A program made the translations under genes and the position numbers. A DNA stretch of 64,000 nucleotides, taken from contig CAVPAE010000001.1 in the NCBI GenBank assembly GCA_963701455.1, positions 84,841 through 148,840 on the forward strand. The letters are read 5' to 3'. The notes below the pieces were generated by a model, which had not been told where the DNA came from, did not search any database, and saw only the letters and a list, made by a program, of their open reading frames with translations. Of this stretch, positions 1 through 64,000 are shown piece by piece. Position 1 is the stretch's first letter; every line of letters starts with the position of its first letter. This stretch comes from an uncultured Gammaproteobacteria bacterium (GTDB taxonomy: Bacteria; Pseudomonadota; Gammaproteobacteria; UBA9214).

Positions 1-2
1 TG

Positions 3-413
3 ATGGCGGCGCCGATCATGACGTCCATTGCCGAGGACGCCCTCAAGGCCGTACCGGACCGCTACCGGGAAGCCGCCGAGGCCATGGGTGCCACTCGCTG
101 GCAGATGATCTTCAAGACGGTGCTGCCGGCAGCAAAGAATGGCCTGCTGGGCGCGATCCTGCTCGGCGTCGGCCGCGGCTTCGGGGAAACCATGGCGGTA
201 CTGATGGCGACCGGGCATTCAATCAATATGCCGGGCAGCATCTTTGACTCGGTACGTGCCCTGACCGCAACCATCGCGGCAGAACTCGGCGAGACCGCGG
301 TCGGATCGGATCACTACCAGGTATTGTTCACCATCGGCATCTTCCTGTTCCTGATCACCTTTGTCATCAACCTTACCGCCGACCTCGTCGTACGCGGCGT
401 GCGCAAGGGGTAG
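3..413 (+). CDS. pstC: Phosphate ABC transporter permease PstC, C-terminal part (the gene starts before the window)
   Basis: The translation has the ABC permease EAA-like motif (EAAEAMGATRWQ) and C-terminal TM helices. It lies directly upstream of pstA and pstB. Confidence 0.8.
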   Translation: MAAPIMTSIAEDALKAVPDRYREAAEAMGATRWQMIFKTVLPAAKNGLLGAILLGVGRGFGETMAVLMATGHSINMPGSIFDSVRALTATIAAELGETAVGSDHYQVLFTIGIFLFLITFVINLTADLVVRGVRKG

Positions 414-418
414 TTATC

Positions 419-1288
419 ATGTTCGAGGCATCTGAACTCAATCTAAAAAACAAGCGGGTGCAGAAGCTGTACAGGCTGCTGTTCCTGATGATGACCCTGC
501 TGCTGATCATCCCGGTCCTGCTGATCCTCGGCATGCTGATCATCAAGGGCAGTTCGGCAATCTCCATCGACTTCCTGTTTACCAGTCCCACCGACGGCAT
601 GACCGCGGGTGGCTTGTTCCCTGCCCTGCTGGGGACCATCTGGCTGGTCGCGGTAGCACTGCTGGTATCAGTGCCACTGGGGATTGCCGCGGCCATTTAT
701 CTCAGCGAATACGCCGGAGATAACTGGTTCACGCGCATCATCAACCTCGCCATCATCAACCTGGCCGGTGTGCCGTCGATCGTGCACGCCCTGTTCGGCG
801 TAGGCGCCTTCGTACTGTATTTCGGTTTCGGCACCAGCATTATCGCCGCCAGCCTGACCCTGGCGATCATGACCCTGCCGGTGGTGATCGTCGCAACCCG
901 AGAATCCCTGCAGGCGGTACCCTATGCCTTTCGCGAGGCCTGCTGGAACATGGGCGCCACCCGCTGGCAGGCGATTCACCGCGTGGTGCTGCCGAATGCG
1001 ATTTCCGGCATCCTCACCGGTGTCATCCTCGAAGTGTCGCGCACCTCGGGCGAAACGGCGCCCATCATGTTTACCGGCGCCGTGTTCTTCACCCCCTTCC
1101 TGCCGCAGGGAATATTTGACCAGACCATGGCGATGTCACTGCACCTGTTCGTGGTCGCGACGCAGGTCCCGAACGTCCCCGAAAACCTGCCTTACGGCGT
1201 TGCCCTGGTGCTGATTGCCATGGTGCTGCTGATGAACAGCCTCTCCATCGCGTTTCGCACCTACCTGCGAGGGAAAAAGAAATGGTAA
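419..1288 (+). CDS. pstA: Phosphate ABC transporter permease PstA
   Basis: A 289-aa polytopic membrane protein with the conserved permease loop (REACWNMGATRWQ). It follows pstC and overlaps the pstB start. Confidence 0.85.
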   Translation: MFEASELNLKNKRVQKLYRLLFLMMTLLLIIPVLLILGMLIIKGSSAISIDFLFTSPTDGMTAGGLFPALLGTIWLVAVALLVSVPLGIAAAIYLSEYAGDNWFTRIINLAIINLAGVPSIVHALFGVGAFVLYFGFGTSIIAASLTLAIMTLPVVIVATRESLQAVPYAFREACWNMGATRWQAIHRVVLPNAISGILTGVILEVSRTSGETAPIMFTGAVFFTPFLPQGIFDQTMAMSLHLFVVATQVPNVPENLPYGVALVLIAMVLLMNSLSIAFRTYLRGKKKW

Positions 1289-2091
1289 CAGCAGCACAAC
1301 CCGCGCAGACAACACCGGCAGCCGGTGCTGATCCGGCTGCAATCAAGCTTGCGGTGAAGGACCTGACAATACGCTACGGCAGCACAGTCGCGCTCGGCGA
1401 TGTCAGCCTGGAGATTCGCGAGCACGAAATTTTCGGCATCATCGGCCCGGCAAATGCCGGCAAGACTTCATTCCTGAAGTCGATCAATCGCATGGACATG
1501 TTCAATTCCGGCATGCATGTCGAGGGGGAAATCCTTTTCAATGGCCGCGACGTTCGCCACCTGAAAAACGTCTATGCCCTGCGCTCGCGCATCGGCGTGG
1601 TCTTTCCCCTGCCCGTCGGATTGCCGATGACCATCTACGACAACGTCGCCCTGGCGCCGCGCCTGTCCGGCCTGAATGACAAGGCGGAACTCGACGTCAT
1701 CGTCGAACGCTGCCTGACCCGCGCCGCCCTCTGGGACGAGGTCAAGGACCGCCTGAACTCACTCGGCAGCCTGCTCTCCGGCGGCCAGCAGCAACGCCTG
1801 ACGATTGCCCGCGCCCTGTCCCAGGAGCCGGAGGTGCTGATGCTGGACGAATTCTCCATCGCGGTCGACCCGGTCACGACCATGCGCATCGAGGATGTCC
1901 TCAAGGAACTGAAGCATGAAATGACGATCATCCTGGTCACCAACCTGGTACAGCAGGCGCGACGTCTTGCCAGTCGCACCGCGTTTTTCCTGAACGGCGA
2001 GTGCGTGGAGATCGGCCAAACCGAAGACCTGTTCACCGGTGAGGTAAAGGACACCAGGACACGGGATTACGTGGAGGGACGCTTCGGGTAA
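1282..2091 (+). CDS. pstB: Phosphate ABC transporter ATP-binding protein PstB
   Basis: It has a Walker A (GPANAGKTS), an ABC signature (LSGGQQQRL) and a Walker B (LMLDEF). It is about 270 aa, which is typical PstB size. Confidence 0.9.
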   Translation: MVTAAQPAQTTPAAGADPAAIKLAVKDLTIRYGSTVALGDVSLEIREHEIFGIIGPANAGKTSFLKSINRMDMFNSGMHVEGEILFNGRDVRHLKNVYALRSRIGVVFPLPVGLPMTIYDNVALAPRLSGLNDKAELDVIVERCLTRAALWDEVKDRLNSLGSLLSGGQQQRLTIARALSQEPEVLMLDEFSIAVDPVTTMRIEDVLKELKHEMTIILVTNLVQQARRLASRTAFFLNGECVEIGQTEDLFTGEVKDTRTRDYVEGRFG

Positions 2092-2161
2092 AGCCTGTTT
2101 TCGCCAGGGACAACTCCCCGGAAAACCCGCTGCACGCCTCCAGGCGCCACTCAATCTAAAG

Positions 2162-2983
2162 TTGGACAAACCGGATACAATGATGAACACAAGCAGCCAG
2201 GCAATCGTTGAAAAGCAGCCGGATTACGCCATCCATACCGAGAAGCTGAATCTCTGGTACGGCACTTTCCAGGCGCTGTTCGATGTCGACCTTGATATCA
2301 AGAACGGCATCATCACGTCGCTGATCGGCCCTTCCGGGTGCGGCAAGTCGACCTTTCTGCGCAGCATCAACCGCATTAATGAGCGCCTCGGTTACGTCAG
2401 GATCGACGGCAAGATCAATGTCTTCGATAACAATATCTACGATCCCGGCGTGGAACTGGTGCAGGTGCGCAAACAGATCGGCATGGTATTCCAGCGCCCC
2501 AACCCCCTGCCGATCTCGATTCGCGACAATGTCCTGTTCGGCTACAACCTGCATACCCCGGGCAAGCGCACCTCGCGCAGCAAGCAGGATGACATTGCCG
2601 AGGATGCACTCAAGCAGGTGCTGCTGTGGGACAAGGTCAAGGACAAGCTGGGCAGCAAGGCCACGGAACTTTCCCTGGAAGAGCAGCAGAAACTCTGCAT
2701 CGCACGGTTGCTGCCGGTGAAGCCCGGGCTGCTGCTGATGGACGAACCCTGTTCCGCGCTTGACCCCAAGGGCACCGAGGCCGTGGAAGAACTGATCTGG
2801 GAACTCCGCGGTAAATACACCATCCTCATCGTCACGCACAATATGGCACAGGCACGGCGCGCCAGCGAGGAATGCATTTTCATGCTGATGGGCAAGGTCG
2901 TGGAGCATACCGCGACCGATAAGATGTTCGTGACCCCGGAAAAGCAGGAAACCGCGAACTATATCGAAGGTCGCTACGGCTGA
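2162..2983 (+). CDS. pstB: Second PstB-type phosphate ABC ATPase paralog
   Basis: It has a Walker A (GPSGCGKST) and a C-terminal motif (ETANYIEGRYG) parallel to the first copy (TRDYVEGRFG). The true start may be the internal Met at about 2180. Confidence 0.85.
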   Translation: MDKPDTMMNTSSQAIVEKQPDYAIHTEKLNLWYGTFQALFDVDLDIKNGIITSLIGPSGCGKSTFLRSINRINERLGYVRIDGKINVFDNNIYDPGVELVQVRKQIGMVFQRPNPLPISIRDNVLFGYNLHTPGKRTSRSKQDDIAEDALKQVLLWDKVKDKLGSKATELSLEEQQKLCIARLLPVKPGLLLMDEPCSALDPKGTEAVEELIWELRGKYTILIVTHNMAQARRASEECIFMLMGKVVEHTATDKMFVTPEKQETANYIEGRYG

Positions 2984-3065
2984 TTAAGCCGGCACGCCCC
3001 CTTGCTGCGTGTCGATCCTGCCTTACCCGACACGAACACCGGGCTGCGACCACCAAAGACAGACC

Positions 3066-3752
3066 ATGAGCACGATCCTTGTAGTCGATGATGATCCCGC
3101 GATCTGTGAAATGCTGCAGCTGGCACTCAGCGGCGCAGGTTTCAAGGTACAGGAAGCCGGTAGCGCGACTGAAGCAAGACGCGCCATCGAAGCCGCACAC
3201 CCGGACCTGATCCTGCTGGACTGGATGCTCCCGGGACAATCGGGGTACGAATTCGCCCGTGCGCTGTTCATGGATACCAGCCAGCCGGCGATCCCGATCA
3301 TCATGCTGACCGCGCGCGGCCAGGTAGAGGACAAGGTCGCCGCACTCGAGGCCGGGGCCGATGATTACGTTTCCAAACCGTTCTCTATCAGTGAACTGCT
3401 GGCGCGTATCCACGCCGTATTGCGCCGCAGCAGCCGTGACACGAGGGACGAAGTTCATGGTTTCGGTGAACTGCAGCTCGACCCGACCAGCCACAGGGTC
3501 AGCATCAAGGGCATAACCCTGGAACTGGCCCCAATGGAGTATCAACTCCTGCTGTTCTTCCTGAAACATCAGGACCGGGTCTACAGCCGCAAGGAACTGA
3601 TCAAACTGGTCTGGGGCAGCGGTACCTACGTCGAGGCGCGCACCGTGGACGTCCATATCCGGCGTCTGCGGATGGCCCTGGAACCCTCAGGCTATGACCG
3701 CCTGATCCAGACCGTGCGGGGTGCCGGTTACCGGTTTTCGGCGCTGGAATAA
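3066..3752 (+). CDS. phoB: Phosphate regulon response regulator PhoB (OmpR family)
   Basis: The receiver domain has ILVVDDD...DLILLDWMLPG, and the C-terminal winged helix has VDVHIRRLR, typical of PhoB. The start was placed at MSTILVV. Confidence 0.9.
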   Translation: MSTILVVDDDPAICEMLQLALSGAGFKVQEAGSATEARRAIEAAHPDLILLDWMLPGQSGYEFARALFMDTSQPAIPIIMLTARGQVEDKVAALEAGADDYVSKPFSISELLARIHAVLRRSSRDTRDEVHGFGELQLDPTSHRVSIKGITLELAPMEYQLLLFFLKHQDRVYSRKELIKLVWGSGTYVEARTVDVHIRRLRMALEPSGYDRLIQTVRGAGYRFSALE

Positions 3753-3812
3753 CAGCGCTGCAGTATATATAGCTCGTGGAATCCATTACCATCCCCGGAT
3801 TCCGCTCGGTAA

Positions 3813-3935
3813 CTGCTCCATGCGTCGCCTAAAGGCGCCTACTTTTGGTACTCTACCTCCTACATCCATGTAGTCGTCGGCAATTGCTCCTGCATCGCCT
3901 AAGGCGCCTACTTTTGGTGCCCTATCACCTTACAT
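3813..3935. repeat. Imperfect tandem direct repeat, two copies of about 55 bp, in the phoB-phoR spacer
   Basis: The unit tgctcc(a)tgcgtcgcctaa(a)ggcgcctacttttggt..cctacat occurs twice. It contains the small palindromes CGCCTAAAGGCG and CTACATCCATGTAG and the CTCCTACA core of the REP family. Confidence 0.6.
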
Positions 3936-4049
3936 GGCCCGGGCCAGTCTCGGTCTCACCTTCTCCCTGTGGGCGTTCGCTGCATCCGGGCTACCGAACT
4001 GGCTGCATGGCAGTCCTGTGTTTTGCCCCGCTGGCGTATGATAACGGGC

Positions 4050-5354
4050 ATGCGAAATGCCTGGAAAGAAGAACTGGCGCTGCAGCTGGGGAGCATTCTC
4101 GTGGCTGTACTGGCCGGCACGCTCACGGGCTGGACATTACCCTGCCTGCTGGCCGGCCTGCTGGGCTACCTTGGCTGGCACCTCTATCAACTGCTGCGAC
4201 TGCCGCAATTGCTGACGCACCCGCAGGCTGCTGGACCACACCCCTATGGCCTGTGGCGCGAGGCAAGCGCTGCGATTCAGTCCCGGCTAAAGGAAGATCG
4301 CGAACGCAGCGGGGAACTCGAAAGCCTTGCGGCCGGTTTTCGCAGCACCATCAATGCATTGCCCGATGCCGTCATTACCCTGGACCCGACAGGCCGTATC
4401 ACCTGGTCAAACCCGGCGGCCGCAAGCCTGCTGGGTATTGTATGGCCAGCGGCAGCCGGCAGCACACTGACGGCACTCATCCCGGACCCGCTTGTCCGGG
4501 AATACATGGCCAGGGCAGATTTCACCCAGCCACTGGTATGCAACGCGCCGGTTGACCGGGCAAGAATCCTGTCACTCATGGTCATATCGCCGGACGATGA
4601 ATCCGGCCGGCACCTGCTGGTAGTACGGGAAATCACCCGCCAGTATCACCTTGACACGACAAAACGCGACTTCGTGGCCAATATTTCGCATGAACTGCGC
4701 ACCCCGCTGACCGTCATATCCGGTCTCGCGGAACAGCTGGGACGGGACAGCCGTGACCGCCCCGAATTGCAGCGGCCCACACAGCTGATGCAGCAGCAGG
4801 TGCAGCGCATGAACGAAATGATCGCCGACCTGCTGATCCTGTCACAGCTGGAATCGCAGCAGGAATCGGGGCACGCCGAGCCTGTTGACGTAGCAGACAT
4901 GCTTGAGACGATCGTCGAAGAAGCGCGCGCCCTGAGCGGCAGCGACCGCCATGTCGTAGCGCTGGAAATTGAATCCCCCGCCTGCCTGCTCGGCGACAAC
5001 CGGGAACTGCGCACGGCCTTTGCAAACCTGGTGACGAATGCCGTGCGCCACACGCCACCCAGGTCCGAAGTCCGGGTGCGCTGGCATTCGAACCGGGATG
5101 GCGCCAGTTTAAGCGTCACAGACAGCGGCGAAGGCATTGCGGCACGCCACATACCGCGCCTGACCGAACGCTTCTACCGCATCGATCCCAGCCGCTCAAG
5201 AGATACCGGTGGCAGCGGACTGGGACTGGCAATCGTCAAGCACATCCTTGACCGTCATGACGCGAAACTGGAAATCAGCAGCAAGGTGGGCGGTGGCAGC
5301 ACCTTCACCTGCCGCTTTCCGCCGCAAAGGGTTGTCGCTGAGACAGGAGAATAA
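4050..5354 (+). CDS. phoR: Phosphate regulon sensor histidine kinase PhoR
   Basis: It has N-terminal TM helices, a PAS domain, an H-box (ISHELRTPLT), and N/G boxes (DSGEGIAARHIPRLTERFYRID...GGSGLGLAIVKH). The start was placed at MRNAWKEE. Confidence 0.85.
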   Translation: MRNAWKEELALQLGSILVAVLAGTLTGWTLPCLLAGLLGYLGWHLYQLLRLPQLLTHPQAAGPHPYGLWREASAAIQSRLKEDRERSGELESLAAGFRSTINALPDAVITLDPTGRITWSNPAAASLLGIVWPAAAGSTLTALIPDPLVREYMARADFTQPLVCNAPVDRARILSLMVISPDDESGRHLLVVREITRQYHLDTTKRDFVANISHELRTPLTVISGLAEQLGRDSRDRPELQRPTQLMQQQVQRMNEMIADLLILSQLESQQESGHAEPVDVADMLETIVEEARALSGSDRHVVALEIESPACLLGDNRELRTAFANLVTNAVRHTPPRSEVRVRWHSNRDGASLSVTDSGEGIAARHIPRLTERFYRIDPSRSRDTGGSGLGLAIVKHILDRHDAKLEISSKVGGGSTFTCRFPPQRVVAETGE

Positions 5355-5540
5355 CCGCCAAACAACTGGCCGTGCACAACCCGGACGGGACCGAACGCCA
5401 CCGGCGTTCCGCCAACGCAGCACCATGAAATCAAACGTGGTTAAGGAGATTACGCCAGAAAGTCCGGCGCAGTAACGGGCTGTGAACACCTGCCGTAGCA
5501 ACACCGGGTTCCCGGCGGGAACCCGGGCTGGCTATCAATT

Positions 5541-6806
5541 TCAGGTAAATATGCCCTTCAGGGTGAAGAAGAACAGCGCGGCCAGAATACCGCCTGCTGG
5601 CAGTGTAATCACCCAGGACACCACGATGCCGCCGATGACCCGCAGGTCAATGGCGCCGATGCCGCGTGCGAGACCGACGCCGATGACCGCACCCACCGCG
5701 ATGTGCGTGGTCGATACCGGCAGGCCGGTGCGTGAGGCCAGCACGACCGTGGCAGCTGCTGCCAGGGTTGCGCAGTAGCCGCGACTCGGGGTCAGCTCGG
5801 TGATATTGGTGCCGATGGTCTGCATGACCCGGTAGCCCATGGTCGCCAGACCCACGACGATACCGGTACCACCAAGCACCAGGATCCACAGCGGCAGCGC
5901 CGCCTTCTGCGCCACTTCGCCACCCGACTGGACGATACTGACCACCGCGGCCATCGGGCCGATGCCGTTGGCGACATCGTTCGAACCGTGCGCAAATGCC
6001 ATGGCACAGGCCGTAAACAACATCATGGGAACGAACACCTTCTCCACGCTCGCATAGTGGAAGTCCTTGTCGGCACCCGGATCTACCACCACCCGCCGGA
6101 TCATCAGCCAGCCGACAAAGGCCAGCGCCAGACCAAACAGCCCGGCCACGACGAAACTCATATTAGCCGAAAGCTCGATATTCAGGTGTTTCAGCCCCTT
6201 GAACAGGGTAACCAGGGAGATGGTAAAGCCGACCAGGAACACGTAGGCGGGCCCCCAGCGCTTGGCACTCTCGAACGGGTGCTCCGTATCCAGAATCAGG
6301 CGGCGGATGCTCAGCATCAGCACGAAGGCGATGACCCCGCCGATCAGCGGCGACACTACCCAGCTGGCAGCGATCTGCGACACCTTGCCCCATGCCACGG
6401 CATCGAGACCGATACCCGCGACCGCAAAGCCGATAACGGCACCCACGATGGAATGCGTGGTCGAGACCGGCCAGCCGCGGGTGGTGGCGATCATGAGCCA
6501 GACGGCTGCCGCCAGCAGCGCCGCCAGCATGCCGAAGACCAGTATCTCCGGACTGTTGACAATGGAGGCTGGATCGATAATTCCCTTGCGGATGGTCGCG
6601 GTAACATTGCCGCCGGCAATGAAGGCACCGGCGAACTCAAAGATCGCGGCAATCAGGATCGCCTGCTTGATACTGATCGCGCCCGAACCGACCGAGGTAC
6701 CCATGGCATTGGCGACGTCGTTGGCGCCGATACCCCAGGTCATGTATACGCCAAATACAACCGCCAGTGCGATAAAGACGAAGCCGTATTGAGTTATGAT
6801 TTCCAT
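5541..6806 (-). CDS. pit: Inorganic phosphate transporter, PiT family
   Basis: The 421-aa protein carries the duplicated PiT signature GANDVANA(M/I)G near both termini. Confidence 0.85.
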   Translation of the reverse strand: MEIITQYGFVFIALAVVFGVYMTWGIGANDVANAMGTSVGSGAISIKQAILIAAIFEFAGAFIAGGNVTATIRKGIIDPASIVNSPEILVFGMLAALLAAAVWLMIATTRGWPVSTTHSIVGAVIGFAVAGIGLDAVAWGKVSQIAASWVVSPLIGGVIAFVLMLSIRRLILDTEHPFESAKRWGPAYVFLVGFTISLVTLFKGLKHLNIELSANMSFVVAGLFGLALAFVGWLMIRRVVVDPGADKDFHYASVEKVFVPMMLFTACAMAFAHGSNDVANGIGPMAAVVSIVQSGGEVAQKAALPLWILVLGGTGIVVGLATMGYRVMQTIGTNITELTPSRGYCATLAAAATVVLASRTGLPVSTTHIAVGAVIGVGLARGIGAIDLRVIGGIVVSWVITLPAGGILAALFFFTLKGIFT

Positions 6807-6901
6807 GTTTCTATCCCAGGATTAATAAACCGTTAAGCCGGTTGAGACTTCGCCGTGTAGTAGCGGCATTGTCCGCCCTTCTCCCCTGCCGGTCGCAGCA
6901 G

Positions 6902-7582
6902 CTAGCGCGCGATCAGCAGTCGCAGCCGATCCCCGACTTTTTCTGCATAATCCGCCAGGTCGCCGACCCACTCTATGAGCTGGTACCACATCATGACCGA
7001 GACCGGCTTCATCTCGTCCTCATGCTCGAACAACTGCCGTGCCAGTTTGATGCCGAGTTCGTCGGTGTCGTCCTCGATCAGGTTCAGCTTCTCCACCATC
7101 TCCTCGACGCGATTCGCCTCGCGACCGCGGAAGCCCATGGCCAGCAATTCATCAAGTTCCTCGATGATCTGCGCCGATTGCTCGCAGGTATCCAGACAGC
7201 GGCGCGCCAGCGTCAGCATGTCCTCCTGCATGAATTCCGGTATCTCCATGCGCCGCTCGATCAGCATGCCCGCGATATCCTGCGCGGTATCCGCGATGGA
7301 ATCCTGCATTTGCAGGACCTCCAGCAGGTCGCGCCGGTCGACCGGCATGAACAGGCTCTTGGGCAAGGCCCCGCGCATTTCATTCTTGATACGGTCGGCC
7401 TCGGCCTCCCGCTCGAATATCCTGTTTTTGCAGGCTGTCACCCTGTCCTGGTCGCCCGCGGCAAGGGCCTCGAACAAGGGTGGTACTTCACGCGCGCATT
7501 CCAGTACCACGCGCATGTGTTTTTGCAGGGCTGAGAACGGAGACTTGCCGAACAGACTCCCGAATGGATTGGTCGATGACAT
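6902..7582 (-). CDS. DUF47 / TIGR00153-family protein (PhoU-like Pit accessory protein)
   Basis: It is 226 aa, helical, and has the PhoU-like motif WYQLIEWVGDLADYAEKVGDRL. It lies immediately upstream of pit on the same strand. Confidence 0.75.
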   Translation of the reverse strand: MSSTNPFGSLFGKSPFSALQKHMRVVLECAREVPPLFEALAAGDQDRVTACKNRIFEREAEADRIKNEMRGALPKSLFMPVDRRDLLEVLQMQDSIADTAQDIAGMLIERRMEIPEFMQEDMLTLARRCLDTCEQSAQIIEELDELLAMGFRGREANRVEEMVEKLNLIEDDTDELGIKLARQLFEHEDEMKPVSVMMWYQLIEWVGDLADYAEKVGDRLRLLIAR

Positions 7583-7648
7583 AGTTGCTTATCCCTGGTG
7601 ACGTCCGCGATTCTGCGGGGGCGGACTGATTATGACTAACGGAATCTA

Positions 7649-7666
7649 GTAACAAAACCGTAACAA
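7649..7666 (-). promoter_or_regulatory. Candidate Pho-box-like direct repeat (GTAACAA-N4-GTAACAA, 11-bp period) upstream of the DUF47-pit operon
   Basis: Two 7-bp direct repeats are separated by 4 bp, which is the architecture of PhoB boxes, although the sequence differs from the E. coli CTGTCAT consensus. Confidence 0.25.
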
Positions 7667-7782
7667 TCTATTGATACAGATCAAGTGAAATGCAAATACC
7701 CCGGGCTGGTGTAAAAAAGAATCCTGCTTTGAACGCACGGACCGCTGCACAGCGAACCCTGTGCCGATATCAACGCCGCGGT

Positions 7783-8199
7783 TTATCTGACGACACGTGG
7801 CAGACGCTGCATGGCACGCCTGAGATCGTCCCTGCGCAAGCGCTTGAGGGCATCCTTGAGACTCAGCCACTCCCGCTCCCGGTCGGTCTCGTCCCACTTG
7901 CGGTGGACCTTCCTGACCTTCATGGCGTAGATCTGGACCGTGCAGACATCGCCCCACTTGCGGTGCTTGTATATGCCCAGCAGCTTGTTGTGCACGTCGC
8001 CCTGCACCCCGGCTTCCTCAAAGGCCTCCTTGGCGGCAGAGGTCCGTGGATTGAGATCAGACTCGATGACACCCTTGGGGATGATCCAGCGTCCCTTGTT
8101 GCGCGAGGTAATCAGCATAACCTCGATCTTTCCCTGCCTTTTGCGATAAGGGATGACACCGGATTGCTTGTAGTTGCTGGCGCATACTTTCCTGCCCAT
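7783..8199 (-). CDS. NUDIX hydrolase
   Basis: It has a Nudix box (GVIESDLNPRTSAAKEAFEEAGV). It is 138 aa and lies directly downstream of the PPK2 gene. Confidence 0.7.
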   Translation of the reverse strand: MGRKVCASNYKQSGVIPYRKRQGKIEVMLITSRNKGRWIIPKGVIESDLNPRTSAAKEAFEEAGVQGDVHNKLLGIYKHRKWGDVCTVQIYAMKVRKVHRKWDETDREREWLSLKDALKRLRRDDLRRAMQRLPRVVR

Positions 8200-8200
8200 G

Positions 8201-9778
8201 CTATTTTTCTGCCAGCGCGGCTTCCAGCCGCTCGCAGAATGTCTGAATCACCTTGATGCGGGAAAAGCGCTTGTCATTACCCTCGACCAGCACCCAGGGA
8301 GAACTCTGGGTACTGGTATGTTCCACGATGTCATTGACGGCCAGTTCATAGTCCTCCCATTTTTCCCGGTTGCGCCAGTCTTCATCGGTCAGCTTCCATT
8401 GCTTGTGCGGAGTCTGCTCCCGCAACCTGAAACGCTCCAGCTGTTCTTCCTTGCTGATATGGATCCAGTACTTCAGCAGCACGATGCCGTGTTCGGTCAG
8501 CTGTTCCTCGTAGTCGTTGATCTCCGCATAGGCACGACGCCATTCCGGCTCGGTGGCAAAACCCTCAATACGCTCGACCAGTACGCGCCCGTACCAGCTG
8601 CGGTCAAAAATACTGATGCGTCCCGCCCGGGACAGGTGCCGCCAGAAGCGCCACAGGTAATGCTGCGCCCGTTCCTCGTCCGTCGGCGCGGCGATCGGAA
8701 TCACCTGGTAGTGCCGCGCATCCAGGGCAGCCGTAATCCTGCGGATCGCCCCGCCCTTGCCTGCCGCGTCGGCCCCCTCGAACACCAGGATCGCGGAGAC
8801 CTTTTTCTTCAGCGCCTTGCGGTGCAACTGGTTCAGTTTTGCCTGCCATTGCTGCAGCTGTTTCTTGTAGTCCGCCTTGGTGACATGCAGGGACATATCC
8901 AGCCGTGACAGTACGGTTGCGACCGGCAGTGGCGGCAACGGGTTTCCCTCAGCATCAGCCTCCGTGGCGGACTCCACTGGTGCCGGCGTATCCAGCTGTT
9001 GCTGTTGCTGTTGCTGCTGCTGCTCGATGCGCTGCAGATGCTTGCGGATTTCATCCCGCACGATGGTGCCGACGGTCAGGCTGCGGTAACACGGGTCCAT
9101 GCCCTCGACGATAGTCCAGGATGCCGTGCCTGTGCTGGTGCGCATGATGATGCGCTCCGCGGCGGACTCGAAGCGGTCGTAGATATGCCAGTGGTCCCAG
9201 TCACGCGGGGTGACCCGCCACTTGGTGAGCGGGTCCTTCTCGAGTTTCTTCAGGCGCTTCTCCTGGGCATCGTGGCCGAGATGCATCCAGAACTTGAGTA
9301 TCAGCACACCGTCGTCGGCCAGTGCCTTTTCGAAGGAGAGAATGCGGTCCAGCTGCTCGTTGAAGGTCGATTCGTCCGCTTTCTCGTAAACACGATCCAG
9401 GATCGGCTGCGAGTACCAGGCGCTGAGGAACAGCCCGATGCGTCCCTTCGGCGGCAAGTGACGCCAGAAACGCCAGTATTCGGGACGTTCCCGCTCCTCG
9501 TCGGAAGGATCGTCGTAGGCCGTGGTCAGCAGCCAGCGCGGGTCCATCCACTCATTGAGGATGTTGACGGTATCGCCCTTTCCGGCCCCGTCGACGCCGG
9601 CAAACAGGATAATCACCGGGCAACTGCCGGCCTCACGCAGTTGTTGCTGCACCTCGAGGAGTTCCTGCCTGAGCAGCGGTTCCCGCTCCCGGTACTCGGC
9701 TTTCGATACCTTCTGCCCGAGTTCTGCTGTTCTGAACATGCCGTACTCCTTCATTTTGTGTCTTTCTCCCCCGACCAC
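8201..9778 (-). CDS. pap: Polyphosphate:AMP phosphotransferase (two tandem PPK2 domains) with an internal poly-Q linker
   Basis: It is 525 aa with two PPK2-like halves. Both have P-loop-like motifs (FAGVDGAGKG and FEGADAAGKG) and WxxxW motifs. The linker between the halves is QQQQQQQQQ. Confidence 0.8.
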   Translation of the reverse strand: MVGGERHKMKEYGMFRTAELGQKVSKAEYREREPLLRQELLEVQQQLREAGSCPVIILFAGVDGAGKGDTVNILNEWMDPRWLLTTAYDDPSDEERERPEYWRFWRHLPPKGRIGLFLSAWYSQPILDRVYEKADESTFNEQLDRILSFEKALADDGVLILKFWMHLGHDAQEKRLKKLEKDPLTKWRVTPRDWDHWHIYDRFESAAERIIMRTSTGTASWTIVEGMDPCYRSLTVGTIVRDEIRKHLQRIEQQQQQQQQQLDTPAPVESATEADAEGNPLPPLPVATVLSRLDMSLHVTKADYKKQLQQWQAKLNQLHRKALKKKVSAILVFEGADAAGKGGAIRRITAALDARHYQVIPIAAPTDEERAQHYLWRFWRHLSRAGRISIFDRSWYGRVLVERIEGFATEPEWRRAYAEINDYEEQLTEHGIVLLKYWIHISKEEQLERFRLREQTPHKQWKLTDEDWRNREKWEDYELAVNDIVEHTSTQSSPWVLVEGNDKRFSRIKVIQTFCERLEAALAEK

Positions 9779-9906
9779 GCCTGCGCACAGAAATTTCGCG
9801 GTTCAAGCCCTTGCTGAAAGCAACCGGAACATTAAACGATAATTATCATTTATACTAATGCTGATGTTAAGCACTTTGGTGCATAGCGCGAAAAGCGGGG
9901 GCAAGC

Positions 9907-11109
9907 ATGGCGAAGATTCTGGTTGAGGATCCCGAGGAACATACCAAGGTCCCGTTTTTACGCGGTATCCTGATCCGTTCCCTGCAGGACGCGGGGTTGT
10001 CCTTCAAGGAGGCGTACCGCTTCGCCTCGGATATCCGTTCCGACCTGGGTGATGCCCCGCTGATCACCAACCACGCCCTGCACAAGATGGTACTCAAGCG
10101 CCTGCAGGCAACCCGGGGAGACGCGATAGCCAACCGCTACCTGGAACATAACCTGCCCTATACCATCATGGTGGAACAGCGCGACGGTCACCTGACGCCC
10201 TTTTCCAGGCTGGAATACCAGCATTGCCTGGAGACCATCGGTCTGGAAGGCAACGAGGCAAGCAATTTCGTTGCCCTGCTGCACAAGCACCTGACCGACA
10301 GGCACATCGAGAAAATCACATCACGCCGCCTGGGGCTGCTGACCTACCGATACCTGCGCCAATCCCGTGAACTGGGGCCTGCCGTTGCCCAGCGCTGGCT
10401 GGTCTGGCGGGACTTCGCCCACAGCGGCCGCCCGATAATATTCCTGATAGGCGGCACGGCGGGATGCGGCAAAAGCACCACGGCCACCATGCTGGCCAAC
10501 CGGCTGGATATCGTCCGCACCCAGTCGACCGACATGTTGCGCGAGGTGATGCGCACCATGCTGCCAAAACAGCTTATGCCGGTCCTGCACACCTCGTCCT
10601 TTACCGCCTGGACGGCGCTGCCCGGCCATCCCGAAAAAGGCGCCGAGGTTTCGGACGCCCAACTGGTCCATGGTTATCTCAGCCAGGCGGACCTGCTCTC
10701 GGTGGCCATCGGGGCGGTTATCCAGCGAGCCCTGCGCGAGCGCGTTTCGCTGATCCTGGAAGGTGTCCATATCCATCCGGGGTTCGTGGAAAAACTCAGG
10801 GAAACGCTCGGCCCGAGCGGTGACGAGGTTCTGGTCCCCGTCATGCTGGGTGTACTGAAACGCAAGTGGCTGCAGGGCAGGATCCGCGGCCGCAGCACCA
10901 ACGTCCCGCAACGACGGTCGGAACGCTATCTCCAGCATTTCGATGAGATCTGGCGGCTGCAGTCACACCTGCTGTCCGAAGCCGACCGCGCCAATATCCC
11001 CATCGTGGTGAACAGCGACAAGGACAAGGTCTTTAGCGAAATCATGCGTATTACGATCGAGAAGCTGCAGCAGGATTTCACCGGATCCGCACAGGAAGTC
11101 TTTTCATGA
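9907..11109 (+). CDS. 2-phosphoglycerate kinase-like protein (N-terminal ATP-cone-like domain plus P-loop kinase)
   Basis: It is 400 aa with a Walker A (GGTAGCGKST). The overall layout matches archaeal-type 2PGK homologs, but function is inferred from family resemblance only. Confidence 0.55.
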   Translation: MAKILVEDPEEHTKVPFLRGILIRSLQDAGLSFKEAYRFASDIRSDLGDAPLITNHALHKMVLKRLQATRGDAIANRYLEHNLPYTIMVEQRDGHLTPFSRLEYQHCLETIGLEGNEASNFVALLHKHLTDRHIEKITSRRLGLLTYRYLRQSRELGPAVAQRWLVWRDFAHSGRPIIFLIGGTAGCGKSTTATMLANRLDIVRTQSTDMLREVMRTMLPKQLMPVLHTSSFTAWTALPGHPEKGAEVSDAQLVHGYLSQADLLSVAIGAVIQRALRERVSLILEGVHIHPGFVEKLRETLGPSGDEVLVPVMLGVLKRKWLQGRIRGRSTNVPQRRSERYLQHFDEIWRLQSHLLSEADRANIPIVVNSDKDKVFSEIMRITIEKLQQDFTGSAQEVFS

Positions 11110-12377
11110 CACAGCGCAAGGGCCTGATCATTATACTCGACGGGCTGGGTGACCGGCCCATTCCGGGTCTCGATGGCGCCACCCCGCTGGAAGCGGCGCA
11201 CACGCCAAACATGGATGAGCTGGTCTCCAGGGGTCGCTGCGGACTGGTTGATCCCCTGTATCCGGGGGTGCCGGTCAGCACCCATACCGGAGCCGGTGTT
11301 TTATTTGGCATCAATACCCGCGATGCCTATAACCTGCCGCGGGGGCCGGTCGAGGCGGCCGGCACCGGTCTGCCGGTAATGCCCGGCGATATCGCCCTGC
11401 GCTGCAACTTTGCCACGCTCAGGCCGGATGCAGACGGCCTCAAGATCATCGACCGTCGTGCAGGACGCATCCACGAAGGTACCCGCGAGCTCGCGGAGGC
11501 GCTGCAGGAAATCACACTGGAAGACGGATTTTCAGCCAGTGTGCGGCCGGCTACCGGGCACCGTGCCGTGATGCGCCTGTCGGGGCCGGGACCGTTGCCG
11601 GTTGTCAGCGACACGGACCCGGGCTCCGGCGCACAAAACGGCCACGTGCTTGCCTGTCATGCCCTGGACATGGATAACCCGCTGGGAGAACAGACGGCAA
11701 ACGCGATCAATACATTTATCCGGCTCGCCTACGATCGCCTCAAGGAGCACCCGGTAAACCGGAAACGCCTCCAGCAGGGACTCCCGCCCGCCAACGGCAT
11801 CATTACCCGCGGCTCCGGGAGTATCAGCAAGTTACACAACATCATTCACCATATCGGGCTGAGCACTGCCCTCGTTGCCGGCGAAAGTACCATTATCGGG
11901 CTCGCGCAGCTGTCCAACTTCGCGGTCATCTGCAAGCCCGAGTTCACCGCGATGTCAGATACCGACCTCGAGTCAAAGGTTGCCGCCACCCTGACGGCAT
12001 TGCAGGATCATGACCTGGTATTCCTGCACATCAAGGCACCGGATATTTTCTCCCATGACTGCGACCCGGAGGGGAAAAAGGCCTTTCTGGAAAAGGTAGA
12101 CGCCGCACTTGCCCCGCTGCTGCTGCAGGACATCGTGATCGGCGTGAGTGCCGACCACTCGACAGACAGCAACTCCGGCCGCCATTGCGGCGACCCGGTA
12201 CCCTCAATACTGTGCGCTCCGGCAGGTCGCCGCGACCTGTGCCGTGAATTCGGGGAAACGCAGTGTCTGTCCGGCGGACTGGGCAGAATCCCGGCCCGCG
12301 CCCTCCTGCTGACACTGCTCGACGAAATGGGTCGCATGAAGAACTACAGCACCCAGGACAGTTCGTATTTTATTTAA
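11106..12377 (+). CDS. apgM: ApgM-type cofactor-independent phosphoglycerate mutase (alkaline-phosphatase superfamily)
   Basis: The N-terminus has ILDGLGD, which is typical of archaeal-type iPGM. It is 423 aa and overlaps the upstream kinase gene, which suggests translational coupling. Confidence 0.7.
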   Translation: MTQRKGLIIILDGLGDRPIPGLDGATPLEAAHTPNMDELVSRGRCGLVDPLYPGVPVSTHTGAGVLFGINTRDAYNLPRGPVEAAGTGLPVMPGDIALRCNFATLRPDADGLKIIDRRAGRIHEGTRELAEALQEITLEDGFSASVRPATGHRAVMRLSGPGPLPVVSDTDPGSGAQNGHVLACHALDMDNPLGEQTANAINTFIRLAYDRLKEHPVNRKRLQQGLPPANGIITRGSGSISKLHNIIHHIGLSTALVAGESTIIGLAQLSNFAVICKPEFTAMSDTDLESKVAATLTALQDHDLVFLHIKAPDIFSHDCDPEGKKAFLEKVDAALAPLLLQDIVIGVSADHSTDSNSGRHCGDPVPSILCAPAGRRDLCREFGETQCLSGGLGRIPARALLLTLLDEMGRMKNYSTQDSSYFI

Positions 12378-12543
12378 TGTGTCCGGCGGGCAGCCAGAAC
12401 CGCAGGTTGGGTTAAACAACATGAAGCCCAACATGGCAGGACCGGCGGGATTCCCGCTCGTTGGGCTTCGCAGGCTCAGCCCAACCTACATGAATAAATC
12501 AGGGTTCCCCTGACGCACCCGGTGATTCGTCATCCGTCACCCG

Positions 12544-12993
12544 TCACGCAACGTTTTTGTGGTCTCCACTGAGTTCACGGATCAGCGGGTAGAGCTTTTC
12601 CGTCTCCATCTGGATGCGCTGCAGCACCAGTTCGAACATCTCCTCGGAATCCTTCAGAAAGCGGTCATGCTCGGCAATCGCCAGCGTCTCGCCGCGCTTC
12701 TTGGGACACCACTCCTTGGTGTAGGACTGCATGATGCGCTTGATTTCCTGGGAACCCGACATGAAATTGCGCGCAAGCTTCTGGATATCGTGATCGTTAT
12801 GCGACAGCAATTTGCTGTACATGTTGGTGTCCACCAGGTCGATGTGCTCCTTGACCTTGCCCATGTAGCGGTAGAACAACTCACAACAGGTCCCGGTATC
12901 GCACATGGAGCGTTCCTTGAACAGATACAGCAGGACGTTGGAGAGTTCAGTGATGGTGTGGTTCTGGGTATGTAATTCGTCGTAGGTAATCAT
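12544..12993 (-). CDS. Hemerythrin-like (HHE cation-binding) domain protein
   Basis: It is a 149-aa helical protein with His/Glu/Asp spacing consistent with a hemerythrin-like fold. The match is weak. Confidence 0.45.
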   Translation of the reverse strand: MITYDELHTQNHTITELSNVLLYLFKERSMCDTGTCCELFYRYMGKVKEHIDLVDTNMYSKLLSHNDHDIQKLARNFMSGSQEIKRIMQSYTKEWCPKKRGETLAIAEHDRFLKDSEEMFELVLQRIQMETEKLYPLIRELSGDHKNVA

Positions 12994-13125
12994 TGCTAAA
13001 TCCTTCTAATTGGCCCCGCCCCCGGGGATGAAACTGTTACTTGCTGGTGTAACCTGAGGCTAGGGCGTAATCCTGCGCTTGTCAACCGGCCGGGACCAGC
13101 CACCCGGGATCGGCCTGGGAAAAAC

Positions 13126-13491
13126 CTATTTCAGACAATCGGGAACGTAGAATTTATCATCCAGGCTGTAAACCTCATCGAATACCCCGTCACAATTACT
13201 GTCCCGAATCACGTAGTTATGCACCCCGGAATCATTGTCACGCGTGTCCAGGCTCCAGGCCCAGACCACGCCTTCGATGGACATGCTGACCAGGCTGTCA
13301 CCGTTGTCGTTCAGATAGTGTTTGACGTGGGTCTCGTTGACCTTGTCACCGTCCCCGTCTGCATCATTTTCCCGGTGCATGGTAAATCCCTCAAGATCCG
13401 GTGGCGTGAAGCTGGAGGGATCCGCTGCATGGGCGAGTTGCAGTACGGTCGCGCTGGCCAGTGCCAGCAAGGGTATGAGTTTGAGTCGCAT
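13126..13491 (-). CDS. Secreted hypothetical protein
   Basis: It has a signal peptide (MRLKLIPLLALASATVLQLAHA) and a small Asp-rich, Cys-containing mature domain. Confidence 0.5.
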   Translation of the reverse strand: MRLKLIPLLALASATVLQLAHAADPSSFTPPDLEGFTMHRENDADGDGDKVNETHVKHYLNDNGDSLVSMSIEGVVWAWSLDTRDNDSGVHNYVIRDSNCDGVFDEVYSLDDKFYVPDCLK

Positions 13492-13657
13492 TTGAACCTG
13501 CCTGTTGTATGTGTTGTCTACAGGTCTGAATGCCTGCAGGCAATGGTTCATAAGAGTCTAGCATAGAGTTCTGCGGCGGCACGACAGTTGACCGGGATGC
13601 ATTTTGAAACAGCATCCAGTATCGTAAATCAGCCTATCAATACAAACTGCCATATCC

Positions 13658-14239
13658 ATGCAACCACCGGTCAAGACAATGCGCAAGCGGACAGCGGACA
13701 TTAGCCGCCACCTTATCCTGCTGATTACAGCCGTTTACCTGATGGCAGCACTTTATGCTCCAGGCGCGCACGGCGCCGGCGAGTTGATGCCCTACCCCGA
13801 TGCCGGAGAAACGCCTGAACTCAGTCTGGCTGACACCCGCGGCGAAGTACATGACCTGGCGGATTATCGCGGCAAGGTGGTGCTGGTGAATTTCTGGGCC
13901 AGCTGGTGCCCGCCCTGCATCAAGGAGATGCCGGGCCTGCAAAAATTACAGGCAAAACTGGCAGACAGACCGTTCTCGATTCTTGCCGTAAATGTCGGTG
14001 AGAAGCGCTACGATGTCTGGAAATTCACGAAACTGGTGGACTTCACCCTGCCAACACCGCTGGACACGTACAAACGGACCTTCAGCGCCTGGGGGGCCGA
14101 GGTACTGCCCACCAGTTTCCTGCTGGACACCCGGGGACAGGTTCGCTACCGGGTCCAGGGTGACCTGGAGTGGGATACCCCCGAAGTCATATCGCTGATC
14201 GAGGAGTTGCTTGCCGAGGTGGACACCGCCAGTGAATAA
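13658..14239 (+). CDS. TlpA/ResA-like periplasmic thiol:disulfide oxidoreductase
   Basis: It has an N-terminal membrane anchor and a thioredoxin fold with the active site WASWCPPCIKEMP. Confidence 0.75.
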   Translation: MQPPVKTMRKRTADISRHLILLITAVYLMAALYAPGAHGAGELMPYPDAGETPELSLADTRGEVHDLADYRGKVVLVNFWASWCPPCIKEMPGLQKLQAKLADRPFSILAVNVGEKRYDVWKFTKLVDFTLPTPLDTYKRTFSAWGAEVLPTSFLLDTRGQVRYRVQGDLEWDTPEVISLIEELLAEVDTASE

Positions 14240-14685
14240 ACCCGTCTGGCTTGCTGGCGCCCTGCTGCTGGCGTGGCTGGCGCCGCAAGCCACCAGCGCC
14301 GATGCCGCTATCGCACCGTGCCGCCGTCGAGCACCTCTTCACCCTGACCCGGTTACAGCAGAAAATCGACGAGAGCGTGCAGACGGTCGCCATGCTGCAA
14401 CTGCAACAGAATCCCGAACTGGCGCCGCGCCGCGATGACCTCACAGCCTTCCTGGAGCAGCACATCGGCTGGAATGCCCTGCATGAGGACCTTGTCCAGA
14501 TGTACCTGCAGGCATTCAACGAGCAGGAACTCGAAACCATCAACGCCTTCTACAGCACAGCGGCCGGGCAAAAGATCATCACCACGGTGCCGCAACTCGT
14601 AGCGGAGCGAAACCGGCTAGCCAGGCAGCGACTGCAGGACAACATGGCGGAGTTCCACGCAATCGTCAGCGGCGGGAAGGAATGA
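14232..14685 (+). pseudogene. DUF2059 periplasmic protein with a frameshift between its signal peptide and mature domain
   Basis: A GTG-initiated signal peptide (VNKPVWLAGALLLAWLAPQATSADA) overlaps the tlpA stop as GTGAATAA. It is in a different frame from the downstream DUF2059-like domain, which is the 14251..14685 ORF. Confidence 0.5.
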
Positions 14686-14877
14686 TCGCGGTCAGAAGAC
14701 CGCTCCTACACGCACCGGATACACTGTAGGAGTACCCCACTGGGCATAAACGCCGCCCTTTGGCGCAATTACCTGTAACCCCATCGCGGTCAGGAGACCG
14801 CTCCTGCCCTCTCCGGATGCACCGTAGGAGCGCAGCCCTTCGGCGCGAGAAACCTACGCGGATTGTCACAAAAAAGG

Positions 14878-14903
14878 GGAAGCTTGCGCTTCCCCTCTTC
14901 CTC
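14878..14903 (-). terminator. Intrinsic terminator downstream of cytochrome gene 1
   Basis: On the minus strand there is a GGGGAAGC-GCAA-GCTTCCCC hairpin followed by a T6 run. A second hairpin (GGGGGCG-CGAA-CGCCCCC) sits at about 14917-14940. Confidence 0.7.
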
Positions 14904-14950
14904 CTGATTTGTGGTCAACGGGGGCGCGAACGCCCCCGTGACATTTACTG

Positions 14951-17900
14951 CTACCAGCCGCAGGTACTGCCGGCCTTCAGCTCTGACACGTAGGTCCACA
15001 CCTTCTCGGCGACACGACCCTTGACCAGGTGCTCCTTCCACTCCTTGCCGTCCGAGCCACTGCACTGCACATGGCTGCTCTCGTCGCCGTGGCAACCGCG
15101 GCAGACGGTAGTGAGCGGATTCACACCGTTATAACCGATATCCGGGTTCGGTTCGGGATCGCCGAACACGTGCCCTGTCTTATCGATTTCCGCCTTGTCC
15201 ATGGCGCCACGAGAGACACGGCCCTTGTCGGTATGCTCCAGCCATTCTTCCTCGTCGATCTTAACCTTATCCCACTCGTCACCGTGGCAATTCTTGCAGA
15301 CCTCGTTTCTGGGACTTGCCTCTTCCGTATAGGTGTGCATCCAGCTCACCGCGCGGTCGAAGTTGCTGCCGATGCTCTGGCCCTTGTACCTGAGGTTGTC
15401 TACCCAGGTCGGGATGCCGTTGCTGTCCACAGCGTGACAGGTACCGCACTTCAGCGGACCGTGTGAACCGTCGTGGTTCAGGCTCGCCGCCTGCGCATAC
15501 GACGTGGTGTCGATGTCCGGCGTCACCGGATACAGACCGTGGATCGACTCATGACAGCCCTGACAGCTGATGTCCTGGTGACCACGCGAGTAACGCATCA
15601 GGCTGGCCTTCTGCGGGTAGTTGAACGGCGGGAATGCATTGATGTTGCCGCTCTGCTCCACGTAAGGCGCCGCGTGACAGTCCGCACAGTGCGGTTCGCC
15701 GGCTGACAGCCAGTGATCCCGACCGTCGGTCGCTGCCGAGAACGGCACCGGTACCGCCGCCGAGTTGCTCAGCTTCGCCTGCGCCGCCGCCACACAATCC
15801 TGCGTGGTGCAGAAATCCATGGCATTTACACTGAAGTCGCCATCACCGTCCAGCGAACCGCAGATCTGGAAGTCCGATCCATTCTGGCCGTCACAATCCG
15901 GTCCCGGTACGCCGAACCCGGTCGAGCAGCTCTGGCCCGGCAGGGCCACTTCGATGGTCGCCACGTTGCCGTCCATCGCAGGAATGCCGGGGTCGCCGAA
16001 CAGCACGCCCACGTGGGCACACAGCCCCGGATCACTCTTCCAGATGTCATGAGTGGTATCACCGGTACGCGAACCGCCGTCCGGGAAGGTCGGGTTGACC
16101 AGCGGATCTGCCGGATCCAGCCACGACTTCACCTGATTCATGGTGTAGCTGGTGTTCAGCGCTGCATTCACCGCAAGCCGCACATCGTTCAGCGTTCCGC
16201 CTGCCGGCTCACGTACGTGACCCGCATCACCCGGCCTGGCATGCACCAGGCTGTCCACGTCCTCGGCCTTCCACATTTCCTGACCAAACTGCTGGTGACA
16301 GTTGGTGCACCACAGGCCGCCGTTCACGCTGTTGCCGTCGTTGAACACGTTGTCCGACAGCCACGTACCCACTGGATTCAGATGCACCGGTGTCTCCGCA
16401 CCGTCCGTATCCTTGCCCGGGTTGGAGTGCACGTCACGGCCGACGAAACAGCCGCCGTTGGCATCGCGGTTATCCGTAGTGGCGTAGAAGTTCTCGCCAG
16501 TCAGCGTGATCGGGTAGCCGCTCATGTCGCCGCTGGAACGGTGCGCCGGGTGACAACCCTGACAACCACCACTACGGCCCTCACCGTCGCCAAAGACGAT
16601 GTCACCACCCTCACTGACGCCCTTATGGTTATTGTGAATCGCCTCCGTCACCGGCGGGATGACCTGACCGCCATTGTGAGTCGCCGACTTCACTACCGCA
16701 ATCACGTTATCCGCATGACACTTCTGGCAGATCACACTCTCGTGGCCCAGACGCGTGTTCTGCGGGGCTACCCCACCCACATCCGCGCCAGGATAGTTGT
16801 CCGTGAAACTCGTGCCGTGTTCCACGTCATGACCGTGCAGCATACTGATGGCCGCACTCTTCAGACGTGAGTACCAGTCCGAGTCACCGGCGCCTGTATC
16901 GATGCCGTAGTAGCCGCTCCAGAAGTTGTACTCCTGTTGTACCAGCGCCCACTGGGCCGGATCATCGTTCGGCGTGTTCGGGGTAGCCGGCGCATTCGAG
17001 TGACAACGCTCGCAGTTCGGAATGTCGATCGGTGCCGTACCGAAGCCGATCACCGGGTCGCCATTGCTGTCCAGCACCGGTGTACCGTTGCTGCCGCCGT
17101 CGTAGTGGTACATCTGCGCCTTCATCGCCACGAACGGCCGTACCGAGTCCTCGTCCACCAGTCCCGGATCACCGAAGAAGTCGATGCTGTCCTCGAACGG
17201 CGTTAGCGGCAGGCCCAGGGCCTCCCAGATATTCGGCGAGGTCAGCATGACCGGCAGGTTCTCCAGCACCTTCATCTGCGTGAACACCACCGTGCCATGC
17301 TCGCCTGAGTAGGTCAGCACGTTGCCGTTGGAGAAACCACCACAGTCGTTGGGCGCACCACCCGTGGTAACCGGACCCATCGGGTGCAGCGCAGGACCGC
17401 AGTCGTTCGGGTAGGCCACCATGCCATCAACACCCAGGCGGATCTTGTCGGCATCCGCCGAGGTACCCGTGCTGTTACTGCCTTCCAGGTCCTCGTAGAA
17501 GTACAGGTGGTTCCACACCGCGTTCTGGTAGTTGTCGGTGGGATCGGTCAGATCGCCGTCACCCAGCACTACATCGTCGGCACCGTTGTAGGGGCCGGTT
17601 ACGAAGGTACCGTCCGGGTTCAGCGCCGCTGAATCGAACGTGGTATTCCAGGCCATCAGCGAGTTGCCCTCGACCGCACTGATCAGCGTACTGGTCTGCG
17701 GCTTGCCATTGCCGTCATTGCGCGGCTGTGCGTCGTGCCAGTACTTCAGCACGTACTTCTTGAAGTTGTTGCTGCCATCCAGCGACTTGTCGCGCAGCAC
17801 CGTCTCGCGGCCGAGACCGTCCTTGCCAACATTCGGGTCGCCTTCCAGCAACGCGGGGAAAGAAAAGTCTTCGTCCTCGTGCCCACCCGGGCCTGCAGGC

Positions 17901-18466
17901 TTGACTACCTGAGCCAGGATGGAGTTATACACCGGCAGCACGCAGCAGTAGGCGAACTCGAAACCGGTGCAGTGCATGCCCAGCTCGTAGTTCATCATGA
18001 TCTTGAAATCAGTCTGCGTCGGGAGATCCACCTGTGGCGGAGGCAGCGTGGTCGTGGTCGTCACCGCGGCCGTTGTCGTCGTCGTTGACGTGGTCGTGGT
18101 CGTTCCTCCGCCAGCACAATTGGACGGGGCGTTATTCACATCCCTGAAATCTGTCTTGCCATCGAACTGTACAGCCTTAACCTTGCAGGGTACGGACGAA
18201 GTACTGGAATAGGATTTGCTCACACTCCACTTGCGGTAACGGCAACTGGTGTCGGTAGCGACATATGCACCGCTGTCAGCATTGGTCACGGTTGCACTGA
18301 AATTGCGGCTCCTGTCGCAACTGCCATTGACACTGAGCCTCCCACTACTCCAGCTGGCCGAGTCGATGTCAAAAGAAGCCGCTGCGTTGCCCGAAAAGGC
18401 AAGCACGCCCGCCAGCAGCACCAGCAAGCCGCTACAGCGGGTCCACATTGATAGTTTTCGTCTCAT
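14951..18466 (-). CDS. Giant nonaheme c-type cytochrome, paralog 1 (signal peptide, Ig-like N-domain, poly-Thr linker, 9 CxxCH)
   Basis: The 1186-aa ORF has nine CxxCH motifs (CERCH, CQKCH, CQGCH, CTNCH, CADCH, CQGCH, CGTCH, CKNCH, CRGCH). The linker is TTTTTSTTTTTAAVTTTTTLPPP, followed by the conserved motif NYELGMHCTGFEFAYCCVLPVYNSILAQVVK. The start was chosen at MRRKLSMW, which follows a GGAGG RBS. Confidence 0.85.
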   Translation of the reverse strand: MRRKLSMWTRCSGLLVLLAGVLAFSGNAAASFDIDSASWSSGRLSVNGSCDRSRNFSATVTNADSGAYVATDTSCRYRKWSVSKSYSSTSSVPCKVKAVQFDGKTDFRDVNNAPSNCAGGGTTTTTSTTTTTAAVTTTTTLPPPQVDLPTQTDFKIMMNYELGMHCTGFEFAYCCVLPVYNSILAQVVKPAGPGGHEDEDFSFPALLEGDPNVGKDGLGRETVLRDKSLDGSNNFKKYVLKYWHDAQPRNDGNGKPQTSTLISAVEGNSLMAWNTTFDSAALNPDGTFVTGPYNGADDVVLGDGDLTDPTDNYQNAVWNHLYFYEDLEGSNSTGTSADADKIRLGVDGMVAYPNDCGPALHPMGPVTTGGAPNDCGGFSNGNVLTYSGEHGTVVFTQMKVLENLPVMLTSPNIWEALGLPLTPFEDSIDFFGDPGLVDEDSVRPFVAMKAQMYHYDGGSNGTPVLDSNGDPVIGFGTAPIDIPNCERCHSNAPATPNTPNDDPAQWALVQQEYNFWSGYYGIDTGAGDSDWYSRLKSAAISMLHGHDVEHGTSFTDNYPGADVGGVAPQNTRLGHESVICQKCHADNVIAVVKSATHNGGQVIPPVTEAIHNNHKGVSEGGDIVFGDGEGRSGGCQGCHPAHRSSGDMSGYPITLTGENFYATTDNRDANGGCFVGRDVHSNPGKDTDGAETPVHLNPVGTWLSDNVFNDGNSVNGGLWCTNCHQQFGQEMWKAEDVDSLVHARPGDAGHVREPAGGTLNDVRLAVNAALNTSYTMNQVKSWLDPADPLVNPTFPDGGSRTGDTTHDIWKSDPGLCAHVGVLFGDPGIPAMDGNVATIEVALPGQSCSTGFGVPGPDCDGQNGSDFQICGSLDGDGDFSVNAMDFCTTQDCVAAAQAKLSNSAAVPVPFSAATDGRDHWLSAGEPHCADCHAAPYVEQSGNINAFPPFNYPQKASLMRYSRGHQDISCQGCHESIHGLYPVTPDIDTTSYAQAASLNHDGSHGPLKCGTCHAVDSNGIPTWVDNLRYKGQSIGSNFDRAVSWMHTYTEEASPRNEVCKNCHGDEWDKVKIDEEEWLEHTDKGRVSRGAMDKAEIDKTGHVFGDPEPNPDIGYNGVNPLTTVCRGCHGDESSHVQCSGSDGKEWKEHLVKGRVAEKVWTYVSELKAGSTCGW

Positions 18467-18604
18467 TTCCTGTTCCTCCCAAGGATGGCTACCCTTCCCC
18501 CAATTGCACAAATTTACACATGCCGTACTTGAATACTGAAAGCATCATCTCATATATGGGAAGTTATTCCCATAGGGATAAATTTCCCAACTACAGCAGC
18601 AAAG

Positions 18605-18619
18605 GCAAATTTCGCTCCA
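18605..18619 (-). promoter_or_regulatory. Candidate sigma54 -24/-12 promoter for cytochrome 1 (minus-strand TGGAGC-N5-TTTGC)
   Basis: The GG and GC elements have canonical spacing and lie about 130 nt upstream of the start codon. A TGYCAG-type repeat array lies 100-170 bp further upstream. Confidence 0.35.
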
Positions 18620-18710
18620 GAACCCTTCCAGCAACATAAGTAGATGTACTTACGGCAGAATCCGGTAATTCAGTAATTCCAGACATACTGATGCTGCCCC
18701 TGATGACATC

Positions 18711-18770
18711 TTTGTCTGCCAGATTTGTCAGTATTGCCTGCCAGATATGGCAGACATAACGGGATGTCAC
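18711..18770. promoter_or_regulatory. Array of TTGTCTG/TTGTCAG/CTGCCAG/TGGCAG/ATGTCAC motifs (candidate enhancer/UAS)
   Basis: Five hexamer-like repeats plus the near-palindrome CTGCCAGATATGGCAG. The motif family is the same as the arrays upstream of cytochrome 2 and of the EBP gene. Confidence 0.4.
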
Positions 18771-19009
18771 TCCAACGCCAGCAACGTCAGGATACCGGGC
18801 GGCAACAGCGTGTCGCCGTGACGGACCGCGCAGAGGGGGAAACGGAGCACGGGATGAATGCCGGAATATCAATGACCGGCATCCATACGGAACGCTTGAC
18901 CTGGCGAAATGCAAACTGCCTGACCTGTGTTCAGGCCGGGCAGTTTATCAAGCAATGGTTCGCGGGCGTGTTGCCCGCGTGATGTTGCAGTATCAGAATA
19001 TCGCTTCGG

Positions 19010-20552
19010 CTATTGCTCCTTCTCCATCATCTCCCTCAGGTCCGCCTCGCGCTCGGACGTAACCGATCCTTCCCTGGCGGCCTTTTCGGTCAGCCCGGCA
19101 ATAAACTCGGCCTCACGCTTGAACTGGCGTGCCAGCTCCTCTTGATTGACGGCCACCTTGAAATCGTTCTTGCGCAACCCGATGACATAGTTGTCGAGTT
19201 TTTCGCCCATGTACAGGCGCAAGGTCATGCGGCGCGTCTGCGGCTCGCCCAGGTTAATCAGCTGGGCATCCTGCACGTCCAGCACCTTCACCAGGTGCCA
19301 GCCAGCCGGTGATTCCACCGGCCCACCCAGCACATCGGGTTCCAGGAAGAAGGTAAATTCATCCAGCTCCGGGAAACCGCTGCCGTGCAATACCCAACCC
19401 ATGTCACCCAGGGTCTGCTTCGCGGTGGGATCAATCGAATATTCCATGGCCGCCTGGAACATCGTCAGCTCACCGGCATCGATTCTCTGCTTGATGTCCT
19501 CGGCCTCCGCCTGCGTCTTCAACACAACCATCTGTACCTTGCGCATTTCCGGCACGCTGATCTGGTCCTTGTTGGCCTCGAAAAAGACTCTCAGTTCTTC
19601 GTCGGTAGGCATCCAGTCGTGTATCAGCTGACTGCGATGCAGGTTGATCAGGCGGGTCTTGCGGTATTCGCGAGTCCGCTCAACGTAGGATGGATCCGAC
19701 TCCAGACCGGCGGCGCGCCCTTTTATTGCCATCACCCGGGTATCGATGTATACATCCAGGCGTTTGAGCCGCTCGGTGTCGCTATCGAGAAAGAATTCCG
19801 CACTTTCAGCGCGCTTGTCCGCACCCCGCATCAACTCGCTGACTTCACCCCAGGTAATTGTGGTGTCATCCACCGTTGCTACGACTGTATCCTCCGTGCG
19901 CGCCTCATCACCTTCGGGGTTGAGAACATCAGGCTCTATCTCCACGGTTGCACCTTCACGAATACGTGAGCGCAGCCGGGTTTTCAGGGTATTCAGCTTG
20001 GCGTTGCGCAGACTGGCCTCGATGGCAAACCTGCTGTCCGCCGTCAGTTCATCCCCCTCCTTGGCCGTGCTGCATGAAGGACTCCTGGACCTCTTCCTCG
20101 CTAACCTGGATATCACCGTAGAGGATCTTTGAGCGGTACAGACTCGCCAGGACTGCCTCTTCAAAACGACGGATGTCCTGCTGGTAGACCGGTTGCTGAT
20201 CAACCCCCTTCTGCAAGGCATCGAGGTACAGCAGGTTGGCACTGATTGCCTTGTCCAGCAGGGTGATGATGGTCTGATTGCGCTCCGGCGTCCCGAGTGC
20301 AGGAATCGACAGGCCCACCATGGCCGAACTGTTCAGCATGGTATTGAGCAGGCTGAAGGTGATCTCCTCCGCCTCCACCGTGGCCACCACGTCGGTGAAC
20401 TCCTCGGCCGTCGCGGCCTGTGACATGGGAGCCGCGGTTGGCGGCGCGCTGCTTGCCGCCGTGTCATTCGACGGTTCGCTGCAGCCTCCCAGCAGGAACA
20501 GTCCAAGTACGATCGGTGTCAGGCATGTGAAGCTGATGTTGTTATGGCGCAT
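19010..20552 (-). pseudogene. Parvulin-type PPIase (SurA/PpiD-like) paralog 1, frameshifted
   Basis: The lipoprotein-like N-terminus (MRHNNISFTCLTPIVLGLFLLGGC) with the SurA-like N-domain is in one frame (ORF 20049..20615). The rest, including the parvulin domain (GWHLVKVLD), is in another (ORF 19010..20242). The frames switch at a GGGGG run near 20050. It is collinear with the intact 507-aa paralog at 38986..40443. Confidence 0.7.
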
Positions 20553-20656
20553 GATTGTTTTTTCCGAAGTCAGGTGAACGATATATCCTAATATACAAAT
20601 AGACTGTTGCGCCAATGGCGCCGCAGAACGGTAGCGTTCGAGGTCAAAATAAAGTC

Positions 20657-20689
20657 AAAAAAAAGGGAGAGGAAGTAGCTTCCTCTCCC
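20657..20689 (-). terminator. Intrinsic terminator downstream of cytochrome gene 2
   Basis: On the minus strand there is a GGGAGAGGAAG-CTAC-TTCCTCTCCC hairpin followed by T8. Confidence 0.75.
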
Positions 20690-20739
20690 AAACTTTGAGT
20701 CAGCTACCGGGGAGAAGTTCCTCCCCGGTGGCGTCTTTC

Positions 20740-23700
20740 TTACCAGCCGCAGTTCGAGCCGGCATAGGTGTTGGACATGTACTCCCAGGCCACTTCGGAA
20801 GCGCGTCCCTGTACCAGGTGGTTGTTCCACTTGGTGGTACAGCCCCTGCGCGACAGCGAGCTGCTACGGTCACCGTGACACGAGGTACAGACCGTGTTGG
20901 TCGGATCTTCACCGGCATTGATATCACCACCGACATGACCCAGCACTGCGATCTCCGCCTTGTCCATCATCTCGCGAGAACTGCGACCCTTGTAGGAATG
21001 CTCCGTCCAGGTCCTGTTGGTCGAGGAAATCTCACTGCTGTTATCCTGGTGACAGTTCAGACAGTAATCATCCAGTCCATCGGCCTCGGCCGTGAAGGTG
21101 TGCATCCAGGACACCGCCGCATCGTAGTTTTCCTTGATCGGCTGTCCGTTGTACGTCAGGCCATCCTCGATATGACTCGGAACACCGGCACCATTCACCT
21201 GGTGACAGGTACCGCACTTCAGCGGACCATGCGAACCGTCATGGTTCAGCGCCGCTGCCTGCTTGTACGACGTCGTGTCGATGTCCGGCGTCACCGGATA
21301 CAGACCGTGGATCGACTCGTGACAACCCTGACAGCTGATGTCCTGGTGACCACGTGAGTAACGCATCAGCGAGGCCTTGCGCGGGTAGTTGAACGGCGGG
21401 TAGGCATTGATGTTGCCGCTCTGCTCCACGAACGGTGCCGCGTGGCAGTCCGCACAGTGTGGCTCACCCGCTGACAGCCAGTGATCACGACCGTCGGTCG
21501 CTGCCGAGAACGGTACCGGTACCGCCACCGAACCCGCAGGCAGGGTCGCCTGTGCCGCCGTCACACAATCCGGCGTGGTGCAGAAGTCCATCGCATTCAC
21601 ACTGAAGTCACCGTCAACATCAACGCTGCCGCAGATATGGAACGCCGGGGCACCCGGATACTGCAGCACCGCAGTCGATCAGGCCGGTACCACCACCGGT
21701 CGAGCAGGCTGCCGCACTGGTTGACATTGACCTCAACCGTGGCCACGTTGCCGTCATGCGCCGGATCAACCGGGATGACGCCGAAGTAACCGGCCACGTA
21801 GTTACACAGACCCGGATCAGACTTCCAGATGGTGTGGGTGTCATCCACCGCATTGGTGTCCTTCGGATCCAGCCAGGAAATGGCCTGTGCCGTCGGTAGT
21901 ACCCGACCGCTGCAGCCACATCGCGCCAGCGTAGCACCGGCACGGCTCACGCACGTTGGCCATGCATCACCCGGCTGTGCATCACCAGGTCTTCCACGTT
22001 TTCAGCCTTCCACATCTCCTGACCCAGCTGCTGGTGACAGTTGGTGCACCACAGACCGCCGTTGACACTGTTGCCGTCGTTGAACACGTTGTCCGACAGC
22101 CACTGGCCGACCGGATTCAGGTGCTCAGGTGTCTCGGCACCGTCGGTATCCTTGCCCGGGTTGGAGTGCACGTCACGGCCGACGAAACAGCCGCCGTTGG
22201 CATCGCGGTTATCCGTAGTGGCGTAGAAGTTCTCGCCAGTCAGCGTGATCGGGTAGCCGCTCATGTCGCCGCTGGAACGGTGCGCCGGGTGACAACCCTG
22301 ACAACCACCATTACGGCCCTCACCGTCGCCAAAGACGATGTCACCACCCTCACTGACGCCCCGGTGATTATTATGGATCGCCTCGGTCACCGGCTTGATA
22401 ACCTGACTTCGCCATTGTGCGTGCGCTGATTTAACCACCGCAATGACGTTATCCGCATGACACTTCTGGCAGATCACACTCTCGTGACCCAGACGCGTGT
22501 TCTGCGGGGCTACCCCACCCACATCCGCGCCCGGATAGTTCGCCGTGAAGCTCGTGCCGTGCTCGACGTCATGGCCGTGCAGCATACTGATGGCCGCACT
22601 CTTCAGACGTGAGTACCAGTCCGAGTCACCGGCACCCGTATCGATGCCGTAGTAACCGCTCCAGAAGTTGTACTCCTGCTGCACCAGTGCCCACTGGGCC
22701 GGATCATCGTTCGGCGTGTTCGGCGTCATCGGTGCATTCGAGTGACAACGCTCGCAGTTCGGGATGTCGATCGGTGCCGTACCGAAACCGATCACCGGAT
22801 TACCCGCGCCGTCCAGCACTGCCGTGCTCGTTGGCACCGCCGTCGTAGTGATACATCTGTGCCTTCATGGCCACGTACGGACGTACCGAGTCCTCATCCA
22901 CCAGTCCGGGATCACCGAAGAAGTCGATGCTGTCCTCAAACGGTGTCAGCGGCAGACCCAGGGCCTCCCAGATGTTCGGCGAGGTCAGCATGATCGGCAG
23001 GTTCTCCAGTACCTTCATCTGCGTGAACACCACCGTGCCGTGTTCACCGGAGAAGGTCAGGACGTTGCCGTTGGAGAAACCGCCGCAGTCGTTGGGGGCA
23101 CCGCCCGCGGTAACCGGACCCATCGGGTGCAGTGCCGGACCACAGTCTGCCGGGTAGGCAACCATACCGTCGACACCGAGGCGGATCTTGTCGGCATCCG
23201 CCGAGGTACCCGTGCTGTTGCTGCCTTCCAGATTCTCGTAGAAGTACAGGTGGTTCCACACCGCATTCTGGTAGTTGTCGGTGGGATCAGTCAGATCGCC
23301 GTCACCCAGTACCACGCCGTCGGCACCGTTGTAGGAACCGGTCACGAAGGTACCGTCCGGATTCAGCGCCGCCGAGTCGAACGTGGTGTTCCAGGCCATC
23401 AGCGAGTTGCCCTCGACCGCACTGATCAGCGTGCTGGTCTGGCGCTTGCCGTTGCCGTCGTTACGCGGCTGCGCATCGTGCCAGTACTTCAGCACGTATT
23501 TCTTGAAGTTGCCGCTACCGTCCAGCTCCAGATCGCGCAGTACCGTCTGGCGTCCCAGCGCATCCTTGCCTTCGTTCGGATCGCCTTCCATCAGGCGGGC
23601 ATAATCACCGTTGTCGATCCGGGTCAATGGTGTTGGGCTTGACCACCTGCGCCAGGATGGAGTTGTACACCGGCAGCACGCAGCAGTAGGCAAACTCGAA

Positions 23701-24315
23701 ACCGGTGCAGTGCATGCCCAGCTCGTAGTTCATCATGATCTTGAAATCGGTCTGCGGATTGTCCAGACCAATATCAGGTGGAGGCAGTGGCGGCAGTGTT
23801 GTCGTGGTGGTTGCCGTCCCTGTTGTCGTGGTCGTCGTCGCCGTGGCCGTTGTCGTGGTCGTCGCCGTGGCCGTGGTCGTGGTCGTTACCGGAGCCGTGG
23901 TCGTGGTCGTCGCCGGTGCCGTTGTCGTGGTCGTTGTCGTGGTCGTGGTCGTTGTGGTTCCTCCAGTGACGTTCACCGTGACGCTGGCAGAACAGGTGTG
24001 ACCTTTGTCATTCTGACCATTCAGGGTGGCCTGGAAGTTACCGGCAGCAGCATAGCTGACAGTCACATTCTGTGAACTGGAGCTTGAAGGAGAACCACCG
24101 GCAAATGCCCATGAATAAGCTGTATGGACTTTTGCCCGTGACAGTGCCGTGAAACTGACTGAGCCACCGACAGCAATCTTCGCCGGGCTGGGTACGGTGG
24201 TAATCGAACAGTTGGCAGACTGGGCGGCCTGGGCGTTGGATACACCCAGCAACACCAGCGTACAGAGCATCAGCCCGGTTACTGCAGTTGAAAGAAATCG
24301 TTGCGCTAGAGACAT
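20740..24315 (-). pseudogene. Giant multiheme cytochrome paralog 2, split into at least 5 frames
   Basis: Fragments 23605..24423, 22800..23693, 21947..22837, 21597..21950 and 20740..21669 together rebuild the same architecture as paralog 1. They include the signal peptide, a long poly-Thr linker, the NYELGMHCTGFEFAYCCVLPVYNSILAQVVK motif and all the heme motifs (CERCH, CQKCH, CQGCH, CTNCH, CADCH, CQGCH, CGTCH, CLNCH, CTSCH). Confidence 0.8.
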
Positions 24316-24425
24316 GGCACTTTCCCCTATTGTTATGCGACTGTCCAGGTCGTAAAACATTCTGGTTGTAAACATTCCGGGCCGACATCGGCTCCCTTCC
24401 GGAATAGCGAGACGCCTAAACAATA

Positions 24426-24441
24426 AGCAGATTCCATGCCA
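24426..24441 (-). promoter_or_regulatory. Candidate sigma54 promoter for cytochrome 2 (minus-strand TGGCAT-N5-CTGCT)
   Basis: GG at -24 and GC at -12 have the correct spacing, about 100 nt upstream of the MSLAQRF start. An AT-rich stretch, which may be an IHF site, and the TGTCAG array lie upstream. Confidence 0.45.
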
Positions 24442-24520
24442 ACCTACCTCATTAAGGGTAAGTAGAAGTACTTATTACATAATTTTTATGACGACACCAG
24501 AGAAGTATGCGGATGAAGGC

Positions 24521-24580
24521 TGACAGTTATGTCAGGTATCTGTCAGAACTGTCAGCCATTGTCAGGACAGCACTGTCAGG
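24521..24580. promoter_or_regulatory. Array of six TGACAG/TGTCAG hexamers at about 10-bp spacing (candidate enhancer for the sigma54 activator)
   Basis: The hexamers start at about 24521, 24530, 24541, 24550, 24560 and 24574. The array includes the palindromes CTGACAGTTATGTCAG and GACAGCACTGTC. Confidence 0.5.
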
Positions 24581-24600
24581 AACAAGCAGGAAACCCGGAA

Positions 24601-25549
24601 TCAGGCTGGTGTCATAACAGGTGTCACTGCTTCATCAAAATCATCTATCTTGCTTGCTGCTACAAACAAATCAAAGCTCTGACTCCTGATTAGCGGGATT
24701 TTCGAGCAAACTTCGTCAAAAGCCACGAGCCCACGCGCCACCGATTCCGCCGCGGGAATCCATTTCATGACGGGCAGCAGATCACTCATTCCACACAGGG
24801 GCTGGGAAAGAAAAGAAAAATACTTTGTCGCATTGATCCGGAACCCCGCAGCTTCAATGGTCTTCAACCAGGGTTTGGATCTGAATGCCTTATGATCATT
24901 ACCAAAGCGCGCCATTCGCCTGTTTACAATGCTCCGCGGCAAGCGCAGCAATATCGAGTCATCATTGGGTTCGGAAAGCAACAAGGTTCCGCCGGTTTTC
25001 AATACCCGATGGGCTTCTGCAAGGGCTGCCCGCTCATTGGCCATATGATGCAAGGAGCCGCGAAAACATACGACATCGAAAATACCGGAGGGAAACGGCA
25101 TTTTCTCACCCGGACAGGCTATCCACTCCATCTTTTCGTTGTCACCCAGCCTGGCCTTTCCCTGGATCAGCATTGCCTTCGAAATGTCCATACCGAAGAC
25201 GCGCTGTCCTCTGCAGGCACAGGTCCCGGGAGAGGTCGCCATCACCACAGCCGCAGTCGAGAATATAGCCGGGATCAGGAGGCAAGTGCTCCAGGAATTG
25301 CCGGTTCCAGTAGCGAGAGTAGACTTCCGAGAAGTCTGTGCTATATCGCTTGTCATACTCACCGGAAAGTTCCTTGTGAAGATCGATCTCGGCCTGGTGC
25401 TGCTCTTCCAGGTCACCACCTGCCGTGAAGTCGACTATTCCCCGGTCTATTGAAAACTCTCTGGAACAGGAACTGCACTTGCGCGCTTCCCAATCCAGTT
25501 CGCTCTTGCATTCCGGACATCTGAGTACTGTATTAGATTTCTGATCCAT
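24601..25549 (-). pseudogene. Class I SAM-dependent methyltransferase with an N-terminal zinc ribbon, frameshifted
   Basis: The N-terminal fragment (ORF 25142..25549) carries the zinc ribbon (CPECKSEL..CSSCS) and motif I (ILDCGCGDGD). The rest of the methyltransferase fold (VVCFRGSLHHMANERAALAEAHRVLKTGGTLLLSEP) is in the frame of ORF 24601..25419. Confidence 0.6.
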
Positions 25550-25558
25550 TGAAGACCA

Positions 25559-26449
25559 CTATTGATTCCGGCGTGAGATACCAGTTCCCAGTCTCCAGAG
25601 TGCCAACAGCAAAACCGGAAAGAGAATATTAATAATAAACTCCAGCACCAGTACCGGCGGAATCGCCTCGGGAGCTACACCCCACGCCCCTAGCAATGTC
25701 AGCAGAGAGCCTTCCCGAACACCAATCCCCGCAATACTGACCGGAAGGCTCGCCAGTGCACCAACACTAACCGTTATCGCGACAATATCGAGCCAGTTCA
25801 GGTCAATGTCCACCGCCCGGAATATCAGCACATTGCTGGACACGAACATAAAAAAGCCGGCGCCCGTTAATATCCACCCTGCCAGCAACGCATTCCGCCC
25901 CAGCCTGCGTCCAAACCAGTACGATATCAGGAAGTACGCCAGCAACAAAACGATTCCGGACAGTAGCAGCAGGTTTGCCGATACCCCGTACTTCGTACTA
26001 ACCACGCCGGCTGTCAGAACAATCGCGACCGGAAGGTACAACAGGTCTGATAACTTATCGAATACCGTAACCCAGACTCTCTTGCCGGTATCCATCCCGG
26101 TATTGCGGAGCAGATATATGCGCGAGAACTCTCCCAGGCGTGATGGAGTAATCGACCCTATTGCGACACTCAGAAGATACAGGTCGATCCACGCACGGAA
26201 GGGCAAGCGTTGCGTCGCAAGCCGTTCAACCCACAGGCGCAACCGCAGCATGCGAAAACAGTAAACCAGACTAACGGCCAGGGCACTGCCGAGGAACAAC
26301 GGTATCGATACGTTCTGCAATCGATCCATAGACCCCGCCCAGTCTATATCCCGAAGCAGGTAATAAACCCACAGCAGACCGCCCAGGGAGATTGCGGCTT
26401 TCGCGATGTACCCGGCCCTGGCAGTGGACGCTTTTTTATCGATACGCAC
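25559..26449 (-). CDS. Flippase-like integral membrane protein (lysylphosphatidylglycerol-synthase TM-region family, UPF0104-like)
   Basis: It is a 296-aa polytopic protein. Its topology and size match the flippase-like family that often partners GT2 polyprenyl-phosphate glycosyltransferases. Confidence 0.5.
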   Translation of the reverse strand: MRIDKKASTARAGYIAKAAISLGGLLWVYYLLRDIDWAGSMDRLQNVSIPLFLGSALAVSLVYCFRMLRLRLWVERLATQRLPFRAWIDLYLLSVAIGSITPSRLGEFSRIYLLRNTGMDTGKRVWVTVFDKLSDLLYLPVAIVLTAGVVSTKYGVSANLLLLSGIVLLLAYFLISYWFGRRLGRNALLAGWILTGAGFFMFVSSNVLIFRAVDIDLNWLDIVAITVSVGALASLPVSIAGIGVREGSLLTLLGAWGVAPEAIPPVLVLEFIINILFPVLLLALWRLGTGISRRNQ

Positions 26450-26506
26450 GTTGAATACTATTCTGGCCGAATAAAGATATAACGCAGCAGCAATCGACAG
26501 TTCCCA

Positions 26507-27553
26507 TTATGTCGGTATTCTCACACGAACCAGCGGGCCAACCGAGCGGTGAACCCATCGTGGCAAGTGACGCCACAGCGCTATTGCGGGAGCCAGAGAC
26601 GGATTCTCCGGCAAAATCTGCGGCACCCTATGACCCGGCTTCAGAAGATAATAATAATTCAGGGGCGTCTCGACCGCGCCCCACTTGCGCTTGAAAAAAC
26701 GCTTCCCCGAATCCGCCCGGGTGCGCCCGAAATCGAAATTCGTCACCTTCCCTGCTGTTATGGTTTTTTCAAAATACGCCCATAGCAGTTTATCCATCAC
26801 CGGTATATGCCGGTAATTCGCGTCATTTATCGCAGCATGCAATATTGCCTTGTCCTCATGGTATAACACCATCAATGCACCAATCGGGGTTCCCTGAACA
26901 CTTCCTGTTATGATTTCTGCCTGCTGGCCAAATTTCTCGACAAGCGTCGGGTACCAGGACCGCTTGTGAATGGGTGTGCCGTGATAAGCTGCATGCTGCT
27001 CGTTAAGCTCCTGGAATACGTCAAGCTGACTGCCTTCACAGAAGGACACCTGCACGCCGAACTTATCCGCCTTTCTGACACTTGTCCGGGCATTTCCCGT
27101 TATCGTGTCCTTCCACATCTGCTCTACTGTATCGGGAAGAGTCAGCTCATAGCGAACGAAATCTCCTCCGGATTCGAACCCTTGCAGCGGACTCTCAAGT
27201 TCCCTGATTTCCAGGGCAAACGCCTTTGTTGCACTGAAGTATTCGTGCAGAGGCAACTGCAATTGTTCTTCAGAAAACGAAGCCGGGTCTTTGTTGTATA
27301 TAAAGCCCCCGTAATTCCCGAATGGCACTGAAATCAACATGGGCCGCAACTTGCCTATTGGCTTGATCTCGACCAGGGGCAGCAGCCAGACAAGCTCCCC
27401 GGAGTCGTCGACGCAGGCCAGTCGATGCAACCGTAACCGGGGATACACCTGTGCAATCAGTTCGAGCCAGCGCGGATCCTGATAAATTGAACCGTAGCTG
27501 GTTTCCCCGCAAAGCTTGCGCCACTCGTCTGCCGGGCAACAACGGATTTTCAC
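26507..27553 (-). CDS. FemAB-family / BioF2-like GNAT-fold acyl- or aminoacyltransferase
   Basis: It is 348 aa. The size and the pattern of conserved aromatic and charged residues match the FemAB/CelD-like fold. The assignment is by resemblance only. Confidence 0.45.
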   Translation of the reverse strand: MKIRCCPADEWRKLCGETSYGSIYQDPRWLELIAQVYPRLRLHRLACVDDSGELVWLLPLVEIKPIGKLRPMLISVPFGNYGGFIYNKDPASFSEEQLQLPLHEYFSATKAFALEIRELESPLQGFESGGDFVRYELTLPDTVEQMWKDTITGNARTSVRKADKFGVQVSFCEGSQLDVFQELNEQHAAYHGTPIHKRSWYPTLVEKFGQQAEIITGSVQGTPIGALMVLYHEDKAILHAAINDANYRHIPVMDKLLWAYFEKTITAGKVTNFDFGRTRADSGKRFFKRKWGAVETPLNYYYLLKPGHRVPQILPENPSLAPAIALWRHLPRWVHRSVGPLVRVRIPT

Positions 27554-28374
27554 GCAGCACGTGCCTCAGCACGAAACTCAATGAATAGTACGAGAAAAAA
27601 CAGCAGCACAATAAACCCTGCACCCGTGATGATCATGCGACGTTTATTATTTGATGGATCACTTGCGACAGCAACACTCTCTTCCAGTATAACCAAGCCA
27701 TGTTGCCCACTGATTGAATACTCGATAATTGCGTAAACACTGTGTCTGCTTCCGGGCAAGGCCCCGTTGTTCTTTAAGGAATAGCCAATCTGCTGTTCTT
27801 CTCCGCCAGGGATACTCAGTTTGTCACTCCTCCCCGCCACGACAAGCTCGGCAGGTGAAACCATTGTTAACCGGGCCTCAAGGGGGGAATCCATGGTGTT
27901 CCTGATGCGCAGATCCAGGCTCCCGTCACCAGCCACCTGCTCTGCAACCATCTCTCCCGCAACCGGAACTTCCAGCGGAAGACTTTTCCCGATCTGAACG
28001 CCCGTCACGCTAACCAGTGAGTACGGGTACATGTAGGCGTCGTGAAAGCGTAATTGTACGATCAGTGGATACACGCCGGCTTCGGGAAAGGCCAGTTCAC
28101 CAACAGGAAAGCTGTGGACCCATATCCGCCCTCCATCAAATGCAACATGAGGTACGGTTTCAAGGCCTGTTTTCACTCCGGCCAGTGTGAGATAGGGAGT
28201 AACCACGAGAGCATCCTCGTTGCCCCTGTTGTCAATCTCCAGTCGAACATCCACCGATTTTTCTGTTACGGTAACCGAGGTTTTTACGACCATTACAATT
28301 TCTGACGCAAGGGCAGGAGCCGGGGAAAACACCATGCACACAATCAATGAAAGGAATCTCCATCGGCAGATCAT
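27550..28374 (-). CDS. Hypothetical single-pass membrane protein (signal peptide, beta-rich periplasmic domain, C-terminal TM anchor)
   Basis: It has an N-terminal signal peptide (LSLIVCMVFSPAPALA) and a C-terminal TM segment (IITGAGFIVLLFFLVLFI). Confidence 0.4.
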   Translation of the reverse strand: MICRWRFLSLIVCMVFSPAPALASEIVMVVKTSVTVTEKSVDVRLEIDNRGNEDALVVTPYLTLAGVKTGLETVPHVAFDGGRIWVHSFPVGELAFPEAGVYPLIVQLRFHDAYMYPYSLVSVTGVQIGKSLPLEVPVAGEMVAEQVAGDGSLDLRIRNTMDSPLEARLTMVSPAELVVAGRSDKLSIPGGEEQQIGYSLKNNGALPGSRHSVYAIIEYSISGQHGLVILEESVAVASDPSNNKRRMIITGAGFIVLLFFLVLFIEFRAEARAA

Positions 28375-29336
28375 TGCGACCCTTCGTCAAGTGTACTTTC
28401 CATTATGCTAAAAGGCTTTTTGCTACCGCTGCCGTTACCATAGTAAATTCGAATCAGGTACTCACAAACAATTCCTGTAGTAAACATCTGGCCGGCAAAC
28501 AAACACAGCAGCACCCCCAGAAAGAACATCGGTTGGTAGTTCGCTATCGCCAGCAAGCCCAGCAATTTACCAATACCCAGCCACCCGAGTATCAGAAATC
28601 CGGGCACTCCCGTTAATACAGAGATATAACCGAATATGTGGATCGGGCGGTTAAAGAACCCGGAAAAAAACAACAGCAGGACAAGATCCGACAGGACCCT
28701 GAATGTCCGCCCGAAGCCGTAGTTTGAGGTACCGTGAATTCGTGGTTGCAGTTTTATTGGCAGTTCCGTGATATGACTTGTCTGCATTGCCATAAAAACA
28801 GGGATAAAGCGGTGCATTTCCCCGTAAATCGGTATCTCTCTGGCCAGTTCGGTCCGGTACGCCCGATAGGTAGAACCGAAATCCTGGATATCAAGCCCCG
28901 AAAACCGTCGCGCTATCGCATTGGCCACTTTTGAAGGGAAACGGCGTATAAAGGCATCATTGCGCTGGAAGCGGTAACTGCAAACAAGATCGTATCCCTC
29001 CTTCATCTTGTCTATAAATTCCGGTATCTGCTCAGGGGCATGCTGCAAATCCCCGTCCATGGTAATACACATTTCCCCGCTTGCCTGTTCTATACCCGCC
29101 TTGATGGCAGCAGTCTGCCCGCAGTTTTTTCTAAAGCGGATTCCCTGAAACCGCGGGTCTTTCCTGTGCTCATCCCTGATCCTGTTGAAGGTTTGATCCG
29201 TACTGCCATCATCCACGAATATGACTTCGAAGGTCTCCTCACCGGATTCCAGAACCTTGCGCAGCCGCTCCGCGAATATAGTCACATTTTCCTCTTCGTT
29301 GAAGAGCGGGACTATGATTGATATATCTTGTTTCAT
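28371..29336 (-). CDS. GT2-family polyprenyl-phosphate glycosyltransferase (DPM1/GtrB/ArnC-like)
   Basis: It has IVPLFNEEEN...VIFVDDGSTDQT and DxD motifs, plus two C-terminal TM helices, which is typical of the GtrB/ArnC/CsbB type. Confidence 0.8.
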   Translation of the reverse strand: MKQDISIIVPLFNEEENVTIFAERLRKVLESGEETFEVIFVDDGSTDQTFNRIRDEHRKDPRFQGIRFRKNCGQTAAIKAGIEQASGEMCITMDGDLQHAPEQIPEFIDKMKEGYDLVCSYRFQRNDAFIRRFPSKVANAIARRFSGLDIQDFGSTYRAYRTELAREIPIYGEMHRFIPVFMAMQTSHITELPIKLQPRIHGTSNYGFGRTFRVLSDLVLLLFFSGFFNRPIHIFGYISVLTGVPGFLILGWLGIGKLLGLLAIANYQPMFFLGVLLCLFAGQMFTTGIVCEYLIRIYYGNGSGSKKPFSIMESTLDEGSQ

Positions 29337-30226
29337 AGTATTAAGTAAGAACCAAATTGGTTGTTATGATTGCCGACAATTTCAGCAACTTCGTCACTTA
29401 AGAGAAACTCCATTTCCTCCTGGCGCGCTTTCCCGAGAAAAAATCCGCCATATTCATGGTTGAATCTCGCATCATTTTCATCGAACGGGTACCCAAGATG
29501 AAACATCCATTCTATGGTCCTGGTGCTGTCCAGTGTAACAAATGCCTTCAACAATTCGATCGCATCCGGATAGCGGGTATTGCCGCTAAGCAAAACTCCA
29601 AATGTAGTGTCGGGATGGCGCAATCCTCCCCAGATGCCTGCCACCTGCCTTGACCGCCACTCCAGCAACTCAAGCTTGGCCCGTTGCAACTGACTTCCTT
29701 TAACTGCAACCCCCTTTCTTTGCAGGTCCTTCAGCAAAGCCTTTTCGTTTATTAGCCGCACTCTTCCTATATTGAATTCCGCGGCCAATTTGCCCACTGC
29801 CCGGGCCGACTCCGGAATCAGTATATGGGTATGCTTTTCTCCATCCAGGTGCGTAGGCACAAAATTGCGCTCCAGCATGAATTCAATCTGTCGCCTGTAT
29901 TCCGTTTCCACTTCAGAGGCGGATAATTTCCCCCGCACTGACCTGGTCATTAAACGGGCCACTGAATTCAGGAACCGCCCGTCATCGCCCACCAGGGATG
30001 GCACGTCTTCCGGACTGGAAAGCGGCCGCCCCCTGACAATATTCAGATGCAGCCCTACACCCAGTCCTGCACAGTCTCGCGCCTGCTCCAGAGCGTCTTC
30101 CGCTGCCAATCCGTTGGTCATGAGACTGGCGCTACCCAGGACCCCCCTTTGCGCAACCTCGACGATGGCGCGGTTGACCTCCTTGTTGAGCCCAAAATCG
30201 TCCGAATGCAGTATTAATGCTGCCAC
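29333..30226 (-). CDS. YdjC/ChbG/HpnK-family carbohydrate deacetylase
   Basis: The N-terminus (MAALILHSDDFGLNKEVNRAI) has the conserved D-D-F-G signature of the YdjC family. It overlaps the GT2 gene. Confidence 0.7.
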   Translation of the reverse strand: MAALILHSDDFGLNKEVNRAIVEVAQRGVLGSASLMTNGLAAEDALEQARDCAGLGVGLHLNIVRGRPLSSPEDVPSLVGDDGRFLNSVARLMTRSVRGKLSASEVETEYRRQIEFMLERNFVPTHLDGEKHTHILIPESARAVGKLAAEFNIGRVRLINEKALLKDLQRKGVAVKGSQLQRAKLELLEWRSRQVAGIWGGLRHPDTTFGVLLSGNTRYPDAIELLKAFVTLDSTRTIEWMFHLGYPFDENDARFNHEYGGFFLGKARQEEMEFLLSDEVAEIVGNHNNQFGSYLIL

Positions 30227-30228
30227 AT

Positions 30229-33072
30229 TCAGGATTCCTTTTCAGGGCCGTAAAAGACAATCGGCCGCGACCATGCAAACGGTTTGCCGTCCACCTCCAG
30301 CCGGATCCTGTAATAATAAGTGCCACCGGGCTGGAAAATTTCCTGAAATCTTTCCTTCGACCCGGCTGCATCCCTGGTAACAAGGACATCCTGAAACTCC
30401 GGGTCCGTAGCAATCTCGAGGCGGAATCGTTGCCTGCCGTTTGGAATCCCGATGACATTGTTCCAGAAAAAGTCCTCCGTAGCCTCTGAAAGAACCTGCC
30501 CCTGTTGCGGCCGTATGGTGACCGGGATACGCAAATAAGCTTCGGACACAACCTTGACCACGAAGACACCGATGAACACCAGTGAGATCATTACCGGAAC
30601 ATTCCGCAGAACCAGCCCTGTCCCTGGTCTGCCTGCCTCGCCAGCTCCTTTACCGCTTGCAATAGCGGGGACCGGGCGTCGCATCCCGAATATCACCAGT
30701 GCGGCAATACTGGCCAGTGCAATCCAGAAGCCGACGACCGACCAGCGCCAGTTATTCGGACCGGTATAGCGCCAGGACACTTCATGAGTTCCGGCCGGCA
30801 CCAGTACCATCTGCAATCCCGGGGAAATGCGGTAGATGGGTGTATCCGTACCATCGAGAGAGGCTCGCCAGCCCCGATAGTACATTCTCTTGAATAGCAC
30901 CGGAGCCAGGTCTTCTGTCACTGTAAGCTTAAAAACTTCTTCCTTGCGATCGGCTCGAACAACTTCATATTCCAATGGCTCCAGCTTCATCTTGCCAGCA
31001 TCCCTGGCAGCCATTCCGGTTTTAAGCTTCAGCAATATCTGCGCTACCGGCTTCTTGCCCAACGATTCCAGTTGCAAATGCTCAACATCTTTCAGTACAG
31101 CAGACGCTTCCGCCCCGGCTCCCAAAACCACCAGGTTTATCAGCGGGGCAATTCTTTGTTCATCTTCGGCCGACAAACCGGAGTTTGAGAAATTCACGAT
31201 GGGAGGTATTTCTGATGCACCATCGCGAACCCGGGCAAGCCACTTCTCCATCAACAAATGCCATTCCCGCTCCGTTCCAAAAAAACCTGCCAGGTTCGCC
31301 GGCATCAGGTCGAAGTCTCCGAATTCCCCCTTGATTCGAACCATCTCCCAGAAGTTTGTTTCGAACAGAAGCTCGGTATTTTCATGCCATGCCATCGGTT
31401 CCTTGCGGTAAAAGGGACTGTTGACCACGTAGCGAATATTGAACAGCTTCTGAATAGCATAGTTATCCCTGAGAGGCCCCCGGAATCTATGTAAAAGGAG
31501 ATCGTAGATTCCGCCAACCACCTCGAAACCGCAGATAAAGACCAGGCGATCCGACATCAGCGGCAATATATTGTAGAGTACGGAATCGTGGTGCAACTGG
31601 GGAAAGCCCATAACATTGCCTGCCTCACCCACCTCCAGTTGATCGACCACTGACTGGAACTCCGCCCACTCACGGACTATTCCAGGCTTCATTGCAAGCC
31701 TGCCGTTTTCCGTATAAATATTTCTGACATCAATGATCCGCTTGGCGGCAACCGTCCTTTCCGTGTAGCCGCTCGCAAGTGCCCCGGCAACACATAGCGC
31801 TATTACAGCCACCAGGGAGACTCTCAATGAATCCTTGCGTATCGCTGCCGCCTTCGTGAACAGCCAGCCGATCGCAAAACCTCCCAGCATAATCGCTGTC
31901 CAGTCGAGCATGAAGATGCCGTGAATATTCTGGAACTGCTTTGCAAAGGGTATATAGTCAATCAAGGGGAAATCATCGGGCCCCATAAACAGAACCAGGG
32001 AAATGAGAAAAGACAGGCCCAGAAAAGCGCGGACAGGTGAGTTGCAACGGACCAGTACCAGTATCCATCCAAGCACGGCAAAAGTGGTGATTACCGGAAA
32101 CCGCCAGAATTGACCGTTCTCGATCCATCCCCACTCCGCATCAACAATCCATTCGCTCCCCCCGAATGGCCCCGAAAACCTGGTTGTATCGAAAATACCG
32201 CCTAAAAATAACTGGCGCAGAGTCTCCGCGGTCGTCGACACGATCACGTCGAAATAATTACGTCGGCTCAGATACGGATCGAATACCTGCGCCTCCGGAG
32301 AGGTGGCAAAGGGAATCAGCCAGATGGCCACCAGGCAGATGGCAGGAATACTCCATAGCAAGGTACGGACAAACGTGGCCTTCCAGTTCCAGTTCGGCTC
32401 CAGCGCGGCAAGCGACAGCAACATACAGGGTGCGAGTAAAGTGAAACAGTAGGCGATATAGGGATGCGTTATAAACATGCACGGAAACACGATCGCGAAT
32501 AACAGTCCATGCTCCCCTGTTTTAAACAGCCGCCATAGTGAACCCACAGCCAGGGGGAACAGCAGAATCGCTATCTGTTGTTTATAAACACCCAGATACT
32601 GGTACGCATCAATAGAGTGACCCCACAGGCTGATTGCCAGTGGCGAAAGCAGCGCGGCACCAAGCGAGGCCCCTAGCCCCATCCCCAGTAATCTGCCACC
32701 CAGAAAAATAGTAATCGGATAGAGACTGAAACCCAAAAGAACAACCAGTTTCAGGGATTCTTCTACCGTAAGTCCTGTTAAAAAATGGGTGGCCGCAGTA
32801 ACAGCGTAAAACCCGGGAGGCCGCAGTATAAAAATCGGAGTGCCAGCTGCATAAAGCTGGTTCCAGCCAAGGAAACGGCCTTCGCCCTGCCAGATCCGGA
32901 CCAGTTCATTAGCGAACGCAACATGGACGTGGTCATCGCCGGCATTAAGATAGCCATCGTTCAGTGTCGGCAGGTGGATGTAGAAAGCCCAGCACACCGC
33001 CGCAAAAAGCAACAGTATTGCTGCGATACGTACGCCACGCTCGCTGATTCTCCAGGTCACCATACTATTCAC
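30229..33072 (-). CDS. Large GT-C-fold membrane glycosyltransferase (YfhO/ArnT/PMT-like) with a C-terminal periplasmic domain
   Basis: It is 947 aa with more than 12 TM helices, followed by a soluble C-terminal domain of about 250 aa. It lies adjacent to the GT2 and deacetylase genes. Confidence 0.5.
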   Translation of the reverse strand: MNSMVTWRISERGVRIAAILLLFAAVCWAFYIHLPTLNDGYLNAGDDHVHVAFANELVRIWQGEGRFLGWNQLYAAGTPIFILRPPGFYAVTAATHFLTGLTVEESLKLVVLLGFSLYPITIFLGGRLLGMGLGASLGAALLSPLAISLWGHSIDAYQYLGVYKQQIAILLFPLAVGSLWRLFKTGEHGLLFAIVFPCMFITHPYIAYCFTLLAPCMLLSLAALEPNWNWKATFVRTLLWSIPAICLVAIWLIPFATSPEAQVFDPYLSRRNYFDVIVSTTAETLRQLFLGGIFDTTRFSGPFGGSEWIVDAEWGWIENGQFWRFPVITTFAVLGWILVLVRCNSPVRAFLGLSFLISLVLFMGPDDFPLIDYIPFAKQFQNIHGIFMLDWTAIMLGGFAIGWLFTKAAAIRKDSLRVSLVAVIALCVAGALASGYTERTVAAKRIIDVRNIYTENGRLAMKPGIVREWAEFQSVVDQLEVGEAGNVMGFPQLHHDSVLYNILPLMSDRLVFICGFEVVGGIYDLLLHRFRGPLRDNYAIQKLFNIRYVVNSPFYRKEPMAWHENTELLFETNFWEMVRIKGEFGDFDLMPANLAGFFGTEREWHLLMEKWLARVRDGASEIPPIVNFSNSGLSAEDEQRIAPLINLVVLGAGAEASAVLKDVEHLQLESLGKKPVAQILLKLKTGMAARDAGKMKLEPLEYEVVRADRKEEVFKLTVTEDLAPVLFKRMYYRGWRASLDGTDTPIYRISPGLQMVLVPAGTHEVSWRYTGPNNWRWSVVGFWIALASIAALVIFGMRRPVPAIASGKGAGEAGRPGTGLVLRNVPVMISLVFIGVFVVKVVSEAYLRIPVTIRPQQGQVLSEATEDFFWNNVIGIPNGRQRFRLEIATDPEFQDVLVTRDAAGSKERFQEIFQPGGTYYYRIRLEVDGKPFAWSRPIVFYGPEKES

Positions 33073-33087
33073 AAACCGCCTTAATAA

Positions 33088-33160
33088 TTGTAGGAGCGGC
33101 GCCCTCGCCGCGATTCTGTTTTTTGACGATTTAATTGCGGCGAGGGCGCCGCTCCTACAG
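33088..33160. repeat. REP-like inverted repeat (two 28-bp arms, TTGTAGGAGCGGCGCCCTCGCCGCGATT)
   Basis: The arms are near-perfect reverse complements around a 17-nt loop. The same arm sequence recurs at 40554..40615. Confidence 0.7.
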
Positions 33161-33165
33161 GTTAT

Positions 33166-33558
33166 TTAATAAGGCAGGTTTTCGCAATTAAGGGAGGCGT
33201 CTTTTGTCTTCGTGAAGTCGACCGTGATTCCAATCTTCAAAACGGTCCAGCCGGATCCTTTCTTTACTTCCTCTGCATAGTACTCGGCTTCAAACTCATC
33301 AACATGCTCTCCCGGCTTAAAAACCGTGGGTTGACCCCTGTCGATTGGCTCGGGATCGAAGTAATTGTCATCCCCGATCGCTACAAACACATCATCAATG
33401 GGCTGATCACTTTCAGGACATGACATCCTGTATCCAAAATGGCCAATGGCACCCCCGTCTCCCATGAATTCGGCACAATGGAAAATCGGCTCAATAGTAC
33501 AGGGATTCGACAGCTCTTCAGTGCCTTCCTGCGCCACGACCTGTGATGCAGCAAGCAT
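33166..33558 (-). CDS. Hypothetical small secreted protein
   Basis: A signal-like segment lies just upstream (..ILLGMLAASQVVAQ), but the in-frame ATG is internal, so the N-terminus may be frameshifted. Confidence 0.35.
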   Translation of the reverse strand: MLAASQVVAQEGTEELSNPCTIEPIFHCAEFMGDGGAIGHFGYRMSCPESDQPIDDVFVAIGDDNYFDPEPIDRGQPTVFKPGEHVDEFEAEYYAEEVKKGSGWTVLKIGITVDFTKTKDASLNCENLPY

Positions 33559-33596
33559 GCCCAGCAGAATCGGATATGATTCGTTTGTTACTCATT

Positions 33597-35198
33597 TTAA
33601 TGCTCCTCGTTGATCGAAAAATTCAGTATCTCTATGCGAGCGGACCTATAAAGCAATCCCGGGGCAAGCGCCTCTCTCACAATCATCAGGGTATCGCTGA
33701 GGTCGATCATCCCGTCCGGCGCGCCCTGTGGTCGCACGTCTCCATGCTGGAGATGCGACGTGGTGGCGGTCAACAACCCCAAAGTGATTCGCTCGGCAAG
33801 CAGCACGTCCGCGGCGTCCACGGCCCCGGAGGCATCCAGGTCGCCATCCGCGAAGTTGAAGATCAGCGGCAGCGGGATCATTCACGTCCAGGAAGCCGTC
33901 ACCATCATCATCATCGTCGATGTCGTTGTCCTCGCCGTCGTTGTTGGTGTCGAGCGGATTGGGATCACTCACATCCGGCATCCCGTCGTTGTCGTCATCC
34001 GGGTCGATATCATTGTCGAACCCGTCGTTGTCGGTGTCGAGCGGGAATGAATCACTGCCGTCCGGTATCCCGTCATTGTCATCATCCGGATCGCAGGCAT
34101 CTCCCATGCCGTCGAATTCCGTGTCCAGCTGGCTGGAGTTGTCCACCAGGGGACAGTTGTCATCGCAGAAGACGCAGACATCGCAGGGCTCACAGACGCC
34201 ATCCCCGGCCCCCGGTACAGTGTCGCAGTCCTCATGGAACGGATATTCACAACCCAGACCGACAATGCCTGCAGTGCAGGTCCCCCAGGGACTATTGTAA
34301 GGCTCCGCCGGCCAGTCGAGCAGTTCCGTGCACAGGGCATCTCCGGCAACACCCGAGCCGTCACCATCCGCGGGGATCTTGTCGTCGTCTTCATCGAAGA
34401 GATAGAGGAGTTGCTTGCCTGCCACGGTAGTGTCCGCAGGAAAGTACTCCATGGACGGGAGCGAACCCTCATCACAGGCGGCCCCCGAGTGGTCTGCGGA
34501 ATAGATGCCGATCGTCGCCGTCTCTTCGGTTATGGGTATTGAGACCGCTCCAACCCATGGCTGCCGTAATTGAACTGGATGCGCCCGTCTTCATAGAGGA
34601 TCAGCTGGATGTTGTTGCCGGTGGTGTTCGGGTCCCCGGATGAACTTCCGCCCTGCCAATGAAAGACATCCTCCCAGGTCACGATGAACCGCTTGGGTGA
34701 TGACACGGAATCCAGCCGCCACCAGATCTTGCCGTTTTTCTCGCCTTGAGGCACGCCGGAAGCATATTGGGTCACAATATCCGACCAGAAGAGCACGATC
34801 ATCGGATAGGGATAAAAGTCCTGGTTCAGGTCTCAAGGGGAAAGTGATAATTATAGTTATCGTCCCAACCCCCCAACGGACGGCACGGCGTCCGGAGGGG
34901 GTAATAATGTTGATCCCAGGGTGACGAAGCCATTGGCATTGATGTAGACCTCATCGTAGTTATTACAGTAGAAAGGAAAATTGAATCCCAGTGCGATACC
35001 GGGGCCAGTCTCGAAGGGGTAAAAATGGTCATCTTCCAGCAGGGTATCGGCCCCGAAGACAGGCTCCGCCGGCCAGGCCGCATCGGTGATTTTCAGTACA
35101 TACTGTTTGGCAGTAAACGCTGGCAGGTACTGCAAGTGCAAGTATCAGGACCAGGAAACAGCCTTTGGTATACAACCTCTTTGCATGACTGGTTAACA
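33597..35198 (-). pseudogene. Secreted Ca-binding protein with thrombospondin type-3-like repeats and a dockerin-like C-terminus, broken by at least 4 frameshifts
   Basis: The signal peptide (MLTSHAKRLYTKGCFLVLILALAVPA) is at about 35198. N-domain fragments are in ORFs 34857..35141 and 34530..34802. The TSP3 repeats ([22 protein letters not shown]...) are in ORF 33646..34452, and the dockerin-like segment ([18 protein letters not shown]) is in ORF 33597..33881. Confidence 0.5.
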
Positions 35199-35798
35199 TG
35201 TCACTGACCTCCGGCTATTCGATCTGGTGCCTTGTGCTCCGTGGCAGGTTGTTCTAGTCTGGCTTGTGCCGGTCTCGCCCTCGATGTAGGCCTCGATATC
35301 GGCCGCCGTGATCTGACCGGTATAACGTGCAACCGATGTGCCGCTCGGGGACACGATAAAGGTCGTTGGCAATGCCATGATCAGGCCGAAAGGCGTGGCC
35401 GGTGAGGTGCCCCAGGGCAGGATCGGGTAGGTCACATCCACGCTGTCCAGGAAAGCCCGCATCCAGCTCAACCTGATGTCCTCGAAGTTCACTCCCAGCA
35501 CGACCGCATCCTGGTCCTTGTGCCGGTCATGAAAGTCCGATAGCTCCGGCATTTCCTGGATGCACGGCGGACAGGTCGTCGCCCAGAAATTGACAACCAC
35601 CCACTTGCCCCGGTATTCCGCTAGCGTATGCAGATTGCCGTCCATGTCCTTCAGGGAAAGTTCGATAGGTATCCGTTCGGTCCCTGCCTCGGCGGCTGTC
35701 AGCGTAGCCGGTCCACAACAAAAAACAGCCACCAGCAACAGAACGGCCGACCGGAATGACCTGGATATCAGCATGGTGGTTCGCGTATCGGCTGACAT
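35193..35798 (-). CDS. TlpA/ResA-like thiol:disulfide oxidoreductase (second copy)
   Basis: The active site is WATTCPPCIQEMP, and there is an N-terminal anchor. Confidence 0.75.
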   Translation of the reverse strand: MSADTRTTMLISRSFRSAVLLLVAVFCCGPATLTAAEAGTERIPIELSLKDMDGNLHTLAEYRGKWVVVNFWATTCPPCIQEMPELSDFHDRHKDQDAVVLGVNFEDIRLSWMRAFLDSVDVTYPILPWGTSPATPFGLIMALPTTFIVSPSGTSVARYTGQITAADIEAYIEGETGTSQTRTTCHGAQGTRSNSRRSVTC

Positions 35799-36331
35799 GA
35801 CGGGCCCCCGCTATTCGCCCGTGCGGCGCAAGCGCCACGACCTGACGGACGCCTCGATCTCCAGCAGGTCGAAGGCAAGCGCCCCGCCGGGGGCAATGCC
35901 CGCGAAGCGCACCCGTGGCCTTGACCACGTCCTGACGCCGGATGCCCTTGTTCTAGCATCCATTCATCCTGTGCGGGGGTAATCCGTATCCGGATCACGT
36001 GGACAGACTGTTGTACGGGCCTGGCCGTGAAGTGGGTTTCACCGATAATGGTCTGTCGGCTCTTGGCCGGATCCACATCCTCCTTGTCACGGTAGATGTG
36101 ATAGAACTTGAACCGGTCTTCAAAGACGGTGCCCAGGTATTTTTCCGGTTCCCTGTGCATGAGATCCAGCGGGACATCCCGCATGGTCAGGACCTGCTCA
36201 TCCGCTGCAACCGGGATCCAGGGGCTGGTATTCGGGTTTTCAGCGTTTGTTGCAGTTGCAGTTTCAGCCGCGGCCACTGTCGTCATGGAAAGCGACATCA
36301 TCAGTAATGCCAGAACAATTTTTTTCATCAC
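35768..36331 (-). CDS. Hypothetical secreted protein with an uncertain C-terminus
   Basis: It has a signal peptide (MMKKIVLALLMMSLSMTTVAAA). The Gly/Arg/Pro-rich tail looks like read-through rather than real protein. Confidence 0.35.
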   Translation of the reverse strand: MMKKIVLALLMMSLSMTTVAAAETATATNAENPNTSPWIPVAADEQVLTMRDVPLDLMHREPEKYLGTVFEDRFKFYHIYRDKEDVDPAKSRQTIIGETHFTARPVQQSVHVIRIRITPAQDEWMLEQGHPASGRGQGHGCASRALPPAGRLPSTCWRSRRPSGRGACAARANSGGPSCQPIREPPC

Positions 36332-36509
36332 AACTCCCGTCTTTATTATTACGGATGGTATCTACACCATCCTTGTAAAATTCTTCCCGTAGGAGCGGTC
36401 TCTTCATGCCCGCTTTCCGGCTACTGGCCGCGCTTAGATGCCCCGAACCATCGCGCCGAAGGCCTGCGTTCATCCACTGCACAGGCCAGGCCCCGTACAT
36501 TCACCTTCG

Positions 36510-38835
36510 CTACCGCAACCGGTGCGCCAGGTCCACGGCCATTTCGTAATCCGCCCAGTAGGGACCGTCCTTCGTGATGATGTCCGGATACTCTGACGGC
36601 ACGCCGTGTTCATTCACGGCATGGCAGCCCCCGCACTTCAGCGGGCCGTGGGTTCCATCGGGGTTCAGCAGGGCCGCCTGTTCATAGCTGGCGATATCCA
36701 CCGCCGGATTCACCGGGTACAGACCGTGAGTCGATTCATGGCAACCCTGGCAGGTGATCTGCGCATGCCCCTTGGAATAGCGCATCAGCGCATACTTGCC
36801 GGGCTGGTCGATGGGGAAGGCCCCGCCGCCCATGCTCTCGACATACGGCGGCTGATGGCAGTCGGCACAGTGCGGCTCACCGGCAGCCAGCCAGTAGTCC
36901 CGGCCATGGGTCGCGGCGTCATAGGGAACCGCCACGCCCTCCTTCCCGTTCGGATCCGTATCCACAATGATCACCGACTGGTCACCGTCCTCATCGGGCG
37001 GCGTCATCACCGGCTTGCCCTTGTCATCCACCTTGATGCGTGCAATCGGGGCGATGGTCTGCCCGGTACGATCCCAGGTGCGGTACACACCACTGCTGGT
37101 GTCCTCGCCCTTCATCGGGCTCTTGGGATTGATATAGTCCTGCTTCAGGTCTTTGACCTCGACACCCACGGCGGCGGCGATCTTCTCCAGCGGCTGATTG
37201 CGCAACGTCTGGCCGGTCTGATTGACGGCATCGGTAAGATGATCCGCCTTGTACAGTTCGCGCGAGAGCATGTTGTGGCAGTTGGTGCAGTACAGTCCCT
37301 TGTCCTTGCCCCCGGTCATCATCACCTCGGAGAGCAGGTACTCGCCCACCGGATTGAGGTGAACTGGACGGTCTCCGCGCCATCGGTATTCCGCCCGGGA
37401 TTGCCGTGTGCACATCCCGTGCCCGTGAAACACCCCTTGGCATCGCGGATGTCGCCCTTGGCAAAGAAGTTTTGTCCGTCCTCGGTGAGCGGAAATTCGT
37501 CCATGCTCAGGTCGCTGCGGTGCGAGGGGTGGCAACCCTGGCAGCCGCCGGCAAAGCCAAGACTGTCCGGCAACGGGTTGTTGCGCTGATGACTCTTGTG
37601 GATGGCCTCGGTCAGGGGAGAGATCAGGTGTTCGGGATCGGCAAGATTGGCATGGTCTTTCTGCACGTCCTGTTCTTCCATTTCGCCGGCCTTCTTCGAA
37701 AACAGCCGGCCAATGACATTGTCCGCATGGCAGTCCTGGCAGAGCACGGTGCCCCGTCCCAGGCGCAGAAAGTTGTTGCCGCCGGCCGGCCAGTTGGCCA
37801 GAAAATCCGTGCCATGATTGGCGTCATGGATCTCGAGGATCGAGATGGCCGCAGCCTTGAGCTGTGCATACCATTCACTGGAGCGGCGCACCTCGCGCCA
37901 GAAGTCATGTTCCTGCTTGTATTTGAGGTACTTGTCGCCATTGGCACGCTCGTTGGAATGACAGCGTGCGCAGTTGGGCACATCGATGGGATTGACCCCG
38001 AAAAACCGCACGGGCTTCCCGGAGGAATCGATCACCGGCTCCCGCGTTTCCGGGTCCACCAGGGTCACCACGGATTTCTGGAAGGGCTGCACCATGTCTT
38101 CTTCCACGTGGATGATCGCGGTGAACATGGTCGTTAAATGGGGTCAGCGGCAGGCCCAGGGCCTCCCAGATCCCGGGATTGGTCAGCTTGATGGGCACGT
38201 TCTCCATGGCCGGAGAATCAGTGTAGACCACGGTCCCCGTTTCACCGGAATAGCGCAGGAAGCCCCTGCCCACGTGCTGCCCCGTCGGCCCCTGGTTGAA
38301 GCCGATCGGTGTATCCACCCCGACATGAAGTTTTTTGGCATCGGCGCTGGTATTGTCCGGATTGGACCCCTCGAGATCCTTGTAGAGGTAGAGGTTGCTG
38401 AAGTAGACATCGGGAAGCTTTTCATTCTCCCCGTAGACCGACGCCCCAGTAGGCCAGTTTCTTGGAAGCCGAGTAGGTGTTGGGCACGCCCCTTGGGCTC
38501 TCATGGGTATAGGCGAGCTTGAAGCGCTTGTCGCCATCCACCAGCACCTCATGATCATCGGGGTCGGCTCCCAGCAACACGGGTTTTTCACCGTTCCTGC
38601 CGGTCTTCACTACCTGGGCAAGGATGGAATTGTAGGGCGGCAGTACGCAGCAGTAGGCGAAGTCGAAGCCGGTACAGTGCATGCCCAGTTCATAGTTGAT
38701 CAGGATCAGGTAATCCCGGGGCGGGTCCTGTTCCTTGCCGGCCGGCGCACCGGTTACGGCCTGTGCCGTACCGAGCAAAAGCATGAGAAACACCCCAACC
38801 CGGCATTGCCTGAAACTCTGGAACAACCTGGTCAT
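36510..38835 (-). pseudogene. Multiheme cytochrome paralog 3 (shorter, no Thr linker), split across at least 4 frames
   Basis: Fragments 38422..38982 (signal peptide plus NYELGMHCTGFDFAYCCVLPPYNSILAQVVK), 37905..38591, 37322..38128 (CARCH, CQDCH, CQGCH) and 36510..37535 (CTNCH, CADCH, CQGCH, CGGCH) are collinear with paralogs 1 and 4. The start was placed at MTRLFQ, which follows GAGGGGGAG. Confidence 0.75.
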
Positions 38836-38985
38836 TATCTCCCCCTCATTCGTGACTGCGATCGCGCCTTGGGCGGCCGCCTTTATGCTCGGTACAGGTG
38901 CTCCCGCATTATACCCACCACCTTTTGGAGCGGCGCCTCGCCGCAATGGGACGGGATACATTGCCCCGCTGGTTGAACGCACGCC

Positions 38986-40443
38986 TCAGGAAGCCCCCTG
39001 CTCCTGCTGTGGCGTCACTTCAGGCTGAGCCGGAACCTGCCCCATTTCCTCTTCGAGCAGTCGGTTCAGCACATCATTGTAGACTTCAACCTTGTAACGG
39101 TTTTTCCTCAGGTTGGCGGTGTACTCGTTCATGCGTTCCTTGATCATCATGCGCCGGGTCTTGCGCCAGGTGTCGGCCTGCGAGATGTTGGTAGACTCCG
39201 CCTCGCTGATTTCCAGAACCTTGACCAGGTGCCAGCCGGCGGGTGATTCCACCGGCCCCCCGATTTCGTTCAGCGGCAGGGAAAACGTCAGCTCCTCGAG
39301 TTCGGGAAAGCCGCTGCCCTGTGAGACCCAGCCGATTTCTCCCAGGGTCTGCTTCGCACCCGGATCGATGGAGAAATCCTTCGCCGCCTCGTAGAAGGTC
39401 ATCTCTCCGGACTCGATCTCCTGCTTCACCCGTTCGGCATCCTCTTTCACCATCATGACCACCATCTGTACCTTGCGCGCCTCGGGGATGGTGATCCTGT
39501 CCCTGTGTTCCTTGAAATAGGCACGGATCTCGTCGTCGGTGGGCTCCAGTTCCTCGATCAGCTGGCCCCGGTGCATGCTGACCAGGCGGAGTTTCCTGAA
39601 CTCGTTGAGCCGCTCCTGGAAACGCGGGTCGGCTTCCAGGTTTGCGGCCCGCGCTTTCCTGAGCATAATGCGCCGGTCGATGAAATCATTCAGCACCGCC
39701 AGGCGTTTTTCCACCGAATCATCGCCCTTCGGCGAGGAAAACAGGCCCCTGACATCGCCCCAGGTAACCGCTTCCTGGTCCACCCTTGCGACAACTGTAT
39801 CACTTTTACGGGTCACGTCCTGTGACGGGTCGAGTTGCGTCTGGTCAACCGTGACCTCGAGGCCCTCCCTGAGCCGCTCACGCAGTCCTTTCTTGCGGGC
39901 GGTGAACTTATCCTTGCGCAGCGAGGCCTCGATGGCCGTGCCCAGGTCCTTGGTAAAGGGCGTTCCCTCGACAATATTATTCTCGTAGAACGCCATGATC
40001 TCCTCATCAGAGACCGGGATATCACCAATCACGACCTGTTGCCGGTACATGGTAACCAGCGTGGACTCGGTGAAACGTTCCACCTCATACTGATAGACAG
40101 GGGCCTGGTCCATGCCCTTGTCCAGAGCGTCGAGGTAGAGCAGGTTGGCGCTGACGATCTTGTCCAGCAGTGTGATCCGGACCTTGTTTCTCTCCGGGGT
40201 TCCCGGTGGCGGGATGTTCATGCCGATAACACCGGAACTGTTCAGCATGATCTCGATCTGGTTGAAGGTGATGGGCTGATCGCCCACCCGGGCGATAATC
40301 TCGTTGGGCTGTTCCCGGGTGATGACCTGGATACCGACCTGTGCGCCGGCCTTGTCCGCTTCAGGCGCAGCACTTGCCGAAACGGGCACGGTAGCGAGCA
40401 GGGTACAGACCAGCGTAATGAATACAGAAATAAATCTTGGCAT
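38986..40443 (-). CDS. Parvulin-type PPIase (SurA/PpiD-like) paralog 2, intact
   Basis: It has a signal peptide, a SurA-like N-domain and a parvulin domain (DFSIDPGAKQTLGEIGWVSQGSGFPE...GWHLVKVLE). The start was placed at MPRFISV. Confidence 0.8.
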   Translation of the reverse strand: MPRFISVFITLVCTLLATVPVSASAAPEADKAGAQVGIQVITREQPNEIIARVGDQPITFNQIEIMLNSSGVIGMNIPPPGTPERNKVRITLLDKIVSANLLYLDALDKGMDQAPVYQYEVERFTESTLVTMYRQQVVIGDIPVSDEEIMAFYENNIVEGTPFTKDLGTAIEASLRKDKFTARKKGLRERLREGLEVTVDQTQLDPSQDVTRKSDTVVARVDQEAVTWGDVRGLFSSPKGDDSVEKRLAVLNDFIDRRIMLRKARAANLEADPRFQERLNEFRKLRLVSMHRGQLIEELEPTDDEIRAYFKEHRDRITIPEARKVQMVVMMVKEDAERVKQEIESGEMTFYEAAKDFSIDPGAKQTLGEIGWVSQGSGFPELEELTFSLPLNEIGGPVESPAGWHLVKVLEISEAESTNISQADTWRKTRRMMIKERMNEYTANLRKNRYKVEVYNDVLNRLLEEEMGQVPAQPEVTPQQEQGAS

Positions 40444-40553
40444 GGGAATAATCCTGGTTATTGAAAACATTTTATACATCCAGTGCATACAACTTAATGT
40501 TAGTAACACAGCTACGCCCCGAAGTTCAATTTATATACGGGATGAATACCATC

Positions 40554-40615
40554 TTGTAGGAGCGGCGCCCTCGCCGCGATGAACCATAATCGCGCCGTGG
40601 GCGGCGCTCCTACAA
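40554..40615. repeat. REP-like inverted repeat, the same family as 33088..33160
   Basis: The arm TTGTAGGAGCGGCGCCCTCGCCGCGAT pairs with ATCGCGCCGTGGGCGGCGCTCCTACAA. Confidence 0.7.
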
Positions 40616-40744
40616 CAAGGTTCTTAACCGTCATTGGGGCATCGTTCCCGGCATGCTCCAGGCCAGTCTCTCGACCCGGGCTATGCCCGTAAAAAGAGTT
40701 TCACCTTCTCCATACCTCCCGCGATGCACCTACCTCCCTGTATG

Positions 40745-40779
40745 CAAAAAAATGGAGGGGAGGTTGCCCTCCCCTCCAT
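40745..40779 (-). terminator. Intrinsic terminator downstream of cytochrome gene 4
   Basis: On the minus strand there is an ATGGAGGGGAGG-GCAA-CCTCCCCTCCAT hairpin followed by T7. A second hairpin (GCCTGCCCGATATCCGGGCAGGC) lies just after the stop codon. Confidence 0.75.
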
Positions 40780-40827
40780 GTTGTTGTTAACGCCTGCCCG
40801 GATATCGGGCAGGCGCTCCTGCAGCGG

Positions 40828-43800
40828 TTACCAGCCGCAGTGGGTGCCGTCTGCTGCCGGTTGGCCGGCGACGTTGTTGGCAGTCACCTCCACCCACGCA
40901 ACCTCGGAGGCACGGCCCTCGACCAGGTGGTTCTTCCACTTGGTCGTGCAGCCCCTGCGTTGCAGTGAGCGGGTGCGGTCGCCGTGGCAACCCTTACACA
41001 CCGTCTGCTCCGGATCCTCGAAGGCCGGATCGCCGGACACGTAGCCCTGGCTCGCGATCTCTGCCTTGTCCATCGCATCCCGGGTCACGCGGCCATCAAA
41101 GGCGTGGTCGACCCACTTGCTCGCGGAGGAGCTGATCAGCGCACTGTTGTCACCGTGGCAGCGGGTGCAGATGAAGTCCGCCGGGTCCACGTCCTCGGTG
41201 TAGGTGTGCATCCAGGAGACTGCCGCGTCGAAGTCATTGTCGATCGGCGTGCCACGGAAATCCAGGGCAGTGTTCACCCGGCCATCCGGATTCACATAGA
41301 CGCCATCACCATTGGTCTGGTGGCAGGCGCCACACTTCAGCGGCCCGTGAGAGCCATCGGCATTCATGCTCATCGCCTGGGCGTAGCTGGTCTCGTCGAT
41401 CGCCTTGTCGCCGTACATCCCCGGTGGTGTCACCGGATAGAGGCCGTGGATCGATTCATGGCAACCCTGGCAGGTGATGTCCTGGTGACCGCGGGAATAG
41501 CGGTTCAGGGACGCCTTGCGCGGGTAGTTGAACGGCGGGAAGGCATTCACGTTGCCGCTCTGCTCCGTATACGGCGCCGCGTGACAGTCCGCACAGTGCG
41601 GTTCACCCGGTGACAGCCAGTGGTCACGGCCGTCGGTCGCGGCCGAGAACGGTACCGGCACTGCCGCCTGACCGGGGCCGGTCAGGGTCGCGTTCGCCGC
41701 ATCCACACAGTCCTGCGTGGTGCAGAAGTCCATGAGAGCGACGTTGACATCACCATCCACATCCAGCGATCCGCAGATGCTGAAATCAGGATTGCCGTTG
41801 CCGTCGCAGTCCGGTCCCGGCAGCCCCACACCCGTGGAGCAGTCGGTGGGTACGATCGGTTCGGACTGCAGGTTCACCTCGATCGTCGCCACGTTGCCGT
41901 CCTGTGCCGGAGTCGGCTCTGCGCCGAACAGCGAGGCGACATGGTCACAGAGACCGGGATCCGGCGCCCATATGGCGTGGGTCTGGTCCGTGGTCCGGTG
42001 GGAGCCCGGATCGATCCAGCTCTCCACCTGGTCAAGCGTATAGCTGGTACCCCGCGCCGCGTTGACCGCATTCACCACATCCAGCAGGTCGGTGCCGCCC
42101 GGCTCGCGCACGTGGCCCGGGTCACCGGGTTCAGCATGCACCAGGCTGACGACGTTCTCCGCCTTCCACATCTCCTGGCTGAACTGCTGGTGACAGTTGG
42201 TGCACCAGAGGCCCTTGCCCGAAGGGCCATTGGGGGAGGCGTCGGAGCTGACCTGGTTCCGCAACCACTGACCCACCGGATTCAGGTGCTCTGGGGTCTC
42301 CGCGCCACCGGGAGCGTCCTTCATGGCATTGGAGTGGACGTCACGGCCCACGAAGCAGCCGCCGGCCGCATCGCGGTTGTCCCCTGCTGCGAAGGCGTTG
42401 GAGCCGTCCTCGGTGATCGGATAGCTGGCGAGACCGCCGTCGGAGCGGTGCGCCGGATGGCAACCCTGGCAGCCACCACTGCGACCCTCGGCATCGGCGA
42501 ACTGGACATTGCCGGCCTCGCAGACGCCGTCACCGGCCCCCGCACTCGTGTCGCAATCTGCGTTCACACTGCACTGATTGTGGCCACCCAGGCCTGCACT
42601 GCAATAGAGCTCGGTTGTCTCACGGTGGTTGAAGTGAATCGCCTCGGTCAGCGGCGGGATCAGGTCGCCGGCTTCACAGGTGAGACTGCCGGGTCCGCAG
42701 TTGGCCGACTTGACTGTCGCGATGACGTTGTCGGCATGGCAGCGCTGGCAGAGTACCGACTCGTGGCCGAGGCGGTAGTTCTGCGGAAGACCGAAGCCGG
42801 TGCTCGGATAGTTACCCATGAAATTGGTGCCATGCTCGTTGTCGTGGATGTTCAGGATCGAGATGGCCGCCCCCTTCAGGCGCGAGTACCAGTCGGAGTC
42901 ACCCCCGCCGGTGTCGATAGCGTAGTAGGTGTTCCAGAAGTCCATCTCCAGCTGCACGTTCGCCATGACATCGGGGTTGTTGTTGACATTCTGCGCGCTG
43001 TTAATACCCGAGAAGTCGGAGTGGCAGCGCTCGCAGTTGGGAATGTCGATGGGTGCGGTACCAAAACCGATCACCGGCTTGCCGTCGTCGAGGACCGCTG
43101 CACCCGGGGTGCAGGCAGAGCCGACACAGTCGGCCTCATGCAACTGGGCCTTCATGGCGACGTACGGACGAATCGAGTCCTCGTCCACCAGTCCGGGGTC
43201 ACCGAAGAAGTCGATGGTGTCCTCGAACGGTGTCAGGGGCAGGCCCAGGGCCTCCCAGATCCGCGGAGAGGTAAGCATCACTGGCAGGTTCTCCAGCACC
43301 TTCATCTGGGTGAACACCACGGTGCCATGATCGGTGGAGAAGGTCAGCACGTTGGAAAGGCCAGCCGTGGAACCCGGTCCCATGGGATGGAAGGCGGGAC
43401 CGCTGTTGTCCGGCAGCACTGTTGAGAACGGGATATGGGCATTCGGCATGCCGAGGCGGATCTTGTCAGCCTCCGCGCTGGTAACCCCCGGAGGGATGGT
43501 GCCTTCCAGGTCGGCGTAGATGTAGAAGTGGTTCAACCACGCATTGGCATAGTTGTCCCCGGCCTGGCCGAAGGTGCCGTCACCCTGCACGACGTTTTGC
43601 GCGCCGTTGTAGTCATCGTAGATCAGCTTGTTGCCGGCATCCACATCCGCACCGTCGAATACCGTTTGCCACATCAGCAGGGAGTTGCCCTCCACATTAC
43701 TGATCAGGCGACTGGTCTGGTTCTTGCCGTTGGGATCATCGTTGCGTGGCTGGGCATCGTGCCAGTAGGTCAGCATGTACTTCTTGAAGTTGCCGTTGGC

Positions 43801-44481
43801 GTCCAGTTCCTTGTCGCGCACGACCGTGGGCCGGCCAAGAAAGTCGAGCCCGACACTGTGGTCAGCTTCCAGGGTGTCCGGGAATCCACCGCCTTTGTCC
43901 GTCTTCACCACCTGGGCAATGATGGAGTTATACGGCGGCAGCACGCAGCAATAGGCGAACTCGAATCCGGTGCAGTGCATACCCAGCTCGTAGTTCATCG
44001 GGATGATGAAGGCCTTCTGGCCGGCGTTCGCAGCAACGCAGCCGATGTCTTCCACGCATTCGCTGTCAGCGCAGTCCAGGTCGCCGTTGCCGTTGTTATC
44101 AATGCCATCGTCGCAGATTTCCAGGTTGGCGGTCTGGGCCAGCGTGGTCGTGGTGGTCGTTGTTGACGACGTTGATGTTGTTGTACCTCCTCCCTCAGTC
44201 GTGGTCGTCGTTGTTGACGTACTTGTGGTTGACGTTGTCGACGATGTCGTTGTGCCCTGACAGTAGTTAGAGCTGGTGCAATCGGGATCGTTGCAGTCGA
44301 TCAACCCGTCGTTGTCGTTGTCGACGCCGTCGCTACACTTGTTGTCGCCCTTTTCTTTCTGGCCGCCACCGCCGCCCGGTGCGGCGTAGACGTCTCCCGG
44401 CACGGTGAGTGCCAGCGGTACTGCAAGCGCAAGCCCCAGCGAAAGCAGGCATGCGGTGAAAATGCGTAGTGGATTCCTCAT
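40828..44481 (-). CDS. Giant nonaheme c-type cytochrome, paralog 4 (Cys-rich Ca-binding-like N-repeats, poly-Thr/Ser linker)
   Basis: It is 1217 aa with nine CxxCH motifs. The N-terminus has two CxDGxDNDxDGxxDCxDxDC repeats, and the linker is TTTSSTTSTTSTSTTTTTT...TTTTTTT. It carries the conserved motif NYELGMHCTGFEFAYCCVLPPYNSIIAQVVK. Confidence 0.85.
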   Translation of the reverse strand: MRNPLRIFTACLLSLGLALAVPLALTVPGDVYAAPGGGGGQKEKGDNKCSDGVDNDNDGLIDCNDPDCTSSNYCQGTTTSSTTSTTSTSTTTTTTEGGGTTTSTSSTTTTTTTLAQTANLEICDDGIDNNGNGDLDCADSECVEDIGCVAANAGQKAFIIPMNYELGMHCTGFEFAYCCVLPPYNSIIAQVVKTDKGGGFPDTLEADHSVGLDFLGRPTVVRDKELDANGNFKKYMLTYWHDAQPRNDDPNGKNQTSRLISNVEGNSLLMWQTVFDGADVDAGNKLIYDDYNGAQNVVQGDGTFGQAGDNYANAWLNHFYIYADLEGTIPPGVTSAEADKIRLGMPNAHIPFSTVLPDNSGPAFHPMGPGSTAGLSNVLTFSTDHGTVVFTQMKVLENLPVMLTSPRIWEALGLPLTPFEDTIDFFGDPGLVDEDSIRPYVAMKAQLHEADCVGSACTPGAAVLDDGKPVIGFGTAPIDIPNCERCHSDFSGINSAQNVNNNPDVMANVQLEMDFWNTYYAIDTGGGDSDWYSRLKGAAISILNIHDNEHGTNFMGNYPSTGFGLPQNYRLGHESVLCQRCHADNVIATVKSANCGPGSLTCEAGDLIPPLTEAIHFNHRETTELYCSAGLGGHNQCSVNADCDTSAGAGDGVCEAGNVQFADAEGRSGGCQGCHPAHRSDGGLASYPITEDGSNAFAAGDNRDAAGGCFVGRDVHSNAMKDAPGGAETPEHLNPVGQWLRNQVSSDASPNGPSGKGLWCTNCHQQFSQEMWKAENVVSLVHAEPGDPGHVREPGGTDLLDVVNAVNAARGTSYTLDQVESWIDPGSHRTTDQTHAIWAPDPGLCDHVASLFGAEPTPAQDGNVATIEVNLQSEPIVPTDCSTGVGLPGPDCDGNGNPDFSICGSLDVDGDVNVALMDFCTTQDCVDAANATLTGPGQAAVPVPFSAATDGRDHWLSPGEPHCADCHAAPYTEQSGNVNAFPPFNYPRKASLNRYSRGHQDITCQGCHESIHGLYPVTPPGMYGDKAIDETSYAQAMSMNADGSHGPLKCGACHQTNGDGVYVNPDGRVNTALDFRGTPIDNDFDAAVSWMHTYTEDVDPADFICTRCHGDNSALISSSASKWVDHAFDGRVTRDAMDKAEIASQGYVSGDPAFEDPEQTVCKGCHGDRTRSLQRRGCTTKWKNHLVEGRASEVAWVEVTANNVAGQPAADGTHCGW

Positions 44482-44541
44482 TTTTAATTCCCCCTAATAG
44501 TAGTTATACGGGATGAGCGGAGCCGTACTGACCGTAATCAC

Positions 44542-44557
44542 TGCAAATTGCAGGCCA
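44542..44557 (-). promoter_or_regulatory. Candidate sigma54 promoter for cytochrome 4 (minus-strand TGGCCT-N5-TTGCA)
   Basis: The spacing is canonical GG-N10-GC, and the -12 element is an exact TTGCA. It lies about 50 nt upstream of the ATG. An AT-rich region at 44590..44630 may be an IHF site. A palindrome lies further upstream. Confidence 0.5.
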
Positions 44558-44634
44558 ACAACCAACAGCTCTACAACCACCTGTTTTTCTTTTTTATTAG
44601 CATGTTAGCAACCTATTATTTACCTGTGGCACGA

Positions 44635-44656
44635 CACTATTGGCATGACAATAGTG
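44635..44656. promoter_or_regulatory. 22-bp near-perfect palindrome CACTATTGGCATGACAATAGTG (candidate activator site)
   Basis: It is an inverted repeat about 90-110 bp upstream of the candidate -24/-12 element. A TGTCAG motif follows 17 bp upstream. Confidence 0.4.
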
Positions 44657-45172
44657 GCGAAAATGGCAGTGTTGTCAGACTGGATTGCATCTCGATACAC
44701 GCAGTGCAAACCGAAAACTGCGGCAACCCGCTGCATAAAATCCTTTTGGTAACTGCATTGAAGAACAGCACCCGAATTGATTTTTCCAAAACCAGGGATG
44801 AGGACTTCAATTGCGAGAAACTGCCTTGCCGATATCCGCCGCACTGCGCCAATCAACCGGGGAATGCGGACACCTGCCAGGCAGACACAGTGGCGCTCCC
44901 CCGTTATTGCCGGGCATCGCCGGGAATGGCGCGGCGTTTAATTCAGGAGCCTCTGAATAAGTCGTCACCCCGGCGAAGGCCGGGGTCCAGCCTGTTGATT
45001 TCCTCTATGATTCGCTTCGCTTACCCTGCGGGCCGCTCTCCGGGCGCTCAACACGCCTTGCGCTTTTGTCCGGCATGCGCCGGAATGACGAAACGGGACT
45101 TGTTCAGGGTCTCCTTAATTTGTTCCAGCATGATGATCTGATGCCCCGCTGACAGGATTAGCCCCCCCGCCC

Positions 45173-46564
45173 CTAACCCAGACCGTATCGCTTGAGTTTC
45201 CGGTACAGGGTGCGCTCGCTGACACCCATGGCCTCGGCGACTTTTTTGCGGCTGCCGCCATGCTGCGCCAGCAGGTCCGTAATATGCTGCGCCTCGATAC
45301 TATGCAGTGACGTAGCGGCAGCCTGCGCGGGCGGCTTCCGGACTTCCTGCGGCTCGGCCAGGGATTCGGGTTGGCAGGGCTGCACCTTGCCCGCTGCATG
45401 CAAGTCGAATACTTCCCCGAGGATATCGGCGTCGATTTCACCATTTTTGCTGTGGGTCGCGGCAATAAACAGGATATTGCGCAGCTCCCGCACATTGCCC
45501 GGGTAGTCATACTGCTTAAGCCGCTCCACCGCGGCGCTGGTGAGACTGAAGCGGCGCGCCATGGTATTGCTGATCGGCTCCAGCAGGTTGGGCGCCAGCA
45601 TCTGGACATCATCGATACGTTCCCGCAGCGGCGGTAAGCGCACCGCCAGGCAGGCGATGCGGTAATACAGGTCTTCGCGAAACTGGCCTTCCTTGACGCG
45701 GTCCCAGAGGTGCCGGTTAGTGGCACAGATGACCCGCACATCGGCCTTGCGCGGACCGCGCCCACCCACCCGGCGGTACTGCCCGGTTTCCAGGACGCGC
45801 AGCAGCTTGGCCTGTTGCGACATTGGCAGTTCACCCACCTCGTCAAGGAACAGGGTTCCGCCATGAGCCTGTTCGAACAGACCGATGCGCTCCCCGACGC
45901 TTCCGGTGAAGGCGCCGCGCGCATGCCCGAACACCTCGGCCTCGAACAGGGGTTCGGTCAGCACCGTGCAGTCAACCGTCAGAAACGGCTGGTCACTGCG
46001 GGGTGAATTCCTGTGTATATAGCTGGCGGCGAGTTCCTTGCCGGTACCGGTTTCGCCCTGCAACAGGACCGGCGCCTGTGCCGCGGCAACCATTTTCAAC
46101 TGATCCATGCAAGCCAGAAAAGGTGGCGTACTACCGACCATACGCTTGCCATCAATACGGCGGTCTTCAGGCCCGGAGATCTCCTGGATCAGTTCCCCCA
46201 TGTAGAGTTCCCCGTCGCTGCCACGCAACGGGTATGCGGTGACTCGCACCTGGCACATGCGATGATCCTTGTCATAGTGGATATGCAAACAGGAATCCCG
46301 CTGCCCTATCTCGAACAGGTTGACGTGCGGACAATCCTCGCCGGACTCATGGCACGGCGCATCGTTGCTGTGACTGATGCGGTAGCAGGGCTGCCCGACG
46401 GCCCTTACCCTGTCGGTCCCAAAGGTTCGCTCGTAGGCGCTGTTGACCGCCAGGATCTGGTAATCCCTGTCAATGATGACAAATGGCTGCTCGTGACTGT
46501 CGACCAGTGACTGCAGCTCTATTGGTACAGACTGCGTTGCACCGCCCTTTAATATTGCCTTCAT
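45173..46564 (-). CDS. Sigma54-dependent transcriptional activator (PAS-like sensor, AAA+ sigma54-interaction domain, Fis-type HTH), with no receiver domain
   Basis: The central domain has GETGTGKE and the GAFTGS motif (HARGAFTGS). The C-terminal HTH is AEAMGVSERTLYRKLKRYGL. The N-terminal roughly 150 aa is PAS-like and contains a Cys/His cluster. Confidence 0.85.
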   Translation of the reverse strand: MKAILKGGATQSVPIELQSLVDSHEQPFVIIDRDYQILAVNSAYERTFGTDRVRAVGQPCYRISHSNDAPCHESGEDCPHVNLFEIGQRDSCLHIHYDKDHRMCQVRVTAYPLRGSDGELYMGELIQEISGPEDRRIDGKRMVGSTPPFLACMDQLKMVAAAQAPVLLQGETGTGKELAASYIHRNSPRSDQPFLTVDCTVLTEPLFEAEVFGHARGAFTGSVGERIGLFEQAHGGTLFLDEVGELPMSQQAKLLRVLETGQYRRVGGRGPRKADVRVICATNRHLWDRVKEGQFREDLYYRIACLAVRLPPLRERIDDVQMLAPNLLEPISNTMARRFSLTSAAVERLKQYDYPGNVRELRNILFIAATHSKNGEIDADILGEVFDLHAAGKVQPCQPESLAEPQEVRKPPAQAAATSLHSIEAQHITDLLAQHGGSRKKVAEAMGVSERTLYRKLKRYGLG

Positions 46565-46595
46565 AGCGCCCCCCCGTGGCTATTCAGCGAATTAT

Positions 46596-46660
46596 CTGAC
46601 TGTCATTATTGACAGTTCCTGACACCCGCGAAGGCTAACACTGACAGGAATGTCATGCTT
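46596..46660. promoter_or_regulatory. TGACAG/CTGTCAT repeat cluster between the EBP gene start and the divergent sigma54 promoter
   Basis: It contains the perfect inverted repeat CTGTCATTATTGACAG plus CTGACAC, CTGACAGG and ATGTCAT motifs. The motif family matches the arrays upstream of cytochromes 1 and 2. Confidence 0.45.
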
Positions 46661-46868
46661 TAATATAGATCAAGTGTACGACATACACACCCAACATATC
46701 CCAAAAGAAAAAACTGCCGGGCAGCGCAAGTCACAACCCGACTCACACAATACAATAACAACACCATGTTTTACATGACTATCTAACCACACAATAGCAG
46801 CAACCAGGGCACCCAACTGCTGCACCGAATCCACAAATTCCGTCATGCGAACACCAGACAATCAAGAC

Positions 46869-46884
46869 TGGCACTCATATTGCT
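46869..46884 (+). promoter_or_regulatory. Candidate sigma54 promoter TGGCAC-N5-TTGCT, reading toward the ccm operon
   Basis: It is a near-consensus -24/-12 element on the plus strand, about 210-270 bp downstream of the TGACAG cluster. The first substantial plus-strand gene downstream is ccmA at 47341. Confidence 0.5.
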
Positions 46885-47077
46885 TAGCATGTAGCAACAG
46901 ATGCTACAGGTCATATATGACAGTAGCCATACAGACCCGGCAAAGATGAAATGTGCGCCGGATCTGCGGATACAACCTCTCTCCGGGGCCGGGGACGTCC
47001 ATGACGCTTCCGGACCCGTTTCCCAAGGGCGACCCCACTCGCCCTTTTTTTTGTCCGGAGGAAAGTCCCGCCATTTG

Positions 47078-47235
47078 AATCGCGCCGGAGGACGGCGTTT
47101 ATGCCCACCGGGGTACTCCTACAGGTGCACCTGGTGGTGCAGGAGCGGTCTTTTTATGCCCGTTCTTTGGGTACTGACCGCGATTGCCTGCCTCAAGCAA
47201 TCGCGCCGGAGGACGGCGCTCCTACACCAGGATGT
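47078..47235. repeat. REP-like elements (family with core tcgcgccggaggacggcgctcctacagg)
   Basis: Two units show high identity to the 56880..57375 tandem-array units. Confidence 0.65.
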
Positions 47236-47340
47236 GATGTCCAGCCCAGGATGAAACTTTATTGTTGGGCAGCGCGCGATTCGACGGTATCATGCTCGAT
47301 TCTAATAATTCAGATAACTGTCAGACTTACGAACCATTTC

Positions 47341-47967
47341 ATGCCAGCCACGATCACACTGGAAGCCCGTGACCTCGAATGCATTCGGGACGACCGGACG
47401 CTGTTCAGCGGCCTGAACTTTCGCATCGAACCGGGACAGGCACTGCTGCTGGAAGGCCGCAATGGCAGCGGCAAAACCTCGCTGCTGCGGATTCTTTGCG
47501 GCATTCGACTGCCCGACGCCGGCACGATCACCTGGGATGGCAGCGACATCAACCGCCTGGGCGCGGACTACCACGAACACATCGCCTACGTGGGACACCG
47601 CGACGGCATCAAGCTGGACCTGACCCCGTTGGAAAACCTGGCCATGGCACGCGCCCTGGGCAAACCCAGCGACCTGGACGCCGGACGCCGCCCTGGACAA
47701 GGTCGACCTGTTCGGCTTCGAGGACGTGCTGACCCGCAACCTGTCCGCCGGACAGCAGCGCCGCCTGGCACTGGCCCGACTGCTGGTCACCGACAGTGTG
47801 CTGTGGATCCTGGATGAACCGTTCACCTCGCTCGACGTCCATGGCATCCAGGTGATCGAGAGCCTGCTGGAAGCGCACACGGCCAAAGGCGGCATGCTGG
47901 CAGTGACGTCGCACCACGCCGTCAACCTCGACACCACCCCGGTGCAACGCATCAACCTGTCCGCATG
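47341..47967 (+). pseudogene. ccmA: Heme exporter ATPase CcmA, frameshifted by a 7-bp tandem duplication
   Basis: The N-terminal part has a Walker A (GRNGSGKTS). The ABC signature and Walker B (LSAGQQRRLALARLL...LWILDEP) are in another frame. The frames switch at gacgccg-gacgccg (47677..47690). Removing one 7-mer restores ...SDLDAALDKVDLFGFED... Confidence 0.75.
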
Positions 47968-48651
47968 AACAACGATTCCCTCACCCGCGCCTTTGCGCTG
48001 CTGCTGAAGCGCGACCTGACCCTCGCGGCCCGGCACCGCGCGGAGATGATCAACCCGCTGCTGTTCTTCGTGCTGGTAACCAGCCTGTTCCCGCTGGGGG
48101 TCGGCGCCAACCCGAACATGCTGCAGGCCATCGGCCCGGGGATTATCTGGGTTGCCGCCCTGCTGGCCGCGCTGCTGTCGCTGGAAGGCATCTTCCGCTC
48201 GGACTTCGAGGACGGCACCCTGGAACAGTTGCTGCTCAGCTCGCACCCGGTCTCGGTGCTGGTGCTGGCCAAGGTGCTGGCACACTGGCTGATCACCGGC
48301 CTGCCGCTGCTGCTGATCTCGCCGCTGCTCGGCGTCCTGCTCGGCCTGCCCGTCGAAGGCATCACAACCCTGCTGATCACATTGTTACTGGGTACGCCGG
48401 TGCTCAGCCTGCTCGGCGCGGTCGGCGTGGCCCTGACGGTCGGACTGCGCAAGGGAGGGATGATCCTGTCCCTGCTCGTGTTACCCTTGTACGTACCATT
48501 ACTTATATTTGCCGCAAGTGCGGTCGATACGGCTGCAGCCGGCCTGCCGGTGACGGCGCACCTGATCGCTGATCAGCGCGCTGCTGGTGCTGTCGCTGAG
48601 CCTGTCACCGCTGGCGACGGCGGCGGCGCTGCGCATCAGCCTGGGTTGAGG
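47965..48651 (+). pseudogene. ccmB: Heme exporter permease CcmB with a 3'-proximal frameshift
   Basis: It has the CcmB TM profile. The last roughly 25 aa (ISALLVLSLSLSPLATAAALRISLG) are in another frame. The shift coincides with the near-tandem 7-bp duplication ctgatcg-ctgatca at 48562..48575. Confidence 0.7.
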
Positions 48652-48654
48652 TGA

Positions 48655-48835
48655 TGCCAGGGACCGAAACGAACATCCCCGGATTCCGCTTTGCTGCATC
48701 CGGGCTACGTATAACAATGGGTAGCCCGGATGCAGGCCAGGTCAGGCCGGAATCCGGGACTGAAACGAGCTTTCCCGGATCTCCGCTGCGCTGCATCCGG
48801 GCCACGTTCAACAGCAGCTACAAGACAACACAGAC
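48655..48835. repeat. Two roughly 50-bp direct repeats with an internal 13-bp-stem hairpin (GCATCCGGGCTAC...GTAGCCCGGATGC) in the ccmB-ccmC spacer
   Basis: Read directly from the sequence. It is unusual because ccmB and ccmC are normally tightly linked. Confidence 0.6.
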
Positions 48836-49576
48836 ATGTTCAATAATTTCTTTCACAAGATGGCCTCACCGAAATTTTTCTATCATATTTCGGGCAAGCT
48901 GATTCCCTGGTTCGCCGTTCCCTGCCTGTTGCTGACGCTGGCCGGCCTCTATTACGGTCTGGTCGAGGCGCCGGCGGATTACCAGCAGGGCGACAGCTAT
49001 CGCATCATGTTCATCCACGTGCCGGCGGCCTGGATGTCGATGTTCATCTATGTGGTGATGGCTGGCGCAGGCGCCATCGGCCTGATCTGGCGCATCAAGC
49101 TGGCGGAGATCGTTTCCATCAGCAGCGCGCCGATCGGGGCGTGGTTCACCTTCCTGGCACTGATCACCGGCTCCATCTGGGGCAAGCCGATGTGGGGCAC
49201 CTGGTGGGTCTGGGATGCGCGCCTCACCTCGGAACTGATCCTGCTGTTTCTCTACCTGGGTGTGATTGCCCTCTACAGCGCCATCGATGACAAGCGCACC
49301 GCGGCCCGCGCCACGGCTATTCTTGCCATCGTCGGCGTGGTCAACATCCCCATCATCCATTACTCGGTGGAGTGGTGGAACACCCTGCACCAGGGACCGA
49401 CGGTCACCAAGTTCGACACACCGTCCATTCACATCAGCATGCTGATCCCGCTGCTGTTGATGGCTTTCGCCTTCAAGCTCTATTACGCCTTCGTCGTGCT
49501 GATGCGCGCGCGCTGCGAACTGCTGGAGCGCGAACGCCATACCGGCTGGGTCAGGGAACTCACGGAGCAGAAATGA
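48836..49576 (+). CDS. ccmC: Heme exporter protein CcmC
   Basis: It is 246 aa with the WWxWD-type Trp-rich motif ([11 protein letters not shown]). Confidence 0.85.
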
Positions 49577-49744
49577 ATCTGAATGAATTCTTCCACATGG
49601 GTGGCTACGGGTTCTACGTGTGGACCTCCTACGGGATCGCACTGTTTGTGCTGCTGCTCAACATCATTCTGCCCGCCACGGCAACACCGGAAGCTGCTGG
49701 CGGACATTGCTCGCAAGGCCAGACGGGCCGGGAGAAAACCATGA
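49573..49744 (+). pseudogene. ccmD: CcmD with a frameshift
   Basis: The N-terminus ([34 protein letters not shown]) is in the ccmE frame. The expected basic C-terminus ([21 protein letters not shown]) is in the +1 frame and ends in an ATGA overlap with the ccmE start. Confidence 0.55.
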
Positions 49745-50208
49745 CACCGAAACGCAAGAAACGCCTGCTGCTGATTGTCCTGGTGATCGCCGGGGTCGCC
49801 ACGGCTGCAGGGTTCGCACTCAGGGCATTCAATGAAAACCTGATGTTCTTCTATACCCCGACGGCGGTCAGCGCCGGCGAAGCCCCGGTCGGACGTTCCA
49901 TCCGCGTCGGCGGCCTCGTCACCACCGGCAGCGTGCGGCGCCAGGCGGACGGCCTGACGGTAGAGTTCGACCTGACCGACAACGCCGAGACCATTACCGT
50001 GCAGTACACCGGCATCCTGCCCGACCTGTTCCGCGAGGGCCAGGGGATCGTCGCCCTGGGCAAGCTGCAGGAAAACCAGCGCTTCGTCGCCGACGAGGTG
50101 CTTGCCAAGCACGATGAAAACTACATGCCTCCGGAAGTCGCCGATGCCCTGGACGCCGCCCACAAGGCCGGCAGCGGCAATCCTGCCGAATCCGGGGGTG
50201 CGCCATGA
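49741..50208 (+). CDS. ccmE: Cytochrome c-type biogenesis heme chaperone CcmE
   Basis: It has [13 protein letters not shown] and a TM anchor. An OB-fold domain carries the heme-binding motif region. Confidence 0.85.
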
Positions 50209-52208
50209 TTCCCGAGCTTGGCAACTTTGCCCTGATCCTGGCGCTGTGCCTGACGCTGGCGCTGGCGATCTTTCCCATGATCGGCAGCCTCAACAACACC
50301 CCCGGCTGGATGGCGATGGCCCGCCCGGCCGCCTGGGGACAGTTCTTTTTCCTGGCCCTGTCGTTCGCCTGCCTCGCGCATGCCTTCCTGACCAATGACT
50401 TCTCGGTGCATTACGTCGCGCTGCACGGCAATACCCAGCTGCCGATCATCTACAAGATTTCCGCCATCTGGGGTGCGCACGAAGGTTCGCTGCTGCTGTG
50501 GGTGCTGATCCTGAGCAGCTGGACGGTGGCGGTGTCGCGCCTGAGTCGCAAGCTGCCGATCGAGGTGGTCGCCCGGGTGCTGTCCGTGATGGGTATGGTC
50601 GGCATCGGCTTCATCTCCTTCCTGCTGTTCACCTCGAATCCGTTCGATCGCCACTTCCCGGTACCGCTGGAAGGCGGCGACCTGAATCCGCTGCTGCAGG
50701 ATTTCGGCCTGGCGATTCATCCGCCCATGCTCTACATGGGCTACGTCGGCCTGTCGGTCGCATTCAGTTTCGCCATCGCCGCCCTGATCGGCGGCAAGCT
50801 GGACGCCGCCTGGGCGCGCTGGTCGCGCCCGTGGACCACGGTTGCCTGGGTGTTCCTGACCATGGGCATCACGCTGGGCAGCTGGTGGGCCTACTACGAA
50901 CTCGGCTGGGGTGGCTGGTGGTTCTGGGACCCGGTGGAAAATGCCTCCTTCATGCCCTGGCTGGCGGCAACCGCGCTGATCCATTCGCTCGCTGTCACCG
51001 AGAAGCGCGGCGCCTTCAAGCGCTGGACGGTACTGCTGGCACTGACGGCCTTCTCGCTGAGCCTGCTCGGCACCTTCCTGGTCCGTTCCGGGGTACTGAC
51101 CTCGGTGCACTCCTTCGCCGCCGACCCGGCCCGCGGCCTGTTCATCCTGGTGTTCCTGTGCATCGTCGTCGGCGGCTCGCTGATACTGTACGCCTGGCGT
51201 GCGCCGGCCGTTTCCTCCGGCGGCGGCTTTGACCTGTTCTCGCGCGAGACGCTGCTGCTCGGCAACAACGTCCTGCTGATCGTGATCACTGCCTTTATCC
51301 TGCTGGGCACCCTGGCCCCGCTGGTCTATGACGCCATGGGCTGGGGCAAGATCTCGGTCGGATTCCCCTGGTTCAGCACGATGTTCGTGATCTTCACGCC
51401 ATTCCTGGCGCTGCTGATGGGTCTCGGACCACTGGCACGCTGGAAACGTCAGGACCCCGCGGACCTGGCGCGACAACTGCGCATTGCCCTGTTGCTGAGC
51501 CTCGGCGCGGGTGTCCTGCTCGCCCTGCCACTGCTGCATGACGGGTCGCTCTCGGCAGGTCTGGCCGTCGCGCTGTCCTGCTGGCTGGTTAGCAGCCTGT
51601 TCCTGAGCCTGCGGCAACGTCTCAAGTACCGCAAGGGCCTGGCCGGCCTGCTGCGCGACCTCGGTTCGCGCGGCAGCGGCAGCTACTACGGCATGCTGGT
51701 CGCGCACCTCGGGATCGCCGTGTTCATTATCGGCATTACTTTCGTGACCCAGTTCGATGTCGAAAAGGATATCCGCATGTCACCCGGCCAGACCGTTGAA
51801 CTGGCGGGACACACGTTCCGCTTTGACGGCGTGCAAGTGGTTCCGGGACCCAATTACAGCGCCCACCAGGGCACCATCCGCGTCTTCAAGGGTGGCGAGG
51901 AAGTTGCCCTGCTGCAGCCACAGAAACGCACCTACCTGGTCCAGACCAAGCCGATGACCGAGGCCGGCATCGATGCCGGCTTCACCCGTGATATCTATGT
52001 CTCGCTCGGCGAGGCGCTGGGTGGCGGTGACTGGAGCCTGCGGCTGTACTACAAACCGTTCGTGCGCTGGATCTGGCTGGGCGGCATCTTCATCGCAATC
52101 GGCGGCCTGCTGGCGGCCAGCGACCGGCGCTACCGGATCAAGGAACTGGCGACCGAACCGGCCGTCGCCGGCACGGCACGCAAGCTGGCATCGGCAGGAG
52201 GCTCCTGA
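50205..52208 (+). CDS. ccmF: Cytochrome c-type biogenesis protein CcmF
   Basis: It is a 667-aa polytopic protein with a WWD domain ([13 protein letters not shown]). Confidence 0.9.
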
Positions 52209-52738
52209 TGGCGCGTTATCTTGTGCCGCTGGGCATTTTCCTGGTACTGGTGGCGTTTCTCTACCGTGGCCTGAGCCTGGACCCCAAGCTGGTGCCTTCC
52301 CCGCTGGTGGGCAAACCCATGCCCGCCTTTACCCTGACGCGCCTGCAGGATCCGAACGCCACCATCAGCGACACCGATATCAAGGGCAAGGTATCGGTCC
52401 TGAACATCTGGGCCACGTGGTGCGTCTCCTGCCGCGCCGAACACGAGGTGCTGCTGATGCTGGCCGATACCGGCAAGGTCGATATCTACGGCCTGAATTA
52501 CAAGGACGAGCGCGCGGCCGCGCAGCAATGGCTGCGGCAACTCGGTGATCCCTACGTGGCCAATGCCTTTGACGATACCGGCCGCGTCGGCATCGACTGG
52601 GGCGTCTACGGCGCACCCGAAACCTTTATCATCGACAGCCAGGGAATCATCCGCCACAAGCATGTCGGCCCCCTGACTGTCGACGTCGTCAACGAACAGA
52701 TACTTCCGCTGGTAGCGGAACTGCAAGACTCACCATGA
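52208..52738 (+). CDS. ccmG: Thiol:disulfide interchange protein CcmG/DsbE
   Basis: It has WATWCVSCRAEH and is a periplasmic thioredoxin of 176 aa. Confidence 0.85.
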   Translation: MARYLVPLGIFLVLVAFLYRGLSLDPKLVPSPLVGKPMPAFTLTRLQDPNATISDTDIKGKVSVLNIWATWCVSCRAEHEVLLMLADTGKVDIYGLNYKDERAAAQQWLRQLGDPYVANAFDDTGRVGIDWGVYGAPETFIIDSQGIIRHKHVGPLTVDVVNEQILPLVAELQDSP

Positions 52739-53223
52739 TGAAAAAACTTCTCACTGTGCTGACTATCATCCTGATACTCGGCAGCGGACCGCTGCAGGCG
52801 ACCGCCACCCTGGAAAGCTTCAAATTCGACAACGCGGCGGCCGAGCAGGATTTCAAGGACCTCATTGCAGAACTGCGCTGCCTGGTCTGCCAGAACCAGT
52901 CACTGGCGGATTCCGATGCCGAACTGGCGCACGACCTGCGCGCCGAGGTTTACGCAATGGTGCAGGACGGCAAGAGCGATGAGGAAATCGTCGAGTTCCT
53001 GGTGGCGCGCTATGGTGACTTCGTGCTCTACAAGCCACCGGTAAAACCCTCCACCTACCTGCTCTGGTTCGGTCCGTTTGCACTCCTGTTGCTGGCGGGC
53101 TTGTTGCTGCTGCGCGCGGTACGCCGGCAGAAGCGCACAGCGACCACGGAGATTTCCGATTCCGACCGGAAGCGTATCGATGATCTCCTCGGCGAGAACA
53201 AAGACGGGGAGCAAAAATCATGA
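52735..53223 (+). CDS. ccmH: Cytochrome c-type biogenesis protein CcmH
   Basis: It has LRCLVCQNQSLADS with a CxxC motif, and a C-terminal TM segment. Confidence 0.8.
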   Translation: MMKKLLTVLTIILILGSGPLQATATLESFKFDNAAAEQDFKDLIAELRCLVCQNQSLADSDAELAHDLRAEVYAMVQDGKSDEEIVEFLVARYGDFVLYKPPVKPSTYLLWFGPFALLLLAGLLLLRAVRRQKRTATTEISDSDRKRIDDLLGENKDGEQKS

Positions 53224-54497
53224 CCGTATTCTGGAGCCTTGCCGCTGTCATGATCATGATAGCGCTGCTGTTCGTCCTCCCCGCCCTGTTTCGCAGCGGC
53301 AGGCCCGGCGCCGCCGGCATGGACCGGGACACCCTGAACGTCGAGGTCATCCGCTCGCAGCTGGCCGAACTCGAGGCCGATCTGCAGCTCGGCCGCCTCA
53401 GCCAGGACCAGTACGCCGCCGCGCGCCGGGACCTGGAGCAGGAACTGCTGAGCGACCTTGCAGGCAGCAGCAGCAGCGGCAAAACCCGCGGTGGCCAGTG
53501 GGCAGCCCTCATCCTGATCGCCGGCATTCCGCTGCTGGCAATGGGACTCTACAACCAGCTCGGCTCGCAACAGATCATACCGCTGCTGGCGCAAATGCAG
53601 GCCAACCCGCCGCCAAAGACGAGCACAGACTCCGGGGGCAGCCCCTCGGTGGAAGAGATGGTCATCCAACTGGCGGAACGCATGCGCAACCAGCCGGATG
53701 ACATGAAGGGCTGGGTGATGCTGGCCAGAACCTACGTCGTGCTGAAACGTTACGACGAAGCCGTCGACGCCTACCGCAACATCCTGCGCCTTGGCGGCAA
53801 CAGCCCCGAGCTGCTGGCCGATTACGCCGACGCCCTGACCATGGCCGCGGGCGGCCGCTTTACCCCGGAGACCGGGGAACTGCTGACACGCGCGCTGGCC
53901 GCGGAACCCGACAACATCAAGGCGCTGTGGCTGGCGGGACACTGGAAAAACCAGGAAGGCGACTACACCGCCGCCATCGATTACTGGAAACAGGCCGCTG
54001 CCCTGCTGCCGGCGGACGGTGAAGATGTCGTGGTCATCAATCAGCAGATTACGCGCGCCCGCGGGAAGCTCGGACTGCCGCCGCTGGAAACCACGCAAAC
54101 GGCAGCCGCCGCCGTAGAAGCACCTGTGGAAACGCCCGCAGCAGCGGCAGCCACGGCCATTCAGGTCAGTGTATCGCTGGACCCGCAACTCGCCGCCCAG
54201 GTCGAGCCCGACGACACCGTGTTTGTCTTTGCCCGTGCCGCCCAGGGGCCCCGCATGCCGCTGGCGATCGTGCGCAAGCAGGTCAAGGACCTGCCGCTGA
54301 GCGTATCGCTGGATGACTCGCTGGCGATGTCACCCGCCATGGTACTGTCGAAGTTCACCGAGGTCAGCGTCGGTGCACGCATTTCCAGATCAGGCAACGC
54401 CATGCCACAGAGTGGCGACCTGCAGGGCAGCAAATCACCCGTTGCCGTAGGAAAAGACCTGAGTGTCGCGGTGACGATAGACAGCCGGGTGCCCTGA
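53220..54497 (+). CDS. ccmI: Cytochrome c-type biogenesis protein CcmI (TPR-repeat)
   Basis: It has an N-terminal TM segment and a TPR-like helical domain. Its position after ccmH is conserved. Confidence 0.7.
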   Translation: MTVFWSLAAVMIMIALLFVLPALFRSGRPGAAGMDRDTLNVEVIRSQLAELEADLQLGRLSQDQYAAARRDLEQELLSDLAGSSSSGKTRGGQWAALILIAGIPLLAMGLYNQLGSQQIIPLLAQMQANPPPKTSTDSGGSPSVEEMVIQLAERMRNQPDDMKGWVMLARTYVVLKRYDEAVDAYRNILRLGGNSPELLADYADALTMAAGGRFTPETGELLTRALAAEPDNIKALWLAGHWKNQEGDYTAAIDYWKQAAALLPADGEDVVVINQQITRARGKLGLPPLETTQTAAAAVEAPVETPAAAAATAIQVSVSLDPQLAAQVEPDDTVFVFARAAQGPRMPLAIVRKQVKDLPLSVSLDDSLAMSPAMVLSKFTEVSVGARISRSGNAMPQSGDLQGSKSPVAVGKDLSVAVTIDSRVP

Positions 54498-54502
54498 ACC
54501 GT

Positions 54503-55183
54503 TCAGCGAACCAGCAACAGCTGTGAACGGATGGCAAGCCTCTCTGAAGAATTCGCCAGGTCGTCTATCCATCCCACCAGCTGGTACAGGAATACCACCG
54601 CCACCGGGTCCATATCCCGGCACTGCGCAAACAGGAGCCGGGTAATTTCGCCGCTGATGGCATCCGCCTCGGTATCGATGGCCATGACGTCCTGAACCAG
54701 CTGCCGGGCCGCCTCCACCTGCGCCCCCTTGAAGCCGGCCTCGACCACCTTCTCGATCGATTTCACAATCTCGTATGCCACCTCGGTGGTCGCGACGCAG
54801 CGATCTACCAGGTGTACGAGCGGCTTGTGCATGTCTTTGGGCACATCCATCGGCAAGTCCAGCAGCAAGGCAGTGATCGCCCGGGTCCGGTTGGTGATGG
54901 CCTCCTGCATTTCCAGCATATCGAACAGGTCGCGCCGTTCGAGCGGTATATCCCTTGCGTCAGGCAGACGCTGCTGCAGTTCTTCGAGCAACTTGCCGGA
55001 ATCGGCTGCCAGCTCGCTGACGCCTTGCCTGATTTCCTCCAGTGCCTGCCTGTCATTCCTGAAGCAGGCCTGCATGGCGTCCGGCAGGAAGGCAGCGCTC
55101 TCGGACGCGATACGCATGTGCTTCCTGATTGGCTTGTAAGGTGACCTGGCGAACTTCTTGCCGAACTTGATGGTCGTGGGCAT
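54503..55183 (-). CDS. Second DUF47 / TIGR00153-family (PhoU-like) paralog, not next to any transporter gene
   Basis: It is collinear with the 6902..7582 protein (MPTTIKFGKKFARSPYKPIRKHMRI...LYQLVGWIDDLANSSERLA). The start was placed at MPTTIKF. Confidence 0.6.
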   Translation of the reverse strand: MPTTIKFGKKFARSPYKPIRKHMRIASESAAFLPDAMQACFRNDRQALEEIRQGVSELAADSGKLLEELQQRLPDARDIPLERRDLFDMLEMQEAITNRTRAITALLLDLPMDVPKDMHKPLVHLVDRCVATTEVAYEIVKSIEKVVEAGFKGAQVEAARQLVQDVMAIDTEADAISGEITRLLFAQCRDMDPVAVVFLYQLVGWIDDLANSSERLAIRSQLLLVR

Positions 55184-55438
55184 TCCGTTATTCCCCTGTG
55201 TGAAGGCAGCAGCCCTGCCCGCCCTGGTATAGCTGTTTTTGGTGCAGAGACATTTACTGTATTTCCCGGTGCAGATCAAATTTAAATCAGCGACTGTCAC
55301 ATGCCTGTAACATGCGGCGGCCACTGGCGTTTCCCGGCGTGGCAGACAGGCATCCGCCCTGCATGCCGGCCAGCGGCAAATCGGTTACCATCCCAACACA
55401 CCGGATGAGTCCGCGAACCCGCAGCAGGAGCCGCCGTC

Positions 55439-56873
55439 ATGGGTAGCAGCAGTCATGAAAGCATGTCGTTTCGTGAGGGCGTTGACCGCATGGTCGACCG
55501 GGCCTCTCTCGCGATCGGCCTGAATCCCAATACCACGAAGGTCATCCAGGCCTGCAATGCCGTCATCCAGATCAAGTTCCCGGTCTGCATCCACGGCGTG
55601 ATCGAGGTGTTCACCGGCTGGTGGGCAATCCACAGTGCACACCGCCTGCCGGCCAAGGGCGGACTGCGCTTCGCCCCGGTGGTCAACCAGGACGAGACCG
55701 AGGCGCTGGCCGCGCTGATGAGTTACAAGTGCGCAATTGCCGACATCCCCTTCGGCGGCGCGAAAGGCGGCCTGCATGATCACGCCCGCCAACTACACGG
55801 AAGACGAACTGCGCGAGATCGTGCGGCAATTCACCATGGAACTCGCACGCCGCGACTTCATCAATCCCGCCACCAACGTGCCCGCACCCGACCTGGGCAC
55901 CTCGGCGCGTGAAATGGCATGGATCGCGGATACCTACAAGACCCTCTACCCGGACGACGTCAACCGTGATGCCTGTGTAACCGGCAAACCGGTCAACCGC
56001 GGCGGCGTTCCGGGACGCACCGAGGCGACCGGCAAGGGGGTGCAGTTCGCCCTGCAGGAATTCTTTCGCCACACCGAACTGGTAGCAAACGCCGGCCTCA
56101 GTGACGGGCTGGGCTCGCAGCGAATCGTGATCCAGGGCCTCGGCAACGTCGGTTACCACGCCGCAAAGTATCTCTCCGAGGAAGACGGGGCGAAGATCAT
56201 CGCCATCATCCAGCGCGACGGCGTCGTGGTGAACGAGGCAGGGCTCAATGTACATGACGTGCGCCAGCATCTGGCGGAGACCGGCGGCGTGAAGGGTTTT
56301 CCCGGCGGCAGCTACAGCCCGCAGGGGGAGCAGGCGCTGGAAATGGACTGCGACATCCTGATACCCGCCGCGCTGGAATCGCAGATCCACGCGGACAATG
56401 CCATGCGCATAAAAGCGAAGCTGGTGGCCGAGGCTGCCAACGGCCCCGTAACCTACCAGGCAGACGAGATCCTGCGCGAACGCGGCATCACCATCCTGCC
56501 CGACATCTTCGTCAACGCCGGCGGTGTCACCGTCTCCTACTTCGAATGGACCCGCAACCTGTCGCACATGCGCTTCGGCCGGCTGCAGCGCCGCCTCGAC
56601 GAGATGCGCGGCTCGAACTATATCGCCGCGCTGGAATCCCTGACTGGCAAGCAGGTGCCGGAGAAGCTGTGCCGCGAGATAAAGCGCGGCGCCAACGAAC
56701 TCGACCTGATCCGCTCCGGCCTGGACGACACCATGCGCATGGCGTTCCACGACATCCTGGAAATCATGCGGAAGAACCCGAACCTCAAGGACTACCGCAC
56801 CGCAGCCTTCGCCATCGCCATCACCAAGATGGCACAGTCCTACTACGAGATGGGACTGGCGGAACCGCATTAG
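55439..56873 (+). pseudogene. gdh: Glu/Leu/Phe/Val dehydrogenase (likely NAD(P)-glutamate dehydrogenase), frameshifted
   Basis: The N-terminal fragment ends at the catalytic Gly-rich motif (IPFGGAKGG). The remainder, including the Rossmann motif (GLGNVGYHAAK), is in another frame (ORF 55737..56873). Confidence 0.75.
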
Positions 56874-56879
56874 GCAATA

Positions 56880-57375
56880 TTCGCGGACCTCATACAATCG
56901 CGCCGGAGGACGGCGCTCCTACAGGTGTGTCTATTGAGTGTAGGAGCAGTCTCTTTATGCCCGTTCTTTGGGTACTGACCGCGATGCGGTTCTTTGACAA
57001 TCGCGCCGAAGGGCGGCGCTCCTACAGGTGCGTCTATTGAGTGCAGGAGCGGTCTCTTATGCCCGTTCTTTGGGTACTGACCGCGATGCGGTTCTTTGAC
57101 AATCGCGCCGGAGGCCGGCGCTCCTACAGGTGCGTCTATTGAGTGCAGGAGCGGTCTCTTTATGCCCGTTCTTTGGGTACTGACCGCGATGCGGTTCTTT
57201 GACAATCGCGCCGGAGGCCGGCGCTCCTACAGGTGTGTCTATTGAGTGTAGGAGCGGTCTCTTTATGCCCGTTCTTTGGGTACTGTCCGCGATGCGGTTC
57301 TTTAACAATCGCGCCGAAGGCCGGCGCTCCTACAGGTGTGTCTATTGAGTGTAGGAGCGGTCTCCTGACCGCGAT
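56880..57375. repeat. Tandem array of about 103-bp REP-like units (about 4.7 copies) between convergent gdh and antiporter genes
   Basis: Unit starts are at about 56894, 56998, 57100, 57203 and 57306. Each unit contains the hairpin CTCCTACA-N15-TGTAGGAG and the palindromic gcgccggaggccggcgc. Confidence 0.85.
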
Positions 57376-58868
57376 CAGTTCGAACCAGATTCTGCGTCCG
57401 GCTTCGTATCACTGCGCAGCGCCAGCTTCAGCAACGGCGGTGCAATCAGGGTCGTGACGATCACCATCAGGACGATGGCGGAGAACAGTTCGTCGGTAAT
57501 CACACCCAGGCTCTTGCCGATGGCGGCGAACACCAGCCCGACCTCACCGCGCGGCATCATGCCCAGCCCGACGGCGAGCCGGTTGGTGCCGCGGCCGGCG
57601 CCGAAGCCGCATATCAGCTTGCCGGCAATGGCCGCGACCAGCAGGCCGCCCGCCATGTACAGCACCTGGCAGTCCATGAAGGCCTCCAGCTTGACCTGGA
57701 TGCCCATGAGGATGAAGAAGATCGGCACCAGGATCACTTCCAGCGGCATGATCAGTTCCTTGATGCTGACCTTGTACTCGTCCTTCGGGATGCGGCAGTG
57801 CTTGAAGAAGGTATCGTTCAGGATCAGGCCCGCCGCGAAGGCACCGATGATGGTCGCCAGTCCCACCAGGTTGGCGAGCCAGGCCAGCACCATCACGAAC
57901 AGGTAGGAGGTAAACATCTTCGCTTCCACCAGGTCCAGCTTGCACAACAGGCGGATGGTAAAGCGCAGCAGGTAGGGCCCGAGAAACATCACGCCGGCAA
58001 TGAACAGCACCGCCAGCACCAGCACACCGAGGATGTTGGCCACGTACACACCACCCGAGACGATGATGCCCGAAACAATGGCCAGCATCAGCAGCCCCAG
58101 CACATCGTCGATCACCGCCGCGCCGAGGATGACATGCGCCTCGCTGGTGTGCTGCCGGTGCAGGTCCTTCAGCACCCGCGCCGTGATACCCACGCTGGTC
58201 GCACCCAGGGTCGCAGCGATAAACAGATCGGTATTGAGCGACAGTTCCGGCATGAAGATGCGGGTGGCCGTAAAACCGAGGATGAACGGCATCACTACCC
58301 CGATCACCGCGACACGGCTGGAGGCTCCGCCGACGCGGCGCATCTCGACGATGCTGGTATCCAGTCCGACCAGGAACAACATGAAGATGACGCCGTAGCG
58401 CGAGAACACGTCCACGGTGTGCGCCACCTGCAGGATCTGGCCGCCATCCGGTCCCTGCAGCACCCACAGCACCTGCGCGGCCGTCTCCGGTCTCAGGGTG
58501 GTAAAGGCCGCAAGATCGAGGGACTCACCGGCGATGACCAGCTTCTCCAGATCAAAAATCGAGGGCCCCTCGCGTAGCACCATGATCAGGTCGAAATGGA
58601 AAAAGTAGGCCAGGTTGCCGAGCAGTACACCCATGATGAGTTCGCCCAGCACCGAGGGCTGACCAAGGCGGCGGGCGGCGAAGCGTCCCAGGATGGCAAA
58701 GAACAGGATACCGGTCACCCCGAGAATGACCGGTGCGATCGGGTCGTTGTGCAGGGCGGCGAACGGCGTGGCGGCGGCCGGGCCGGAAGCGGCCAGCAGC
58801 AACAGAACGGCAAACCATCGGTCGATCTTCCCGGACCGGCTGGTTGCGATTCCCCGCTGGCTGTACAT
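57375..58868 (-). CDS. Monovalent cation:proton antiporter (CPA2 / Kef-NapA type)
   Basis: It is 497 aa with 12-13 TM helices, typical of cation/H+ exchangers. There is no C-terminal KTN/RCK domain. Confidence 0.65.
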   Translation of the reverse strand: MYSQRGIATSRSGKIDRWFAVLLLLAASGPAAATPFAALHNDPIAPVILGVTGILFFAILGRFAARRLGQPSVLGELIMGVLLGNLAYFFHFDLIMVLREGPSIFDLEKLVIAGESLDLAAFTTLRPETAAQVLWVLQGPDGGQILQVAHTVDVFSRYGVIFMLFLVGLDTSIVEMRRVGGASSRVAVIGVVMPFILGFTATRIFMPELSLNTDLFIAATLGATSVGITARVLKDLHRQHTSEAHVILGAAVIDDVLGLLMLAIVSGIIVSGGVYVANILGVLVLAVLFIAGVMFLGPYLLRFTIRLLCKLDLVEAKMFTSYLFVMVLAWLANLVGLATIIGAFAAGLILNDTFFKHCRIPKDEYKVSIKELIMPLEVILVPIFFILMGIQVKLEAFMDCQVLYMAGGLLVAAIAGKLICGFGAGRGTNRLAVGLGMMPRGEVGLVFAAIGKSLGVITDELFSAIVLMVIVTTLIAPPLLKLALRSDTKPDAESGSN

Positions 58869-59128
58869 GACCGTAACGGCTCCTGCTGTGATGGCTGAGG
58901 TATTGCACGCAACCGTGGCTGCCTGTCTACGTTACCACAATCGACCACCCTGCGAGCACAGGACACAAGGCACTGGCGGTCGCAGAACGTCGCTGCGTCA
59001 GTCTCGGCAAAGGCTTGCTTTTAGTCCGTGGGAACCATAATCTTTCGACAGGTTTTTCAGAAAGATAGCAAAGCATTCCTGAGCACGCTCAAACGTGCCA
59101 CGGGTTTCCAGAATCAGTTACCGGGGGG

Positions 59129-59635
59129 GTGAGTACAGTGCACGCACTGAGCCTGACAGCCAGCCTGATGCTGTTCTGGATGCTGATATCCGGCGACTTC
59201 GGCCTGCTGAACCTGGCACTGGGTCTCGCATCCGCCCTGCTGGTGGTGGCCATCTCACACCGCATGGACGTCGACGACCAGGAATCCCAGCCGTTTCACC
59301 TGTCCGCCCGGCTGCCGGTGTACTGGGCCTGGCTCGCCGTCAAGGTCGTCAAGTCCAACCTGGATGTCACCCGCGCCATCTGGACGCCGGGAAAGTCCAT
59401 CAGCCCGACCATGGTGCGTCTCAAGCTCAGCCAGCAGACTGCGCTCGGCAAGGTCATCTACGCAAATTCCATTACCCTGACGCCCGGCACGGTGACTCTC
59501 GCCATCGAGGGCGATGAAATCCTGGTGCATGCGCTGACCCGCGCCGATGCCGCCGTGCTGGAAACCGGGGAAATGGACCGCCAGGTGCGGGAACTGGAGT
59601 GTGGATGTTTATCACCGCCAGCATCTCGATCCTGA
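59129..59635 (+). CDS. mrpE: Mrp/Pha-type cation:proton antiporter subunit E
   Basis: It is 168 aa with two N-terminal TM helices. Its position heads the mrpF-mrpG genes. Confidence 0.65.
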   Translation: MSTVHALSLTASLMLFWMLISGDFGLLNLALGLASALLVVAISHRMDVDDQESQPFHLSARLPVYWAWLAVKVVKSNLDVTRAIWTPGKSISPTMVRLKLSQQTALGKVIYANSITLTPGTVTLAIEGDEILVHALTRADAAVLETGEMDRQVRELECGCLSPPASRS

Positions 59636-59907
59636 TCGTCATGGCGCTCGCCCTGCTGCGGGCGGTCATCGGTCCGACGGTCTATGACCGCATCCTGGCC
59701 GTCAACATGTTCGGGACCAAGACCGTGCTGTTCATCGCGGTACTCGGCTTTCTCAGCGGCCGCCCGGACTTCCTCGATATCGCGCTGGTCTACACCCTGA
59801 TCAACTTCATCGGCCTGGTTGCCGTGCTGCGCTTCTTCGAGTACGGCCGCATCCGCTTCATCACCATCCCGCCCGGTGCGCCCGGCGAAGACACGGAACA
59901 TGAATGA
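59599..59907 (+). CDS. mrpF: Mrp antiporter subunit F
   Basis: It is a 102-aa, three-TM protein (MWMFITASISILIVMALALLRAVIGPTVYDRILAVN). Confidence 0.7.
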   Translation: MWMFITASISILIVMALALLRAVIGPTVYDRILAVNMFGTKTVLFIAVLGFLSGRPDFLDIALVYTLINFIGLVAVLRFFEYGRIRFITIPPGAPGEDTEHE

Positions 59908-60229
59908 GTGGCTGGACATCGGTGCATGGGTCTGCCTGCTGGGCGGCAGCTTCTTCGGCATCAGCGGCGCCATCGGCCTGCACCGCTTTCCCGACTTCTA
60001 CACGCGCATGCATGCGACCGGGGTAACCGATACCCTGTGCGCCACCCTGATTCTCGCCGGGCTCATGCTGCAGGCGGATTCCGGGCTGGTGCTGGCCAAG
60101 CTGTTCCTGACACTGGCCCTGCTGCTGCTCACCGCACCCACCGCGACCCATGCACTGGCCAAGGCAGCCATGCACGGCAAGCTGCAGCCGCTGCTCGACG
60201 CCGGGGAGGAACCGCCATCAACATCCTGA
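59903..60229 (+). CDS. mrpG: Mrp antiporter subunit G
   Basis: It has LGGSFFGISGAIGLHRFPDFYTRMHATGVTDTL, typical of MnhG/PhaG. Confidence 0.7.
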   Translation, partial: NEWLDIGAWVCLLGGSFFGISGAIGLHRFPDFYTRMHATGVTDTLCATLILAGLMLQADSGLVLAKLFLTLALLLLTAPTATHALAKAAMHGKLQPLLDAGEEPPSTS

Positions 60230-60234
60230 TCGAC

Positions 60235-60753
60235 ATGGTGCTGCTCGGCTTCCTGACGGTCACCGTGCTGTCGGTGGTCTTCCTGCGCGACCTGTTTGCG
60301 ATCGTCATGCTGTTCGGTATCTACAGCTTCCTGGCCGCTGCCCTGTTCGTTACCCTGGACGCCGTCGATGTCGCCTTTACCGAGGCCGCCGTCGGCGCCG
60401 GCATCGCCACGTTCCTGATGCTCGCCACGCTGGCGTTGACCGCCCGTCGCGAGAAGACCCTCCCGGACCGGCCGCTCGTGCCGCTGCTGGTCATCGGCAT
60501 CGTCGCTGCCGCACTGGTCTACGGCACACTGGACATGCCGCACTTCAGCGACCCGGACGCACCCGCGCATACCCGCACGGCACCCCATTACATCAATTCC
60601 ACCAGCGCCGAGATCGGCGTGCCCAACATTGTCACCGCGGTACTTGCCAGCTACCGCGGCTATGACACGCTGGGAGAACTGACCGTGATCTTCACCGCGG
60701 GCATCGGCGTCCTCGCCCTGCTCGGCTACCGCAAGCGCCGGGGGAAAGCCTGA
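60235..60753 (+). CDS. DUF4040 (MnhB N-terminal-like) membrane protein
   Basis: It is about 172 aa with 4 TM helices. It lies between mrpG and mrpB, as in Mbh/Mbx-like Mrp operons. Confidence 0.5.
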   Translation: MVLLGFLTVTVLSVVFLRDLFAIVMLFGIYSFLAAALFVTLDAVDVAFTEAAVGAGIATFLMLATLALTARREKTLPDRPLVPLLVIGIVAAALVYGTLDMPHFSDPDAPAHTRTAPHYINSTSAEIGVPNIVTAVLASYRGYDTLGELTVIFTAGIGVLALLGYRKRRGKA

Positions 60754-61191
60754 ATGCATGCGCCGCTGCAGCCATTCAACCTGGTGCTGCGCATCGGGGC
60801 GAAGATGCTGATCCCGCTGATCCTGATGTTCGCGCTGTACGTGCAGTTCCACGGCGAGTCCGGACCGGGTGGCGGCTTCCAGGCCGGCGTGATTTTTGCA
60901 GCGGCCTTTATCCTGTATGCCCTGGTGTTCGGCATGGGCGCGGCCCGCGCCGTCGCCCCGGAACGGGTATTGCGGATGCTGGCGGCACTGGGGGTGCTGC
61001 TGTACTACGGCGTTGGCGTTGCCTCACTGTTCGCCGGCGGTAATTTTCTCGACTACGACGTGCTCGCACAGGATGGTGTCAGCGGCCAGCATCTCGGCAT
61101 ATTCCTGATAGAACTCGGCATCGGCATCACGGTTGCCAGCGTCATGATGATCATCTTCTTTGCCTTCGCCGAACGCGGGGTAACGCGATGA
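60754..61191 (+). CDS. mrpB: Mrp antiporter subunit B
   Basis: It is 145 aa with the Gly-rich motif GESGPGGGFQAGVIFAAA. Confidence 0.7.
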   Translation: MHAPLQPFNLVLRIGAKMLIPLILMFALYVQFHGESGPGGGFQAGVIFAAAFILYALVFGMGAARAVAPERVLRMLAALGVLLYYGVGVASLFAGGNFLDYDVLAQDGVSGQHLGIFLIELGIGITVASVMMIIFFAFAERGVTR

Positions 61192-61544
61192 GCCACCTGG
61201 TCGGGCATTACAACTACTGGATAGTAATCTTCCTGATGATGGCCGGCCTCTACGTGGTGATCGCACAGGGCAACCTGGTAAAGAAGATCGTCGGCCTCAA
61301 CATCTTCCAGGCCTCGGTGTACCTTCTGTTCATCAGCATGGCCAAGGTCGAGGGCGGCACCGCGCCGATCATCGTCGCGGGCACCACGCTGTATTCCAAC
61401 CCGCTGCCGCACGTGCTGATCCTCACCGCCATCGTGGTCGGCGTGGCCACCACGGCCCTGGCGCTGGCGCTGGTGGTGCGCATCAACGGCGCCTACAGCA
61501 GCGTCGAGGAAGACGAGATCCACGAGCAAGACCAGTCGTTTTGA
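61188..61544 (+). CDS. mrpC: Mrp antiporter subunit C (NuoK-like)
   Basis: It is 118 aa and NuoK-like (IVGLNIFQASVYLLFIS). Confidence 0.75.
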   Translation: MSHLVGHYNYWIVIFLMMAGLYVVIAQGNLVKKIVGLNIFQASVYLLFISMAKVEGGTAPIIVAGTTLYSNPLPHVLILTAIVVGVATTALALALVVRINGAYSSVEEDEIHEQDQSF

Positions 61545-63025
61545 TCAGCGAACACCTTCCAATCCTGCAGGTCCTGGTGCCCTTGCTGGCAGCGCCGCTG
61601 TGCCTGCTGGTCTACGAGCGGCGCTTTGCCTGGGTCATCAGCATGGCCCTGAGCCTGGCGGCCCTGGTAATCGCCGTGTTGCTGCTGCAGCGCACCCTCG
61701 CGGACGGCGTCATTTCCTACGAGATTGGCGGCTGGTCCGTGCACTGGGGCATCGAGTACCGCGTCGACATCGTCAACGCCTTCGTGCTGCTGGTCGTGAC
61801 CACGATCGCCAGCGTGGTGCTGCTGTATGCCCGCCAGAGCATCCTCGGGGAACTCTACAAGGGACGTATCCCACTGTTCTACGCGCTGTACATGCTGTGC
61901 CTCGGCGGCCTGCTCGGCGTCACCATCACCGGCGATGTGTTCAACCTGTTCGTGTTCATGGAGATCTCGGCGCTGTCCTCCTACACCCTGATCGCGCTCA
62001 GCCAGGAGCGGCGCGCGCTGACCTCGGCCTACCAGTACCTGATCATGGGAACCATCGGTGCGACCTTCCTGCTGATCGGCATCGGCCTGATGTATATCAT
62101 GACGGGCACCCTGAACATGCGTGACCTGGCGGATACCCTGCCGGCGGTCACCGGCACCCGCACCATCGAGACCGCGTTTGCGTTCATCGTGGTGGGGATC
62201 AGCATCAAGCTCGCACTGGTGCCGATGCACCTGTGGCTGCCGAACGCCTACGCCTACGCACCCTCGGCGGTCACGGCCTTCATCGCCTCGACCGCGACCA
62301 AGGTCGCCTTTTACGTGCTGCTGCGCTTCCTGTTCACGATCTTCGGTGTCGGCTTCGCCTTCAGCAGCATGCTGCTCGGCGGCATCTTCCTGGTGCTGGC
62401 GCTGCTGGCGATCTTCGCCGGCTCGACTGCCGCCATCTTCCAGGACAACGTCAAGCGCATGCTGGCCTATTCCAGCGTCGCCCAGATCGGCTTCATGATC
62501 CTCGGCGTGAGCTTCGCCACGACCACCGGTGTAGGCGCCGCCATCCTGCACCTGTTCAACCATGCCCTCATGAAGGCGGCGCTGTTCATGGCGCTCGGCT
62601 GCGTGTTCTACCGGCTGGGCAGCGTGACTGTCACGGATATGCGGGGGCTGGGCCGCGAGATGCCGTGGACCATGACGGCCTTTGTCATCGGCGGGCTCAG
62701 CCTCGTCGGCGTGCCGCTCACGGTCGGCTTCATCAGCAAGTGGTACCTGGTACTGGGCGCGCTCGAACAGGGCTGGTGGCCGATTGCGGCCGCCGTGCTG
62801 CTGGCATCACTGCTGACGCTGGCATACATCTGGCGGGTGGTGGATGCGGCCTGGTTGCAGGCACCACCCGCGCAGCGGCAGGAGGTTGTTGCGGAGGCGC
62901 CGCCCGGCATGCTGCTGCCGCTGTGGGCGCTGATCCTCGCCAACCTCTACTTCGGCGTCGACACCAGCCTGTCGGTGGGTGTTGCCATGCAGGCCGCGGC
63001 CTGGCTGCTTGGGGGTGGCGGATGA
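61541..63025 (+). CDS. mrpD: Mrp antiporter subunit D (NuoN/NuoM-like proton-pumping subunit)
   Basis: It is a 494-aa polytopic protein of the complex I antiporter-like family. Confidence 0.8.
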   Translation: MISEHLPILQVLVPLLAAPLCLLVYERRFAWVISMALSLAALVIAVLLLQRTLADGVISYEIGGWSVHWGIEYRVDIVNAFVLLVVTTIASVVLLYARQSILGELYKGRIPLFYALYMLCLGGLLGVTITGDVFNLFVFMEISALSSYTLIALSQERRALTSAYQYLIMGTIGATFLLIGIGLMYIMTGTLNMRDLADTLPAVTGTRTIETAFAFIVVGISIKLALVPMHLWLPNAYAYAPSAVTAFIASTATKVAFYVLLRFLFTIFGVGFAFSSMLLGGIFLVLALLAIFAGSTAAIFQDNVKRMLAYSSVAQIGFMILGVSFATTTGVGAAILHLFNHALMKAALFMALGCVFYRLGSVTVTDMRGLGREMPWTMTAFVIGGLSLVGVPLTVGFISKWYLVLGALEQGWWPIAAAVLLASLLTLAYIWRVVDAAWLQAPPAQRQEVVAEAPPGMLLPLWALILANLYFGVDTSLSVGVAMQAAAWLLGGGG

Positions 63026-64000
63026 ATACACTCATCACCCTGCAGCTTGCCTTCTGGGTACCCCTGGCCGGTGCCGTGCTGATCGTGGCGACAGGCCGGC
63101 ATGCGGCCGTGCGCGACGGCGTCACCCTCGCCACTGCAATCACGCTGTTCGGCTCCCTGCTGGCGCTGGCACCGGCGGTCTTTGGCGGCGCGCGTCCTGC
63201 GCTGACACTGCTGGAACCGTTGCCCGGCCTGCCGCTGCAGCTGACGCTGGAACCGCTGGGCATGCTGTTCGCGCTGCTGGCGAGTTCGCTGTGGATCATT
63301 ACCACCCTGTATTCCTTCGGCTACATGGGCGCACACCAGGGGCACAACCTGACGCGTTTTTACGCCTGCTTTGCACTCTCGTTGTGGGCGGCGACGGGGA
63401 TGGCGCTTGCCGGCAACCTGCTCACCCTGTTCGTGTGCTACGAACTCCTGACGCTGGCCACCTGGCCGCTGGTCACCCATGCCGGCACGCCCGAGGCGCA
63501 CCGCAGCGGGCGCCTCTACGTGGGACTGCTGCTGGGGACCTCGATCAGCCTGCTGCTGCTCGCGATCATCTGGACCTGGCAGCTGACCGGCACCCTGGAC
63601 TTCGTCGAGGGCGGTTTCCTGCAGGACAGCGCGTCACCTGCCGTGCTGGGCATCCTGCTGCTGCTGTACGTCTTCGGCATCGGCAAGGCCGCGCTCATGC
63701 CCTTCCACCGCTGGCTGCCGGCCGCCATGGTGGCGCCCACGCCGGTGAGTGCACTGCTGCACGCCGTGGCCGTGGTGAAAGGCGGCGTGTTCTTCATCCT
63801 GAAGGTCGCGCTGTACGTGTTCGGCATCGATACGCTGGCGCAGCTATGGAGCACGCAGTGGCTGCTGTATGCCGCCGGCCTCACCATCCTGCTGGCCTCG
63901 CTGGTGGCGCTGCGCCAGGACAATCTCAAGCTGCGGCTGGCCTACTCCACCATCAGCCAGCTCGGCTACATCGTGGCAGGCGCCATGCTGGCCACCTCGG
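63022..64000 (+). CDS. Second NuoL/M/N-like antiporter subunit (MrpD2/MrpA-like), 3'-truncated by the window end
   Basis: It starts with an ATGA overlap on the mrpD stop. The open frame continues to the window edge and has the conserved HAGTPEAH...WLPAAMVAPTPVSALLHA motifs. Confidence 0.7.
   Translation, partial: MNTLITLQLAFWVPLAGAVLIVATGRHAAVRDGVTLATAITLFGSLLALAPAVFGGARPALTLLEPLPGLPLQLTLEPLGMLFALLASSLWIITTLYSFGYMGAHQGHNLTRFYACFALSLWAATGMALAGNLLTLFVCYELLTLATWPLVTHAGTPEAHRSGRLYVGLLLGTSISLLLLAIIWTWQLTGTLDFVEGGFLQDSASPAVLGILLLLYVFGIGKAALMPFHRWLPAAMVAPTPVSALLHAVAVVKGGVFFILKVALYVFGIDTLAQLWSTQWLLYAAGLTILLASLVALRQDNLKLRLAYSTISQLGYIVAGAMLATS

Follow-up and report, generated by a model that had tools for sequence, protein, structure and literature searches.

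On balance, the sequence evidence favors the view that the two PPIases encoded in the window (the whole stretch of 64,000 nucleotides analyzed here) form part of a distinct subfamily of SurA/PEB4/PrsA-type chaperones dedicated to a family of large, nine-heme cytochromes, referred to here as big cytochromes, and acting by the mechanism proposed below. The pairing of the two genes, seen at about 95% of the related loci (over 100, in other bacteria), makes it very probable that the helper is dedicated to the big cytochrome.

Domain organization of the PPIases

PPIase2 (38986..40443, reverse strand; P0001) is an intact open reading frame of 485 aa for a predicted periplasmic, SurA/PEB4-like parvulin protein, in which a Sec signal peptide is followed by a duplicated chaperone module, a single parvulin domain, and a C-terminal helix. 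Its paralog PPIase1 (19010..20552, reverse strand, 1,543 nt) is 48% identical, carries one +1 frameshift, and has a predicted lipoprotein signal, LLGGC; the ortholog of PPIase1 at locus L130 of another genome is intact and 90% identical. Both copies match the Pfam models Rotamase_2, Rotamase, and Rotamase_3 (E 1e-12 to 1e-16), scoring above the gathering cut-offs of 21.7-27 with 59-62 bits for PPIase2 and 47-60 bits for PPIase1. The EpsD-family model matches, over its own N-terminal part, the N-terminal halves of both copies (E 3.6e-14 and 3.4e-11), and PPIase2 has a weak match to SurA_N_3, under the cut-off (E 0.0034).

Searched against solved structures, the profile of the PPIase family finds PEB4/Cbf2 (E 1.4e-26), HP0175 (E 4e-21), SurA, and PrsA. 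The same four proteins are the best Foldseek matches of an AlphaFold (AF2) model with a mean pLDDT of 83, with E 4.8e-11 and a target-normalised TM of 0.58 for the PEB4/HP0175/PrsA-type chaperones. The order of elements is also that of this type, in the family and in the AF2 model: a helical segment, one parvulin domain, and a C-terminal helix packing back. The chaperone module is duplicated inside the PPIase (hhalign probability 98.4%, E 1e-14); the extra copy, located in the N-terminal region of 170 residues, contributes about 110 aligned residues. By sequence and predicted fold, both PPIases belong, as parvulin proteins, to the SurA/PEB4/PrsA class of chaperones. Pfam, profile, and Foldseek matches thus agree on the SurA-like chaperone region and parvulin domain that the preliminary description of this DNA had recognized in both copies, and its account of one intact and one frameshifted copy, each adjoining multiheme cytochromes, was borne out.

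The parvulin site is degenerate. The first catalytic His is replaced by Met in 130/147 family sequences (QMVVL, against KHILV in PEB4 and RHILV in HP0175), the second active-site His is retained in 142/147, and the active-site Asp is present in just 98/147, so that the full catalytic set (dual histidines plus Cys/Asp) is not conserved across the 147 sequences. Because the first catalytic His is Met, isomerase activity is less likely than holdase activity, and the family probably acts mainly as a holdase; the name PPIase may overstate its chemistry. The chaperone function of SurA is independent of isomerase activity, and a holdase mode in the PPIase family would probably resemble it.

The big cytochrome family

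Four cytochrome genes lie on the reverse strand of the window. The product of cyt4 (40828..44481; P0121) is an intact c-type nonaheme protein of 1217 aa with nine CxxCH motifs, a signal peptide, acidic disulfide repeats, and a Thr-rich linker; it matches Cytochrome_C7 and NF033662 and has more than 535 homologs, every one annotated "hypothetical". Also intact is cyt1 (14951..18466), a big nonaheme cytochrome with nine CxxCH. Its paralog cyt2 (20740..24315) is a big nonaheme cytochrome as well, with nine CxxCH spread across several frames and at least four frame changes, and is 87% identical to an intact ortholog at L130. The fourth, cyt3 (36510..38838), is a short, divergent paralog with three frameshifts in the assembly and an intact ortholog of 772 aa at locus L081; seven CxxCH lie inside its homologous segments, and an eighth match (CGQCH, at about 37727) falls in a frame that is non-homologous there.

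Members of the big cytochrome family are about 950-1450 aa long, Sec-exported, and heme-free in the N-terminal half. Alignments of 16 and 22 sequences show no variation at any of the nine Cys-x-x-Cys-His positions, and with multiple CxxCH motifs and N-terminal signal peptides the big cytochromes are multiheme c-type cytochromes. Homologs carry N-terminal domains of cell-surface type (PKD, Big, and cadherin-like). Across 185,579 species genomes, the cytochrome patterns matched no more than 144 stretches. A cytochrome sequence profile found no match in the PDB, an AlphaFold2 model of cyt1 from the 22-sequence alignment was unusable (mean pLDDT 48.6), and literature searches on the family returned nothing specific to it.

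Linkage of cytochrome and PPIase genes

Looking at loci in other genomes, we found a family PPIase directly downstream and on the same strand of 60/62 big cytochromes, and conversely a big cytochrome directly upstream of the PPIase in 56/59 metagenome loci that were seeded by the PPIase, with a median gap of 250 bp between the two genes. In the window, too, each PPIase gene follows directly on that of a nine-heme cytochrome of ~1000-1200 aa. The PPIase is therefore a cluster-embedded protein, conserved beside multiheme cytochrome genes across genomes, and since the arrangement recurs at more than 100 independent loci, it is far from chance. These loci span Thiodiazotropha, Sulfuricaulis, Thiogranum, Ectothiorhodospiraceae, and Methylococcaceae and come also from Desulfobacterales, Nitrospirota, and Methylomirabilis MAGs. 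The preliminary description had named a lack of co-occurrence elsewhere as an observation that would speak against a dedicated helper; our survey instead shows co-occurrence of about 95% in each direction.

Its assignment of one PPIase to each pair of cytochromes did not hold, since the real unit is one big cytochrome and one PPIase, with a second cytochrome in about 30%. The conserved order is big cytochrome, terminator, PPIase. Sorting the modules by the gene 3' of the PPIase gives 72 with a gene other than a cytochrome, 25 with a short cytochrome, and 6 with a big cytochrome; a rhodanese is often next. Accordingly, cyt1 is the second cytochrome of a big-PPIase-big module, a layout also found at L055, L069, and L122, and "last" cytochromes of this type have no PPIase gene of their own downstream. 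A few PPIases are exceptions in having no cytochrome upstream: that of L098, whose sole adjoining cytochrome is a short one, and the second copies of L042 and L126, which come after a gene for a small uncharacterised protein.

Ancient paralogy and co-divergence

Divergences of PPIase and cytochrome co-vary (Mantel r 0.77, a value reached by 0/999 permutations), and for 67/86 modules, the module whose PPIase is closest also ranks within the closest three when cytochromes are compared. Within the window the paralogs sort by module type: PPIase2 groups with the lineage of big-PPIase-short cytochrome modules, and PPIase1, the predicted lipoprotein, with that of big-PPIase-big modules. The proposed tie between the PPIase and cytochrome families is thereby strengthened. 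Synteny and co-divergence are expected of any neighbors that are inherited together.

The duplication of the PPIases together with their cargo, as had been supposed, is not a recent one, the two copies being ancient paralogs. PPIase paralogs of the same locus are 39-78% identical (39-55% in 9/10 loci), and each is closer to a relative in another genome; because of this low within-locus identity and the closer relatives elsewhere, we rejected recent tandem duplication of the module. Judged by sequence, the window holds two anciently diverged modules, one with a soluble helper and a short cytochrome and the other with a lipoprotein helper and a second big cytochrome.

Assembly errors or pseudogenes

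When PPIase1, cyt2, and cyt3 are aligned with intact orthologs, most of their frameshifts prove to be insertions of a single base, and these frameshifts are probably assembly errors. We mapped them against the unbroken counterparts in L081 and L130, a GC3 frame plot of the whole window being too noisy. PPIase1 is split between two frames at about 20050-20075, and its break is one inserted base at about 20071; a GGGGG run near 20050, taken earlier as its site, was replaced by this position after the comparison with L130. The frameshift ascribed to this copy from the outset is present in the sequence but probably does not reflect the genuine state of the gene.

Alternatively, cyt2, PPIase1, and cyt3 could be true pseudogenes and PPIase2 alone would work in this genome, in which case the statement that each pair has its own helper would be functionally untrue here. 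Such decay would fit the clustering of at least 12 frame disruptions at 19.0-24.4 kb and 33.6-38.9 kb, while cyt4, PPIase2, cyt1, the activator gene described below, and a neighboring gene for 947 aa are all intact, and tandem arrays of L001 and L043 also hold frameshifted copies. However, most disruptions are single-base insertions outside homopolymer runs, with some deletions and longer indels, and since gene decay in bacteria is deletion-biased, the dominance of insertions counts against pseudogenes. There are also neither nonsense substitutions nor large deletions, and the pieces of cyt3 are 75-90% identical to their counterpart in L081, above intact cyt4 (64%) and PPIase2 (72%). The pattern resembles the consensus errors of unpolished long reads, and we regard true pseudogenes as possible but rather unlikely.

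Terminators, promoters, and conserved neighbors

Strong intrinsic-terminator-like hairpins separate each PPIase gene from the big cytochrome gene upstream: one between cyt4 and PPIase2 (40752..40779, reverse strand; 12-bp stem followed by TTTTTTT) and one between cyt2 and PPIase1 (20665..20689, reverse strand; 11-bp stem followed by T8), the latter with a near-identical counterpart in L130. Such hairpins occur in 78/125 distinct cytochrome-to-PPIase spacers, about 50 nt past the end of the cytochrome gene, compared to 1/125 shuffled controls. With a strong terminator between them, cytochrome and PPIase genes may lack co-transcription. We rejected transcription of the PPIase gene from a sigma-54 promoter of its own, as a search of the same 125 spacers gave 0/125 strict matches.

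Upstream of cyt4, by contrast, there is a sigma-54 promoter-like motif, TGGCCTGCAATTTGCA (44542..44557, reverse strand), 61-76 nt before the start codon and near-identical in L083; across loci a strict -24/-12 motif precedes 22/93 big cytochromes versus 3/93 on the antisense strand. Further upstream lies a gene for a sigma-54 enhancer-binding activator (45173..46564, reverse strand) with PAS, AAA+, and Fis-type HTH domains (Pfam Sigma54_activat, E 3.8e-63, together with PAS and HTH_8); tblastn detects a homolog in 39 loci, and clustering gives 61 loci. Divergent from it is a block of cytochrome c maturation genes (47101..54497, forward strand). CcmB (47965-48654) is identified by Pfam (E 9e-72), ccmA, ccmC, ccmF, and ccmG have homologs 70-88% identical at other loci, and ccmH/I would belong to the block going by ORF order alone. 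A perfect sigma-54 consensus stands upstream of ccmA (46869-46884) and recurs at this place in L122 only; ccm genes adjoin about 9 other loci.

The commonest conserved neighbor (66-74 loci) is a TlpA-like redoxin. In the window, it is represented by a TlpA/ResA-like periplasmic thiol:disulfide oxidoreductase with a CPPC motif (35193..35798, reverse strand; Pfam AhpC-TSA, Redoxin, and Thioredoxin) and by a second TlpA-like redoxin, also with CPPC (13658..14239, forward strand). Near the former is a gene for a small secreted protein with one frameshift (35814..36331, reverse strand), found in 13 loci and having an ortholog of 171 aa in L081. Near the latter are a DUF2059 protein gene convergent with cyt1 (14251..14685, forward strand; Pfam E 5.5e-13; 32 loci) and a gene for a conserved small secreted protein that has no Pfam match (13126..13551, reverse strand), with homologs in 32 loci by tblastn and a corresponding cluster spanning 53 loci. 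No conserved porin or secretion genes were found near the modules across the loci examined.

Proposed mechanism and alternatives

We propose that the PAS-domain sigma-54 activator, whose gene and motif are observed, would turn on the big cytochrome gene, and that the conserved hairpin would pass only a fraction of transcripts to the chaperone gene, yielding abundant cytochrome and little helper. Once the unfolded apocytochrome reaches the periplasm, the duplicated helical cradle could hold the chain during attachment of the nine hemes by Ccm, while the adjoining TlpA-like thioredoxins could keep the cysteines reduced. The helper would then let the cytochrome go or escort it toward its final, probably cell-surface, site.

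A bolder and more tentative reading makes the whole a widespread, hitherto unrecognised redox module under sigma-54 control, in which a degenerate parvulin with a duplicated cradle would be the obligate, client-specific pilot that takes a nine-heme cytochrome of about 1000 aa to the cell surface, with soluble and lipoprotein pilots matched to different cytochrome lineages. Hosts of such modules are sulfur-oxidising Gammaproteobacteria, including symbionts of lucinid clams, and some Nitrospirota, Desulfobacterales, and Methylomirabilis.

Instead of being a chaperone, the PPIase could associate stably with the mature cytochrome as a non-catalytic partner or adaptor, such as a docking subunit or membrane anchor, especially in the lipoprotein lineage. 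The degenerate active site, the lipobox of the PPIase1 lineage, and the strict pairing and co-divergence with the cytochrome are all compatible with this role. We nevertheless think it unlikely, since the conserved strong terminator predicts PPIase levels far below those of the cytochrome, a single PPIase often lies between two cytochromes, and the fold and nearest solved relatives (PEB4, SurA, and PrsA) are those of chaperones or foldases. Less probable still is a different client, either the product of the next gene 3' of the PPIase or a further secreted protein of the cluster: the terminator does set the PPIase apart from the upstream cytochrome, and the PPIases of L098, L042, and L126 have other neighbors, but the downstream gene is variable whereas a big cytochrome lies upstream in about 95% of cases. 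That the PPIases are general housekeeping equivalents of SurA or PpiD, near cytochromes by coincidence, is very improbable: they share the fold class of SurA but score far under the equivalog cut-offs for SurA (NF008038, 58.5 bits against 394) and PpiD (NF008054, 48.3 bits against 493), have one parvulin domain where the SurA equivalog requires two, possess a cleavable signal peptide or lipobox in place of the PpiD-type N-terminal transmembrane anchor, occur as at least two paralogs per locus, lack the lptD-surA-pdxA context, and are confined to cytochrome-bearing loci of few species.

A dedicated chaperone for the big cytochromes would matter in several ways. Expression and maturation of large multiheme cytochromes are difficult, and their folding in cells is poorly understood; the PPIase family is a concrete co-expression candidate for producing the big cytochromes, which occur commonly in sulfur oxidisers of sediments and in chemosynthetic symbionts (Thiodiazotropha). 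Cytochrome and PPIase together can serve as paired markers when metagenomes are searched for the module, and as a defined client-chaperone pair they offer a route to study how client specificity arises in SurA-type chaperones.

Comparison with known systems

Among outer-surface cytochromes, the C-terminal heme region of cyt1 is weakly similar to domains II/IV of MtrC/MtrF (24.6 bits, below the Pfam cut-off of 30), and many homologs of the big cytochromes have precomputed matches of MtrC/MtrF type. Unlike the outer-surface decahemes MtrC and OmcA, however, big cytochromes have nine hemes rather than ten, no lipobox, and no MtrAB-like porin or periplasmic partner.

Among chaperones, the closest relatives are PEB4/Cbf2 of Campylobacter jejuni (PDB 3rfw) and HP0175 of Helicobacter pylori, with which profile residues of about 195-432 align end to end. 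The PPIase family differs from them in its additional N-terminal chaperone module and in the Met at the first active-site His, and its genes are linked to those of a single cytochrome family, whereas PEB4 and HP0175 are general chaperones of outer membrane proteins or adhesins. With SurA of Escherichia coli (PDB 1m5y; Foldseek E 3e-9) it shares periplasmic location, a helical N-terminal chaperone domain with parvulin, and presumably an isomerase-independent chaperone function; unlike SurA, its gene context implies a specific client. PPIases of the EpsD family, encoded in exopolysaccharide loci, are likewise locus-specific parvulin helpers and give the best NCBIfam match of the N-terminal chaperone region, but the two window copies score 53.0 and 43.2 bits, below the cut-off of 108.9 (TIGR02925), and the genomic context is different.

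PPIase genes accompany other large multiheme cytochromes. UetB lies within the Uet cluster of Tenderiales and Gallionella (PMC10734462; 10.1101/2022.05.06.490989), the 16/26-heme operon of SEEP-SRB, the partner bacteria of ANME, counts a PPIase among its core genes (PMC5539420), and GSU2074, the PPIase gene of the Geobacter omcZ operon, has a strong electrode-growth defect by Tn-Seq (PMC5585712), which would fit a role of GSU2074 in cytochrome function. Compared by gene context only, the PPIase described here is, like these three, a conserved core gene of a large multiheme cluster, in contrast to which the present loci have another cytochrome family and no porin, NHL, or beta-propeller genes. 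Because UetB, GSU2074, and the SEEP-SRB operon were already known, we view this cytochrome-linked PPIase as a well-supported addition to a known class.

A probably dedicated helper beside the nine-heme cytochrome

The two parvulin/SurA-like genes sit in two minus-strand clusters with multiheme cytochrome genes. Cluster A runs from a sigma-54 activator gene (45173-46564) through cyt4 (40828-44481; 1217 aa, intact, nine CxxCH motifs), PPIase2 (38986-40443; 485 aa, intact, identical to the database protein P0001), cyt3 (36510-38838; a short, divergent paralog with seven CxxCH within homologous segments) and a small unknown gene to a TlpA-like redoxin (35193-35798). Cluster B holds cyt2 (20740-24315; nine CxxCH over several frames), PPIase1 (19010-20552) and the intact cyt1 (14951-18466; nine CxxCH), and is faced on the plus strand by a DUF2059 gene (14251-14685) and a second redoxin (13658-14239). 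The preliminary description had placed PPIase2 exactly and was right on the coordinates of PPIase1, a 1543-nt gene with a single frame break.

Homologs of both proteins are plentiful, with more than 723 full-length PPIases and more than 535 cytochromes, every one of the latter annotated "hypothetical"; in these listings the longest contigs are equally long for many PPIases and cytochromes, and one pair carries neighbouring locus tags (D6721_08275 and D6721_08280). With a cytochrome alignment as the query, 185,579 species genomes yielded 78 loci; scanning the six-frame ORFs of these loci by HMM for downstream PPIases, we found a family PPIase as the next gene downstream on the same strand for 60/62 big cytochromes with enough downstream DNA, at a median gap of 250 bp. 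The two without it (in loci L055 and L069) are each the last gene of a cytochrome-PPIase-cytochrome array, exactly like cyt1. From the other side, a metagenome search with a PPIase alignment gave 79 loci, in which 56/59 PPIases with a sufficiently long upstream sequence have a cytochrome directly upstream. Among the remaining three, L135 has just a 1.25-kb gap, and L098 and the second L126 copy have no upstream cytochrome. Most hosts belong to the sulfur-oxidising Gammaproteobacteria (Ca. Thiodiazotropha, Sulfuricaulis, Thiogranum, Ectothiorhodospiraceae, Sedimenticolaceae), joined by Methylococcaceae, Desulfobacterales, Nitrospirota and Methylomirabilis MAGs. The co-occurrence anticipated from the window alone thus holds elsewhere, and the core of that early interpretation, a cargo-dedicated SurA-like helper of the big cytochrome, is strongly supported, on the basis of comparative genomics.

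Fold and active site of the helper

Both copies match Pfam parvulin models (E 1e-12 to 1e-16), their N-terminal parts align to the N-terminal half of the EpsD-family model, and SurA_N_3 matches weakly in PPIase2. Among solved structures, a profile built from 15 members of the family finds PEB4/Cbf2 (3rfw, E 1.4e-26), HP0175, SurA and PrsA, and Foldseek retrieves the same four with an AlphaFold2 model (mean pLDDT 83, pTM 0.68). The original observation of SurA-like/parvulin proteins beside the cytochromes is confirmed. Residues ~195-470 form a complete PEB4-like unit of helical chaperone segment, one parvulin domain and C-terminal helix. Since the chaperone segment at 215-315 recurs at residues 47-158 as an internal duplication (hhalign probability 98.4%, E 1e-14), the family has a doubled cradle with a single parvulin domain. 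Identity with SurA itself (58.5 bits against a cut-off of 394) or PpiD (48.3 against 493) was rejected.

The name PPIase, which the preliminary description used, may promise too much. The first active-site His (KHILV in PEB4, RHILV in HP0175) is Met in 130/147 family sequences, while the second is retained in 142/147; the parvulin Asp, which by Pin1/PpiC mapping we take to be the counterpart of Pin1 Cys113, is present in 98/147. Because the active-site residues are degenerate, isomerase activity is doubtful and a holdase role appears more likely. PPIase2 and its lineage have an ordinary Sec signal peptide, whereas PPIase1 and several orthologs have a predicted lipobox such as LLGGC or LLGAC (PPIase1 N-terminus, 20450-20552; L069, L117, L146); since signal types differ between lineages, the paralogous helpers may act at different places in the envelope.

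Conserved unit and duplication history

The gene that follows the PPIase varies among distinct modules: no cytochrome in 72, a short cyt3-type paralog in 25 and a second big cytochrome in six. Therefore, the invariant unit is big cytochrome plus PPIase, and not the cytochrome pair as originally proposed.

The two copies in the window come from different lineages. PPIase1 and PPIase2 are 48% identical, and their upstream cytochromes 65%. The closest relatives of PPIase2 (L080-L086, 66-79% identical) have the layout big-PPIase-short wherever the downstream DNA is long enough, and L081 matches cluster A gene for gene, a YfhO-like neighbour included; those of PPIase1 are in L130 (90%), L117, L144 and L069, the last with the layout big-PPIase-big. 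Across 86 modules, PPIase and cytochrome distances are correlated (Mantel r 0.77, reached by 0/999 permutations), and for 67/86 the closest module judged by PPIase also ranks among the closest three judged by cytochrome. Ten loci carry two PPIases; identity between the copies is 39-55% in nine of these loci and 78% in the tenth, and every copy is more closely related to one from some other genome. Therefore, duplication of the modules is ancient, and they have moved as units ever since. The idea that the helper was duplicated together with its cargo stands in this ancient sense, but not as a recent event, given the low identity in 9/10 loci.

A separate PPIase lineage (L042, 16491-17898; L126, 5118-6521; 86% identical to each other) comes after a gene homologous to the small unknown one at 13126-13551 in the window rather than after a cytochrome gene, and some clusters thus have two helpers. 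Within cluster B, cyt1 and cyt2 (14951-18466 and 20740-24315) form a mosaic, 88-92% identical over cyt1 residues 156-759 but just 52-67% in the C-terminal third, which suggests recombination or gene conversion between these paralogs.

Expression signals

Strong intrinsic-terminator-like hairpins stand directly after cyt4 (40779-40752, minus strand; 12-bp G+C-rich stem, then T7) and cyt2 (20689-20665, minus strand; 11-bp stem, then T8). Such a hairpin, always ~50 nt past the cytochrome end, is present in 78/125 distinct cytochrome-to-PPIase spacers (L002-L158), compared with 1/125 shuffled controls, and no sigma-54 motif was found in these spacers. With this combination, the PPIase would probably be made by terminator read-through, below the cytochrome level. 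The hairpins would imply far more cytochrome than PPIase transcript, and a low PPIase level fits a catalytic or transient helper.

Upstream of cyt4 by 61-76 nt lies a sigma-54-like motif (44557-44542, minus strand). A strict motif precedes 22/93 big cytochromes, against 3/93 on the antisense strand, and conservation of the activator gene extends to 39-61 loci. A perfect consensus, TGGCACTCATATTGCT, occupies 46869-46884 (plus strand), in the interval from the activator gene to ccmA, and suggests co-regulation of the heme-attachment operon in the window; among other loci, this ccmA-side site recurs solely in L122.

Neighbouring genes and the cytochrome family

Modules are accompanied by TlpA-like redoxins (66-74 loci), a rhodanese gene (36 loci; absent from the window), DUF2059 (32 loci) and the small secreted protein at 13126-13551, with no porin or secretion genes conserved among the neighbours. 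A ccm block adjoins the cluster in the window and in ~9 other loci. CcmG/ResA-class redoxins act in cytochrome c maturation, and redoxins plus ccm fit a cluster carrying its own maturation helpers.

Sequence comparison gives no relative of solved structure for the cytochrome, and its AF2 model failed (mean pLDDT 48.6). In cyt1, cyt4 and homolog alignments, the N-terminal half, ~320 residues long, is heme-free and contains the invariant motif MNYELGMHCTGFEF-YCC; the family ends in an invariant Cys-Gly followed by a terminal Trp (CGW-COOH), and the N-terminal domains of homologs vary and are of cell-surface type (PKD, Big, cadherin-like).

Between the clusters, a lower-GC block (24601-33072; 0.50-0.53 versus ~0.60 elsewhere) encodes a methyltransferase, an LPG-synthase-TM protein, a FemAB/GNAT-like protein, a GT2 glycosyltransferase, YdjC and a 947-aa YfhO-like membrane protein, the last with an 85%-identical counterpart at the equivalent position in L081. 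Since the cytochromes have poly-Thr linkers, a glycosylation link is conceivable. A REP-like palindromic element, TTGTAGGAGCGGCGCCC, has 10 matches (0.19 expected by chance) at 33088-33160, 40548-40621, 47211-47227 and 56894-57364; one copy is inside the cyt4-to-PPIase2 spacer, and the last interval is a 103-bp tandem array with the motif (4.6 copies, 96% matching).

Frame breaks in the window

Against the intact L081 and L130 orthologs, we count at least 12 disruptions of the reading frame in 19000-24400 and 33600-38900: three in cyt3, one in the small gene and three in a TSP3-repeat gene (33651-35111) against L081, and many in cyt2 and one in PPIase1 against L130. Most are single-base insertions outside homopolymer runs, with a few deletions and longer indels besides. 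Bacterial gene decay is deletion-biased, and because insertions dominate here, we consider assembly error the probable cause. The breaks are clustered, ~30 kb of other genes are intact, and the disrupted genes contain no nonsense substitutions or large deletions; the pattern resembles a patchy, unpolished long-read consensus rather than decay. The pieces of cyt3 share 75-90% identity with the protein of L081, more than the intact cyt4 (64%) and PPIase2 (72%) do with theirs. That the disrupted genes are true pseudogenes is the less likely reading, since this insertion excess runs against deletion-biased decay. The frameshifted state first ascribed to PPIase1, one break opposite an intact L130 ortholog, is thus probably an assembly artefact. 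Frameshifted cytochrome and PPIase copies also occur in tandem arrays of long-contig MAG loci (L001, L043, L051, L068, L079), where this assembly problem or a repeated decay of surplus modules may lie behind them.

Comparison with known systems

We found no literature on the nine-heme cytochrome family or its PPIase. A PPIase gene is on record as a core component of multiheme cytochrome clusters in several systems. UetB is the PPIase of the Uet cluster (PMC10734462; 10.1101/2022.05.06.490989), the 16/26-heme operon of ANME partner bacteria contains one (PMC5539420), and disruption of GSU2074 in the omcZ operon impairs electrode growth (PMC5585712); an analogous proposal concerns MofB with the multicopper oxidase MofA (PMC5566968). 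Thus, the type of arrangement is already known, while the case of the nine-heme family is new and very cleanly conserved.

Follow-up and report, generated by a model that had tools for sequence, protein, structure and literature searches.

The 64,000-nucleotide stretch of DNA analysed here (the window) belongs to a sediment gammaproteobacterium and carries a cytochrome gene cluster surrounding one tightly packed operon on the minus strand (24601–33072; hereafter the cassette). What does a set of sugar-transfer genes do among cytochromes? The first-pass annotation suggested that it is a periplasmic glycosylation module and that the poly-Thr linkers of the cytochromes are its targets. With moderate confidence, we favour the reading that the cassette is a horizontally acquired, self-contained operon that O-glycosylates Thr/Ser-rich linkers of exported proteins in the periplasm from a lipid-linked donor. 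This reading draws on four observations: which genes the cassette holds, how their products fold, the shared gene order across phyla and the repeated proximity to poly-Thr proteins.

Gene content of the cassette

The cassette consists of seven genes on the minus strand. All six gene types listed in the first-pass annotation were found by Pfam and TIGR family matches; the list had missed a seventh conserved gene (27550–28374), and its methyltransferase gene turned out to be frameshifted. The ORFs from the GT2 gene to the FemAB-like gene overlap by 4 bp, and the gap between the GT-C and YdjC genes is 2 bp. The G+C content of the cassette (0.522) is lower than that of the rest of the window (0.604), which points to horizontal acquisition.

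Properties of the encoded proteins

The GT-C glycosyltransferase (947-aa ORF, 30229–33072, with a probable ATG start at 33063) matches Pfam YfhO at 32.2 bits (cut-off, 28.5) over 90 residues, and a comparison with a YfhO-annotated protein by hhalign gave 98% over 603 columns. No ArnT/PMT_2 match was obtained in the family search, and a sequence search of the PDB gave no match. Judged by these matches, the enzyme is only a remote relative of the characterised YfhO proteins. It has an N-terminal multi-helix membrane domain, a large periplasmic domain, two more TM helices and a C-terminal FN3-like domain. A conserved acidic motif, G-D-D-H-x-H, follows TM1, and residues G42, D43, H45, H47 and E53 are nearly invariant. 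A structure prediction, suggested in the first-pass annotation, gave a GT-C fold (AF2 model with a pLDDT of 80.9 and a pTM of 0.82). Its Foldseek matches in the PDB are AftD (9e-10) and STT3 (3e-8), followed by AglB, PglB, AftA, DPY19 and Pmt4, and they cover polysaccharide transferases (AftD and AftA) and protein transferases alike. Within the proposed YfhO/ArnT/PMT type, the enzyme is YfhO-like; better analogues than PMT and ArnT are the streptococcal PgtC2/PgfM1, together with NaxD/Lgm for the deacetylation.

The YdjC-family carbohydrate deacetylase (29333–30226) matches Pfam YdjC (E 2e-52, 179 bits) and, in the PDB, chitooligosaccharide deacetylase (2.5e-13); the HpnK model gave 125 bits, under its cut-off. 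No signal peptide was seen by eye, and the protein is therefore presumably cytoplasmic. The GT2 (28371–29336; Pfam Glycos_transf_2, E 4e-30) is a predicted polyprenyl-phosphate sugar synthase and a full-length homologue of ArnC, GtrB and DPMS. Its PDB matches are ArnC (8e-42) and GtrB sll0501 (6e-32) over residues 4–299 and DPMS (3e-23) over residues 4–262, and it has a hydrophobic C-terminal segment. Its score against the ArnC equivalog model (160) falls far short of the cut-off (529). With a GT2 of this type, a deacetylase of the NaxD family and a GT-C fold in the 947-aa protein, the lipid-linked, flip-then-transfer logic proposed earlier is supported.

The additional gene (27550–28374) encodes a conserved 274-aa protein of unassigned function, for which Pfam and NCBIfam searches gave no family. 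A signal peptide precedes two FN3/Ig-like beta-sandwich domains in tandem, and a TM segment anchors the C-terminus. Its AF2 model (pLDDT 84.9) resembles RbmA and transglutaminase C-terminal barrels in Foldseek (E about 3e-8). Homologues were found in L001–L003, L008, L010, L011/L012, L013, L014 (weak) and L017, and none was detected in L006, L007, L015 or L016. The protein is probably a periplasmic accessory or scaffold subunit.

The FemAB-like (tandem GNAT-type) transferase (26507–27553) matches Pfam Acetyltransf_6 (8.7e-10) and FemAB (6e-9), as well as TIGR03019 pepcterm_femAB (E 8e-52, 176 bits, under the cut-off of 260). It lacks a signal peptide and is therefore presumably cytoplasmic. 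Members of Acetyltransf_6 need not take aminoacyl-tRNA as the donor. The next gene (25559–26449) encodes an MprF-flippase-domain-like membrane protein (LPG_synthase_TM, Pfam PF03706, E 3e-29; TIGR00374 flippase-like domain, 46.3 bits, cut-off 43.2), which is a candidate flippase for the lipid-linked sugar.

The last gene encodes a SAM-dependent methyltransferase (Pfam Methyltransf_11, E 4e-19) that begins with a zinc ribbon at its N-terminus. When the gene was translated in three frames and its DNA aligned with the intact orthologue in L001, a 1-nt insertion was located near 25213, separating SAM motif I from the remainder of the domain; the ORF covers 24601–25419, and an intact gene would span 25549–24601. 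In L003, L010 and L015, the sequence read shows no methyltransferase copy, and the enzyme thus appears to be dispensable in other loci.

Distribution of the cassette

The cassette occurs in near-identical gene order in the lineage of the window (L001; the GT-C gene in L018 and L019) and in about a dozen loci from Desulfobacula, Desulfobacteraceae, Desulfohalobiaceae, 'Deltaproteobacteria' and Nitrospirae MAGs or metagenome contigs. The GT-C and GT2 genes are present wherever the contig reaches. The YdjC and FemAB-like genes co-vary: loci of sufficient length carry the pair, and L017 has neither. The LPG_synthase_TM gene was recognised in every cassette locus but L014, of which 23 kb was read without finding one.

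The first-pass annotation asked whether other carriers of the conserved cytochrome module share the cassette. Among 80 metagenomic loci of the cytochrome family, the cassette was found only in the window's own lineage, and the Desulfobacterota and Nitrospirota MAGs with the cassette have no such cytochromes nearby. By its gene neighbourhoods, the cassette is an independently mobile unit and not part of the conserved cytochrome module. A GT-C that groups with teichoic-acid or LPS modifiers in cytochrome-free genomes had been named in advance as a counter-case. The cassette does occur without cytochromes; however, where the visible flank is long enough, it adjoins other poly-Thr/Ser secreted proteins there.

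Adjacency to poly-Thr proteins

In nine genomic contexts independent of one another, a gene 0.05–2.6 kb from the cassette encodes a secreted protein whose linker is long and rich in Thr. These neighbours belong to unrelated families: cytochromes in the window, prepilin-type minor pilins (L002, L003, L016 and L015), lipoprotein-like proteins (L011 and L017), an FN3 plus dockerin protein (L009), a choice-of-anchor-U/CFI-box protein (L010 and L013), a coiled-coil protein (L008) and a Cys-rich repeat protein (L014). The linker in L014 (9/15 T/S) is under the scan threshold and was taken by eye as a Thr/Pro/Ala-rich linker. L006 and L007 have no poly-Thr gene in the one flank available. Poly-T/S ORFs were more frequent in the cassette loci (11/346) than in cassette-free cytochrome loci (6/1306; Fisher p = 1e-4), with distal flanks and unrelated loci, rather than a genome-wide background frequency, serving as the enrichment controls. 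A test of the distance to the cassette, with the nine contexts combined, gave p = 2e-6.

The cytochromes themselves show the same association. Among the 80 loci, poly-Thr N-terminal linkers are found only in the cassette lineage (the window, L018 and L019) and in L034 and L055, which are contigs too short to judge the presence of the cassette. Homologous N-terminal domains elsewhere have short Gly/Pro linkers. In L028, L047, L050 and L062, where 3.3–5.5 kb is visible at the equivalent position, neither the cassette nor poly-Thr was found. The cassette lies beside poly-Thr secreted proteins in about ten unrelated genomes and so probably glycosylates such linkers. Comparative genomics could have contradicted the proposal that the Thr-rich linkers are targets; the recurrence of these neighbours supports it.

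Proposed pathway and alternatives

The GT2 would move an N-acetylhexosamine from a nucleotide sugar onto polyprenyl phosphate at the cytoplasmic face. The YdjC protein would free the amine by stripping the N-acetyl group, the reaction that NaxD carries out on undecaprenyl-P-GalNAc, and the FemAB-like enzyme would re-acylate this amine, probably with an amino acid from aminoacyl-tRNA. The methyltransferase, where intact, would add a methyl group. The MprF-flippase-like protein would carry the lipid-linked sugar to the periplasmic face, and the YfhO-like GT-C would pass it to Thr/Ser hydroxyls of disordered poly-Thr linkers, possibly assisted by the membrane-anchored tandem beta-sandwich protein. 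In this scheme, homology and gene neighbourhood are the grounds on which we infer what the donor sugar and acyl group are, which protein flips the lipid-linked sugar and which proteins accept it. To our knowledge, protein glycosylation of this kind has so far been shown only in streptococci.

It is possible, but unlikely, that the cassette puts a modified hexosamine on a non-protein envelope acceptor (lipid A/LPS core, exopolysaccharide or another glycan) and that the poly-Thr neighbours are coincidental genes of a surface island. The models would be FlmF2-NaxD-FlmK in Francisella, LgmABC in Bordetella and ArnC-ArnD-ArnT; the Lgm and Flm pathways modify lipid A with hexosamine. The trio of GT2, YdjC and GT-C matches the logic of the NaxD/Lgm pathways, the GT2 has ArnC as its best homologue in the PDB, and the best structural match of the GT-C, AftD, is a polysaccharide arabinosyltransferase. 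Every host lineage is diderm (Gammaproteobacteria, Desulfobacterota and Nitrospirota), and diderms as a rule make LPS. A FemX-like GNAT also adjoins a YdjC gene in the uncharacterised Pap polysaccharide cluster of Pseudomonas (PMC7716237). However, the GT-C is YfhO-like, without an ArnT/PMT_2 family match, and no LPS or lipid A genes were recognisable in the annotated flanks of the cassette loci, some of which carry other GT2 or PMT_2-like genes. Such an acceptor would also leave unexplained the poly-Thr adjacency in nine contexts (p about 1e-4 to 1e-6) and the confinement of the cytochrome poly-Thr linkers to the cassette lineage.

MprF joins a flippase domain of the LPG_synthase_TM family to an aminoacyl-tRNA-dependent transferase, and the FemAB-like and LPG_synthase_TM genes are adjacent in a fixed order wherever both are recognised (with one small ORF between them in L012). 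The cassette might accordingly be a split MprF-like system, in which a hexosamine-lipid receives an amino acid from the FemAB-like enzyme, is flipped by the LPG_synthase_TM protein and gives up its head group, by way of the GT-C, to a membrane lipid. The product would be a charged aminoacylated glycolipid, and a free or aminoacylated amine would yield a cationic head group. We consider this improbable. L017 retains the LPG_synthase_TM, GT2 and GT-C genes without FemAB and YdjC, and so aminoacylation is no requirement for the flippase-like protein. There are no lipid-synthesis genes beside the cassette, and the poly-Thr association is again left unexplained.

Cytochromes and frameshifts in the window

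Under the O-glycosylation reading, the likely acceptors in this genome are two intact nine-haem cytochromes encoded on the minus strand 6–8 kb from the cassette. In one (14951–18511; nine CxxCH motifs in the translation), a poly-Thr linker (18047–18103) accompanies a signal peptide and an N-terminal domain. The other (40828–44481) combines acidic disulfide repeats with a poly-Thr/Ser linker (44143–44253) and also has a signal peptide. The first-pass annotation placed cytochromes with Thr/Ser linkers on both flanks. The poly-Thr tracts are real, but the directly flanking copies, both on the minus strand, are pseudogenes split over several frames. Copy B (20743–24423; tblastn pieces in frames -2, -3, -1, -3 and -2) has a long poly-Thr tract (23794–23970) and lies 178 bp from the cassette; it is the nearest poly-Thr gene in the window, yet a pseudogene. 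It is a recent duplicate of the gene at 14951–18511 and is 92% identical to MHC1186 in the middle (tblastn). Copy C (36417–38982) is split over frames -2, -3, -1 and -3.

About 13 frameshifts lie within 19–39 kb, affecting a PPIase copy, the two cytochrome copies, a TSP3-like gene, p187 and the cassette methyltransferase. The six core cassette genes (7.5 kb) are free of frameshifts (Poisson P = 4e-4 at the local rate) and are 77–87% identical to the intact L001 orthologues, and this intactness may be taken as a sign of selection. Large genes outside 19–39 kb are intact full-length ORFs with full-length family matches. Although the frameshifts, including that in the cassette's own methyltransferase, could suggest a decaying, functionless remnant in this 20-kb region, or assembly errors that make its function unreadable, the intact core genes, the apparent dispensability of the methyltransferase elsewhere and the intact large genes outside this region make this very improbable.

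Comparison with known systems

NaxD, a YdjC-superfamily enzyme, deacetylates undecaprenyl-P-GalNAc (PMC11279074). Francisella FlmF2-NaxD-FlmK, Acinetobacter NaxD and Bordetella LgmABC(D) share with the cassette a GT2 polyprenyl-P-HexNAc synthase, a deacetylase of the YdjC superfamily that works on the lipid-linked sugar, a flip and a GT-C transfer; deacetylation of this type would explain the YdjC gene between the GT2 and GT-C genes. The likeness to NaxD is at the level of the YdjC family. In contrast, the GT-Cs of these systems are ArnT-like and transfer to lipid A phosphate, and the systems lack a FemAB-like enzyme, a methyltransferase and an LPG_synthase_TM protein. In the ArnC-ArnD-ArnE/F-ArnT pathway (L-Ara4N on lipid A), which contributes the nearest GT2 among solved structures, the lipid-linked sugar is likewise deacylated on the cytoplasmic side before flipping; however, ArnD belongs to another deacylase family, flipping relies on an SMR-type protein and the sugar ends up on lipid A.

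CsbB/YfhO of B. subtilis and GtlA/GtlB of Listeria (PMC5836110) also pair a GT2 with a GT-C of the YfhO family, which draws on a C55-P-sugar on the outer side of the membrane. Their acceptor, however, is lipoteichoic acid, which the Gram-negative hosts lack; their flippase is GtcA/GtrA-like, and they have no tailoring enzymes. In MprF, the lysyl-/alanyl-phosphatidylglycerol synthase-flippase, an LPG_synthase_TM domain is encoded beside an acyl/aminoacyl transferase, which suggests an order of modifying the lipid-linked head group and then flipping it. Unlike in MprF, the two parts are separate genes in the cassette, the transferase is FemAB/Acetyltransf_6-like and does not belong to the family of the MprF C-terminal domain, and the lipid is presumed to be polyprenyl-P-hexosamine rather than phosphatidylglycerol. 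The arabinosylation of pilin by Pseudomonas aeruginosa TfpW (bioRxiv 10.1101/2020.04.19.049825) and actinobacterial Ppm1/Pmt O-mannosylation use GT-Cs and polyprenyl-P-sugar donors to modify Ser/Thr of exported proteins, including type IV pilins, and are therefore relevant to the pilin-embedded cassettes (L002, L003, L015 and L016). They differ in GT-C family and sugar (D-Araf or mannose) and have no deacetylase/FemAB tailoring.

The closest experimentally tested analogue, as judged by comparison of components, is the streptococcal GtrB/PgtC2 and PgfS/PgfM1. The YfhO-domain GT-Cs PgtC2/PgfM1, with the GT2s GtrB/PgfS, O-glycosylate extracytoplasmic poly-Ser/Thr regions, and the pgf cluster also encodes its own adhesin targets (PMC11092751). 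The cassette differs in its diderm hosts, in the remote relationship of its GT-C (the short YfhO match) and in the addition of YdjC, FemAB-like, MprF-flippase-like, methyltransferase and beta-sandwich anchor proteins, with no epimerase. GtrB/PgtC2 and S. mutans PgfS/PgfM1(/PgfM2/PgfE) couple a GT2 that makes a polyprenyl-P-monosaccharide to a YfhO-domain GT-C with an extracytoplasmic catalytic motif, and the cassette would do likewise. The acceptors, proposed here from the genes alone, would likewise be disordered poly-Ser/Thr regions of exported proteins, and the poly-Thr genes stand beside the cassette as the adhesin genes stand beside the pgf enzyme genes.

Gene content and layout of the cassette

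The putative glycosylation genes form a tightly packed run of open reading frames (ORFs) on the minus strand at 24601–33072, which is about 8.5 kb long and self-contained. Pfam and NCBIfam searches confirmed the six families named in the first-pass annotation: a methyltransferase, an LPG_synthase_TM protein (LPG_TM), a FemAB/Acetyltransf_6 protein, a GT2 enzyme, a YdjC protein, and a 947-aa protein that passes the YfhO model. A seventh gene at 27550–28374, encoding a 274-aa protein of no family, had been missed in that list. The layout is operon-like. Overlaps of 4 bp join the FemAB-like ORF to that of the 274-aa protein, the latter to GT2, and GT2 to YdjC, and the YdjC gene is separated from the gene of the 947-aa protein by 2 bp. 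In a promoter and terminator scan of 24–34 kb, sites were no more numerous than in shuffles.

The methyltransferase gene is split because of a 1-nt insertion relative to its intact orthologue in L001, a locus of the window's own lineage; an N-terminal zinc ribbon and SAM motif I (LDCGCGDGD) lie in one frame, and the remaining domain lies in another. No signal peptide was seen by eye in the YdjC, FemAB-like, or methyltransferase proteins, so all three are taken as putatively cytoplasmic.

Predicted structure of the GT-C transferase

The AlphaFold (AF2) model of the 947-aa protein (pLDDT 81, pTM 0.82) predicts a multi-helix GT-C membrane fold, in agreement with the earlier proposal that it is a GT-C enzyme. 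This fold is common to the OST/PglB, ArnT, PMT, and Aft enzymes. The structural neighbours found by Foldseek were all GT-C enzymes: AftD (9e-10), STT3 (3e-8), AglB (6e-6), and PglB (8e-6), and also AftA, DPY19, and Pmt4. A G-D-D-H-x-H-...-E motif directly follows the first transmembrane (TM) helix (residues 8–34) and is nearly invariant down to 37% identity; among 17 homologues (37–85% identity), conservation is 90% or higher at G42, D43, H45, H47, and E53. The catalytic acids of GT-C enzymes occupy the position directly after the first TM helix. Judging from the positive-inside N-terminus, the conserved acidic motif is probably placed in the first extracytoplasmic loop.

The YfhO model (PF09586) scored 32.2 bits against a threshold of 28.5, with only residues 168–257 aligning to the 835-position model. 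Precomputed PF09586 annotation is present on 12 GT-C homologues, and hhalign aligned the GT-C family profile over 603 columns (probability 98%, E = 2e-13) with P0042, a PF09586-annotated protein that is itself uncharacterised. No PMT_2 or ArnT match was found for the GT-C in Pfam and NCBIfam at E ≤ 0.01. Searches of PDB sequences with the GT-C profile, the FemAB-like protein, and the LPG_TM protein returned nothing meaningful. It is solely the adjacent ArnC/GtrB/DPMS-type GT2 that points to a polyprenyl-phosphate-linked sugar as the donor. Beyond two further TM helices, the GT-C ends in an FN3-like domain (window 30229–30520, residues about 846–941). This domain is homologous to a repeat of giant proteins (1000–5000 aa), some of which contain as many as 33 copies. 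Such giant proteins make up the majority of the matches listed in the exhaustive profile search.

Other proteins of the cassette

Residues 4–299 of the GT2 aligned in the PDB with ArnC (8e-42) and GtrB (6e-32), dolichol-P-mannose synthase (DPMS) was matched at 3e-23, and the architecture, a GT-A catalytic domain followed by C-terminal membrane helices, is of the same type. This full-length alignment indicates that the GT2 is a polyprenyl-phosphate sugar synthase. It is ArnC-like and not ArnC proper, as it scored 159.9 bits with the NF007986 equivalog against a cut-off of 529. The YdjC protein matched PF04794 with 179 bits (threshold 29.7). Assignment to HpnK and the hopanoid pathway was rejected, because TIGR03473 gave 125 bits against 232.6 and hpn genes are absent from every locus. 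The FemAB-like protein contains Pfam FemAB and Acetyltransf_6 domains above their own thresholds. The score with the closest model, XrtA-associated FemAB (TIGR03019), is below its cut-off (176 bits against 260), and no exosortase was seen in the loci. LPG_TM matched PF03706 (102.7 bits against 33.4) and TIGR00374 (46.3 against 43.2); by family model it is an MprF-type flippase domain and a candidate flippase. The 274-aa protein was modeled with a signal peptide, two FN3/Ig-like β-sandwiches (RbmA-like), and a C-terminal TM anchor, and no catalytic fold was seen in the model.

Distribution of the cassette

Homologues of the GT-C are rare. A word-indexed search gave 42 matches, and an exhaustive search of 1.84 billion representatives gave 194 at E ≤ 1e-30; among the matches listed, most cover only the C-terminal FN3-like domain. 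The closest relatives are metagenomic (85–87% identical), and the next ones (37–53% identity) belong to Desulfobacula, Desulfobacteraceae, Desulfohalobiaceae, 'Deltaproteobacteria', and Nitrospirae MAGs. In every sufficiently long locus, the same genes accompany the GT-C, and their order is mostly kept. Neither the GT-C nor the GT2 is missing where the contig extends far enough, LPG_TM was recognised in all loci except L014, the 274-aa protein is found in most loci, and the methyltransferase in about half. YdjC and the FemAB-like protein are both present in the loci that are long enough and both absent in L017, where a LamG-domain membrane protein takes their place. Their joint presence or absence fits a coupled step in which deacetylation would be followed by re-acylation.

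The variant cassette of L017 lies at 12501–16494; its GT-C is split into 799 and 127 aa, and the LamG domain is Laminin_G_3. A lipoprotein-like protein of 699 aa, encoded directly upstream, carries two Thr-rich linkers. The GT-C of L012 is likewise split (803 and 133 aa).

No homologue of the window cytochromes was found within 10 kb of the cassette in the loci outside the window lineage. The G+C fraction of the cassette is about 0.08 below that of its surroundings in the window and L001, and within about 0.05 of the flanks in the compared Desulfobacterota loci. The CcmF of the window is 75–78% identical to CcmF of Thiohalobacterales and Thiogranum MAGs, which places the host among the Gammaproteobacteria. 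The cassette was probably acquired horizontally by its gammaproteobacterial host.

Relationship to the cytochrome module

The cytochromes of the window belong to a widespread conserved module consisting of a nine-haem cytochrome, a PpiC-type PPIase, a seven-haem cytochrome, a small protein (p187), and a thioredoxin-like protein. A metagenome scan identified 225 relatives, and 80 loci were fetched. As to whether other genomes with the module also carry the glycosylation genes, a check proposed in the first-pass annotation, the answer was negative for 78 of the 80 loci. The cassette occurs only in L018 and L019, both of which are of the window's own lineage (L019 and L001 are the same contig). 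In this lineage it starts about 2.2 kb beyond the thioredoxin gene; in L028, L047, L050, and L062, 3.3–5.5 kb are visible past the thioredoxin gene or to the next cytochrome gene, and the cassette is absent. The idea that the cassette is a fixed part of the cytochrome module was therefore rejected.

All cytochromes of the module (window 36417–44481 and L018–L097) contain the motif N-Y-E-L-G-M-H-C-T-G-F. The N-terminal extension of the nine-haem cytochrome is hypervariable, with acidic disulfide repeats, cadherin-like or PKD domains, poly-Gly, or poly-Asp/Glu. The nine- and seven-haem cytochrome family was not identified in the literature, including that on PCC3 and iron oxidisers.

The cassette appeared to be flanked by cytochromes on both sides. 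This appearance is due to a recent event. Copy B (20743–24423) is 92% identical in protein sequence to the intact cytochrome at 14951–18511 in its middle part, and L001 has no cytochrome on this side of the cassette; thus, the [cytochrome + PPIase + cytochrome] unit is a recent lineage-specific duplication. Moreover, the two cassette-adjacent cytochrome copies are split over several frames, copy B into five pieces and the seven-haem copy C (36417–38982) into four. The PPIase copy (two frames), the TSP3-like gene (four pieces), and p187 (two pieces) are likewise split, and the methyltransferase carries one frameshift. In total, about 13 frameshifts are concentrated in 20 kb around the cassette (19010–24423 and 33651–38982); the cause is genuine pseudogenisation or else errors in the local assembly. 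None of them affects the six core genes of the cassette, and the large genes in other parts of the window are intact as well. The TSP3-like gene (33646–35111), between the thioredoxin gene and the cassette, encodes an acidic thrombospondin-type-3-repeat protein that is intact in L001 (524 aa) and was seen only in the cassette-bearing loci (window, L018, and L019).

The wider surroundings (419–12377 and 45173–54497) are ordinary. A phosphate regulon (PstC/B-like, PhoR, PHO4 transporter, PhoU-like, and PPK2) lies on one side, and a sigma-54 activator and a System I cytochrome c maturation operon (CcmA-like, CcmB, CcmC, CcmF, and CcmH) lie on the other. For the CcmA-like ORF (47101–47817), the alignment covers only the first 80 positions of the ABC_tran model, which has 137; this ORF, too, may be damaged.

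Thr-rich proteins near the cassette

Poly-Thr linkers had been proposed as the O-glycosylation targets of the cassette. Two intact cytochromes of the window, at 14951–18511 and 40828–44481, carry such linkers (18047–18103 and 44143–44253). All six frames of every locus were scanned for ORFs with at least 11 Thr/Ser residues per 15-residue window. Outside the window lineage, every adequately flanked cassette context has a Thr-rich protein 0.05–2.6 kb away, except L006 and L007, which lack a poly-Thr/Ser protein near the cassette and are visible on one side only. The protein in L014 is below the threshold (9 of 15) and was added by eye as having a Thr/Pro/Ala-rich linker.

As judged by eye, the Thr-rich neighbours have N-terminal export signals. 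Their families are unrelated: prepilin-type minor pilins extended at the C-terminus (L002, L003, L015, and L016), lipoprotein-like proteins whose linkers are (D)n-poly-Thr or (TSTA)n (L011 and L017), an FN3 and dockerin protein (L009), choice-of-anchor-U proteins with a CFI-box sorting motif (L010 and L013), a coiled-coil protein (L008), and a Cys-rich repeat protein with a Thr/Pro/Ala tail (L014). In L013 (8003–8950) and L010 (3–1661), the choice-of-anchor U domain is accompanied by the putative sorting motif at the end (…GGSGGxCFIKSLM).

Poly-Thr/Ser ORFs numbered 11/346 in the cassette loci versus 6/1306 in cassette-free cytochrome loci (Fisher p = 1e-4), and at least three of the six control ORFs are antisense artefacts. 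A test of how close such ORFs lie to the cassette within the flanking 10 kb gave p = 2e-6 when the nine independent contexts were combined. The six-frame matches in L001, L006, L025, L027, and L028 are artefacts and do not represent genes; acidic or Gly-rich repeats were read there out of frame or antisense. Within the cytochrome family, poly-Thr linkers are confined to the window, L018, and L019, apart from L034 and L055, two short contigs with flanks out of view. In homologues with the same N-terminal domain, such as L042, L051, and L058, a short Gly/Pro linker stands at the poly-Thr position. The adjacency statistics and the pattern in the cytochrome family therefore show two-way co-variation between the cassette and poly-Thr linkers. 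This independent comparative evidence lends support to the Thr-rich linkers as putative glycosylation targets. The cassette behaves as a mobile unit, one that accompanies poly-Thr linkers in surface proteins of diverse kinds or gives rise to them.

A less probable rival explanation is that the acceptor is a polysaccharide; it draws on the uncharacterised Pap polysaccharide cluster of Pseudomonas, where a FemX-like GNAT adjoins a YdjC gene (PMC7716237). A pilin-specific system, suggested by the embedding of the cassette among pseudopilin genes in L002, L003, and L016, was rejected as the general rule because prepilin motifs are absent from the other loci.

In two Desulfobacterota-type lineages, the cassette sits amid a type IV pilin/pseudopilin-like set (GspH, N_methyl, PilX_N, and DUF7305), at L002 5481–9762 and 18928–21325, in L003 and L016, and at L015 6761–9415. 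A PilW-like member there bears a poly-Thr linker and an extra C-terminal domain. In L002, L003, and L016, a conserved divergent gene of about 200 aa and no family is located just upstream of the GT-C.

Proposed pathway

Gene content, folds, synteny, and neighbourhood statistics are the observations on which a pathway can be built; the sugar, the acyl group, the flippase role, and the acceptor are inferred. The best-supported reading, in which we place moderate confidence, is a flip-then-transfer pathway for YfhO-type lipid-linked O-glycosylation of Ser/Thr-rich regions. The GT2 would form a polyprenyl-P-HexNAc, which YdjC would deacetylate, as NaxD does with undecaprenyl-P-GalNAc (PMC11279074). 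The FemAB-like enzyme would re-acylate or aminoacylate the freed amine, and the methyltransferase, where intact, would methylate the product. For this chemistry, which leads from GlcNAc through GlcN to aminoacyl-GlcN, the synthesis of mycothiol and bacillithiol offers precedents. The MprF-flippase-like protein would translocate the lipid-linked sugar; LPG_TM is the candidate because a GtrA- or SMR-type flippase is absent and LPG_TM is kept even in L017. Finally, the YfhO-like GT-C would transfer the sugar, presumably a hexosamine, to Thr/Ser in disordered linkers, the presumed acceptors, of exported proteins.

A more far-reaching proposal, which we offer tentatively and think unlikely to hold in all its parts together, is a previously unrecognised mobile Gram-negative protein O-glycosylation that uses an N-aminoacylated hexosamine (tRNA-dependent FemAB, MprF-type flippase, and YfhO-like GT-C). 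The hexosamine would be carried on polyprenyl phosphate and sometimes also be methylated. The acceptors would be poly-Thr linkers of the host's surface proteins. In sediment Gammaproteobacteria these would be large multihaem cytochromes; in Desulfobacterota and Nitrospirota they would be adhesins, lipoproteins, and minor type IV pilins. The poly-Thr linker would then be an evolvable 'glycosylation tag' that arises in a protein family upon arrival of the cassette.

To our knowledge, streptococci are the only bacteria in which a GT2 and a YfhO-type GT-C have been demonstrated to glycosylate disordered Ser/Thr-rich regions by a lipid-linked route. If the O-glycosylation pathway is correct, this route would be extended to diderm bacteria of at least three phyla, with an unusual tailoring on the lipid carrier (deacetylation, FemAB-type re-acylation, and then methylation) and a newly proposed role for an MprF-like flippase domain. 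The pathway also offers a concrete and testable reason why poly-Thr linkers recur in sediment bacteria, where they are found in pilins, adhesins, and large cytochromes that are extracellular or periplasmic. Once glycosylated, such linkers could shield long stalks from proteolysis or hold them extended, which bears on models of extracellular electron transfer.

Comparison with known systems

No description of the cassette was found in the literature searched, and nothing useful was found on PF03706 with glycosyltransferases or on threonine-rich linkers in cytochromes. The NaxD/Lgm and Arn pathways account for the GT2-deacylase-GT-C core of the cassette. Their ArnT-type enzymes act on lipid A. 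The cassette GT-C gave no match to the ArnT family (PMT_2) at E ≤ 0.01. The CsbB/YfhO pair glycosylates lipoteichoic acid (PMC5836110), and TfpW is a GT-C that glycosylates pilin (10.1101/2020.04.19.049825).

The closest experimentally established system is that of streptococcal GtrB/PgtC2 and PgfS/PgfM1, in which extracytoplasmic poly-Ser/Thr regions are the substrates of YfhO-domain GT-Cs and genes for the target adhesins are part of the pgf cluster itself (PMC11092751). The cassette shares with it a GT2 polyprenyl-P-sugar synthase, a YfhO-type GT-C, and secreted proteins with Thr-rich linkers encoded nearby (within 2.6 kb in nine independent contexts). It differs in its diderm hosts, in the added tailoring arm of deacetylase, FemAB-like enzyme, and methyltransferase, in the MprF-like flippase, and in its mobile behaviour.
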